A stretch of 64,000 bases of DNA from Haliotis rufescens. Lineage: Eukaryota. The notes beneath the pieces are model-generated. The model saw nothing but the letters and a program-made list of their open reading frames with translations. It made no database searches and was not told the origin of the DNA. The stretch covers positions 39,060,001 to 39,124,000 of the forward strand of contig NW_025964001.1 in the NCBI RefSeq assembly GCF_023055435.1, given 5' to 3'. Both the position numbers and the translations under genes were made by a program. This document shows positions 1 to 64,000 of this stretch, in pieces (position 1 is the stretch's first letter; every line of letters starts with the position of its first letter).

Positions 1-480
1 TGGAGTGTTTCCAAACAAATCAAAAAGGAGAACTATAGTCAACAGAGCAGCAGAACAGCAATGGGTTCACAATGTTTCAGTTAATTCAGGCTTATCGCGC
101 AACAAAAATATCCATTCAAGATTAACCGTACATGCGTACTGGTTTCGGTTTTTTTAGTATTCCAAACAACGATAAACTGTGTGTAAAAAGTCTCCTCACA
201 ACCCGAACAGTCTGTACAGTGTAGGTTGTGTCACGCCACGGACTATGACAAACATGTCATATTACATTATGAATCTCTCTTGTGTTAAAGAAACTATTTC
301 TTTTCAAAACGTATTGATGCTTATGATGTGAGTACAACGGTAAACTTTGAAATGCAAGATGAAGATGACATGTTGTCATTCTTGCTCGGCGCTATTCCCA
401 CATTAAGCCAAACAATTGATGGGCAAACCAAAACTCATGCGTTGATATTTTAATACCGCTCGATATAGTATGTTATTATG
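1..480 (+). mobile_element. Decayed 3' end of a non-LTR retrotransposon ORF2 (C-terminal zinc-knuckle region)
   Basis: DYDKHVILHYE...RNYFFSKRIDAYDVSTTVNFEMQDEDDMLSFLLGA matches the copy at 48303-48693. Confidence 0.55.
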
Positions 481-651
481 TTCACAAGTATCCTGTAGAC
501 ATATGATATTCAAAATCATATCTGAAATTAACACTGGTGTGTGTTTGAAAATACGTTTGGGGCCTGTATTGACAACGTCCTAACTGTTCGGTTTTTGTAT
601 TTTTAGTTTACAAATCGGAATTATTGTATTTGTGCTATGTGGGTCAATCCC

Positions 652-853
652 TGAGAGATACATTACCGCAGTTTAACATGGATACCCCACTCAGACACAG
701 TATAACGACTCCGAGCCAACCAGTCCTTTTTTAGCCCCTTTATGCCGAGCGCCAGTCAGGATAACAACAAGTACCCTCTTTAACGTCTTTTGGTATGACG
801 GGGCCGGGGATCGAACCCAGGACCTTCCGCTCTCTGGGTGGACGCTCTACCAC
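652..853 (-). mobile_element. tRNA-derived SINE family D (Meta-SINE-like body)
   Basis: Minus strand has A box GTGGTAGAGC and B box GGTTCGATCCC; body shared with 10210, 26154, 45342 and 52227. Confidence 0.7.
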
Positions 854-914
854 TGATTAAAACGATCAGTATATAGAAAGCTATTTCATAAATTCACATT
901 TGTATTGTTATTTG

Positions 915-1380
915 TCTGCACTGACTGTCAGCTCTGTACCCTCTATCTCTTGCAGATTACAAACAAAGGTTTATGTACACTTCATTGCATGTCTGTTCTA
1001 TGGAATAGAGTGTATGTTTTCTGGCTGTCATCCAATCAGTTAAAATGTTAATTTAGCCATGAGCCATTATGGCAAAAATTGAATGTCATCTGGATTGGTT
1101 TACCGTGTAATGGTGTGTTTGCATTGTCATGTTTTGAAAGGCAAATAGGGTTGTGAGGCCTACAGGAAAACATTCACAGTTGTTTGACAGCTTTACATAA
1201 CTTGTCACGTGGTTGATTATGAGACACAGGCACCCAAATACGTTGATTAAAAGAATGAGTTCTACACTGCATCACCACACGGACGGGTAAAGGCTGTTCG
1301 TCTGAATTACAGGCACACATTTTAACAATCAGTTGGACGTTCTGTCAAGTGAAACTACAGATTACATACCAGCATCAATC
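915..1380 (+). promoter_or_regulatory. Conserved non-coding region upstream of gene 1, homologous to ~16055-16530 and ~28110-28569
   Basis: Shared blocks CACTGACTGTC..CTCTGTA, TCAGTTAAAAT, GGTTGAT...GATTAAAAG, TCTGAA(T/C)TA and AGCATCAATCATG in genes 1-3. Function not demonstrated. Confidence 0.45.
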
Positions 1381-4300
1381 ATGAAAATAGAAAGTATTGC
1401 CACTTCGGAAGAAACGAACATTGCAAGCAATTGCAAGTTTATAACAATTGGGGACAGAATGAAACCTCTTTTGATGTCCATGAAAATATTTGGATTCTAC
1501 TTTGATCCACAGCAGGATAGCAATACATTGGAACAGTCTCAGCATGGACGTAAGAGAATATCTACATGGCTACTGGCATTCTTCAGCCACCGAGTGTATT
1601 GTTACATGGTTCTTCTTTTGCTGTGGTCCAACTTTGTCCGATGTGTTGTTGGCATATTCCCTCTTAATGAAAGCTTACCTTTGATGTTAATCTTCACATC
1701 CTGGTACCTTCAGTGCTCACTGAATGCAACTATTATGATTGTTTCATGTCAAAGACTGAGTCATTTGCGATCCTTCTTCCAACACTGGGATTCGCTTTTC
1801 GACAACAATGTGACAAAAGAAATCGGATGTGGATTCATATGCCCAATTAAGTATTTGAAGGTTGCGACATCATGTGGATGGGCTTTGTTCTTCATCAACA
1901 TTGCTTCAGTTTTTACAATCACTCTTGGCAATTTGTCGACATCGAAGCCTTTCCTTGGTGCCATTGTTCGGCCGTTTCCAGAGGAACAATGGGCAGTCGC
2001 ACTCAGTCTTATCTTGCATTCTTTAAACGCTGGTGCATGGGTATTTCCTGTCATCTTCGTGGTCGTAGTGTCCAGGGTCATCCAGGGTCAGTTCCTCAGA
2101 TTTGGGCAGGTCCTTTCCAAGCAGATCAAGGAAGCAGATGACAACATCCCTGAACGTCTGCCAGAACTGAGATCTCGCTACACACAGCTTTGTCAGGCTG
2201 TGGATATCATCAACAGAACCTTCAAATGGATCCTCGGACTATCGTTGTTCCTTCAGGTTCTCCTGGCCTGTTTTATTACGTATCAGATGATAAATGACCC
2301 TCAGGAGACGTTTACAACTTCTACCCATTTATTTTGGCTTGGAAGTTGTTTTGTGATCATAATATTGCTGACAAGGTGCAGTTCAGATGTACATGACTCG
2401 GTAAGTACACACTTTAATGTAGCTTGTTACTGAATAAACAGGTCGCCTTGGGGTGTGCCAAAAAGTGCCATAATTCAATGTGCGTGATTACGCACAAGAA
2501 TACAGTAGTCTCTGATTATGTTTTTAGGTTTTCCCTCATTTGTTCAACTATGCTATATGCTAGTATGGGTGTGTTTTTCCAAACACCTCTTCCGTCTACT
2601 GTTCATGTTTGAGATATTTGCCCACACACAGACGACTATTTACAAAATCTGTGCATAAATTTGCTGTTTAGATATTTAGCTGCAAAATCTCCTGGGTACT
2701 ACTGTTTCAGGCCCATTCTTTACTGGATGATATTTTCAACATTGGGACAAAAAACGCCACTTCAGAACTTCTAGGTCAGGTGGGTATATATTTCTTGTCA
2801 TATAATACTGGTTCCCAAAGAGAATGTTAATTATTTTTGTTGTGCCCAGAAGCAATGTGAAACCCTGAGGCTGTATTCCCGTAGTTTTGTGAAATTATAA
2901 ACATTATCTTTACTTCATATTATATTGTGTGGATGGATCTTAACCGGCATAGATCACAAAGTACATTTCGATATACACACCTTGAACAAATATAATTTTG
3001 GCTAATGCTTTAGCAGACTGTTTGCCTGAAATCCACTTTTCGTAAGATACGTCAACATTTAGACAAACTGTTTTAACTCCGCAACAAAGTTTGTTAATTA
3101 AATTTGTTATTCTGAACAACACCACTAGGAATGGTACAGTCGAATTGATAGGGATTGCATTAAAAAGTATCACATCTACAATGAATCTGATTGTATTCAT
3201 TTATGATTGAGCCATTTTCATCAATTCTTGCTTACTGTTTTTCAGCTGAACCTCTTTGTCGCCAAGTTGACAGGAACATCCACCGGATTCACGGCCATCA
3301 ACTTCTTTGTCATCACAAACGAGTTCCTGTTGACTGTAAGTTGCAGAGTCAACAACCCATGCCTCTAAATCAAACATTTATCTCGACAATTGAAATCAAT
3401 ATACCACTATGCACAGTGACATGACTAACATGAAATATTGCATGACTTTGTGATATTTTGGAATTGACAAGTATGTTCAACTAACATAAAATATTGCATT
3501 ACTTTGTGATATTTTGGAATTGACAAGTATGTTCGACTGATAAACAAGAAAATTTGGCTTTTCTGTCCTTCACGAGATCATTCCGTCTGAGTCGGTGAGA
3601 GAGTTTAAGTTTTACGTCGCATTGGCATTATATCAGCCATCAAGCGACAAGAAAAAGTTGATATATATATACACAAGTGAGTGATCAATACAAAGTTTTA
3701 TTTAAAAACAAATTTCTCAAACATATGTGGGCATAGCAGCATTATTTATACAGTTTAAAACACGGGCTAAAGGCCACCAGTAACCAAAGCTAGCCCCCCT
3801 CGCTGGGGATCACAGGGAATTACAGTGATCATTATATAGTTCCAAAATGTTTAGGATTATAGGATGATTTGAGGAGCCTGAAGGAAAGACAATGAATCGG
3901 AGTCGATGATGTATTTGTTAGATTTGTTTTGTTTTGTTCGATAGAGGTCAAAGCTGTACAAAAACAGAGAAGAGTGAACTATTATCTTGGGTTCTTGAGG
4001 AGACAGTTTTGGATCAAATGGTTGTGGCACTTTCACTTTTGCAGCCATCCTTGGACCCGTCTGTAAAAATAGATCTATGAGGATTACACTTTGTTCGTAG
4101 CTGGTTGCATTCCTATTAATATTATATAATACCTTTCGGACTTTGTTAACCTGGTTAGAATGGGTCTACTCCTGGCTTAACCATCTGCCAAGGAGGAGAA
4201 GACTGAAGTCGATAAGGTGATATGATATGTTGCTGCTGTGATGTGTGGTTGAATTCTGATTTGAAGTGGTGAAACCAGGTTTGACAAATTTCGAAACGGC

Positions 4301-5752
4301 TTTTCATACAGAGGGTTTGTATGCTGGGATTGACTGATATGGATGTTATTTAGTTATGTATTGCAGTGATATTTTAATGCAGCGTTGTTCGAGAGAAGGT
4401 TCATTAGCTTCCACAAACTGTCCACAGTTTGTTTGTTTCTTGTTTAATGCCGCACTCAGGAATATTCCTGCTACATTGTCTATGACGGCGGACTGTAACT
4501 AATCAACCCGTGAAGATCCGGGTAGAATAGGTCTTCAGCAACCCATGCTTGCCGTAATAGGCGACTGTGCTTGTCGTAAGAGGCGACTAACGGGATCAGG
4601 TGGTCAGGCTCGCTGACTTGGTTGATGCATGTCATTGATCCCGATTGCGTGGAGGAGGCACGGGTGGCGCAGTCGTCTAAGGCGCAGCGATTCGCTGTGC
4701 AGATTTGCGCCCCTTGGACACACCAGAAACCTATGATTGTTGGTTCGAATCCCGGTTCACCCGATTATGTTTCTAGGTTTGTCAGCACCATACCCATGCT
4801 CGTGGGTTTCACCCAAGTGGTAAACGTCTGAGACCTGCATCATTTCGGGCTTTTCTCCCACATTAAGCTGACACGCTGTGATATCACTGGAATACTGTTA
4901 AAAGTGGTGTTAAACCCAACTCGCTCACTCACTCACTCAAAAGTGAATAGTGTTTGTGATTAAGAAAATTTAAAGCCGTTTTCGCCCACCCATATTTTAA
5001 TTTGGTTCAGACAGTTGTAGCTGTCTTCCAATCGTATTCATATATTCTTACTACAGGAAATGTTCAAATCGTCCACAAAAAGTGAACCATCAACACGGTT
5101 GTTCAAAACTTCAGTGAAACTATACTGATGCTAAATCGTGTGACAAATAGGATGCTGCTTGAGGGACGCCCTGATCTTGATGAAATGAGATGAAATTGTT
5201 ATTTAAAAATTGAGATATGAACTGAGGTAATCTGCCCCTCAATCCAAATTCATGCAAATATTTTAAAGTACCATGTTTCCACGTTGTATCATATCATATA
5301 ATGTTGTTTGGTGGCAATGTAATGTTTAATTAAGGATTCTAAACGCTCCAAATCGTCAATGGTACTTCTTGTTTTTTTCGGAAACCACACTGGATGTCAC
5401 TCAGGAGGTTATTGGTCTCCAACCACCAGGCTAATTGAATGTTATCAATACACAATTCCATTTAGAAAGTGGTCAAATGTAACAAACGTTATATTTAGGA
5501 AAACATATTCTCGTGAAAGTACAGATTCAAGTACTTTTTTGGGTGAGTCCCATTCAGGATTTGAACCCACACTCCCAGAGTGAGGCACCTAATCGCCAGT
5601 ACTCAAAGTCAGCGATCTGACCCATTCCATGTACAGGACACCCTTATTATTGCTAACTATCGTTGACTGCCATGTAACTCAACATTCATTCATTTCAGTT
5701 GTGTGGACTGTTCATCACCTACTTCTTCCTCCTGCTGCAGTTCAAGATATAG
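1381..5752 (+). CDS. Gustatory receptor-like (GRL, 7TM ion channel) gene 1; exons 1381-2400, 2711-2779, 3246-3335, 5699-5752; 410 aa
   Basis: Hydrophobic multi-TM exon 1 (MKIESIAT...SSDVHDS|gtaagt). Exon 2 ttcag|AHSLLDDIFNIGTKNATSELLGQ|gtgggt; exon 3 ttcag|LNLFVAKLTGTSTGFTAINFFVITNEFLLT|gtaagt; exon 4 ttcag|LCGLFITYFFLLLQFKI*. The TYhhhhhQF motif and three C-terminal phase-0 introns are hallmarks of the Gr/GRL family. Confidence 0.9.
4425..4652. mobile_element. SINE-like family A, rearranged copy (3' part on -, 5' part on +)
   Basis: 4425-4504 is the reverse complement of the family tail; 4506-4652 starts ACCCGTGAAGATCCGGGTAGAATAGG. Confidence 0.7.
4654..4938 (+). mobile_element. tRNA-derived SINE family C
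   Basis: GGAGGCACGGGTGGCGCAGTCGTCTAAGGCG...GGTTCGAATCCC...GTTAAACCCAAC(TCAC)n; same family as 32077-32362. Confidence 0.8.
5530..5630 (-). mobile_element. Degenerate tRNA-derived SINE head
   Basis: Minus-strand B box GGTTCAAATCC, but no intact cloverleaf. Confidence 0.4.
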
Positions 5753-7959
5753 GCTGACACCGGGTGGCCGCATTTGATCAGATCCGTGTATACTGGATAA
5801 CAGTTTCACAAATGGGTCAAACAGCTGACACATTGAGACACAGTAACGGCAATTGCAGATGTGTAAATAAGGTTGCTATGATCATTGATAACGACCGGAG
5901 CTATGAAGGGCCATGTAAAAACCTTTGAAATAAAAATTGACATCAGTTCCCAATCTTTGGCAGTGTAGTTTTTATTGATACCTGCATTTAGCGAAAAAAG
6001 AAACTGAAAAACGGCCAGGGCCCTCCAATACCCCTTTACAAGCTATCGCAGTTCGAAACACCATTCATTTTGTTTTTATACTCTGTGCTCTCTTTACGTT
6101 CCTCCATATTCATCTGTCAGGAAACTTATCTCAGTCCAAGACGACCTCTGTGGAAGTGACCACTTAATATATAGCAGATCAATTTGTTATTATTCCCAAA
6201 TCATCGCGCGGAATCCATTACGGTTTCGGTGTTAGACTTACGAATTTGATGTTACGCATCCGCGGCAATCACGACAAAATATGAAACATAGGAGTGAAGA
6301 CTGCTACCCAGGTGCTAACAGGTGACGACAAATAGTAAATTATGTTGTTTCTTTTGAATTTGGATCTATTTCGGTATTTTCTTTAACTTTGGCATATTTT
6401 GCCTCGCTGTGTAACAGGCGCTACGTGCTCCCGGTTTCAGAAATGACCTATGAAATTGCAAGTATTTTGATTATTTTTTGTAATCTGCACTATTTTACGA
6501 TTGAATGTTTTACCCAGAATGTATGCCAGTTCAGATTTTGTGTATCATCCAATATTGTCATTATTCGCCGTGTTTGTTGATTTTGTTCAACTAAACAAAT
6601 CGCGAGTTAGGCCACGCATAAACATGTCACAACGCTCATCAACAGCATGTGAATGCTCGAAAGTTTATCACACGAAAACATTTGAACACTCGACAAAAAT
6701 GTGATATTTTTTACAAAGATTTATACATCCGTGAGAATCAATATAGGTATTTAAAAAGTATTGTAATAGTATTACAAGATCATGACGCATATGGAGTTGT
6801 TTGTTTACCGCCGTTGCCATGATCGTACAACTGATAAACAACTGAAAGTTTTGATATTTTGCAAGCAGAGCATTTATGCATTTCACACATAACTTAAATA
6901 CTACGCAAAGCCTAAAGATAAACAGTTATTGCGAGTTTCATTTGGGGGTGTCCTTCGACTATGCGCCTGTTGAATGGGTTCGACAGTAGCCTTGAATGCA
7001 TTAAATTTTATAATATACTTCACTGTGAAAGACTTGGTTGTCAAAAGTTGAGAAAAGTGATATTTTCATTGCAGTGAAGATAACACCTGATACTTCACTG
7101 CTGTGAACATAACACTTGTTGCTTCCCTGCTATGAACATAGCACCATGACGGAACTATTGTCATACAAGAGTTACCTGCCCTCAAATTGTCTCCCTTTAT
7201 CGTGTCTGGCCCATACACAAACTGTTGAGTACCTTTTACGTTAATTCCACATTGATAAGACAAACTAATGACCGATGGGCATTAAGTTAATATCGCTTCA
7301 TGGCGTTTATTATTCTCTTGAAAGTGTTTCGTTATTTACTGTAAATAACTCACTTAACTTGTCAATCGAAACTGTTCGTTTCGCAAAGCTCCATTTTTGT
7401 TACTTGACCAGCGTGTATTCTTTCGCTGCAAACAGCGGTTTCGAAGTTCTCAAGAATATCTTTTGTTAAATTTTAATTTTGTATATAATCATATGTATTT
7501 GAATGATACAAATATTTTCGTGGCCCTACATATGTTTGGATACTTTTGTTTATATTTTTTTAAGATTTTGCAAACATGAAACTACTTATAGGTCGCCAAT
7601 AGAAGGGGAGGTGAAACGTCCCTCTGTGAAAGGGTGGGAGAACTTACGTTTCAAGGTTTTACATTTGTAATGAAAGAATTTAATTTTCGCTAGACAACTA
7701 CACAAAGAGTATATAATAAACAGGATATTCCATGTGTTGACACATGACATATCCTCTATATATTCATAAAATATAACAAAAGGAGCCAAGAAACTTTCTA
7801 CATTTTCAGACACTGCTGTAATATAGACTTCAGTCTTGCAAAGTATTATAGACTTGCTATACTGAAGATATTTGTTTCAGGGTCTGTATGACAGACAAAT
7901 TAAAACAGTTAAGAGTTATTTTATAATACTGTATAATGGTATATGATTGCCATCATGTG

Positions 7960-8540
7960 TACATCTAGGTTTGTGGAAGGTCTGTAAGTTTTCTGTGCAA
8001 GCTTTGTTAACAGTGGGTGCATCTGAAACTTCTGCGATGTGTTTGCAGGTTCCACGTTGACATCCACAGTGCGAGTTTCTTCTATTTCGCGGACACCTTT
8101 AGGATGAAAATTTGTTTTATGGATATATATCAAATCACTCAATAAGAATACCATCCACACTTTATGCACATTTCATAGAAAGTGGTCACTTAACATCACA
8201 TGTATTTCCATATTAATTATGAAAGTGAAGCAAATATTTGTGCATTTTATGTCGTTTATTTGGGACGAACATTCTGTAGTAACATCAATAATGAAATGAC
8301 TGTTTAAAAATATTTGATACATGGTTTCTTTAAGTGGAAGAAAAACATTTTGTGCACTTGACAAACCATAGCTGCTTTGACAATGCCAGTGAAGTACAGA
8401 GAATACTGCGATATGTGAATGCTGCAGGCATCTATGATTTTTCGCTTGGAGAAAAACCTCAACTTCCCTTTCTCCCATGCTATTGGGTCCCACGTGCACA
8501 TCTTGCCATCAGCTGCACGGTGGTTCAGATATACTTCTGT
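7960..8540 (-). pseudogene. Decayed SWIM zinc-finger coding remnant, probably DNA-transposon associated
   Basis: Minus-strand frames give YFTGIVKAAM and SHCGCQRGTCKHIA...KACTENLQTFHKPR (CxC...CxH followed by CT..LQ.FH.P). Confidence 0.45.
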
Positions 8541-9444
8541 GTGTCCTTGAGATATTGAGGTGCGGTGAAATTGGGTTTAACGTCGCGTCCATGATTATCG
8601 CACTTATATAGCGACGTGCATGTACGTGTGTGTGTGTGGCTGCTTGTGCCATATGCCTCTAATCTGAAACAACAACAAATGGCTTATTATTGATCATATC
8701 CCAAGTATAAAAGTAAATATTCTCTCATGATTAGTAGTATTAATTAGTATTTATTATCATTTATTATTAGTATTTATTATTTTTATTGAATTCAAGAGAA
8801 AAAAAACTAACCTAACAACAAGAAGACTGGTCCCATTAACATGGCTACTCATTACTCAACATGGATGGGAATAGATCGTTACAATGGTAAAACTATCACT
8901 TTATAGACTAATAGTATGACTATATTATCGAGGTATCGGAAAATCTCGTAATCCACACACCCTGAACCGTTTACTTCTGCAATTCTAAGCACGATATTTC
9001 ATCGCTTGATCGAATACAGGACTCGTTGTTGTAGGGCCATATCACGGCTACTCGTAAGTCCACATGTTTACTTTTTTTATTGAATATTTGTTTTTAGTTG
9101 GAATAACGCCTACCTCCATTCAATTGATTAGAAAAGAACCTATTTGTTTGGACGAGGTCCCTTTACCCAACCTTGGTCGTATGCACACTGATTATGCTTA
9201 TTCCAATACAGGAAGTGATGTAAGGCGTATATTCCACACGTGTCATGCCACAAAATTGCCCTACCGCGATAATACAGAGCTGCCCGCCCCGGAGTCGCTA
9301 ATGACAGGTACTTTGTTTGCCGAATTCGGGCAAGAAAATTAGCATCTATTAATCCCAATTGATGTGTCATAAGAGTTTAACCAGAAACAATGACATATTT
9401 AATAGGGTAGTAAGCGTGTGCCATCATGGTCCATTATAAGTCAA

Positions 9445-10962
9445 CTCTTTCAACACCGTAGGCCGATAGACCGGCCAAGCCGTTATCACGTCAAAATATT
9501 ATATAATTTTATGAACTTACCTGTCATATCATTCGTTTATTAAATCTATCACATTTCACAATGTCTGAAATACATATTCCATCTCAATTTGTCATTTTTG
9601 ATCGAACAAGAGCACAACAAAGACGTTTCAAGCAAATCTTTCAATAGATTATACAAAGTAAGAAATTACATCAACAAAAATATAACTAAAAGTTGTCAAA
9701 CTTCCAAGTAAGTTATTGTTTACGTCTTTTCGTGCGATCGTGTGTAATGAAAGTCAATTGACATCTCGAATCTCGGCTTTCCTCGCCTCGATTTCTGCCT
9801 CGGACACGATGATAAATGGCAAAATTTATGCATGAAAAATCTTTGTTGCGGCTCATAACATAGCACAATACATCCACGAAATCCCATATTTTTAATATAG
9901 ATCGCGATTTCCTGCTAAAAAAATTCTGACTTACTCGATTTAACAAAAACCTTTCGTCAAAATCTGAAATTCATTATACACGAGCACGGTATCATTGCTG
10001 TAATTTGATTGGCTGCCTTAGTTGACGTGCTCAAATTTGACCTTGAAGTAGATGTCGGCAAGAAATCGTCATTAGAAAACTATTTTTATCCAATAAAGTC
10101 GCGTGTTACAGCAACGAAAAGACACTAGTCGAGGTAAGCATCATGTAGATGAAAATATAAGATGAAATTTCTAATTCTCCAACGGAGGTTTTTCTTCATG
10201 TTACTGAGAGACCGCCTCCGTGGTCTACGTCCGCCCGGAGATGGTACTTGCTGTTACCCTGTCTGGCGCTCGGCATTATGGGGCTTAAACAAGGACTGGT
10301 CGGTTCGGAGTCAGTATACAGTGTGTGAGTTGGGTATTCATGTTAAACTGCGTCATGGTATCTTAGTGTGCTAGCACTATAAATCGGCATTAGTCCGGAC
10401 TAGTACAAGCACACACACACACACACACGTGCATGCACGTTGCTATATAAGTGCAATAATCCTGGACACGACGTTAAACCCATTTCACCTCACCTCGCCT
10501 CATGTTACTGAGCGGAAACTTCCGCTGTTATCGGGAAAATATTTATGACAGATATTATTGATCATTCTTTTTAAAATACATATACAATGAAAATAAAAAA
10601 GAAATAGGTAATTGGATTTTATGAGAGAAAAAATTCCCCAGAAAATGTCTAATTTTCGCTTCCTTGGTCCTTAATCTGGACGTTATAATATGTTAGCTCA
10701 CATTTTTTTTATTTACAACGAAAATAATTAAGTTGTAAATACATTACTGAAATAACGTGATAGAAATATGTATACCATACGTACTTTCATATGTATAAAC
10801 AGTAGGGTTAGACCTTTCAAATGGTGTGTAATATGTAGTAGCAAAGATGTTTTACAAGCAGATATTTTCCTTGATAAATATTGGCTTCATCTATCACACA
10901 GGAGTGTCTGGGAACTGGATGTCACAGCAGTAAAAGCTTCTGGTTGACTGGTGTTGAAAGAG
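9445..10962. mobile_element. Non-autonomous piggyBac-like DNA transposon
   Basis: Terminal inverted repeats CTCTTTCAACACC (9445) and GGTGTTGAAAGAG (to 10962), flanked by TCAA and TTAA. Confidence 0.6.
10210..10499 (+). mobile_element. SINE family D, nested in the piggyBac-like element
   Basis: GACCGCCTCCGTGGTCTA...CTAGCACTATAAATCGG...GACGTTAAACCC...(CACCT)n; target-site duplication (TSD) TCATGTTACTGAG on both sides. Confidence 0.8.
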
Positions 10963-12170
10963 TTAACTACCGCGATAATATAGCGAACCATACATTTTAG
11001 ATTGTAATGGGTCTTTTTACCATTTAAGCTTAATAGCGGAGAATATTGTTTCGTAACGTTTAACATGTGAATATCAACTGAAAAAGGCCGATCAGACCAT
11101 CATCAAAACAACACGATGATTGAACGTTGGGATAGTTACTCACCTGTTTATTAAATCTTCTTTTCTACCCTTTGAAGTTGCCCCTCAATTTTTAACTTCT
11201 CTACTGTCCGTTTGCCGTAACTAGCCATGTTGGGGCAAACAACACTAAGGATGCGTCAGATGTTTAGAGAATTGCAACGGTTTGACAGCTAGCAGATGAC
11301 CTGCACTCGCACAGCTGAAGTAGGAAAGGACCGCTAGAGCTGTCACGCCACCTGTCGTCAAATCGACAGACCCGCCCCATTGGTAATGGATCTCATCAGG
11401 CCCAGTTCTTGTGTCATGGGATTCATCAATACCGTAAGCAAGTTCATCAAAAGATAAGGATTCATTATAATCTTCCGCGTTACGTTCCTTTTATAACCAC
11501 GACAGCTGTCCCCATATTAAGGAGTGTGCAATCAATGAGTTCTAGTGAATAGCAAATATCTGTTTAGTTTTCTATTCTTCTCAGAGAGTAAGCAAACGAG
11601 TTCTTCGTCACTCCATCGCGATTCGTTTCCGGATTTCAAGTTTTCTTCTTGAAATGTACAGTATTTACAGAAACGTCTGGTAGTGCTTTGAGATTTCTAA
11701 TTTCAGATTTCAAAATGTTTGCAATTTCCACGGAAAACATGTTTAAATACTTCATAATTGACTTTACTCATGGCCCAACAATAAAAAAGCTTTCAAGCTA
11801 TTCCCAGGAAAATATATTCAGGTTAAATTTTGTAGTGATACTTTTTGGCATACAAAATGTTTTTCGCTCAGGTCGACCCAGAAATCTGGATCTGTATAAT
11901 TATACTGTTCAGCATGCACAACACGTTAAGATCACGTTGAGAGTACCAGTCCTTATATAATTATTATCTACCGAAACACATCATATTTGGATAAAGGGCA
12001 AAATAGCAGTGAAAAGTATATAAAGGGTAGGCGCGTCCTGTCCAACGCCACTAACAATTTGCATAAAAAGTAAGTCTTTGTTTGTTGCCTGGCGCCGCAC
12101 ACCAGTACTCCTGCCATGCGACGGCAGCCTGAAAACAAACAAGAATATCAAGCGATGGACCAGAAAATCT

Positions 12171-12308
12171 AGTTGGTTGGTTGTTGGTTGGTTTGTTGTT
12201 TAGAGCCGCTCTATTCCAGCTATATGACGGCGGTCTGTAAATAATCAAGTTTGGACCAGACAATCCAGTGATTAATATCATGAGCATCGATCCACTCAAT
12301 TGAGATAG
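12171..12308 (-). mobile_element. SINE-like family A, 3' half
   Basis: Reverse complement of the family A body and tail, ending in (AACC)n. Confidence 0.7.
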
Positions 12309-12987
12309 AAGGGAAAGTTTATTTCACCCTCTTGTCATACAGTCTTGTTGACAGTTATTTGTCACTCTGAATTTGTAATCAAAGATCACAGCACGGACAG
12401 GTTATATAGGTCCGTGATCACAGCAAGCTCACTGTCTTGATGAGTTTCAATGGCGAAATGAATAGCACTTAAAGCAGCCGGATTGTGAACGGAATTTTCG
12501 TTGACAAGACTACTAAGGCGTTGCATTTCTTTTCGAAATTGCATCTTAATGTGGATGATATTTTTACCACAAAAACGACAGAAAGTGCCCAAGCTCAAGT
12601 CTCGAACACGCGATTGGGTCCGGAAAAGGTGTGATTGCCGTGAGCCTGAACAGATTGCCTTCAAATTCTGAATGTACAGAACACCTTTAACATTGATGAG
12701 AAACGATAGTAACTGCCCCCTACTATTCTTAACGATTGTTAAGTTTTTGTCATTTATACAATTAGATTGATGACGTCACGCGAGTGTTGTTGCAGTTGAT
12801 AATGAGCCAGGAATTCACCGCCTCTTCTGGACGTGAACTTCAAACAAGTAAAATTGACTATTAGGACATCATACAAAATTATAAAGAAATTATATATCAA
12901 CCAAAACATGATTGAAGTCGGAGTCATCAATCGATTCTGTTCCGGAAGTAGAATCAAAGAGCCCCAACCGATTCACATTATAACACC

Positions 12988-13177
12988 GGAGGCACGGGTG
13001 GCGAAGTCGTCCAAGACGCCATTTTTCGCTGTGAAGAGTTGCGTACCTTGGACACACCAGAAACCTATGCTCGTGGGATCGAATCCCGGTTCGTGGTAAA
13101 CGTCTCAGATCCGCATCACCATGAACTTTCTTTCCACGTCAAGCTGACACGCCATTAGATAACTGGAATACTGTTCA
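12988..13177 (+). mobile_element. SINE family C, internally deleted
   Basis: GGAGGCACGGGTGGCGAAGTCGTCCAAG...GGATCGAATCCC. Confidence 0.7.
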
Positions 13178-13788
13178 ATTCACTAATTTACACACGTGAT
13201 TTCTCCAAAACATGACGTGTTCTGCGGTTTAAAAATGTGTGTAAGTTGGCAACTTTGTGACCACAGAATATACGCGTATTATTGTGTATTCATATTCTAA
13301 ATGCATGATTATGTGGCATCATGGCAAATATACTCAAGGCTTACTGATAATGTCTGCCGACAACATTCCTTTACTTGATGGTTTCATGAATGCGGTAAAC
13401 GTGTTTAGATCTTATGCTTTAATCAGAATATGGCACATACTCATATTTGTCTTGAATGAAAACTATGCCACAAATATGAAATACATGTACCCTTATACCA
13501 CTGATAGCTTGGTTTGATATGGCTGGATTTGATACATTTCTGTTCATGATTTGATCATAGTAAAAATTTGTATGGGTGACAACTTGTTTATTTACTCTGT
13601 TGAGACGTTTTCCGTTTCGATGTCAACACCTTATATAAATACATGGCTTGCGAACAGATACACGTATTTACCATGGGATTACAGAGCGATTACGTTTACA
13701 CAGCGGGAGAGATGATTGGAAAGAAAGGAGTACACACTGACTGAAAGGGCTATTTAATTTGCCCTTTTAGAATGTGTCTTGAGAGAAA

Positions 13789-14483
13789 TGTTATATGGCA
13801 CTGTATTTTATTGTTTGACAGTGATTGTAAGTGTTTCATTGTTTCTGTTGACATTCGGTAGACGCTCATTGCATTGTGTTTGCACAGTGATCAGTCGTCA
13901 GGCAGCTACTATGTTTAGATGTTAAATGTGGTGTGTAAGCTTCCGGTTCGGTATAGCGCGGACGGTGAAAGTATGTTATGGAATTTTTTTAATGTTCTTG
14001 TAACATGGACAGGCGAGGGCACTGTCTGGAACTTTCCAGTGGCTGGGAGGTTACTTTTTACAGGGACAATAGCGTGTTTTCGTATCTGTCACGCATTTTC
14101 ATCACATCGGAACCAGCTTTCGTGTGAGAATCGCTCATCATCCCTAACTGCCTGCCTAGTCGATCACGGAAGCTTGACCACTGTCGCCGCTGGGTGAATA
14201 TATATTATTATCACTGACTTTAGCGATCACCACTGTATCTTTGTATTTGATACTGACCACTGCCATCATATTATATACTTTCATTGAATATTGTACACCC
14301 CCTCTATTGTGAACTGCAATTGTAATTATTGTGCAGTAATTTGTGTTGATTTGTGAACATTGTTAATTTGGTAATACATTTGTTGATTGTATATGACTTG
14401 TTGGTTGTTTGTTGGTTTCACACTTGGTACTTTTTCGTACAGATTTCTGAGTTAGCATATTGTTTTAAATTGGGAATCGTACA
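13789..14483. mobile_element. Solo LTR-like element (same family as 25228-25867)
   Basis: Begins TGTTATATGGCA and ends ...GGAATCGTACA; colinear with 25228-25867 and partly with 24600-25010. Confidence 0.55.
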
Positions 14484-14546
14484 TTGAGGGATGTTTTCTT
14501 TGCCATGCAGGTGACCGAATATTATGTTTTGAGGACAAACGCACTC

Positions 14547-14807
14547 GACCCGTGAAGATCCGGGGTAGAATAGGTCTAGGTCAAAGGCTTGCTGCAAAAG
14601 GCGACCATGCTTTTCGTAAGAGGCGACTAACGGGACTAACGTGGTCAGGCTCGCTGACTTGGTTGATGCATGTCATCTGTAATTGCGTGGATCGATGCTC
14701 ATGATGTCAATCACTGTATTGTCTGATCCAGGCTAGATTATTTACAGACCGCCGTCATATAGCTGGAATATTGCTGAGTGCGGCGTTAAACAACAAACAA
14801 ACATACT
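14547..14807 (+). mobile_element. SINE-like family A, full length
   Basis: GACCCGTGAAGATCCGGGG...GCGGCGTTAAACAAC(AAAC)n; TSD AACGCACTC. Confidence 0.85.
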
Positions 14808-15684
14808 AACGCACTCTATACATAAAATTTACTCTGTGTATACTTTTGTCCAATAGAAATTAAAATTGAACACAACCGTGAACAAGAGTCATCAGAAGAT
14901 GGCATTTTCGTCCGGCCCCTTTGTGAAAGAGCAAATCATCTGACTGTTAAGTCCAACTTGATGAGAGAATTTCTATCTTATCTGTCTCTCCGCAAAGAGG
15001 AGTAGTATGGAATTGGGATTCAGAAATTTGTCTTTCTATGTCAGGTACACACATTATGAACAGAACAAAATTGTTGCCATGCAAACAGAAAAAAAGGTCA
15101 ATTTAAACACCCCGAAGAAGCGAAAAGCACCATTCGACAACCTGGTCTTTGTGTGTGCAAAGTGTCATAAAAGAGAGCATATTAAGTTTAGATATGGTCC
15201 GGACAAACGGTTTATGCCCAGTTTGGCCCTTCCCAGTGTGAGAGTAAAAGTCAAACTTGTTGCCATGGAAACGGGATTTTTTTTTAATTCCTAAATAGTA
15301 AAAGGCACCAATTTAACCCCTGATTAATAGGTTTGGATGTCCCAAGTCCAAAAATGTTCCATTGAAATAGTGAAAACAAAATGACAAAAACCCGTAGACA
15401 GCAAAAGTTTCCACTTCAGGATCTGTTTGATGTATCTATCAATTCTTGTTGAAAAATATTGAATTGTTTTCAAGTTGAACTCCGGAAACGAAATGATTAT
15501 GGACGAACGGACGGACAGACAGACGAGGCGACGACAATACCCCCTCTGTATAGATTGTGTAAGTATGACATCCACCTTTACATATATATATATCATAGAT
15601 ATATGATATTTTAAATGGTAAAGTGGTAAAGTTACATTACCAAACGTGTGTTTTTCGAAAACCCCACACAGGCATTTCGTCACT

Positions 15685-15685
<1 letters not shown>

Positions 15686-15731
<46 letters not shown>
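15686..15731. repeat. (CA)n microsatellite
   Basis: Directly visible. Confidence 0.95.
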
Positions 15732-15733
<2 letters not shown>

Positions 15734-16530
15734 TGGTCTATATTCATATCTATGTCTACTTCCGTTCAAACATGAATCACGTCGTCTATCTCAAAATTGA
15801 TTTAGTGACGTGAAATTGGAATATGTTTGGGTCCTATACTGACCACATCCTAAATGCTCCGACATTGTAATTTGTGTCAAGAAATCGGAATTCCATGAAA
15901 GAGCTTGCAAAACGAGACTATTCAAAACCATTCCTCAAATAACTGCGATGTCACTTTTCAACTATTAGCACTCGTTGCAGCAAACAAGAATATGAATACC
16001 ATAGTAACACAACCTTCAGCACGCTCGTGCCTTAATCAAACTTGTAAAGCAATACTCTACACTGACTGTCAGCTCTGTATTTTCTGTCTCTTGCTTTCAT
16101 ACACACAGGGGCTTCAGGTCGCTTTATCATTCTCTGTTATAATGAATAGAGTTGATGTTTCCTCACTATCGGACAATCAGTTAAAATGGTAATTCATCCA
16201 TTAGCCATTATCACAATATTTGAATGCCATAAAATAGTGGCTTTAGAGCGATGGCGTGTTTGCGTTGTAAAGCTTTGAAAGGGCTAATAGGGTTGTATTG
16301 TGTTAGGTGACATATATGGACAGGAGCAGGTAGCTTTCGATAGCTTTTCATTGTCATATGGTTGATACCGCAGCACAGGTACCGCACTGTGTTGATTAAA
16401 AGCGTCAGTTCTGCACCTCATATTGAGGTATATGCCGTTCATCTGAACTAAAGACACAGATTCTACTTATCAATTGGTGGTATTGTTGGGTATTGTGGTG
16501 GTGGTTACGGATTATAAACAAGCATCAATC

Positions 16531-19500
16531 ATGAAAATAGAAAGTGTTGCCACTTCCGAAAGAAAGGACACTGGAAAGTTTATTACAATCGAAGAAAGAA
16601 TGAAACCTCTTTTGATGTCCATGAAACTATTGGGACTGTACTTTGACCCACAGCAAGATGGCAATACGTTTGAACAGTCACAGAATGGACGTAAGAGAAT
16701 ATCTACACGGCTACTGTCATTCTTCAGCCACCGACTGTATTGTTACATGGTTCTTCTTTTGCTGTGGTTCAATTTTGTCCGATGTTTTGTTGGCATATTT
16801 CCTCTGAATGAAAGATTGCCCTTCAGGGTTATTCCTACGTCCTGGTATCTCCAGTGCTCTTTGAATGCAACTATCATGGTTGTTTCATGTCAGAGACTCA
16901 GACACTTGCGATCCTTCTACAACCATTGGGATTCTCTTTTCAAGAACAATGTGACGAACCAAATTGGATGTGGATTCATATGCCCAATAAAGTATTTGAA
17001 TGTTGCGACATCAGGTGGTTGGGTTTTGTTCTTCATCAACATAGCTGCAGTTTTAATAATCTCTCTTGGAAATTTGTCGACATCGGTGCTATTACTTGGA
17101 GATCTTGTTCGGCCATTTCCCAGTGAACGATGGGCAGCCGTACTCAATCTTATCTTGCACACTTTCGACACTGGTGCATGGATATTTCCTGTAATCTTCG
17201 TGGTCGTAGTTTCCAGGGTCATCAAAGGTCAATTCCTCAGATTTGGGCAGGTCCTTTCCAAGCAGATCAAGGAAGCAGAAGACCAAATACCTGATCGTCT
17301 GCCAGAACTGAGATCTCGCTACACACAGCTTTGTCAGGCTGTGGACATCATCAACAGAACGTTCAAATGGATCCTCGGACTATCGTTTTTCCTCCAGGTT
17401 CTCCTGGCCTGTTTTATTTCGTATCAGATGATAACTGGCAAATACGAGATGTTTACAACATTAACTTATTCGTATTGGCTGGGAGGTTGTTTTGTAATCA
17501 TAACATTGCTGACAAGCAGCAGTTCAGATGTACATGATGCGGTAAGTACAGATTTACATGTGCCTTGTGTTCTCTCGCTCCTATTAATTTAGTGACAAAC
17601 ATGTAAAGCTGGAATGGGAGAATACTGAAATATCTTGACCAGGGTGGCTCCAAAGGGACTCGGGCAAAAACGAGTTCCCAGTCGGGTTGCGAAGTCGTCT
17701 AAGGTGTCGTAATTCTTTGCACGGAAGTGTGTGCCTTAGGCACGTCAAAAAACATCTTCCCGAGGCAAGAGAATTAACTAACAATAAAAGTCCCGATTTC
17801 GCCCTTGCCGAACAAGGCTGGTATTATTGAGTTATATTTTGGCTGGACTAACGAGTCCATGCTTAGTCCAATCAAAATCATGCAACGAAATCGAAATCCG
17901 GTTCGTAAACCATCGTGCAACTTTCGGTCGATTGCACCGCAAACTCGTTGTAAACAGATATTTTCCAAATCTTTTCACGTTTTAATCAAGGTGCTCTGAT
18001 GCACCTTGCGATGTAAGACCCGTTTTATCGTTGATTATTGATTAGATCGTCTTGACTTGGCGCCGCCATTTTGTTCGAAGCAAATGCAAGTGATACGAGA
18101 GATGGAATCTGTTTGGTCCATAGGAAAGGCTTAGAAGGGCCATAACTCGTAATAGCCACTGGTGGCGATACTATCGAGCCCAGGAATTCCAGTCTAGTTC
18201 GGCAAGGGTGGAAACTGGTCTTTTAAAGTCAGTTTACTCCCATGCCTCGTGAAGAAGACCAGAAAGCCATGATCGTTGGTTCGAACTCCAGTTCACCCAG
18301 ATCTTGTTTCCAGGTTTGTCAGCACCATACCCGTTCTCTTGGGTTTCACCAAAGTGGTACACGTCTGAGACCTGATAACTGGAATACCAGTTTTAGAAAA
18401 TAATGTCAAAACACATGGATATCCTGTCTTTTGAAACGAGGATAAATAGGCACTGTATCCATGTCCGTAATTTCATCATTTATGACCTGAGCAAATAAAC
18501 AGCTAGGACATTTCAAGTGCCCATCAAGATTGAATATTGTGCGCTTGTTATTTTTCTTCATAAATTACATTTCATAGGGCAAGTGTTGCACCGCCGGCAT
18601 TAAGGCACCCCCTCCCCTTTATAAATGTGTTAAATGCCCCAAATTGACCATGAAGGGCAAATATATCCATTGAAGTAAAATGGTGCACGTAAACAGGGCT
18701 TTAGATTTCGGCAGTTCCTTTCCAAGCAGATAGAGGAAGCAGATGACCACATCCCTGATCGTCTGCCTAAACTGAGATCTCGCTTCGCCCATCTTCGTCA
18801 GGCTGTGAATATCATCCTTAGAACCTTCAAATGGATCCTCAGAATATCGGCTTTCCCTTAAGTTATCCTGGCCCGGGGGGCACGGGAGCCCAGTCGTCAA
18901 AGGCGCCATGATTCGCTGTGTAGAGTTGCGTCCCTTGGGCACGCCAGAATCTTATGATTGTGGGTTCAAATGCCGGTTCGCCCCGACTAATGTTTCTAGG
19001 TTTGTCAGCACCATACCAGTGCTCGTCGGTTTTACTAAAGTTGTAAACGTCGGAGACCTGCATCAATTCGGGCTTTCCTCCCACATTAAGCTGACACGCT
19101 GCGATATAACTGTAATACTGTTAAAATCGGCGTCAAACCCAACTCACCCACTTTAAAGGCAAAGTGCCTGAAGGCTCTTGACTTCTCACTCTCCTGACCC
19201 GTTTTATTTCGTATCAGATCTTAAATGGCCCAAAGGTGATGTTTACAAATGTTACCTGTTCGTTGTCTTAGATGTTGTGTTGTTATCATAATATTGCCGA
19301 CAAGGAGCAGTTAAGATGTGCATGACGCGGTAAGTACACATTGCCGAATACATCACAAGATTCCACTGGTAGGAATGTCACAGACCGACATGGTCCTGTA
19401 CCCGTCTCAGCTCTCGAAATAAAAAAACAACCATGATCAGGTCGCCCATTCAGTTTGTGATGTGTAAGCAGGAATAATACAATCATCATGATGGCAAAAG

Positions 19501-21655
19501 CATGGTCAACGTCTTGTCTTCCAGCTTGTATGCACCAGTCACTGAACAAATAACCGCTGTCTACTGTTCTTGTTTCAGATATCTCAAAACAAAAACGAAA
19601 ATATAAAAAAATCTGTGCATAAGTTTGCTGTTTATATATATTCAGCTGCAAAATGTTCTGGATTATTTTGTTTCAGGCCCATTCTTTGTTGGAGGATATT
19701 TTCCAGATTGGGACAAAAAACGCCACTTCAGAACTTCTTGGACAGGTAGGTATACGTTTTTGGCATACGATACTAGACCCCAAAGGGAATTTTTATTTCA
19801 TTATGTTGTGCCAAGAAGCATCGTCCCAATCAGTTTGGGCCCACTTGGGGTAATGTGGCCTGGAAAATAGGTCCTAAATGGATAGCTCTTTGGGGCTCCA
19901 TTCAGATGTGCCTAAGGGCTCCAACTGGGTCCTGAGTGATAACGTATATATGTGTCTGTGCAATAGTTGTTTCCCGAATACTGACACTAAATAATGCTAA
20001 GAAAGAGTGCACACGTTAAAATAAGTATGTCATCTTTAAGATGAACAATATTGTTGTGCTCAAGAACACAATGAATTCAGGTCGCCTTATTTGATAAATG
20101 TGATGATTTATTTTGAATTTGTTCGTGTTGGATGGTCAAAAAAATGTTTGTTACTTTGATAACACAAACATTCTAGAAAACAGTTTTCAGTCAGCACAAA
20201 GAACTGACAAATGCTTTGATTGTACTTTGTACCTTCATAAACAACACGGAACTGGCATCAGTTCCCATGATGGTGCTTGTAGACTTCTGCGACTTAGGAT
20301 CTTTTCCCGAATGTAAAACAGTTTACTTTATTTAGTGGAAGGCTGAAAAGGTTAGAAGGCTTTACCGAGGAACAAGATCGTGACATCTCTTACCCAAATG
20401 AATTCAAAATGGCGGAAGGTGTCTGGTAAACTGCATTCATACCTTGCTCTGTGTCATTGTGTCTGTGTATGTGACACCTGACTATATGTCGAAACTGAAT
20501 AACAATGGCAGACTCTAAACAGACATGATGCCTCATTCGTCGGGTTACAACACTAGCTTGATGAGGCGCCGGGGCAGAAACGCAGCGCAGAAACGAACGA
20601 AGATGCCTTATGGCCCAGAATAGCTCCCCTTTGATAAAGGACAATAACTTCTCAAAAGGCGATAGATTCATTGAAGTATCACATTTCAAATTAATCTGAT
20701 TGTACTCATTTATGACCGACCTTCGTCATCAATTCTTGCTTACTTTTTTGCAGCTGAACCTCTTTGTCTCCAAGTTGACAGGAACATCCACTGGATTCAC
20801 GGCCATTAACTTCTTTGTCATCAAAAACGAGTTCCTTCTGACTGTAAGTTGCAACGTCAACAATCCATGTCATAAAATGTAACGACTATCGTGGCAGAGG
20901 GTGGCAGAGACATAACTGAAATCAAAATATCACCGTTCATACCATATATACATGGTGTGAAATAGTACATTACTTTGTGATATTTGGACCTTGAAAAGTA
21001 AGTTTGACTGATAACAAGACATGGGTATGTTTATCCCTCACGAGGTTGTCTGTCTGACTGGCGTTTCACTTCCGCACAACTCGGTGGGGATTGTGGGTCG
21101 CATTAAGGTCCCCAGTATGTCATGCTTGCCATAAGATCCAATTAATAAGGATTGAGTTAGATGGTTGCCATTTGACCCAACGGTTGGATCGTTTGTCATG
21201 CAATCTACCACTTGTTGTCTTTATTATACACGAGCCATCGTACTTAAGTTATTCCTAACTGCCATGTAACTGAACATTGATTCATCTCATACACTGTATA
21301 CACCTCAGCATGGCTTGTTTGACTGATCAACAAGAAACTCCTGGGTATGTTTTTCCCTCACAAGCATGTCTGTCTGACTGGCGTTTAATTTCCGCTAAAC
21401 TTGTGGGTCACATTTAGTTCCCAGAATCCCATGCTTGTCATACGATCCGACTAAACTTAGGATTGGGTAACTTGGGTGACGTTGTTCCCAACTGCGTTAA
21501 TCATTTTTCCTTCTCTTTACCACTTGTATATAGATTATGCAAAGGGCAGCATAAGAAAGTTATTGCTTACTGTCAAGTAACTCAACATTCATTCATTTCA
21601 GTTGTGTGGACTGTTCATCACCTACTTCTTCCTCCTGCTGCAGTTCAAGATATAG
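16531..21655 (+). CDS. GRL gene 2; exons 16531-17541, 19677-19745, 20754-20843, 21602-21655; 407 aa
   Basis: Paralog of gene 1 with canonical GT-AG phase-0 junctions. Exon 2 AHSLLEDIFQIGTKNATSELLGQ; exon 3 LNLFVSKLTGTSTGFTAINFFVIKNEFLLT; exon 4 LCGLFITYFFLLLQFKI*. Confidence 0.87.
17755..18258. mobile_element. MITE with ~65 bp imperfect terminal inverted repeats, inserted into a family C SINE
   Basis: TCTTCCCGAGGCAAGAG...CCCTTGCCGAAC versus GTTCGGCAAGGG...CATGCCTCGTGAAGA. Related ends at 24478-24556 and 47330-47560. SINE halves at ~17682-17750 and 18259-18388. Confidence 0.65.
18703..19329 (+). pseudogene. Decayed 3' part of a GRL exon 1 inside intron 1 of gene 2, split by a SINE
   Basis: 18703-18873 reads RFRQFLSKQIEEADDHIPDRLPKLRSRFAHLRQAVNIILRTFKWILRISAFP*; SINE at 18875-19150; 19190-19329 continues to ...CATGACGCG|gtaagt. 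Confidence 0.85.
18875..19150 (+). mobile_element. SINE family C inserted in the decayed GRL exon
   Basis: GGGGGCACGGGAGCCCAGTCGTCAAAGGCG...GGTTCAAATGCC...GGCGTCAAACCCAACTCAC. Confidence 0.8.
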
Positions 21656-22734
21656 ACTGACACCGGATGACTGAATATACACACCAAGTGCCTGTTCCAC
21701 ACATGAATGAAAGAAATTACTCTATACTCTGCAAATAGCAGTTGTGTAAATAAGGTCACCATGATCAGTCATAACTACCATAGCTATCAAAGCCCAGTTA
21801 CGGTTTTACTTTGATGTATAGATAAAATCTGTATCTCTAGGAAATAAACGTCAACTTGGCATCGGCATTTATCGGTGGACATTTTTTATGTTGATGTTTG
21901 AAAAAGACATATTAAGTCCACCCTCTCCCACTGCTCTTCCCATCATATTAGTTATGATTGTGTAATCAAGGAATTGTAGACGACCACACACTGGATGATA
22001 TTTGTTCATGCTAAGCTTCTTCCGGTTGCTGTAGACAAAACCTTTGTGCGTCAGTTCCCGAGATAGGAGATATAACACCACACGAAATTTGATCTGTTCT
22101 GGAAATTTACATAATTAGGTCTATAACACGCCCCACACCCCCTCCCTTTAACCTACACCCTGAATAACTGCGACATATGTTCACACCGCTAGGAATATTT
22201 AATCTGCAATCAATGAACACAAATGACTATCAAACAACATGTTTTATTTTCTATTATTCTGAAGTGGTCACGTGGACCCAGATATCTTGACCTAACTACA
22301 CTGTTCGTGATGCACCAAACTTGGCGATCACAATTTAATATAAAAGGGTAAGTATGTCTTTTCCACAGATTTTGCCTAAAAAGTATATTGTACACAGCCT
22401 CATACCAAGTTTTGTTTTTTCTATGGCTTTTTTTAAACGACAGTGGAGTATTGCTATCGTGTCACTGGACTGTCTGATCCAGAATCGATTGTTTACATGC
22501 CGCCTTTGTATGGCAGGAGTAGTGCTGGGTTGACGTTTTATATTCTTTGACTGAGCCTGGGATTGTTTGCCATGACCCTGATAGTGATAGGGCTAAAACT
22601 GAACCGTGTTTACGTGCATGTTACAAACGTTCAGCAACTTTCTCTAAGCCTCTTCAAATACTGTTAAAAGCGGCGTTAAACCCAACTCACTCACTCACTC
22701 ACTCACTCACTCACGCACAAAGCCTCTTCACCAA

Positions 22735-22946
22735 ACCATGCTTGTCGTAAGAGGCGACTAACGGGATCGGGTGGTCAAGCTTGCTGACTAGGCATGTCAT
22801 CGTATCCCAATTTCGTGGATCGATGCTCATGATGTCCATCACTTGATTATCTGGTCCAGGCTCAATTATTTACAGACCGCCCCAATACAGCTGGAATATT
22901 GTCGAGTGCGGCGTTAAACAACAAACAAACAAACAAACAAACAAAA
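22735..22946 (+). mobile_element. SINE-like family A, 5'-truncated
   Basis: ATGCTTGTCGTAAGAGGCGACTAACGGG...GCGGCGTTAAAC(AAAC)n. Confidence 0.8.
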
Positions 22947-23303
22947 CATGGATGTCGCTGATGAGGTTGCCTCAATGCCTACAATCATGATGTCCGAGTT
23001 TCTTTATATACAAATTGCTTTGATAGTCAACCTCAAGGTTAAAATCATATTAAACAAATGCAAGCGGGTGGTGTTTCCACTTATTTTGAGTTTAATCGAT
23101 ATTCCTTTCAAATAGTAACGTCTATATTAGTATAATGAATCAAACATTGCAAATAGGTGTCCTGTAAAATGCATGTGATGCACTGACGGCGTCAAGGCAT
23201 GTACTGATAAGCAAACCCAAAAGATGTTGACGACAAGAGACAAGACCTTCAAAGGACTTATGACGATCTGATATAGTTTGAAGCAAAATCAAAATTAAAG
23301 AAG

Positions 23304-23378
23304 AGAATATATGGATGTCAACTTCTTTATTCTGAGGAACACAACGTTTCGGAGTATATGCTTACTCCTTCATCAAAT
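23304..23378 (-). ncRNA. Penelope-like-element (PLE) terminal repeat fragment with a minimal hammerhead-like motif
   Basis: Minus strand: TTGATGA-A-GGAGTA/AGCATA/TACTCC-GAAA-CGTTG...AATAAAGAAGTTG. The tail matches the 46380-46578 element. Confidence 0.5.
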
Positions 23379-24237
23379 GAATGAATGCCATGAGGCAGAG
23401 AGCATATATGTGTACACGTAAGGACAACAAAATTTATAAGATAACAAAGATCTTGGTCAGTGCTAAGTAGTGTCGATTGTATGATTCCGACTATATCATG
23501 TGCATGTGTTTATGATACAAGTTGTTCCTGCCCCACCGGTGGCACCAGTCACAAACGCTCGCAAAGTCAAGTCAATTGTTCAACTGAAAAAGTACAGGAT
23601 CATATGGTACAAGACGAAATAGGGAAATGTCTACCGAATTTACCTTAAAAAAGTGAAATGTAGACACAAACACTGGAGCTGCAGCAGGAACGGGGACGCA
23701 GTGGGTGCTAATGGGGATGCCTTCTTCTTGCCTAAACGTCTTCCTCTCTTACTTTTACATAGGTCTTATCAAAAGCATTTCACATAGTGTTTACTCAGTA
23801 AACTTCTGATGACATTTGCTTTCATTTCAACAAATTGACCCGAACCTATGAAAATAGATATGCAACTATATCTAAGGGTACCACATTTTGCAACAAGAGC
23901 CCTACGGATCAAGGAATTAAGTTTCTGAAGTTTTTCATGTGGAATAGAATCTTGAACCTTTTTCTTTTCTGGGATTGTAAAAAGTCAAGAATATCTTTGA
24001 TTTTTTTAGGATCCACATGGTATTAACTCCGCTTGTGGCAAATGTGGCTTCTGTAAATATATAGAAAATCCTCCCTTGATGGTTAATCTTTGAGACATGG
24101 AGTTGGTGGTACGTTTGCTGTACCCAACAATATATCTCTCTTTGTACTGTTTTTATGGAGCTTTGGAACCCAGTACAAAAGAGGAATAGACATAGGTAAA
24201 TTTCTTCCTCAGTTAACGACAGCAAATTCCAGTCTCA

Positions 24238-24361
24238 GACCAGTGAAGATTCGGTGTAGAATAGGTCTTCAGCAACCCATGCTTGCCGTAAAAGACTCGA
24301 TTATTTACAGACCGCTGTCATATAGCTGGAATGAGTGCGGCGTTAAACAACAAACCAACCG
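24238..24361 (+). mobile_element. SINE-like family A, internally deleted
   Basis: 5' end GACCAGTGAAGATT joined directly to the 3' tail. Confidence 0.75.
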
Positions 24362-25227
24362 ACCTCACACACGCGATGGAGTCCGGAAAAGACTCACGTT
24401 CTGAATGTACGGAACACTTTTGACATTGAAGAGGAATGGTATCCAACGTTGGCAACGATGGTGGCGTTACGATCGAACCCAGAAATTCCAGCCTAGTTAG
24501 GCAAGGGTTGAAACTGGACTTTTATAGTCAGTTAACTCCCTTGACGCGGGAAGATGGAATACGGTGGACTGAGATAGAGAGTTATGGAAACCTGTGGAAT
24601 AATCTGTGATGTGATATGATATCACTGTGTTAAAACTAGTTTTACTGTATATAAGTGGACAAGAGCATGCCTCTCGTATCTCTCACACAGTTTCATCTAC
24701 AGAGAATACATCAAGACCAGCTTTCATGTGAAGATCACTCATCACCCCGGATTCCCTGCCTAGGCCCATCTCGGAAGTTGGACCACTGTCGCCGTTTGGT
24801 GAATATATTATTATCAATGACTTTTGCTACTTAAATTTGATACTGACCACTGCCATGACTATACGGTCATTGAATATTGTACTGCCTCTTTTGTGTACTG
24901 CTATTGTTATTGCTGTATTGATTTGTAAACCTAGTGAATTTTGTAAAACATTTGATTGTATACCATTTGTTGATTGTGTGTTGGTTTCACGAAAGAATTT
25001 AATTTACACAACAAGCATTCCAGAGGCAAAGACAGCGGGAACATTGTCTCAAGTTGATTGAATGATTTCAGTTCTGACTACAAACATGATATGCATTTTC
25101 TGTGAATATTTCCCTTAATTATCGTGTATAATGTTTATTATTATGTACTGTAATTAGCAGTTTTGCACTTTTATTAGCAAAGAAAGGTATCACTATGTTC
25201 AAACGTCCTTTCTCTGAAGGGGAAGAG

Positions 25228-25867
25228 TGTTATATGGCAGTGTATTTTGTTGTTTAACAATGATTGTAACGGTGTTACATTGTTTCTGTTCAAAGTCGGT
25301 AGATTTGCATTGTATTTGGGCATTGTAAGCAGTCGTCAGGAAGTTACTATACCTAGATACTAGTATGGCGTCTAAAAATCTGTCATGTTCTTGTACCGTT
25401 AGACTGGTGAGGACACTGTATGGAAACTTCCATTTGCCTTTTAGGCTTTATATATATTGTTATGTGAGCGTGTTAACATATCTCTCACACATTTTGTCTC
25501 TCACGCATTTCCTTGCCTTGAAACCCGATTTCATGCGAGGATCGTTCATCATCCCTGATTCCCCGCCCAGCCCATCACAGATGAACATATACTATTATCG
25601 CTGACTTTTACTATCACCACTGTTATAGTTTATTTGATACTGACTACTACCATCATTTTATATACTGCCATTGAATATTGTACTACTACATTATTGTGTA
25701 CTGCCATTGTAACTGTCGTGCAGTAATTTGTATTGATTTGTGATTTGTGAATTTTGTAATGCATTTGTTGATTGTATACCACTTGTTTGTTGTTTGTTGG
25801 TTCCACACTAAGTTCTTTTACGTACGTATTAAACATATTATATTAATTAGATAATCGACACGTAACA
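25228..25867. mobile_element. Solo LTR-like element
   Basis: TGTTA...TAACA inverted termini; homologous to 13789-14483. Confidence 0.6.
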
Positions 25868-26007
25868 ACGTGAACTTTAAACAAGTAAAACTGACTAAAA
25901 GACCAAATACAAAATTATAGGGACATTATATATCATCCTCAACATGGTTTATATGGGAGACATTATTCGGATCTGTTGATTCAACGAGCTCAAACCCATC
26001 ATTCTGG

Positions 26008-26406
26008 TTCGCCCCGATTATCTTTCTAGGTATGTCAGCACCATACCCATGCTCGTGGGTTTCACAAAAGTAGAAAACGTTCAAGTACTGCATCGCTTTA
26101 GGCTTTCTTCCCACATCAAGCTGGCGCGCTGGAATGCTGTTCAAAGCAGCGTCGACCGCCCCCGTTGTCTGGTGGTAGAGCGTCTGCGTGGAGTATAAAT
26201 GTTAAACTGCGGCATGGTATCTCGGTGGGTTAGCACTATAAATCGGCATTAGTCCGGACTAGTAGAAGCATACGCACACACGCACACACGCACACACGCT
26301 CGCACGCACGCACGCACACACACACACACACAATCTTGGACGCGACGTTAAACCCCATTTTACCTCACCTCAAAGCAGCGTCAAACTCAACTCACTCACT
26401 CACTCA
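26008..26406 (+). mobile_element. Family C SINE fragment with a family D SINE (26154-26370) nested in its tail
   Basis: TSD TCAAAGCAGCGTC flanks the family D copy. Confidence 0.75.
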
Positions 26407-27020
26407 CCCGCTGCCTTAAATTTGGTCAAGGCATTAAGTAATCCGCATGCGCAGAACGATTGATTTCAGTACTTCCGCTAAGCGCTTCGAGTGCAGCGTC
26501 AAACGCGGGCCTGTAATCTAACACGCGGGGACTGACCAATGAAATCTGAGAAGTAGAAACACCGGTAGACGCTGTTGCTTGATTGACAATGTCAATCAAG
26601 AAAGGGAGGAGCTTAACGCTATCGTTCTCTCCCAGTAAATTCCGATGTCAAATAACGACGTTATTTGGACGGAAAAACGATGGTTTGAAAACGTCCAAAC
26701 AACGTCGTGTTTCCGTCCAATGACCATATACGTGAAAAAACGACGTTTTCGTGTTTGCAGTGCTTCCACTGTGTAAGAAATGTTTGTTAGTTTAAAAGCC
26801 ATCACAAACATCACATTTCTAGTCATAGCATATATGGCATAGCAGGCCTAGGTCGCAACATGACTCGTGAAACCAGCGCATAAGGTATCAAAATATCTGA
26901 TAAAGTTCGTCTACAGAAGAGCGATAAACAGAGTTACAGCAATAGCCATGAACTTCACAAGTAATATGGAGCACTAATATAAAACATTATTCACATAAGT
27001 ATGAGTTTCTGGTTATAAGG

Positions 27021-27286
27021 TTGGTTGGTTGTTTGGTTTGACGCCGCACTCAGCAATATTTCAGATATATGACGGCGGTCTGTAAATAATCGAGTCTGAA
27101 CGAGACAATCAAGTGATTAATATCATGAGCATCGATCCACGCAATTGGGATCGATGACATGTATCAACCAAGTCAGCGAGCCTGACCACCCGATCCCGTT
27201 AGTCGCGTTTTACGACAAGCATAGTCACCTTTTACGGCAAGTATGGGTTGCTGAAGACCTATTCTACCCCGGCGTCTTCACGGGCC
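27021..27286 (-). mobile_element. SINE-like family A, full length
   Basis: 13-bp TSD TCTGGTTATAAGG (27008-27020 and 27287-27299). Confidence 0.88.
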
Positions 27287-27527
27287 TCTGGTTATAAGGA
27301 TCCATACGATTATAATGGTAAGTTAAATGTATGGTTATGTGGCATCAATGCTAAATAAACTCAAGACTTAGTGATGGTGTCTGTCGGCATCATTAATATA
27401 GTTGTTGAGTTCATGAAAGCGATAAACGTGTCTTATTTTTACATTGGATGTACATAATCATAATTGTCTTGAATGAAAACTATGTCACACATATATATCT
27501 AATACACGAATCTCTTATACCACTGAT

Positions 27528-27692
27528 GGGCGGTCAGGTAGCCTGGTGGTTAAAGCGTTCGCTCGTCACGCCGAATACCCGGGTACGATTCCCGACATGG
27601 ATACAATGTGTAAAGCACATTTCTGGTGTCCCCCACCGTGATATTGCTGGAATATTGCTAAAAGCGGCGTAAAACCATACTCACTCACTCAC
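27528..27692 (+). mobile_element. tRNA-derived SINE family B (~165 bp)
   Basis: A/B-box head and (CTCA)n tail; TSD CTTATACCACTGAT. Confidence 0.85.
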
Positions 27693-28569
27693 TTATACCA
27701 CTGATGGCTGGGTTTAACAAATTTCTGTTCCTATTTTGTAATAAAAAAGTGTGTATGGGTGACACCCTGTTTATTTACTCTGTTGTGGCGTCTTCGGGGC
27801 CGATATCAACACCTTTATAATGCATATCTAATCGACAATGCAAGGGAAAAACTTTGTTTGTTTGATGTTTGAGCGCATGCATGTACACAGCCGGAGAGAT
27901 GATTGGAAGAAAGTGAATTGCTGAATACACACAGACTGAAAGGGCTATTCAATAGCTGAAAAAACGAGATTGTTTAAAACTGAACCTTGACTAACTGCGG
28001 TGTCTCTTTTCAGCTATAAGCAATCGTTGCAGCAAAAAGCTGAATATCGATATCGAGTTACAAAGCTATCAGCACGTTCATTCCTTAATCAAATTTGTAT
28101 AATCAATATTCTACACTGACTGTCTTCTCTGTACTGTCTTTCCCTTGCTTCATTCATATGAAGGCTTCTAATCATCATCACTTATGTTATAAGGAATAGA
28201 TTGAATGTTGACTCACTATGGAACACTCAGTTAAAATAGTATTTCAACCATTAGCCGTTATTGCAATAGTTTAATGTCATATAGAGTGGTTTCAGTGTTA
28301 TAGTGTGTTTGCCTTGAAAGGTAAATACTGTTGTATGGTGACTGCGGATATGGACAGGAGCATATTTTGCCTTGTTCGATCGCTGGTCACGTGGTTGATC
28401 GTGTGGCAAGGGTAACACACTGCGTTGAATAAAAGCGTCATTTTTGCACGGCATCACCACCTAGGGAGGTATATACTGTTCATCTGAACTACAAGCACAA
28501 ATTCGAATTATCAGTTGTTAAGTGGTTACGAATTACATACCACTTGACAATTACATACCAGCATCAATC

Positions 28570-31500
28570 ATGAAAATAGAAAGTGTTGCCACTTCCGAAA
28601 GAAAGGACACTGTAAAGTTTATTACAATTGAAGAAAGAATGAAACCTCTTTTCCTGTCCATGAAACTATTGGGACTGTACTTTGACCCACCGCAGGATAG
28701 TAATATAGTGGAACAGTCACAGAATGGACGTAAGAGAATATCTACACGGCTACTGTCATTCTTCAGCCACCGACTGTATTGTTACATGGTTCTTCTTTTG
28801 CTGTGGTTCAATTTTGTTCAGTGTGCTGTTGGCATATTCCCTCTTAATGAAAGCTTACCTTTGAGGATCATTCTCACGTCCTGGTATCTCCAGTGCTCTT
28901 TGAATGCAACTATCATGGTTGTTTCATGTCAGAGACTAAGTCACTTGCGATCCTTCTACAAACACTGGGATTCTCTTTTCAAGAACGATGTGACCAATGG
29001 AACTGGATTTGGATTCATATGCCCAATAAAATATTTGAAGTTTGCTACATCAGGTGGATGGGCTTTGTTCTTCGTTAACATAGCTGCATTTTTAACAATC
29101 CTTTTTGGAAATGTGTCAACGTCAACGGCTCTACTTGGTGATATTGTTCGGCCATTTCCAAAGGAACGATGGACAGTCGTACTCGATGTTATCATGCTTG
29201 TTTTAGACAATGGTGCATGGATGTTTCCTGTAATCTTCGTGGTCGTAGTTTCAAATGTCATCAAGGGTCAATTCCTCAGATTTGGACAGGTCCTTTCCAA
29301 GCAGATCAAGGAAGCAGATGACCACATACCTGATCGTCTGCCAGAACTGAGATCTCGCTACACACATCTTTGTCAGGTTGTTGACATCATCAACAGAACC
29401 TTTAAGTGGATACTTGGAATGTCTTTTCTCCTTCTGGTTCTCCTGGCCTGTTTTATTTCGTATCAGATGATAAATGGACCACAAGAGAAGTTTACATTTA
29501 TTGTCTACTCGTTTTGGCTTGGAAGTTGTTTCGTCATCATAATATTGCTGACAAGGAGCAGTTCAGAAGTACATGACGCAGTAAGTACACACTTTCATGA
29601 GCCTTCTCATTGGGAACATGGGTGGCCCAGAGGTTTAAAACTTCATAATTCGATTTGAGTGGTTGCATCGCGCAGGCATGCCAGAAACTGATGATAGTGG
29701 GTTCAAATTGCAGGCATATGTTTCCAAAAACTTGACTCGTAAAGATCTGGGGTAGAATAGGTCTTCAGCAACCCATGCTTGTTGTAACAGGCGACTAACG
29801 GGATTGTGTGGTCAGGCTCGCTGACTTGGTTGATGCATGTCATCGATCCCAATTGCGTGGATCGATGCTCATGATGTCAATAACTGGATTGTCTGGTCCA
29901 GACTCGATTATTTACAGACCGTCGTCATGTAGCTGGAATATTGCTGAGTGCGGCGTTAAACAACAAATAAACAAACAGAATCCAAAAACTGCTGTATAAT
30001 GTCCTTCGTTTCAAATATTATTTCCACACACACAAAAGTATTTCAAAACGTTTGCTGTTTAGATATATAGCCACAAAATGTTCCGGGTGCAACTGTTTCA
30101 GGCCCATTCTTTGCTGGAGGATATTTTCCATATTGGGACAAAAGGCGCCACTTCAGAACTTCTAGGACAGGTAGGGATATATTTTTTGCCATACCATACT
30201 GCTTCCAAAAGGGTATTTTTATTCTCCATCTTGGACCAAGGTTCAGTCCCCAGGCAGCAATAAAAGTTTAGGGCCCACTTGGAGCTAATGTGGGCTGAAA
30301 ATGGATCCTAATTAGGTAACCCTTTGTGGCCAAATTCGAATTTGTCCAAGGGCTCCAAATGGATCCTGAGTGGCATATATATAGAGGCTATATGCGACCG
30401 AGATGGATTGTCTGTGCAGTTGTTGACATGGTTTTCGCCAACATGCATATGATCTGCAACCCTTTTGTGGCATCAATACCTCATAGTTTGATATGTATTT
30501 AACGTTTCAGGTATATATTCCATATTTCATGTATTTAATTAAATAATTCCCGAATTCGAACATTTAATAACGCTAAGAAAGAATCTAAACTTTATGACTG
30601 AACCCATTTTTCATGCAATTGTCATGACTCAAATTCAATATAACAATACTGAGTAATCAAAACGGCTTAATATACATAATAAGATAAACAATATAGTTGT
30701 ACATAGGAACAAAATTATACACTTACATTTGAAATGAATTATTATGAATTTATAAATATAAGTTGGTCCTGAAAAAAGTATACTAAACCTCCTGTTGTTC
30801 ACTCGAAAACTACAAACATTCATGACAAATATTTTTAGTCACCACAGAGAACAGACACATATTTTGTTTGTATTTTTGATTCAGTACCTTCATAATGCAT
30901 ATATGCATATTTCGACCTTATCGTTCCTTTTATGACTTATAATATGACTTATAATATGACTTATAATATATTGTGTTGACCATATTGTCGTACATGTAAG
31001 TAAAGGTTTCTGCTTTGATTACCCAAGTATTTTGACAAACAGAATAAAAAATGCAATAAAATATTTATGATACATTCGCTTTATCTCAGATAATTTTCAT
31101 TGCTGTCAAAACAAATAGTCTCAGATACCGAAATTCAGGGGCGTAGCTAACACTTTTACAAATGTATGCAACATTGGAAATATACATTGCAAAGACATTT
31201 AGCTAGATTATCAGTTTCCATAACTCTGCGACTTGGGGTCTTTTCAAGAAATATATAACAGTTTATTTTATTTTAGTAGGAGGCTGAAAAAAAAATTTCT
31301 TGCGCATCCCTAACCAAAATATGTCCAAAGGAAGGTGTCCGGTAAACTGCATTTACATCTTTGATGTGTGTCATTGTGTTTGTGTGGGGGACATCTGACA
31401 ACATTAAGTTACGAAATAACAATGTAATGACCAGGAAGACCTGATGCCTCATTCTCGGGGATCCAACGCTAGCCCGATTAGAGCGGTGAGTGAGCGGTAA

Positions 31501-34296
31501 CAGAGGAAGAAGCCTTGAAGGCTAGATTAGCTTCAGTTTCATTAAGTAAAGGGCAATATCTCCAGAGTGCCTGCCACGAAAGGCGACCATTGACATTTGC
31601 ACTACTGCCTAAGCACAAGTTTCATTTGAAACTATATTGCCTGTTGTCACTGTCCGACTGACTGAGCACTGACTTAAAATGCAATATATTAATTGCACAT
31701 TCCAGAAAAACTTACAATAGGATTTAAGATCCTCTATTAGGAATACACACAGTATATGTATTTAGATGACCAAAGCCATTTAATTGAAATGTTTATTCAT
31801 AATTCATTATTCTTGTCATCCAAAAACACACTAGCATGATAGCCTACTCTATTATGTGAAGTACTAGTATTTGTTGGGACCCATGTGGAACCAAACCCTT
31901 TTGGCAAAATCTTTGACCAGTTGCTTCACCTGGCCCACTCTGAATCCAAAGTGAGGCTCATGTGTACAAACTGGCAGGGGCTAAAACCCTAATGCTGTAT
32001 TACAGATTTTGTGAGTTCCCTGAGATATCTTTCCTTTACTTTATATTACATCCTGTGGACGGACATTAACCAGTATGGAGGCACGGGTGGCCTAGTCGTC
32101 TAAGGCGCCAAGATTCGCTTCGCCAAGGGAGTTGCGTCCCTTGGACACGCCAGAAACCTATGATTGTGGGTTCGAATCCCGGTTCGCCCCGATTATGTTT
32201 CTAGGTTTGTCAGCACCATACTCGTGCTCGTGAGTTTCACCGAAGTGGTAAACGTCTAAGACCTGCATCACTTCGGGCTTTCCTTCCACATTAAGCTGAC
32301 ACGCCACGGTATAACTGGAATACTGTTAAAAGTGGCGTTAAACCGAACTCACTCACTCACTCATTAACCAGTATAAACCACAAAGTACATATAGAGTCTC
32401 ATGCAGCTTGAATTACAAATACAAGCACCAACACAAACATAAAGCGCCATAAACGTTCTCGGAGAATGTTAATGTCTTGTGATCGGTTAACTTAATGGAC
32501 TGCAAATTTTGATCAATAATCTGTGTAATTTTGTAAGATATACTCTTCAAAATAAGAAACTATACATCAGGATTGCAACATCGTTTATTTTTCGAGGTTT
32601 GTATTTCATAAATATTATAAATCGTGGAATGTATAGGTAAATTATTGCTGTACAATATGCACTTAACAAAAACGGGTGCAAGGACGTCCGGGGTAGGTGG
32701 AAAGTCAGTAAAGATTATGGCCTCCCCGAGCTGCTATCACCTCATGGCAGCGACTGCCCATAGACGCCATCAAAGTCCGAATAACAGCCCGGGGGATGTT
32801 CTGCCACTCCTGCTCTAGCGCCACAAACAGATCCTGAAGTTTCTGTGGCGGCGATTGGCGTTGACGGACACGACGATTCAGCACGTCCCACAGATGTTCA
32901 ACAGATGACAAGTCTGGTGAGATGGCAGGCCAGGTCAGCGAAGGCACGTTGTTATGACGCAGAAACTCTGTACCCACACGTGCAACGTCGGGTCTGGCGT
33001 TGTCCTGCTGTAAGAAGCCGACATTGACGTTGATGAAGGGGACATCGTCACGCTGCAGGATCCCGTCTCGGTAGAGCACCATCCACTCTCACAAGTGCTG
33101 TCCGGCCTCAGTAACGAATGCCTCTCCATACCATGACGCTTCCCCTGGTCACCCCCATCACCTGCGCCACATGCTGTTGTGTTTTACCCGCTTGCAGTCG
33201 GCCGATGGCGTTGTTGTGTTGTGCTTCTGATAGACGTGGCAATTTAACGGCTCGATTTCTGATTTTCTTATTTGTGTGTCAGCGGTCATTGTCTTGGCCT
33301 TTAAAACCTTGCTGTCAGAGGAATTATCAAGAATTGCTCCGTCGCGACGTCACAACATTACGTTTTCGGGCAATCTGCATGTTTGCTCGAAAGTTTAATG
33401 AAATCTAATGATTACTTAAGAAATATATTTTTATTTCTACCATGCAAAAACGATCGGGTCCGGTGTTATAAAATTAATGCATGTATAGTTTTTTTTAAGA
33501 GTATACACTGGCTTGTAGAAAAAACAATGACAATGGTGCAACCCAGATTTGTTAATCTGGAAGTTAGATTCAGAACAACTTCACTGGGTATGTTACAGTC
33601 GGATTAACAGGTATTCACTAAAGTATCACATCTAAAATGAACCTTATTATATTCATTTATGATCGTTCCATCGTTACCAATCCTTGCTTACTTTTTGCAG
33701 CTGAACCTCTTTGTCTCCAAGTTGACAGGAACATCCACTGGATTCACGGCCATTAACTTCTTTGTCATCACAAACGAGTTCCTTCTGACTGTAAGTTGCA
33801 ACAATCCATGCCATAAAATCTAACAACTATCTTGACACAGGACAGTGGAACATAATTGAAATCAATCAGCCACTGTTCATACACTATATACACCATAACA
33901 TGGCATGAAATAGTGCGGGGCGGTCGGGTAGCCTAGTGGTTAAAGCATTGGCTCGTCACGCTGAAGACCCGGGTTCGATTCCCGACATGGGTACAATGTG
34001 TGAAGCCCATTTCTGGTGTCCCACGCCGTGATATTGCTGGAATATTGCTTAAAGCGGCGTAAAACCATACTCACTGACTGAAATAGTGCATGACAGTTTG
34101 ACTGATCAACAAGAAAATCTAGGGTATGTTTTTCCCTCACGAGCTTGTCTGCCTGACTGGCGTTTGATTTCCGCTAAACCTGGGGCTCACATTTAGTTCC
34201 CAGTATCCCATGTCATGTTACTTAACCATTCACTCATTTCAGCTGGGAGGACTGTTCATCACTTATTTCTTCCTCCTGCTGCAGTTCAAGATATAG
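28570..34296 (+). CDS. GRL gene 3; exons 28570-29580, 30102-30170, 33701-33790, 34243-34296; 407 aa
   Basis: Paralog with the same exon structure. Exon 2 AHSLLEDIFHIGTKGATSELLGQ; exon 3 LNLFVSKLTGTSTGFTAINFFVITNEFLLT; exon 4 LGGLFITYFFLLLQFKI*. Confidence 0.9.
29734..29980 (+). mobile_element. SINE-like family A in intron 1 of gene 3
   Basis: TSD TCCAAAAACT; carries only one copy of the 22-nt hairpin unit. Confidence 0.85.
32077..32362 (+). mobile_element. SINE family C, full length
   Basis: A box GGTGGCCTAGTCGTCTAAGGC, B box GGTTCGAATCCC; TSD CATTAACCAGTAT. Confidence 0.88.
32541..33503 (-). mobile_element. Tc1/mariner transposon, internally deleted, in intron 2 of gene 3
   Basis: Transposase motifs QQDNARP...WPAISPDLSSVEHLW (DD34E C-terminus). 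The N-terminal PRLSEAQHNNAIGRLQAG is fused to GSVMVW. Terminal inverted repeats TACTCTT...AAACTATACAT with TA flanks. Confidence 0.85.
33917..34078 (+). mobile_element. SINE family B in intron 3 of gene 3
   Basis: TAGCCTAGTGGTT...GGTTCGATTCCC; TSD TGAAATAGTGC. Confidence 0.88.
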
Positions 34297-35229
34297 ACTA
34301 TCACCGGTTGGCCGCACGTGACAAGATCCGTGTATACAGGAAAACAATTCCCGTTTCCACAAAAAAAAACGAACGCTGTGTCACAGTGACGGCATTTGAA
34401 GCTGTGTGAATAATGTTGCTATGATCATAACTATCACAACCACCAAAGGCCCACATTCAGATTCATAATGTATAAAAACAACTTCAACTTCAAAAAAGAG
34501 GAGGGGGAGACATATGGTGTTGAGTAAAAGCACATAATATTAGTTTATTTGACAATTATTCAACGATATCTGATCATCGATATACCTGCACAAAGATAAG
34601 CAACTGTGCTTCAGATATAGTGGCGTAAATGTTATGGAAAATAACAACATAATTCGTCCGATCAAAATCAAATTTATCGCCATTCGTCCGATCAATGTTT
34701 TATCATAACAAATTCATTGACATAACCTATAGTTGGTGACAGAAGACCAAGCGACACGCCCTAAAAGAGGGGTCGTGTAACAACTCAATTAACATCTTCA
34801 ATATAGTGTGTGACCACAATTTGCATTGATAAAGGCGATGCAGTGGCGGCGAATTGAAGACACCAGGTGATTGCAAACAACCTAGGGAATGTTGTTCCAC
34901 CTGTCAACAAAAGATTGGTCCAACTGAGCTACATGTAGTTGGTTCTGGTCCTGTCGTAGGCGTCTTTTTTTATTTCATCCCAGACATGTTCTTTGGGGGA
35001 GAGGTCTGGCGAAACAGCAATGTAAGCGTTTTTTGCCGACTTTTTTTAACGTTTTACTCATGTTATTTCATTTTGTGTGTACAGGCACTCTATGGGTATT
35101 GACACACTTTAAAGAGAAAATTTGATGGACAATATAATCACATATCATATAATTAGTCCGCTGTGTACCAATTGGACATTGGATAAGTCTTACCTGTGTA
35201 AACATTTTGTGAAATGAGGCCCAGAAAGT

Positions 35230-38200
35230 CATAAACATTCTATATTTGCATTTTGATTTGGCAGTGAACTTGTTAAAATACTATAAATTTGTTAACATAA
35301 TCTTCAGACCATTAAAAGTTGGTAAGCCATTTGTACATTTGTTTTTGTATATGAATAATTTGGTAAGAATAGAAATCAAGTTGAGTACGTCATTTCATTT
35401 TTCCTTAAATCCAAATATGATATTTCCAGTACTTTTTTCTATCCATTTCATCAAGCTGTGCCACAACGGTTTTACATGTGTACATTCTAATAATGGTGTT
35501 GATTTTATTTTATAGATGTCCAAATCTTTATTAGTTGTGAGAAGTCTATGGATCACTCGGTATTGAAACCATTTTAGTTTGGCGCTATCGGTTGCCCGAA
35601 AAGTATGTTTTCCTTTAAGCAGCCATTATTTCCGAGGTTCATTTTCCCATTTTGTTTCACTGCAAACGTTTTCATTTTCATTTCAATTATTCACTAAATT
35701 TAAATAAAATAACTTGCATCCTATATCTTTCTTATGTAGTATCTCTATATTTTGAGGAATAAGGGGCAATTATAATAATGTTTCAATGATATGGATTTGG
35801 TATGTGTGTACACCCTTATTGCTTTAAACACGCCTGCATATTCTAGAAAATTGTTATTTTAGTTGACAGTTAAGTGAATTCATCAGAACTCAAAAACGTA
35901 TCATCGCATTTCAGAAAATCGTTGAAAAAATTAAACGTGCTTTCAGTGCTTATATGGAATTGGCTTATTTTTTATTTTGATATTATCATGTGTCCATGTA
36001 TGTTGTGTGCAAATATCTTTGGATAAATGACTGTATCGTTGACCACGATTCACAGACATCTTTCCAAAAAGGATTTCTGATCGTATGTAAAACTTATTTT
36101 TCAAGTATTTTGATCCAATCTCCGTTGGGTGCAAGGTGTCATTTCGAATACATTATATCAATTTAGATGTTTGAGATTTGATGTAAGTTCTTATCCATGA
36201 TTTTTTGGTGGTTGAATTGAAAAGATCAATGGTACTCTGAACCCACCATCTTTGTATTTTTTGTATTATTGTGATATTTCTTTTTATCTTGTCGGATATA
36301 CCCTTCCAAATAAATGAGAAACATTTGCGTTGAAGATTAGTTGTTATTTCTGTCTTAAGAATAGGGAGTGTTGTATAAAGATGGGTTAACGTGGGTAAAA
36401 TTAATCTCTTTAGTACAGCTGTCTTCCAAATGCCGTCAGGTCTCGACGAGACCACATCGTCGTAATTTTATCGATTTTCTTTAATAAAACTTTGTTGTGT
36501 TTTTCTACCATTTTTTCTTTCTTATGATGAAATTGAATACCTAGTAGAATAATGGACGTTGTACCCAGTCTAGTTTATGATATTTACTATACTGTATGAT
36601 TGAAGCACGTTTTAAGCCTATCCTTATTATTTTAGTTTTATCCAATTTTCATTTTGATTCCATTAAAAAATATGCATTAAAAATATGCATAATGCAGTAT
36701 GTTCAGTCCTTTGTAAATAAATTTCTGATCCGTCTAATATAATTGTTGTATCATCTGCAATTTGTGTTGAGAGATAATTCAATGTCAAGCATTTTTAATC
36801 CTCTTTCTTGTCTATTTTTGCGTAGCATATGGGCAAGAATTTCTTACAGTGACAAACATGATGTTGGATGCAATTCCCTATTTGGACTTGTACCATATGT
36901 TCCCGTGTTTTTTCAGGTGAACAATTGACTTGACTTGATTGTATTTGTGACGGGTGCCACCGGTTGGGCAGGATACGCTCACCTTTTCGCGAACACCTGG
37001 TATCGTACTATCGACTCTGCTCTAGGCATATATTTCTATTAGATATGGAAGGGGGTTTGTCACTTCATTAGTATGCACACATGAGAAAAATGTATTAAGA
37101 AAGAGGATCACCTTGTCTACATCCTCGCGTAATATGGAAGTATTCTGAAGCAGGTCCATTCACAAGGACACTTGACGTAATATCATTATAAAAGGTTTTA
37201 AGCCAGTTTGGGGTTGGTGGTCAAGAGACTTATCTATAAACTTTCATTCTACCTTGTCAAATGGAAATTCTGTATAATCCAGCATGTCGAAAACTGATCT
37301 CGTACATTCGCCATTGTATCTACTTTTCATTAAATCTTTTTTATCTCCGCTTATAATAGAAGGGATCACTTTTTTAATATGGACAGCTGTTGTCGCTAAT
37401 GATATTTTGTAACATGTATTAAGAAGTGATATCGGTCACTCACTCACTATTGTCGTAATTTCGAACATGTTGAATAATATCTTTAATATATGTTATAGCA
37501 TTTCAGTTTCGAACTTGTTAATGGTTTTATTTAGGAAATATTGATTTTCCGAAGATAGAAAATACTTTGTAGGTTTTCTCCTTTTTAATGCCCTTTAGCT
37601 TTTGATCTCATTATGATTCAATCTCTTTTAAGTTTATTCAATTCTGTTTGTCTATTTGTTATTGCGTTTATTTCTCTTAACACCTCTTTTTTGGCTTCAA
37701 TAATGTTGTCTGTGTCAAGATGACGTTCCAGTTGATCTAAAGCCTCGATAATTTACCTTTCTTCTTTTATTTTTTATCTTCTTTATTGATCAGTATTTTA
37801 TAGTATATCCTCAAACATTGCATAAAATGACTTCAAAGAACAACTGTTCGTTTATAGTCAACTGTTGTTCTCTATTTATATCCAAAGTGTGGTATTGTCG
37901 AACTGTCTCGTGTATAACTCTTGTTACCTCTTTAACAATTTCTGGATCATGAAGTAGAGTATTCTTAAATTTCCCGAACCCCCTCCTCTTTGTAAGTGAA
38001 GTAAACTTTATTTCTACGGAAAGTATTGAATGATCTGACCTTTAGCTTTTAGCATTTTTTGTGGAGACAACGTAATTGTCAAGACTCTGACTTCAGGATG
38101 AAATCTAAACGGGCTTGTTTAAGTGGCTTTGTTTTTCTCCATGAATATCTGTTACAATCCCTGTTAACTTCCGTAAAGGTTAACTTCCTCTGACATTTCT

Positions 38201-38690
38201 AGTACTGCATCTCTTGATTTAGAGTTATTGATATGTTTGTAATAAAATGTATCTAGATCTTCGTCCTTTACTAATTTGGAGACACCGCATATGATATCTG
38301 TTTCTAAATCATAAATCAACTTTTTAATTTTCATGTAAAATTCTGGCGTATCAGTATTCGGACCATATACACTCGTTATGCTGATAATTTCATCGTCTAT
38401 CTTTATTTTCAGAATTATGTAATATCCATTATGGCTGTCTTTGATCTCCTCTAATGTATGGATTTCGAAAATATCTTTGAATAATATGGCTAGGCCTCTT
38501 GACTGGCTAGTAAAGGAGCTAAGACGTACTTCTGATTCTTCCCCATTCTAATTTAATCTTCTGTTCGAAGTCGTTTGTAAAATGAGTGTCTTGTACACAG
38601 TATATATTTCCTATATTTCTTTTAGAGGTATTCGAATTCATCTCTTCTCTTCTTTTCATTATTTAACCTTTGATAGGTAAAATTAAAGTA
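35230..38690 (-). mobile_element. Degenerate L1/Tx1-clade LINE ORF2 (endonuclease + reverse transcriptase)
   Basis: Minus-strand motifs CVQDTHF, YGPNTDTPEFY, QARLDFIL, SDHS (endonuclease); RPISLLNTCYKI, RGCRQGDPLS, QIADDT (RT). Many stops and frameshifts. Confidence 0.8.
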
Positions 38691-39025
38691 TCTCCAGCCA
38701 ACTGTCTCAAGAAAACAGTCAAAATGTGTCTGATATACACTGACGATGTTTAAACTGCTGTGTCTGTCCCTGTTTTGAAAGAAGAAAGTACTCAAATGTT
38801 AACAAAGGTGATTCCATATTGGAAGTAAGAAACGAGGTTTGCAAAAACAATACAAGACAGACTTCCGTTATTTACCTGCTTGGAATAATAGGAAGCCAAA
38901 TCCACTCATTTCAGTCATTTCGCACATTCCAGTAATTCCATATTGAAATCCAACGAAGATAGGAATAACACATTATATAAACACATTTTTGTAATGAACA
39001 TTCTTCACACATGACCTGACTATTC

Positions 39026-39669
39026 ATTTGTTTCACTCCGGTTAACTATTTGTTTCACTCTGGTTAACTATTTGTTTCACTCCGGTAAACTATTTGTTTC
39101 ACTCCAGTTAACTATTTGTTTCACTCTGGTTAACTATTTGTTTCACTCCGGTTAACTATTTGTTTCACTCTGGTTAACTATTTGTTTCACTCCGGTAAAC
39201 TATTTGTTTCTCTCTGGTTAACTATTTGTTTCACTCTGGTTAACTATTTGTTTCACTCCGGTAAACTATTTGTTTCACTCTGGTTAACTATTTGTTTCAC
39301 TCCGGTTAACTATTTGTTTCACTCTGGTTAACTATTTGTTTCACTCTGGTTAACTATTTGTTTCACTCCGGTAAACTATTTCTTTCACTCTGGTTAACTA
39401 TTTGTTTCACTCTGGTTAACTATTTCTTTCACTCCGGTAAACTATTTGTTTCACTCTGGTTAACTATTTGTTTCACTCTGGTTAACTATTTGAATCGCTC
39501 TGGTAAACTATTTGTTTTCACTCCAGTAAACTATTTGTTTCACTCTGGTTAACTATTTGTTTCACTCCGGTTAACTATTTGTTTCACTTTGGTTAACTAT
39601 TTGTTTCACTCTGATTAACTATTTGTTTCACTCCGGTAAACTATTTGTTTCACTCCGGTAAACTATTTG
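39026..39669. repeat. 22-bp minisatellite TTTGTTTCACTC(C/T)GGT(T/A)AACTA, about 29 copies
   Basis: Direct head-to-tail repeats with no spacers. Confidence 0.95.
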
Positions 39670-39719
39670 ACGCGTAGTGACTGATGTTAGTGATGGGACC
39701 ACTGATTATCAATATAATA

Positions 39720-40130
39720 CTAAACAGGAACGACATGGTATAATAATATCTGTATTTTATACAGATACACATTATTCAGGAAAGATATTTTGTAGGTGCA
39801 GTTGGGTGATGTTCTCTTTTGTATTCTGTCTTGCTAGTCGGTGAGCGATATTAAGATCATATTCTCCAGTCTCATTTGTTCAAACTTTAATTTGTTGACA
39901 AATAAATAAGGCTTTTAATACTTCTTCCGTGTTTTCCTCAGGGGTCCCTTGTATCCCATAGAACAAAAAAATTCGTGTATAACCTTGAGAATACATTGTC
40001 TTTCAAGCATGGAGTACGAGTGTTTCGTGACCTCGTGGTCTACGTTTTCAACTTTTGTCTTCAATTCAGAAATGTTGTGCTTAATATCGTTTTAGTTCAG
40101 GTTTTTCCCCCAAGGATTAGGTCATCAAGT
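39720..40130 (-). mobile_element. Probable ORF1 remnant of the L1/Tx1 LINE
   Basis: Minus strand FYGIQGTPEENTEEVLK resembles the L1-type ORF1 RRM start; it lies upstream of ORF2 on the same strand. Confidence 0.45.
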
Positions 40131-40143
40131 CTCTCATCCGAGG

Positions 40144-40304
40144 GGGGCGGTCGGGTAGCCTAGTGGTTACAGCGTTCGCTCGTCACGCCGAAGACCCGGG
40201 TTCGATTCCCGACATGGGTACAATGCGTGAAGCCAATTTCTGGTGTCCCCCGCCGTGATATTGCTGGAATATTGCTAAAAGCGGCGTAAAACCATACTCA
40301 CTCA
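40144..40304 (+). mobile_element. SINE family B
   Basis: TSD CTCTCATCCGAGG. Confidence 0.88.
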
Positions 40305-40599
40305 CTCTCATCCGAGGCTTTGACAATTTCTTCCATCATAACATAACTATGGTGCCTGAGGCCATCATTTACTAGATTTCTCACAATGTGTGGATATTGT
40401 AACAATATCAAAAAGTTACATGTTCAATAATGTACTAATAAACCGACGGTATTCAAGTATCAAGTCTTCTAGTGTTGATGTAAGACTTCATGTAACAGGA
40501 TTTGTTGAATCTTCCTGTAAGTAGGCGGGAGCTCTCCTCAAGTACGTCTTGCCGCTTTCCATGCGCAACCGGAAGTTTCAGCAAAGTTATGCTGCCACA

Positions 40600-41050
40600 T
40601 CCATGCATTTGCACAAAGGGCAGAACATGATCTCCAACGATGTCGTTTTGTTTCCGTACCGGTTCTCATCTGTGAACAGTATTCAGTTCCCATCTTGTCT
40701 GTTGAACCTCAGATGATGTCTACACCAAGCTGGGAGTATCTGACGGTGACGTGAAGCAAACTTGGGCGTGTCGCTGGACGTTGGTGCCGGATGTTGTGCT
40801 CCCTCAACCGGTTGCGTATGGTTCTGGCAATTAATGGTCTCAACCAAGGAATTGTCCGAGCTGTTAATGTGGCAGTTTGGTGTCGATTCTGTAGATGTCT
40901 TGACGTAACGTCACACGTGGACGACCAGCCTAGAGTGTTGTCCTGCGGTAGATGACGTGTCCAATGAGATGACACTGTGTTACATTAACATGTCTGACGT
41001 TTTTCGCCATTCCTGTTTGCAGCATACTAACGGCGCGTAGACGTTTTAAG
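40600..41050 (-). mobile_element. Tc1-like transposase remnant (HTH and first catalytic D)
   Basis: RHLQNRHQTATLTA...ARTIRNRLREHNIR and ILFTDENR. Confidence 0.7.
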
Positions 41051-42631
41051 TAAACGTTATTTACGGTTAAACAAAAGTGTTTTATGAGCACCTGATAGCT
41101 CAATAATCATTGTTTGCAGTTCATATTTTTTTTAAAACACGTCTGTGTGTATCATGCTCCGATGAGATACGCAAACAGCAACATTGTGCGCCGGGCATGA
41201 ATCACGACCTTAAAGTTGAGAGGTCTTCATGAATATGTATTGAAAGATGCATTAATTATTATCCCCCGCCACGAAGAGGAAAGGGGCTATAGGAATGGGG
41301 CGACCGTCCATATATAAGGAGATATCTTGACCAAACTTGTCACATAGATATGTCAAGTGGTGAAACGGTGCCTTTTGATAGTTTGGGATTATTTTTTTTC
41401 CATAGCAACGACTTTGACTTAGACTGAAAATGGCGGTAGTGCTCCTTTCCGGGGCAGATCTTGAAAACCGAAAAATAAATTCTTGCCTTCACACAACCGG
41501 ACATGTCAAAATGGTGATATGAGTATTTCATGCTTGTTAATTTTAGAATAAATTTATTGTTATTGAACTTTATTTGATGCACATGTTCCGATAGTATATT
41601 TCTGTTCAGAATTTGAGAACGACAAGTCTACCCAACCGCACCGCACCCAACGCTCCACCGAACACACATCCTCTATCGCGAACGCCCTGAATAACTGTGG
41701 CTGCTGTTTCCACACTGATAACCAGGATTGTGTAATCGAGGACATGTAGATGGCCAAACACTGGGTTGATATTTGTTCTTGCTGCAGTTTGTGGTAATCA
41801 TAACGTTTTACCATCAATTACGGGCATATAGATGAAAAACATTTATTAAATCGATAATGAGACGCTGTTATTTACATTATCTTAATTGATCTGCTGCGTG
41901 AAATAACATTATTAGTACAATCAAATAACATGAGCAGTGATTTATTCTTCGCAACGCGGTTTACAAACAATAAACAAACGGGTTCTTCGGGACTTCGTCA
42001 CGAGTTGCTTCCGGATTTCACGTTTATGTCTTGAAATGTACACAATTAACAGGAACATCTGGTGGTGGCATTTCGGGTTTCAATGTTTGACAGCAATACA
42101 GGTTTTTTTTTCAAGCATATTGTCTCAGGGAAATTTGCACATCTACATGTTAAATGACGTACACGCAATGGTACCATTTTGCACACAGATCACTTGGCCC
42201 CACATCTTGTCCAGTGTTTTGAAATGTTTGATATCACCTTTTGTAATAGTGATGAACATATCTTTACGTATGCCTACCATTGAAAAACCCGCGGAATAGC
42301 ATGCAATGTTCCCATGATTTATATATTTAAGTCCATCCCAGACATGGCTCTTCAGAAACACATGCTGTTAATCATTGGGTTGTCTGGTCCAGACTTAATT
42401 ACTTACAGACGCAGTCATATGGCTAGAAGACTACTTAGTACGGAGTTCAACAAACAAACTACATGTTTACATTGGATCCTGAATTAGCAAAGAAGGTTCT
42501 TGTGGAACTGCGTTGTGACTCAAAGGGACAGTTTACGAGCAAATGCAAGATTAAACGTAAAACCATGTAAATAAGCGTTCGAAAAGTGTTCAAAACTGCA
42601 CGATTGTCAATGGTCACTATACATATTACAG

Positions 42632-42796
42632 TGAGTGAGTGAGTATGGTTTTACGCAGCTTTTAGCAATATTCCAGCAATATCACGGCGGGGGACACCAG
42701 AAATGGGCTTCACACATTGTACCCATGTCGGGAATCGAACCCGGGTCTTCGGCGTGACGATCGAAAGCTGTAACCACTAGGCTCCCCGACCGCCCC
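42632..42796 (-). mobile_element. SINE family B
   Basis: TSD ATACATATTACAG. Confidence 0.88.
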
Positions 42797-43770
42797 ATAC
42801 ATATTACAGAAAATGCCAGAACCCCAATCACACGATCAGTGTTGTGAAGCCTCCACACACGAAATTCCTTCAGATCCCCGCTTTCAAAGGGGAATGCTAT
42901 CCAATCAAAGGTGGTAACGAGGAACAAGGTCCTGTCTGTAAGGCCAATACCTAGGCTGTATTTGAAGTAATGTACTTCACAGAAGAACTCCAGCAAAATA
43001 AACTGGACAACAATTCTGATGAACGTGTCTAGGTTTTGTCCTCCGCAGCTTCACTGAGCATAGCCATAGCTGTATAGCCTCTTCCAGTAAAATTAACAAG
43101 CCATGGTCACTTTATTCCGAATGGTACCTGTAGTTGCTGTTTTATTGGTTATATTGAAAGGCATGCCTCTTCCATTGAATGTGTGCGACACTACCCTCAT
43201 CAACGTGTCGTCATTAAAGAACATTGTTGTAAATAACTGAAATATTAGATGAATTGATACCTCAATTTTACACATTGTCTTAAAAGACTATGTGTAACAT
43301 AGAGAAATAAATTACTCGTAACTCACAATTATACATTATTTGTAGCTCAAGTTCAGAATACATGCCAAAAAGCAGATTCTACAAAATGTAATTACTCGGG
43401 ACTATCAAAGGAAGTGTAGGTTCGAAGTTTCAATGGTTCATTGTCCAGAGCAAATGGCAACAGAATGTTGTGGAGGCTGCTATCCTTCATAACAGACAGA
43501 TTATCCTTAACTCCCCGTAGTTGCGTCGGTTATTCTCTTCATTCAAACTATTGATAACTTTTTTTTATAAATAACATGAATCAGGGAAAACAAAGTTAAA
43601 TCTATGTGCATTACTGAAAGAATAATGATACATATATTCTCCAAAAGCAGGTTCAACGTTTATCCAGCTTCTCTCATTCTCACAAACTTATGTTGGACAC
43701 ACTGAACTATGGAATCAATCAATATGAAATGTTGTAAGTTCAAAGTAACTAGTTAGTCAGGCCACTCTAA

Positions 43771-43929
43771 TGTTGTTTGTTTGTTTATTGATTAACGTCG
43801 CACTCAGCATATATATTCCAGCTATATGACCACCGGATCCCGTTAGTCGCCTCTTACGACAAGCATAGTCGCCTTTAACGGCAAGCATGGGTTGCTGAAG
43901 ACCTATTCTACCCCGGATCTTCACGGGTC
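43771..43929 (-). mobile_element. SINE-like family A, internally deleted
   Basis: 5' GACCCGTGAAG head plus tail on the minus strand. Confidence 0.8.
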
Positions 43930-45341
43930 TGCAGTTTAAGATATATAGAGGGGATGCTAGATCAACAGCTGGGTCTTTCTCACACACTGTGTTGGCAACC
44001 ATGTCTAGAGTATGACAAGGGCAGACATATAGCAAGTAGAATTTTGAAAGCCATGTGCAGATATTGTCTAGTAACATTGTAAAATGTCAATGGTATAAAA
44101 ACAGGTGACTGTTAAATAAAGCAAGCAAAATGTTACTCAACCGATGGTAAAGTGCACATTGTGCACCTACATGTCAGGTCCATTGTGTCACCCACGATCT
44201 TAATGATTTCTAACTGGTTACCGTATACCCATCGTTTAATGTCAAAAAAATTTAATGCCACTGGGATCGTCCACTTAGAAAAGTATGCCAACGTGCGCTG
44301 TAAGATTTACAGCCAACGTCTTTATCTCCGATAAGCCCCAAATCATAAAATAGTTTTTTTCATACGCTACATACCAATCCCTTCCTTAATCACAAACTTC
44401 CAAATACCTATACTAGATTTTGTAAAAAGTCAACTTTCAATATATATGGATTCCAGATCGAAAACAAAATCCGGAGGCGCCACCATCTTGTTTTCCAAAA
44501 GCTGTACGGGTATGTGGGTGTCTGCCCTGGACAAAGATAAAATATGATAAATGATTGCAAGCATGATTCTATTTGTAAATCACTGGTCGGAGGACAGCTT
44601 GATTGATCACTATAGTCCCACGTGAATACAGTGAGTTCGCCATGTCCCCATTCCACAACCCTAGTTCTGTAACTACTGCTAAAACATCTACTGCTAGAAA
44701 AGTCACGCCCTGGCAATTGAACCCGTGGATCTGCATAATCCAAGGTAGAAAAAAATACACGTAGAACATAAACTCTACGTGCACCTTACACTCTACCCTT
44801 ACTCTTCAAAACACCTACTGTCCCTAAACACGATATTCACACCGATTTCAGCTGTTGGGACGACTGCGTCTTGAGTTTGATTTGTATTTGTAATTTTATA
44901 GGAAGATATAACCGAAACGGAGCCAAATGTTTGAAATGCAGTGGTAATTGGATACGAATTGATCAGAACGTTAAGTGCTTTACAAATATTGTTGTGAGCC
45001 ATTGCTTTAAATTGCTTTTCGTTGTGTTTCCTATGGTGTTCAAATTGCTCATGGTATATATACATCAGAGATAAACGAGATATTGTAATGGACAGCATTG
45101 ATTGAACACGCTGTGGGTTATTGCTTGCGCAGTAATTACGTTGTAAAGAGTCAACTTTGTCCGAACATTCCGAGTAATGTAGTTGCTTGTGCGTGTGTGT
45201 CATTTCTAAATTCAAACTATGTTCTGTCGAATTCAAAATAGAATACCACATTGTCAGTTTTGTTTCAACCTGCTTTAATTGTCTAGACTGTCTGGTCCAG
45301 ACTCGAATGTCAGCCCAGCGTCGTATCGCAGACGTATTCGT

Positions 45342-45520
45342 GGGAGTGGCGTTAGCAATTTTTCTCGTGGTTCGATCCCCGAGCCGCATCATACAAAAGA
45401 CGTTAAAATGTGGTACTTGCTATTCTGCCTGGCGCATTACATTCAGGGGATAAACAAAGACTAGTCGGCTGGCTTCACTGTAATGTGTTTGAGTGGGGTA
45501 TCCATGTTAAACTGCTACAT
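45342..45520 (+). mobile_element. SINE family D, degenerate
   Basis: GGTTCGATCCCC...CATACAAAAGACGTTAAAATGTGGTACTTGC...CATGTTAAACTG. Confidence 0.65.
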
Positions 45521-46379
45521 TGTATGTCAATGTGTTAGACACACGCGATATATATAATATTTTCCGATGTCTTTTCAGACTTTTTAGATTGGATTCGTGG
45601 GAATTGAGACCACATATTATTAATACTCTCTGTACATGTGTATTTAGATTTTGTCTGTGTATTAGAACTGATAAATTACTAGTATTGCTGGTAGCATATT
45701 AGACGTATGACTATGTGTTAATTGCTTACTTAAATCCTTCATACTTGTTATATTTGTCTCCGACTTTGGTCAACTGAATTATCTGAGTGGTCTTAATTGA
45801 GTATTGCTCAATTACCTTGTCATAAGGTGTATTTAGCTTGCTTGTTTAGCCGAGAGTTAATAAATCCTTAATCTATCAATGTCAAAGCGCTGTAATGCAA
45901 TCGGCCTGTATATTTAATTATTTCTCGTAATCACGCCCGTTCTTAGTCGCTCCTCTTTGAATGAGGCCTTAATCTAGCTAAGGCGGCAGAATTTGTGATT
46001 AATCACAGTGAAACCAGGTATCTAGATAAATACGGACTCGATCCCACACAGCAAAACCACAGCAAGGATGTTATTTCACTTGGCAACCCATGTCTCTGAC
46101 ACTGTTAAAAACAGTTTTCCTTGTTTTGCTGTACTGATATAAAATGACAAATACTTTTTTCTCATGAAATCGGTGTACCTTGACTGGCACCGAGGAATAT
46201 CTAACGACAACAGACGAGGCAGAATGCTCAGGTAGATTGACAACAATGACCTCTCTGACATAAATAACAACTGGGTTTCATGGCCAATATTTCGTGATCT
46301 GAAAAATGAAAGTAACCAGAAAGGATTGGACAAACTACATTTTACAACTTCTTTGATAGGCATTTAGAAGTTGGAGTAC

Positions 46380-46578
46380 TAAGTAAGGGTACGAATTTAT
46401 GGATGAACAACTCCTTTATTACAATTAAGAGCGACGTTTCGGTGTAGGTTCTAACGCCGTTATCAAGCAAGTGACGAGGCAAAATGCTTGCTTGATAACG
46501 GTGTTAGAACCTACCCCGAAACGTCGCTCTTAATTGTAATAAAGAAGTTGTTCATCCATAAATTCTGATCCTTACTTA
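46380..46578. repeat. ~90-bp-arm inverted repeat of PLE-like terminal repeats, each arm with a minimal hammerhead-like motif
   Basis: Arms 46380-46471 and 46487-46578 are near-perfect reverse complements; each reads TTGATAA-C-GGYGT...ACMCC-GAAA-CGTC...AATAAA. Confidence 0.8.
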
Positions 46579-47563
46579 CATTTTACAAATTGCAATTGTT
46601 TGTGCATTTTCACATTTTGTCACACCCTTCATTTTGGATATGCCATTTCGAATATCCCTTTGCCAGTGTCATCATAAGCTCAGCATTCGTCAATTATGCT
46701 GAGTCAACTTAAAAAGAAATTTTAGGACCAAAACAATGAAATGCCCCCCAATGCGCTGCAAAACGAACATATTTCTTTAACGTGTTTCTTTACCTATACG
46801 TAGCAGAATGTCTGCACATGTACACAACTTACGTACTTCAAAATTAACATATCATTTTTAGTTTCAACAAATGCTGTAAATGCACTATCGTGCCTCTGTA
46901 TTTTCTTTACATCACTTGATTGTCTGTTCTGTTTTCAAGCTGGCGTCCCATGGCAGCAATGCTGAGGTGCGGCGTCATGCAACAAACAAACACCTTTTGT
47001 GCAAATTGTGCAAGAGGTGGGTGTTATCGGTAGGGCAGGACATGCTTTACCTTTTTGCGAACACTGATATATTCACTGATTTTCAGTGATCCATTCATAC
47101 ATATTCCACCACTATTTTACGTTTTACTCACAATGGAATCAAGTTCGACGGATAATTGAGACTGGTTATTCTCTGGCATTGTTTTGTATTTCTTCCATAG
47201 CTAGATGCAGTACATTATGTAGTGAGGAAGACAGAAATTAAAAAACTGGTGCGCCCAGTCAAGACGATCTGGTCAATAATCTAAGATCTATATTGTAATA
47301 TAACGGGTCTTACATCCTGCAGTGCATCAAATCACGTGATCACATTGATTAAAAACATGAAAATATTTGGAAATTATCTGCACATGCTTTGCAGATCCTA
47401 CAGTCGACCGAAATCTGCACGACAGTTTACGAACCGGATTTCGATTTTGTTGCGCAATTTTGACTGGACTATACATAGACTCCATAATACCAGCCTAATT
47501 CGGACAGGCTGGAAACTGGACTTTTATAGTCAGTTTACTCTCTTGCCTCTGGAAGATGGATCG

Positions 47564-47652
47564 CCTTAGTCGCCTCTTACGATAGACATGGTCGCTTTTT
47601 ACGGCCAGCATGGGTTGTTGAAGACCTATTCTACCCCGGATCTTCACGGGTC
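47564..47652 (-). mobile_element. SINE-like family A, 5' head only
   Basis: Reverse complement of GACCCGTGAAG...GGCGACTAA. Confidence 0.75.
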
Positions 47653-47906
47653 TAATGAATAAGTGAGTGAGTTTGGTCTTATGCCACTTGAAGCAACTGT
47701 TATAGTGCAAACCATTTCAATACGTCTCTTTACATTTATCTAATATTCCTATTTGTTTCAATATGTTTCCAAAGTGCACCGAAATTCTATCCTCTTTGTT
47801 TCATGTATACAGCAAACATTCGGCGTATCCCCTCTAAGCATAAGCCCCCTCCGGGCGGGACCCTTAAAACCCCAGCGCTGTCTATAAATGTCAGTTAACA
47901 CCTTAC

Positions 47907-48262
47907 GTTGGTTGGTTGGTTGGTTGTTTTACGCCGCACTCAGCAATATTACAGCTATATGACGGCGGTCTGTAAAATAATCGAGTCTTAACCAGACAAT
48001 CCAGTGATTGATATCAAGAGCATCGATCCTCGCAATTGGTTGGTTGCTTGCTTGCTTTGTTGTTTAACGCCGCACTCAACAATATTCAAGCTATATGACG
48101 GCGGTCAGTAAATAATCGAGTCTGGACAAGAAGAATACAGTGATTGACATCATGAGGATCGATCCACGCAATTAGGATACGATGACATGCATCAACCAAG
48201 TCAGCGAGCCTGACCACCCGATCCCGTTAGTCGCCTCGTACGACAAGCATAGTCGCCTTTTA
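47907..48262 (-). mobile_element. SINE-like family A with a tandemly duplicated 3' half
   Basis: Two consecutive tail/body segments (47907-48040 and 48041-48262). Confidence 0.8.
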
Positions 48263-48302
48263 GCAACTGGTTAATAATACCATTTATGAATATGAAGAAA
48301 AT

Positions 48303-48693
48303 ATGTGGCGCAGAAAAGTTTCTGTTACTACAGGTCTTTCACGCTTCATGCTAATACACACAAAGCTTATATTATGGCAACTAGCATATCTGTACCAAGA
48401 ACAGAGGTCAAGTTTAAAATTTTGTGTTAGTGTTTCATCACGAAACCAAACTTCCAGGGACTGTTTATTGTGTAATAAGCATGCCTTTGATTATGATAAT
48501 CACATCATATTACATTGCGAAGTTCTACTGCAGGAAAGAAATGAACTGTTTTCAACTTTTATTGATCTGCTTGATGTTGAAACCTATGTCCAGTTGGAAT
48601 TGCAAGATGAAGAAGATATGTTGTCATTTTTCTTTGGTGCTGATACTCACTTCTCACAATGTATTGAGATAGTTACATGGGAATCTGTTATAC
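48303..48693 (+). mobile_element. 3' end of a LINE ORF2 (CCHC zinc knuckle), running into the assembly gap
   Basis: CLLCNKHAFDYDNHIILHC...ERNELF...QDEEDMLSFFFG; a second copy is at 1-480. Confidence 0.6.
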
Positions 48694-48829
48694 NNNNNNN
48701 NNNNNNNNNNNNNNNNNNNNNNNNNNNNNNNNNNNNNNNNNNNNNNNNNNNNNNNNNNNNNNNNNNNNNNNNNNNNNNNNNNNNNNNNNNNNNNNNNNNN
48801 NNNNNNNNNNNNNNNNNNNNNNNNNNNNN
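48694..48829. other. Assembly gap (N run)
   Basis: 136 N. Confidence 1.
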
Positions 48830-49181
48830 ATGTACCAAGCTGGCCTGGTCCAGACTCGATTATTTACATGCATATCACATTCAAGAGACAATGACTAAAT
48901 GATTTAACAACATTGAATTGACTAGAAATTATTTCTATTATGGGATGGTATTATTACGAAAACAAAACGATTAAACGGGCTAATTGGGTCAGTTTTAGAT
49001 AATATGCTAATTAATATATATTATGTTTCTTTGACTAATGTCAAGTAGTTTTTACGATTCCTTTGCAATATTCCATCAATATCGCGGTAGGGGATACCAA
49101 ATATGTGCTTCACAAACTTAAGTTCCCTGATACTCCACCATGCCTTAATATATGACAACACATTATTTCCAACTCGCCTAC

Positions 49182-50625
49182 CTGTCCACATTGTTCAAAC
49201 TTGCTTCTTTTGTTCCAAAATGAAAGATGTCGTCGAGAAGGACTGAACGTGAATAAACTTAAAGCGAGTATAAATAATATCAAGGAAACGTTCTTTGGGA
49301 GTGCTTCATTCAGCTCTGTATCTTCATCTTTATTACATAATATACTCAAGTAATAAACGTGTACAATATTCACTTGCCGTATTATGGACATCGGAACTGC
49401 TTATTGCCAGAAGAAGAATGTAGAGGAAACACTCCACGAGCCAGAAGACATTAGTTGCAATGTTGAAGAATCCCAGCGGTATGTCTATTATCCGATAGGA
49501 CAGAACACATGCCAAAAAGGTATTCAACAAGAAACATGTTCCATTTGAAGGCTACGTTGATTATGCCCACGGCCTGACAAAGATGTGTGTAAACCTCAGT
49601 TGTGATGAACGATCAGGGATGGGATCGTTTGCCTTCAGAATCTGCATGGAAAGGGTATTTCTGAATTGAAAGAACTGGGCTCGTGTGACTCGGGAGATTA
49701 TGTTTACGAAGACTAAGGCTCCAGATTGAAACACAAGGTTGGTTGGTTGGTTTGTTGTTTAACGCCGCATTCAGCAATATTCCAGCTATATACAGACGGC
49801 GGTCTGTAAATAATCGAGTCTTGACCAGACAATCCAGTGATTAACATCATGAGCATCGATCCACGGAAATGGGATACGATGACATGCATCAACCTGACCA
49901 CACGATCCCGTTAGTCACTTCTTACGACAAGCATAGTCTCCTTTTACGGCATTCATGGGTTGTTGAAGACCTATTCTACCCCGGATCTTCACAGGTCTGA
50001 AACACAAGGGGGATGAGGGTGAAGTAAACTGAGGAGTTTGACTCGGGAAATGGCCGGACAACGTTAGTTGTGAACTGTTGTAATGAGGGTACATCTGCAA
50101 GCAGGAATGTGCCAACTCCAGACATATTTGCAACAGTGAGAAACCAACCAAATGCGATTCCCAGACTCGCATACCATATACTTAAAAGAGTATATGTGAT
50201 AGGACACTGAAACAGGGAATTCCAATGTTTGTAGCACGATCTCAGAAGAGAAAGTTTCTGGCATGCAACGGTCATAATTGTAGCATTCAGTGCACACACC
50301 AAAATCCATGTGGTCAAAATAATTCTGACCGACAAACCTTCGTTAAGAGAGAACAACCCAAACTACGCCCCGACCAAAATTGAACCACAGTAAGAGTAGA
50401 ATCATGTAACTGTAGTGAGTGAGTGAGTGAGTGAGTGAGTGAGTGAGTGAGTGAGTGACACTGTACTGGTTTGTCGGTGAAATGATAATCGAAGTATAAT
50501 CCAAATATTTTCATAGACACTACGATTGGCTTCAGTTTCTCCTCAATAGAAGTGCATGGGAACTTCGTAGATTCTTTATTTCAAGTGATATGTAGATCAG
50601 AAGCAATTAACGCTTCGACATTCAT
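49182..50625 (-). pseudogene. Inverted GRL pseudogene, closest to gene 4; exon 1 remnant 50625-49378, exon 2 remnant 49248-49182
   Basis: Minus strand reads MNVEALIASDLHIT*NKESTKFPCTSIEEKLKPIVVSMKIFGLYFD..., LNEGLSVRIILTTWILVCALNATIM..., LAISSSDVHNT. It has an in-frame stop, frameshifts, a (CACT)n tract, a SINE insertion at 49739-49997, a GC donor, and a degenerate exon 2 (LDDIFHFGTKEAS...CGQ|gtagg). Confidence 0.88.
49739..49997 (-). mobile_element. SINE-like family A inserted in the GRL pseudogene
   Basis: 12-bp TSD TGAAACACAAGG (49727-49738 and 49998-50009). Confidence 0.88.
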
Positions 50626-51596
50626 ATCTGAAGATTTACATACGACCCAAATATTTGGAACAGAGTGTATGAAACTGTCAAGTCATTTTAAAACCATTTG
50701 ACAGAACTCGTCTTCGTCGTACATCCTTTATAGGGTGTGATCATGCTAGAACCGCCTACCTACTTCGTCTGTTGTGCAATCATGTCTTCCTGTAATATGT
50801 AGTTGGGACAGACGAGTAAATGTTTGCAAACAATGTTATCGGAAACCACATTTCCACGGTGTAAAGACACAACAGTTGATATCTTCGATTGATTGGACTT
50901 GATTGTTGTTATTGCTTTCACAATAATCACTGATATTGGGTTCCGTGTAGAAATTGTATCATCGATATATTTAAAGGCATGATTGATACATAACTGGTCC
51001 ATCACTGGATTGTTTTTAGGTCACCGTCGCATGGCTGGAACACTGCTATGCGGCGTCGGGCAACAAACAACACACCTACTTTTAAGGGCAAATTGTGTGA
51101 GTGGTGGACGTTGTCATGTTATTCGTCATTCGAATGACGAAAAAGGAATTATTTCGTCATTCAAAATTCAACTTACAACTTTAAAATACATTCGAATGAC
51201 GATTGACAATTATTTTGTCATTTGTCATTCAGCTTACACGATTACAATACAAGCGACGATTGAATGACGAATTTTTCGTCATTCAACTTACAACATTAAA
51301 ATACGTTCGAATGCTAACTTCTGGTTGCCGGATGTTAACTGTAGGGCACGACATGGTTTCTATTTTCGCGAGCACCTGGTGTAATCACTGATTTGCAGTG
51401 ATCCATTCATATAATATTCACCGCTATTTTGTCTTTTACACCTAATGGAATCGGCGGATAATCGAGGATGGTTATATTCTAATCTTGATGGTTTATATAC
51501 TACACAACTAAAGGTTATGGTGTTTGTTGTAGCCAGGTTTGAGGGGGGGGGGGGGGGGGGGAGGGGCAGGGGAGATTGAAACTGAATGTACACACG

Positions 51597-52184
51597 TGTT
51601 ATGTGGTAGTATATATTGTAAGTTTATTTCTTTGGATTGTTAGTGGCAGCCAATTGAAGGCTCGTAAAATAGAATGACCTTCCTCGGAACTTTACAGTCC
51701 AAGTTCCGTCAAAGCGCTTGACGCTTCGTGAGGTTACAGTGTTCAGAAGGCTTTCTGTACTCATATAAGAGCGACACGAGGTAACTGGACGCCTTCTTCT
51801 ATCTGACTTGCGGCTTATCTTCTTGCCCAGAGCGGATGGGATACCTGTGCGAAAACACCGACTTCACTGACTGTATCCAACAACGCTTCCTCCATTCAAC
51901 AACGTGACACTTGCATCACCGACGACATTCAACTGTCACTAATTCTGGACATTTGTGAGTGCGGCTGACCAGGTAATAGGACCCGTTATTTTACTGCTGC
52001 TTCTACATACTTGACCCATTGCCTTTTAAATCGTACGCTATTAAACCTTATCCTGTATGTTTCAATATTATTTGTTGATTTTACATTGATATTGTGTTTT
52101 GTTCACTGACTTTACAATTAAGTTCTGTACGGACTGATTTCTAGGTTAACCTTTGCGTTTAAACTAGGGAATCAACACGTAACA
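51597..52184. mobile_element. Solo LTR (Gypsy-like)
   Basis: TGTTA...TAACA termini; flanks CACG/CATG fit a 4-bp TSD with CpG decay; 3' end GGAATCAACACGTAACA resembles 25867. Confidence 0.6.
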
Positions 52185-52226
52185 CATGGTGCAGTTGGGG
52201 AATTGTGTTGTCCTCTCAGAGGATAC

Positions 52227-52356
52227 GACCGCCTCCGTGGTCTAGTGGTAGAGCGTCCGCCCAGATAGTTGAAGATCCGGTGTTCGATCGCATGCACGTC
52301 GCTATATAAGTGGAATAATTTCTTGGACGCGACGTTAAACCCAATTTCACCTGACC
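52227..52356 (+). mobile_element. SINE family D, internally deleted
   Basis: GACCGCCTCCGTGGTCTAGTGGTAGAGCG head joined to the GACGTTAAACCC tail. Confidence 0.75.
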
Positions 52357-52949
52357 TCAGAGAATATATATATGGTGTGAGTTTCTGTCATCTCCTATCT
52401 TTGCAGTGCTGGAGAGAAAAGAACTTTTAACTCAACAAGAAAACTCACCCTAGCTGAAAGCTAGATTCAAGGCTGACAGTTTCTGAATTTAAGACACAGT
52501 TTACATTCGCAACACGTGCTGCACATGGCGATATCAAACACATTCTTTTTTAATGTACCTGTAATAAGCAGGATCAGTAGACATTTGCCATGTCACATAC
52601 CATTTTTGCGATTCCGGGGAAGAATTGGTCATCAGTAAACTATGTTTGTGGAGGGGATCGATGAACTTGAATCAGGTACAGAGGACGGGTGACTGGACAA
52701 ATACAATTCGCAGTACTCGTCGTCAAAAGAAACGCAAACCATAGTCACATATAGAGGAAGTATGTACGTTAAGAAGAGATGTTTCCAATGTGTACCAATT
52801 TTTTACAAAACTAATAATCAGTCAAGTGTTCTCAGTTGGTCGTTATTCTAATCACGATATGCTGCACGTAATTTCCAAACTTTACACGCTAATCCTGCAT
52901 GAGACAACGCTTCAATGGGATTCCAATTGAGTTTAACAAAAATGACCCT

Positions 52950-54020
52950 AAGATATGTTCTGTGATGTAGTTTTTATACAACATGTCTTTACACCAAACC
53001 TTGATCTTTAGGAGTAGTTCATCCCACCCTATAAGAAAGGTACAGATAGCATCCCATCAAAATACAGGCTAACAGCATTACTTGATGTCTCCGGAAAGAT
53101 TTTTGCCAACGTAATAAGTAAAAGACTTTATGAATGGGTCGAAAAAATGCAGAACAGGCTTATTTTAGGAAGGGATTTTAGTCGTTAGATTATGTTTATG
53201 TACTAGATATAGCTGTCACTACGTATTTATCCCTTACAAAGGGGTCCTTGCTGTTTTGTAGACCCCAAGGCTTTAGAATCTGTAAATAGAGAAAATTTAT
53301 TGTACAAACAATGGTTCAGTGATGTAAAAGGAAGGTTCTTTCATTTTGAAAGAAATATATATTCAAAAGTGAAATCTTGTATTTGTCTAAAAGAAGGTTA
53401 TACTGAATGTAAAGCTGTAAAGATTGTCAGTTATCACCACTCTTTTAGCTCTTTGTAAATGTCATTATGGACTTTTTGGGAGAAGATGGAGATAGATGTA
53501 TTGAATTAGGGATTCTTCACATCTTTATGTTATTATTTGCAGATGATATGGTAATAATTCATTAATGTACTGTAATAGTACAGTTTTAGGCTAAAAAAAG
53601 ATTGAACCAGCATCATATTGTAATAAATGGCGTCAAACCGTAAATACTGATAAGAGAAAAATCCGTATTGGTGGTCAAAAGGTTCTAAAATAAGAAAATT
53701 GTGAAAAAGAAAAAAGAGTACCACTATTGGAAACTATCATCGTAGAAGTATCCAGGTGTGTACTTCCCAGGTACTGGTAATTGGTATGTGACAGGTATTA
53801 CCGCAAATGTCTTTTAAAGTATTAAATATTGTTCGTATTTAGTTGCAAGATTTTATTAATCTTCCACTATCAGTGGCACATATTGGATGTTGAAACATTT
53901 CCAGTGTTAACGAACGGTTCAGAAGTATGTGGTTTCCATCCATCTCCTGATGTAACACGTGGGTATGATAATTATTTCAAACAAATACTCCATCTCGGTC
54001 GATATGCACAAAACCTAGAT
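52950..54020 (+). mobile_element. Degenerate non-LTR retrotransposon RT (RTE-X/CR1-like)
   Basis: KYRLTALLDVSGKIFANVISKRLYEW, EQAYFRKG, CQLSPL and LLFADDMVI, with stops and frameshifts. Confidence 0.7.
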
Positions 54021-55606
54021 CAATGAAAAGTGTGTATTTCACCTGTTCTATTCTCTATTCTTGGCTTGTTGAAGCCATACGTCAGTTTTGTTTTCAGTTA
54101 TACTACAGCCAGACAAGTAAGATAGGTGCAATGTGAAGGGTGAACGCTAGAGAATTCAATTATCCACCGAAACAGATTCCATTGAGCGTGAAAAGCAAAA
54201 TACCGAAAGACCAGTTTATTTAGCCCTGACAGAAATGCATGTTGCGTACTAGTAGGCAACTCGTCTGAGTTTGTCATTGGGAATAATACTGTTGTACCAA
54301 GTTGTACGCCATGAAACCGCCAAATAACGTAAATTGATTAAATTTGGCTTTTTGATATTATGACATAACACTCGTATACAATTTTCGTTTTGTGTTTATT
54401 GATTATAAACTGTTATGTTATACATACGAATGTCCCTCGTAGCACATCAAAACAGATTAAATTGTTATTAGACATTTTCCTGTGCCATACCAACAAGTGC
54501 AAAGTCAGTAGATTCTGGTTGATCCGAGTTTTGAGTAGATTGTGTTGTGGCTGTCGGTCCTGCAGTTCGTCTGTGAATCACCTCGACTGGTCTTCTTTAG
54601 CCATCGACTACATCTTCCCTTCTTAGTCACACAACAAAAAATGATTAAAAAAGATATAATATTGACGCCAACGCCAGAGAATAGCCGGTCTTGTTTAATT
54701 GTTTGCCTCATACAAATGCTGATGTAACAGTGTATATCAGAGAACAACGATTTTTTCATACTGCACACCTAATTCTATTGCAGGTAACAATACCACCAGA
54801 AGACATTATCCACTTCGTTCATATTTTCACACTCATCGTATAATAGCAGACGACCGTCTTACACTATTAATTCGAGATAGAATTGCGGTTGGTTTGTTGC
54901 AAATGCAATGCCAACAGATCGGCAATTCGAGCGGGGAACATAAGAATTGTACCTTTTGTGTTAGCGGGGTACATTGAAATTAATAGAATGGGTCTCAACC
55001 ATTCAGAATCCGACAATAATATGAAAGGTAAAATAAATAAATACCTGTTTATATATATACGGATATATATGCTGGACAGATACACATTACTGGTATCTAT
55101 AAACAAAATAAGATTATCAGACTTTGGAATGATGATCTGTGTCAACGATGTAAACGACCAAACCTCATTTATCATAGAACGTATTGCCCTAAAATGATTA
55201 ATGGAAATTGATGTGTCAGCAAGAATGGTCAATGTTGACTTGCTGGAAATTGATTTTCAGATCAATGTCCATTGTTTATTCACTATAATGAATTCATTGC
55301 TGGACTTAATGGGCTGTCATATTGCAGTGTTGATTGACCAGGACAGTGTCCGTTCAGCAAAAGATGAAGAATACTTCTGACAGTGTCTGCTGGGATTGGT
55401 GAAACTTCAACAAAGACAAGCACAATACAAATCCATCTAAATGAGACTGTTGTATTGTGGTGTAGTGTTCTGCTGATGCTAGTAGTGACGCTTGCTGGTT
55501 GGTGAGGCTGAGAGGCATTGATCAAATTGATACGGACTGTATGGAAGTGTTGCACATCTGCCTTCGACCTGAACATAGCTGGCTTTTCTCTGCACAGGCG
55601 TCAAAC

Positions 55607-58600
55607 ATGAAAGTTGAAACCATCACACAATCTGGTGTTCACATCACTGGTAATCAAAAGCTGAGCCGGACCCCTTTCACATCCATTGAGGACAAACTAC
55701 AACCAATTTTAATGTCTATGAAAATATTTGGGATTTACTTTGATCCAACACAGGCCAAAAACAAAGTGGAACCATCGGAAACATATACGTCCCAGGAAAA
55801 ACCACCAAGACTGTGGCGCTCCATCAACCGTCTATACTGTTATACGGTTCTCCTCTTACTGTGGTTCAACGTTGGCCGATGTGCAATTGGGGTGTTCCCT
55901 CTTAACGAGGGTTTGCCCCTAAGGATAATTTTAATGACATGGATGTTGCTTTGCGCACTAAACGCTACTATCGTGATCACTGCATGCCAGAAACTAACAC
56001 ACCTTCGCTGTTTCTACAAGCATTGGGATTCCTTGTTCCAGTGCCCTGTTACAGATAGCTTGGGCTGTGGCTTTTTATTTTCACGACATTATTGCAGAGT
56101 TGGTACAGCAGCTGGCTGGTTTGTAAGTCTTGTTAACATTGCTGCTCTCTGCGTCTTCATGTTTGGCAATTTACCCCTGTCACCTGTTTACATCACAACT
56201 TTTGCCCGACCATTCCCAGAGTCACAATTGGTGGTCATCTTCAGCGTTGTCCTGCACGTGTTTCAATCGGGGGCATGGATTTTCCCGATTATATTTATGA
56301 GCATAACTTCTCGAGTCATACGAGCACAGTTCTTTCGGTTCGGACAGGTCCTCTCAAAGCAAATCGAGCAAGCAGACGGACACATCCCTCATCAACTGCC
56401 AGAACTGAGGTTTCGCTACACACAACTGTGCCAGGCTGTGGATATCATCAATAGAAGCTACAAATGGCTCCTTGGAACGTGTTTCATTCTGAATATCTTT
56501 CTGGCCTGTTTTGTGTCCTATGAGATAATCAACGGCCCGTTGGACACTTTTGTCATCACAGTTAATGTATTCTGGCTTGGAGGTAGTGTTGTGTGCATCC
56601 TTGTGTTAGCAATAAGCAGCTCCGATGTTCATGATGCAGTAAGTGTTCTAGAAAATTCGTGAAAAACATTATTTGTCCTTAAGTTCTTTTGTTGTTGTTT
56701 TTGTAAATAGTGTCCAAATTTTGTTAATCGTTCCTTGACATGCTGAATGTTCTTCAAAATAATGTCTTTTGAACAAACAGAACTATTTGCTTCCTCGTTT
56801 TATCAAAGGAAGGAAATTGCATGTCTTGAAGTGCTGACTGAAAAATAGTCTGTCTAAAACAAAATTCCCACAATGCTGCCTCTTGGGTATCGAGAGATGA
56901 CTACCCCGCCACACCGCACGTGTTAGAAGAGGCAGTCAGTTGTACTACCTAAAGATGAATTAAAGATATATGTAAACTATGTATAAAGGTTGACACAAAA
57001 ATCAATTATCTACGCATGAGAGGCTAAACTTGTGTCATGTCACAATTTATAGTATCAGGTTATTTAACATAAACGTTTAATTTTCAGGCTCATTCTCTTC
57101 TGGATGACATATTCAGCATCGGAACACGGGATGCTTCTGTGGAGCAGCTGGGACAGGTATGCTTTGATGTCAACCGTTCAGTATTTTTCAACAAAAATTG
57201 GCAGATATGTCGAACAGGTCCTGAAATGGTGGCCTTTGCTATTAACAGGATTTGGCCATTATTATTTTTCTTGATTTCCATGGAAACAATTTCTGCTTAC
57301 TCTCACAAAGGGGTGGATTTCGTTCCCAGAGCACAACTCAAAAAACATTTAATATCTTTCAACAAAACTTGGCAAATATATCAAACAGATCTTGAAGTCG
57401 TGCATTTTACTATTTGCAGATTTTTGGCATTTATATTTTTCTCGATTTCCATGGAAACAAATCAGACTTAGTCTCAAAAAGGGTGGGGGTAGGTGTCGTT
57501 TCCGTAGCACAGCTTGAAAACTGTGAAAGACTTTTCATCCAAACCTAGTACATGTATTAACCGGAGGCTGAAGTGGTGCCTTTTGCTATTTAGGAATTTC
57601 CCTCTTTCCATGGAAACATGACTTACCTGAAACGGAGCCAGGGGGGAGTTTCCGGATCAGAACTAAAATGTATTAATCAAGGGCTGAAGTGGTGCCTTTT
57701 GCTATTCGGGATGTATTTATCACCAATTTGATGGTCGAGCATCTTTGTGATTAGTTTGGACGAAAGGTTAGAGCCATGGATCCTCCAGTACACAATCTAA
57801 AAGAGTTGACCCAGGTATTGCATGCAGAATGGCAACACATCCCTCAGTTAGGGATCTGATTTTGAGCATGAGGGGACGTCCTGCGGATTTCATTTGTGTA
57901 CGGGGTGACAACACCAGATACTGACTAACACTGTTGATCATTTAACTGTGACATGGGTACAACGTTACTAAGACACGTACCAATACTGCCTCTATTTAAC
58001 TCCAATTACAGTTCTTGTAGTTGCTGGCGAAAAAAAGATGCTTTGTTGCTCACATTTCCTGTTATTCAGTAAACTAACATCTTGTTTGACATCAAGAAAC
58101 AGTTTCCAGCTTCTGCTTACCTATCTCGTTTCTGATTATCAAGCAATCTTGGTGGTGCGATACTTTTGACGATGTGCATATGCAAGTTAACAGGAATATT
58201 CAACATACTTATCTTACCCTTGGACATATGTATGGCTCGTCTCACCTTCTGGCTTACCTTATGATACACACTTGTAACTTATGACCTAGGATTGTATTCA
58301 GAGACACATGAGATATCAATTTCCATTTGAAAAGGTAAGTAAACATCAAAATATGAAATTATACACATAGAACTATTAGCTTTTGACGTTACTCTCTTTT
58401 CAGCTTAACCTGTTTGTGTCGAAATTGACAGGCACATCCATTGGGTTCACAGCTATTGACTTCTTCGTCATCACTAAAGAGTTCTTACTGACTGTAAGTA
58501 TGACTTTATGGCACAGTCAATGTTCTGATCGAAAAGGATCCCGCAATGGGATCATGGTGACATACCATCGGTTCAGTCACAGGGTCATCCGATCAAACAA

Positions 58601-59000
58601 ATGGGTGATGAGGACCTATTCTGGCCGAGACCCCAAGGGGTCATAATGCAACAAAGACTGATTGTGAGAGTGAGTTTGGTTTAACACCAATTTGATCTGT
58701 ATGACACATATAAAACGGCGTATCAAATTCATGAGGATACTTTAAGAACGGTGCTGACAAACCAAGTAGCATAATCAGGGAGAATATGGGATATGTTCTG
58801 GCAAGCCTAGGGGACGCACGTCAAAAAGAAGACTGTGCTACATTTTCTGATTATATAGGTTTATTAGTAGTTATAAACGCATAGTTATCATCAGTACTCT
58901 GTTCAGAGAAGTTCTTGGTCCTTCTAATTGCCTCCTGTTTCAGCTGGGTGGACTGTTCATGACCTATTTCTTCCTCCTGCTCCAGTTCAAGATAGCCTGA
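55607..59000 (+). CDS. GRL gene 4 (most divergent paralog); exons 55607-56638, 57088-57156, 58404-58493, 58944-59000; 415 aa
   Basis: Exon 1 MKVETITQ...SSDVHDA|gtaagt; exon 2 AHSLLDDIFSIGTRDASVEQLGQ|gtatg; exon 3 LNLFVSKLTGTSIGFTAIDFFVITKEFLLT|gtaagt; exon 4 LGGLFMTYFFLLLQFKIA*. Confidence 0.9.
57727..57925 (+). mobile_element. Tc1 transposase C-terminal fragment in intron 2 of gene 4
   Basis: VEHLCD*FGRKVR...PPVHNLKELTQVLHAEWQHIPQ...GDNTRY*. Confidence 0.65.
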
Positions 59001-60548
59001 TTCACCGAGTACACACAGAAGTGATGATGGCACCTGCCTTGTGATCCCAATGTATAAATGAATGAGATTCTATGAAAATGTTTGCATGGGCTTTGAATTT
59101 TTGAAAGGCACAAGGTGTTGAATTTCTCGCAATGCTTGACGAGGTTTTACTTGTAGAACAAATACGAAAATGTAATGTGGGGCAATTCTAGCCTGAAAAA
59201 AAGGAACAGATTGCGCGCATTCCTTCTTGATCAGCCAGACCCGTAAAAATAATGAGATGGTCCATAGCTGTGTTGTCCGTGTTTCACACATGCGTATCTC
59301 CGCATGTTCAACCTCAGTAGCTTCAGAGATCAGGAACCGCAGTCTTGCATTCTTTGTTTGTTGCTTAAAAACGTCGCATTCTTTGTTTGTTGCTTAACGT
59401 CGCATTCAGCTGCAGTGTTTAATTGTTTGTTTGTTGTTTATTGCCATAGTGTTGCAGCAAGGAATGTAGTGCCCTTGATGCTGTGAATCACTGGCGACGT
59501 AAATAAGTATCATGTGTCTTTGTTTTCACACTGGTCCGACACTTGTTGTCATGAAACGCACAATCATCCGCCAAAGATGCTGGGCACAACCTGAGAGTTT
59601 CTCTACGTTAACATACATAGGCATTTGGTTCCACGAGTTTAAGTTTAATGAAAGAAAGGTAAGATACAATTTCTTTATTCTTTAACTTTGCTATGCACTA
59701 CCTATCCATGTGTGGATCATCCATCATATTTCCACCAACATAGAGAAAGAGGAGTTGAGCACCATTTAACTGTCAGTCAAGTCTAGATGCAACAGGCTCG
59801 GGGCATGCTCTGTACACCAACATGAGGACAGGGGAGCAGATGAGGATGTGGGGCACATTTTATGGTTTAGATATAGTTTGAACCAAATAGCTTGAGTAGG
59901 TCGAAATACAAGAACAATTTAGTTCAATCTCTTCTTATTTACGTGACATTCAGTGCCTTGGGTCTGTCCGTTTAGTGTCAAAGGTAAACGGTAATTCAGT
60001 TTCAAATGCAAGATGTTTAACATTTTTGAAGTGACATGTACCATTTGTTAGGTCTGTCCCCTCCTTTCGTGTGTTTTCATTGGGCAGACACAGTACACAC
60101 TGCATTTAGTCAATTTTCATTAAAATACATATTACTTTATTTCATTATGTTTGTTGTATCTTCTTTTTCTTTAATAAAAAATTGTGTGATCATGAAAAAT
60201 GAAAGTGTTTTCTTGTTTGTACCAGTTGTTTTCTGGAATCATGACTGAATATATACTACTATATGTTCACTGGATATGACAATGACCAAACTTACTCCAA
60301 TAAGTATGTATGTCTTTATGATTCATGTCCAACTGGTCCCACTTCATACAAGTACAATAGATTTGTGGTTATCACTTGACTCAAACAATTCTCCGTCATT
60401 CGTAAGACAAAACGAAGAAACCCGTAGCGTCGTATTATGTCAATACAACAACTTTGAAGGGTCTGAGACTCCCAATGGCGGTACCTCGCTGTTCCTTTGT
60501 GCTACAGTTTGTCGTTGCGTGACTTTGCAGTGGCTGGCATAACAGTTG

Positions 60549-60807
60549 GACCCGTGAAGATCCAGGGTAGAATAGGTCTTCAGCAACCCATGCTTGCCGT
60601 AAAAGGCGATATGCTTTTGTACGAGGCGACTAACGGGATCAGGTGGTCAGACTCGCTGACTTGGTTGATGCATGTCATCGTATCCCAATTGCGTGGATCG
60701 ATTGTCATGATGTAAATCACTGGATTTTCTAGTCCAGACTCGATAATTTACAGAACGCTGTCATAAAGATGTAATATTGCTGAGTGCGGCGTTAAACAAC
60801 GAACAAA
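60549..60807 (+). mobile_element. SINE-like family A, full length
   Basis: TSD CATAACAGTT. Confidence 0.85.
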
Positions 60808-60833
60808 CATAACAGTTTGAGCAACAGAGATCA

Positions 60834-60892
<59 letters not shown>
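60834..60892. repeat. (CA)n microsatellite
   Basis: Directly visible. Confidence 0.95.
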
Positions 60893-60893
<1 letters not shown>

Positions 60894-63800
60894 GCACGCA
60901 TTTAGAGGCATATTTATAATATTTCACGTGGTTCTCGTGTAGTGTTTCTCGTCTGTATTGTTATATTGGGTTATGCGTTTGGTCGTTGATTCCAACAATG
61001 AAGTTTTCAATTTTATACCATATGGTATCTTTTATGTATCGCGTATCGTTAATGTGCTGCTGTCTTTCATATTTGCATGTATGTATGTAAGATATGTACC
61101 TTGCGTTTTTTTTCTTTTGATTAATATATTAATTCATTTGGCTATATAATGTAATCTGTTGTCAGGGGACATATTTTCGGATTTTACAGGCATGAAACAA
61201 TTCAAATGTGTTTTTATACATCTTACCAAAGCTTCCTTGGCCTTGCGGTCTCTGAAAAACGTTTTAAATATTTTTGTACTTTTTCAAAGAAGTACTTTTA
61301 TGCCATGAAAACCTCCATGATCAAAGTTAAGTTTGGCAGAAGAAATCAAAAGTTAACAGACAAACGAACACAAGTCACACAAAAGATCAGTCCCAAAATG
61401 AAAGAAAGACGAAATGAAATGCTTCAGATTGTATCAGTGTCCAAGCTGCCCCCACTGTGTTGCAAAACGAATATATTTCTTAAACTTTTTATTTTTATTT
61501 ATAAGCAGCAGAAACTCTGCAATTCTACACAGCATATCGTGTTCATTAGTTGCAACAACACATTATTGCGTCACTTTGATTGTCTGGTTTGTACACAGGC
61601 CGCCGTAGCATGGCAGAAGTATTGCTGTGCAGCGTATGACAATAAATACTTACTTGTTTATGCAAAGTGTGTGGGTGGTGTGTGCTACCGGGAGGACAGG
61701 GCATGCTTACCCTTTTCCCGAACACATGGTGTTATCGTTGATTTTCTAGGGGTCCATTCATATCATTTTTGCAGCTATTTTGCCCTTTACGCCAATTTTT
61801 CGGCGGATACTCTAGAGTGGTTATTCTCTTGCATTGACAATAAAATTCATACGAAAAAAAGAAAAGGAAAAATGCGTCTTTCATTTCTCTCACAGAAATT
61901 AAGCTAAAGAAGGATAAAGTCAGAACGTTCTCAATTCTTTACGTTATAACGGTTTTTTCATCCTAAGATACAAAATTGACTTAAAATTATTTTTCCATTA
62001 TGATGACACACACATACACACAAACACACACACAAACACACTTTCTCCACTGTATATGGCAATTATGTTAGGTGTGTGCACATAATAAAGTATTTGGTTT
62101 TCCTGTGATCTGAAACTATGATGTCAAAAACAAATTTAGCATGACATTGAAAATATTTAAAGCTTCAAAATGCCAAGTATATCATTGGCTTCGTCATCTG
62201 AAATGTCTTCACTGCTAGAACTATCTTCCAAATAGGTGATAAGAGCACACACATATGGTGGTAGGATAAACTGATGAGATGACACTACCTCTTTTTCTAA
62301 TCTGTTACGTTCCTGTTGGCTCGTCAATGTTCAAAGGGCGAGTCTGTGACGATATAGTCTCTTTTTAATTCCATCTTCTAGCAGTATTGTTTCCATGCAT
62401 AGATTGTGAAGAATAGTATATTGTTAAAAAGAGTAATGCTGGCCTTTAACTGTGACTTTGTTAATGACTTAAAAGTGCTCGACGTTGCACAGCTACTGTT
62501 TCATTAGAAAATTCATATTCTTGTAAACACTCTCAATAATATTTTCACTTCTAGATCAGTCCGTTTATAGATAAAAGAGTATGGTCCGTGAAATCTCTCT
62601 GGAAGATCAACTGTATGGGTTAGCGCTTCTTGTTAGGATTTTATGTACCCTTTTTTCATAAGCAACACATGTTGAATTTCAGTATTTGTTCTTCTGACGT
62701 GTTCATGGCAGCACTGACAGACACACTGGGAGGAATGAAGCTGACAATCTTCCTTGAGTAGATCTTGCTCATATCGTAGCTGTTACTTGACTGATGGATA
62801 TTGTTGAACTCTGCTATTTAAGTTCATAGAGTAAAATACCTGTTCAGATTTTGATTCTCAGGATACTCAGGATTCGAATTAGGACAAACATCTACCACGC
62901 GATTATTATACTTCCCTATATGAATCTGTAAAATATTTGGCTTGTCCTGGAAAAATTTGTGAGGAGAGAATTTTATATACATGAACGTGGGTTGGACATT
63001 ATGAAAGGCATATGGGTATCCAGATATATACTTCTGTTACTCTCTCCTTTAGGATAGGCTGACTGCTGTATGTTCAACACTGTTTTACCCAAATGATGAG
63101 ATAGGGTGCTTACAGATTTAACGTGAGATGGCTTTTACATACTTCCATCATTAAATCATTAAGCACAAAAGCCATATGTTATTCGATTGTTCAGACCAAG
63201 AGTACAGTTCTATTTTTGTTGGTAGGCTTTTGTGAAACAATACGTTTTTCATAGACGTTTGCACTTCTGTATACATGTCTTGCCTTACTGCATAACATTA
63301 CACGATGAGGTCAGGTGGCTTATCAAACATCGCTCCAGCATTCTGAAAGATTCTTTCAGTGAGATAGGGTTTTTCCCACTACAGTACTATGACTCCGATA
63401 TGGTAGAGGGTGTTTGTATAGGTAACAGACATTCTGCTTGGTCTGAGGTCTCACTCGTTGAGTCTGTGTGTTCATACATCGTCGCCGTCGTACGACTGGT
63501 CGGTCTGGACATGAAGTATGTTGTAACATTCGACTAGAACTAAATACATGGGCTATATACTTTCTCATTTATACGGTAACACGAGCTAAAGATCTCTCAC
63601 GTCTGAAAAAACATTGATGCGGTTTGGTTTTAAGATGAAATTATGAGTTGCGTATGTCAAAATAACAACCGTTTCCGCCTGGGGACGGTTATACTCGAAC
63701 GTACAAACTGTCTCAGTGCAGACAATAACGAATTATTGGGGTTACTCTGAGGAAACCATCGCCTCTCATTTCTAATCACGACTAACCGGTTCTCCAGTAA

Positions 63801-64000
63801 CCGTCTGAGAATGGCTACCATTCCTAATATCTGCTCCCTCTATAATATCTTCCGAAATCTCACACTCTTAATATAGATCTCTATATTTTTTATATCTTTC
63901 CTAATAACTGGTATGTACCCCCAATGGATAAAAGTGGAAGTTGGATTCCTCTCTCAAGGCAGCTCGACTCCTACTTGAGAACAATTACACAGATTACAAA

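Follow-up and report, generated by a model that had tools for sequence, protein, structure and literature searches.

A tandem array of gustatory-receptor-like ion-channel genes in the red abalone, Haliotis rufescens

Chemical cues govern feeding and settlement in the red abalone, Haliotis rufescens, a species of commercial and ecological importance. The stretch of DNA analysed here, a window of 64,000 nucleotides, carries several similar spliced genes. It raises the question of which family these genes belong to and whether they could form a repertoire of chemoreceptors. The window covers part of a tandem array of red abalone genes from the ion-channel family of the insect taste and smell receptors.

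Intact genes and decayed copies

The gustatory-receptor-like (GRL) genes, the decayed copies, and an assembly gap lie in the window as follows:

1381–5752, + strand: g1, intact GRL, 410 aa; exons 1381–2400, 2711–2779, 3246–3335, and 5699–5752 (including the stop)
16531–21655, + strand: g2, intact GRL, 407 aa; exons 16531–17541, 19677–19745, 20754–20843, and 21602–21655
18679–19329, + strand: psiB, relic of the final third of exon 1 (aa 229–337), located using tblastn and blastn
28570–34296, + strand: g3, intact GRL, 407 aa; exons 28570–29580, 30102–30170, 33701–33790, and 34243–34296
48694–48829, no strand: assembly gap of 136 N, downstream of psiA in the direction of psiA and outside all four intact genes
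49187–50625, − strand: psiA, a pseudogene in inverted orientation, from the g4/d1 clade; relics of exon 1 (50625–49378) and exon 2 (49240–49187)
55607–59000, + strand: g4, intact GRL, 415 aa from 55607; exons 55607–56638, 57088–57156, 58404–58493, and 58944–59000

Each intact gene comprises four exons and three phase-0 introns with canonical AG/GT borders, and each encodes a protein with the C-terminal end TYFFLLLQFK. In the six-frame translation of the window, the pattern TY-x5-QF occurred four times, as compared with 0.67 expected from composition; all four occurrences were TYFFLLLQFK on the + strand, at 5717, 21620, 34261, and 58962. The predicted proteins, of 407–415 aa, fall within the range of ~350–500 aa that is characteristic of the superfamily (PMC7746228). 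RefSeq proteins were identical exon by exon to g1 (XP_048259664.1), g2 (XP_048259371.1), and g4 (XP_046339200.2). The last of these models begins at an in-frame ATG 22 codons upstream, giving 437 aa, and is identical from residue 23. Full-length analyses were performed using these public proteins, g3 being represented by its exons only. All exons of g3 are open with AG/GT borders. The protein nearest to g3 was XP_071079093.1 of H. cracherodii (93%), and no H. rufescens member was found in its 90% protein cluster. A DDE_3 transposase remnant lies within g3 intron 2 (3530 nt); apart from a DDE_3 remnant, no credible Pfam family was found in the intergenic open frames, including 61155–61904, 44802–45419, and 38167–38547.

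Of the decayed copies, psiA contains in-frame stops, internal deletions, two or more frame changes, and a SINE-like insertion of ~260 nt at 49734–49994. Exon 1 holds all of the lesions that make it a pseudogene, and they lie >680 nt away from the assembly gap. The gap starts 357 nt past the exon 2 relic, the expected site of exons 3 and 4. These exons were not found in a search of 44000–49187 and were therefore either lost or are hidden in the gap, whose flanks showed no GRL sequence and no sign of continuity. A stop-free stretch at 48264–48899 was discarded as an artefact because N had been read as X.

The second decayed copy, psiB, sits inside g2 intron 1 (2135 nt) and is 80–86% identical in nucleotide sequence to exon 1 of other copies, based on tblastn and blastn. 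It is broken by two in-frame stops, a single frame change, and a repeat insertion of ~308 nt at 18874–19181, and its GTAAGT donor survives at a site 347 nt upstream of exon 2 of g2. Two alternative first exons for g2, of the kind known from Gr39a or Gr28b, were considered and rejected, since psiB consists of nothing but a broken 3' fragment. The comparisons with psiB suggest a chimeric origin for g2. Weak GRL-like matches on the minus strand at 23175–23285 and 12455–12627 (E 0.007 to 0.6) were not counted as copies.

An earlier note, made from the letters of this DNA, had described four intact spliced genes and two decayed copies in a mollusc-like host, with all intact genes ending in TYFFLLLQFK and having three phase-0 introns close to the C-terminus. 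The exons, their borders, and the lesions of psiA and psiB bore this out, as did the exon-by-exon matches of g1, g2, and g4 to RefSeq, and H. rufescens is a mollusc.

Family membership and predicted fold

Four lines of evidence, the Pfam match, the fold, the TM7b motif, and the three phase-0 introns at the 3' end, support the assignment of these genes to the GR/GRL (7TM ion channel) superfamily. The full-length proteins scored 55–67 bits against Pfam 7tm_7 (PF08395), for which the cut-off is 26.6 bits, and positions 3–368 of the 370 in the profile were covered. The values for g1 and g4 were 58.4 and 58.3 bits, respectively. The TM7 motif of the superfamily, (T/S)Yhhhhh(Q/K/E)(F/L/M), is present as TYFFLLLQF in all eight intact copies of the array. 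The three phase-0 introns, a superfamily trait (PMC9998090), were found in every copy, and two distant abalone GRLs encoded on other contigs also have them, along with exons of the same lengths, 69 and 90 nt. Finally, a profile of the abalone family matched Gr64a at E 7e-16, with the TYFFLLLQF motif in register with that of Gr64a, as well as OR28, MhOR5, Orco, Gr43a, and BmGr9.

The predicted structure of g1 resembles insect OR and GR structures. This AlphaFold (AF2) model had a pLDDT of 87.4 and a pTM of 0.86; a run on 13 close sequences yielded a pLDDT of 52.7 and was set aside. The model contains helices S0–S7b, S7 being divided into S7a and S7b. In a Foldseek search, all 23 matches at E≤0.001 were chains of insect ORs, Orco, or GRs (TM scores 0.63–0.74). 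The intracellular loops of the model exceed the extracellular loops, as is typical of the superfamily: EL1, EL2, and EL3 comprise 8, ~20, and 4 aa, respectively, and the cytoplasmic parts of S2–S3, S4–S5, and S6–S7 are long. Based on the model, the N-terminus of the abalone GRLs may be intracellular, the inverse of the GPCR topology; topology cues are the full-length superposition on solved OR and GR chains and the K/R-rich extensions of S2, S4, and S5. Pfam, fold, motif, and introns thus agree with the identity proposed earlier, that of the insect Gr/Or superfamily.

We did not file the abalone genes in the insect sugar-receptor subfamily (Gr5a/Gr64). Gr64a is the best PDB match, and the match of the full-length proteins to Trehalose_recp (45–48 bits, cut-off 21) is partial, covering the C-terminal half only (profile ~200–401 of 410). 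Exon 1 of g2 alone scored 27.3 bits against 7tm_7 and 28.5 bits against Trehalose_recp. Names of the type 'sugar taste 64a-like' given to orthologues are automatic best-hit labels and are no evidence for sugar sensing.

Extent and turnover of the array

The array, located on a red abalone chromosome, extends beyond the window and comprises eight intact and at least four decayed copies across ~115 kb; the window holds four of the intact and two of the decayed members. Using a mollusc/hemichordate profile, we found at least 35 GRL loci in the H. rufescens genome, spread over several arrays. This profile was far more sensitive than Pfam 7tm_7, which yielded only six loci. In the databases searched, public H. 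rufescens protein models exist for g1, g2, and g4 only, leaving five of the eight intact copies without one.

Comparison with H. cracherodii revealed 1:1 orthologues plus lineage-specific duplicates, and intact orthologues occur in H. cracherodii, H. asinina, and H. rubra. The lineage-specific duplicates, the decayed copies, and a putatively chimeric gene support turnover by birth and death, as had been proposed for this cluster. The accompanying claim of a recent expansion holds for copies u2, u4, and u5 outside the window, for which dS is ~0.02. It fails for g1–g3, for which dS is 0.25–0.31, older than the split between H. rufescens and H. cracherodii.

Nor could the earlier suggestion of an undescribed family be upheld, because mollusc GRLs had already been published (Robertson 2015, as cited in PMC7746228; PMC5850775). 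In addition, g1, g2, and g4 are RefSeq models, and the H. cracherodii orthologues bear the label 'gustatory receptor family protein 3-like'. GRLs have been known in Mollusca since 2015, and most of the present genes are predicted in public annotations. As a genomic observation, the array is expected.

Constraint and possible roles

We consider it probable that the array encodes chemoreceptor GRL channel subunits with the OR/GR fold, differently tuned and subject to purifying selection and turnover. By homology to BmGr9, Gr43a, MhOR5, and Orco, four subunits would assemble into a cation channel, with S7b lining the pore. Structures of BmGr9 have revealed what the T, Y, middle hydrophobic, Q, and F residues of the motif do (PMC11100771). 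By analogy, T400 would form a hydroxyl ring, Y401 would contact lipid, L404 would act as the inner hydrophobic gate, and Q407 and F408 would constitute the outer gate switch. The ligand site would occupy the outer half of S2–S6, the region in which the paralogues differ most, and binding would shift S5 and S7b to open the pore. The array would then represent chemoreceptor subunits that differ in their tuning; purifying selection would maintain it, and duplication, deletion, transposon insertion, and pseudogenisation would drive its turnover.

The paralogues diverge mainly in helices S3, S4, and S6, in their outer halves, and in the outer loops. The mean pairwise amino-acid difference was 0.31–0.41 in S3, S4, and S6 and 0.63 in EL3, as compared with 0.085 in the cytoplasmic S4–S5 region and 0.03 in the nearly invariant pore helix, S7b. 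An unlikely alternative, although one with precedent, is that these true GRL channels have a non-chemosensory role, for example in patterning during development or in the sensing of light, oxidants, or internal metabolites; such roles are documented for some non-insect GRLs (PMC7746228). However, variable outer helix halves combined with an invariant pore are typical of environmental receptors, and so are gains and losses by lineage within a tandem array and a genome-wide total of at least 35 loci. This pattern is unusual for single conserved genes with housekeeping or developmental roles. The GRLs of specialised role in PMC7746228 belong to the same superfamily and are single or few genes, whereas the abalone genes form an expanding and decaying tandem repertoire.

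The substitution rates also bear on whether the array is mostly a silent, decaying remnant, its frames open only through the youth of the duplicates. In exon 1, dN/dS was 0.40–0.42 among g1–g3 and 0.16–0.18 between these and g4. In the 3' exons, dN was far below that of exon 1 at a dS of similar order, mostly somewhat lower; therefore, their conservation is mostly attributable to selection and not to gene conversion, and some homogenisation may have acted alongside it. At least four of the 12 copies are broken, dN/dS is near 1 for u2, u4, and u5 (with few changes), and the intact copies that lack a public protein model would likewise suit a remnant. Nevertheless, this reading is very improbable: g1–g3 and g4/d1 have remained open across dS of 0.25 to >1.5 at dN/dS of 0.16–0.5, their orthologues are intact in three other Haliotis species, and all eight copies retain the pore motif. 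An origin in an unrelated 7TM family such as GPCRs, with the 7tm_7 match due to composition, can be dismissed: exon 1 alone scores close to the cut-off (25–35 bits, with g3 at 35), but the full-length scores, the motif, and the intron architecture agree with GR/OR, and the next Foldseek matches beyond OR, Orco, and GR chains were at E>0.1 and TM≤0.17, with GPCRs only at E>0.2 and TM ~0.15.

Returning to chemoreceptor subunits as the preferred reading, the pattern of constraint makes a working chemoreceptor repertoire plausible. That the array and the at least 35 genome-wide loci together constitute a working ionotropic repertoire with subunits tuned to waterborne cues is a more tentative proposal, to which we give somewhat less than even weight. 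Candidate cues would be algal feeding or larval settlement signals. No mollusc GRL with a known ligand, tissue, cell type, or current was found in the literature searched. With a pore that is conserved and pocket helices that vary, this compact array offers a practical set with which to begin de-orphanising mollusc GRLs and, if the repertoire is indeed a working one, would be the first chemosensory GRL set outside arthropods that is functionally tractable.

Among insect GRs with solved structures (Gr64a and Gr43a of D. melanogaster and Gr9 of B. mori), Gr64a was the best sequence match, and identity to the abalone GRLs was only 10–16%. ORs are an insect-specific branch of the GRs. Insect ORs and Orco (MhOR5, AaegOR10, AgamOR28, and Apocrypta Orco) share the abalone fold and were the top Foldseek matches; the pore helix and the cytoplasmic anchor region are conserved between them and the abalone GRLs. 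In contrast, the abalone tree contains no single conserved co-receptor similar to Orco, since both clades carry lineage-specific duplicates. The nearest relatives outside Haliotis (phmmer E 1e-55 to 1e-30) were mollusc and hemichordate GRLs of the same family, from Biomphalaria ('odorant/gustatory chemosensory receptor-like 122'), Patella, bivalves, Ptychodera, and Glandiceps. Their identity to the array in the window was at most 32%, and the latter forms a Haliotis-specific clade.

Gene models, host and family membership

Six-frame translation of the window contained four occurrences of TY-x5-QF, versus 0.67 expected from composition, and all four read TYFFLLLQFK on the + strand. In g1, g2, g3 and g4, the intact + strand gustatory-receptor-like (GRL) genes, this motif stands at the gene end; behind a large exon 1 (337-344 codons) come three further ones (69, 90 and 54-57 nt). 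Exon borders were AG/GT throughout and all three introns were in phase 0, in agreement with the four gene models of the earlier note. The predicted splice junctions rest on canonical sites, conservation among paralogues and species, and identity with RefSeq models.

Public proteins matched by the window genes (g1, g2 and g4 compared per exon)
g1: H. rufescens XP_048259664.1, identical
g2: H. rufescens XP_048259371.1, identical
g4: H. rufescens XP_046339200.2, identical from residue 23
g3: no public H. rufescens protein in the databases searched; best match an H. cracherodii protein, 93%

The H. cracherodii protein nearest g3 bears the name "gustatory receptor family protein 3-like". Exon 1 of g3 as query matched no proteins outside Haliotis. 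Based on the exon-1 protein matches and the identical H. rufescens proteins, the host is a vetigastropod mollusc; the same note had proposed a non-insect, mollusc-like animal, and two of the checks it suggested, a Pfam 7tm_7 search and a structural comparison with Orco/BmGr9, gave matches, as follows. Full-length tests were performed using the public proteins identical to window genes. These matched 7tm_7 at 55-67 bits (profile 3-368/370), and exon 1 by itself scored 25-35 bits (cut-off 26.6). The full-length proteins also matched Trehalose_recp in their C-terminal half. AlphaFold performed poorly with 13 close sequences (pLDDT 52.7); using 49 diverse relatives, it predicted helices S0-S7b with a pLDDT of 87.4 and a pTM of 0.86. 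Foldseek against the PDB yielded 23 matches at E<=0.001 (TM 0.63-0.74), all to insect OR/Orco/GR chains: MhOR5, AaegOR10, AgamOR28, Orco, Gr64a, Gr43a and BmGr9. Further matches had E>0.1 and TM<=0.17. The family profile matched Gr64a (E 7e-16), with the TM7b motifs aligned in register. Features used in the literature to define the family (PMC7746228; PMC9998090), namely length, the presence of seven TM helices, asymmetric loops, a TM7 motif and introns at the 3' end, are all shown by the abalone genes and their products. The putative inside-N topology of the proteins is assigned by homology only.

The array genes are rightly identified and belong to a known kind of gene family. The proposal of an undescribed family did not hold, as mollusc GRLs are in print (Robertson 2015, cited in PMC7746228; PMC5850775). 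Outside Haliotis, the closest relatives, at most 32% identical, come from Biomphalaria, Patella, bivalves and hemichordates and are likewise GRLs. Annelids have small GRL sets with cephalic expression (PMC11730519). A literature search for Haliotis GRLs found no paper. The array map, the probably chimeric g2 and g3, an intact gene lacking a public protein model in the databases searched, are new but modest.

Array layout and turnover

All close copies genome-wide fall in a single array, C223 39018411-39132926, where 8 are intact and at least 4 decayed; on this contig the window spans 39060001-39124000.

Array members in contig order
u1: decayed; codon 2 is a stop, without 3' exons
u2: intact
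u3: decayed; exon 1 frameshifted
u4, u5: intact
g1: intact
g2: intact; psiB, a + strand exon-1 relic, lies within its intron 1
g3: intact
psiA: inverted (minus-strand) pseudogene of the g4/d1 clade
g4, d1: intact

Both decayed copies that had been reported in the window, psiA and psiB, were recovered. The intact members u2, u4, u5 and d1 lie outside the window (G000:C223:39027023-39052091 and 39129682-39132926). No H. rufescens protein for these or g3 was present in the protein collection searched; they may be unannotated, or carried in the annotation as pseudogenes. The copy tree has two clades, g4/d1 versus all others. H. cracherodii has 1:1 orthologues of array members, that of u1 being likewise truncated. 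Among the lineage-specific duplicates are g4/d1, u2/u4/u5 (dS about 0.02) and, in H. asinina, several others.

psiB is separated from the downstream g2 exon 2 by 347 nt, equal to the usual intron 1 length, and this spacer shows homology to g1 intron 1 at its 3' end. Accordingly, g2 is most likely a chimera in which its own exon 1 was apparently fused to 3' exons that had belonged to a truncated neighbour. An alternative-first-exon locus was rejected, psiB being only a broken 3' fragment.

None of the four intact genes overlaps the assembly gap of 136 N (48694-48829). The family sequence closest to it is the psiA exon-2 relic (49240-49187, minus strand), 357 nt away, with the gap downstream of it in the psiA reading direction. 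Neither exon 3 nor exon 4 of psiA was found in 44000-49187; both were either lost or concealed by the gap, whose flanks contained no family sequence and no sign of continuity. A stop-free stretch spanning the gap was an artefact of N translated as X.

A profile search of the genome detected at least 35 exon-1-type loci, distributed over several arrays, on C605, C556, C124, C575 and other contigs. Two distant loci share 69- and 90-nt phase-0 exons with the array genes. Divergent GRL tandem arrays of like exon layout occur at C605 28.61-28.97 Mb and 11.80-11.83 Mb, C556 58.95-59.00 Mb and C124 3.40-3.46 Mb. Very weak GRL-like fragments may be older relics: 23175-23285 and 12455-12627 on the minus strand, with E values between 0.007 and 0.6, and one beyond the window, at the contig position equivalent to 66007-66087 (E 7e-5).

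Predicted pore and pocket

For BmGr9, a specific role has been assigned to every TM7b motif residue (PMC11100771). By motif alignment, T400 would form the pore hydroxyl ring, Y401 the pore-lipid contact, L404 (the middle hydrophobic residue in BmGr9) the inner gate, and Q407/F408 the outer gate switch. These five residues were invariant across all 8 intact copies.

Mean pairwise amino-acid difference among paralogues
EL3 (outer loop): 0.63
S3, S4, S6 membrane parts: 0.31-0.41
S7a: 0.09
Cytoplasmic S4-S5 part: 0.085
S7b (pore helix): 0.03

Judged from sequence, these regional differences are the pattern of a putative common channel core with a diversifying pocket. For exon 1, dN/dS was 0.40-0.42 within g1-g3 and 0.16-0.18 versus g4. 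Relative to exon 1, the 3' exons had far lower dN at dS of similar order, mostly somewhat lower; their conservation therefore stems mainly from selection, perhaps with some contribution from gene conversion.

Repeats and other sequence in the window

A stop-free stretch of 250 codons downstream of g4 (61155-61904, +) had no match in Pfam. An open frame in g3 intron 2 (32708-33088, minus strand) weakly matched DDE_3, a Tc1/mariner-type transposase (24.7 bits); this remnant likely explains the intron's length of 3.5 kb. A SINE-like repeat of about 150-230 nt is abundant in introns and intergenic sequence on both strands, its copies being 77-95% identical, and one copy breaks psiA exon 1.

Copies of the SINE-like repeat
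4427-4653, 14545-14676, 27136-27284, 29735-29861, 43827-43928
Further copies: 47559-47651, 48163-48262, 49860-49996, 60550-60697

A tandem repeat at 39026-39669 comprises 29 copies of a 22-nt unit (91% matches), and the sequence around it, between window positions 36 and 40 kb, has a low GC content of 0.33 and an AT skew of -0.19.
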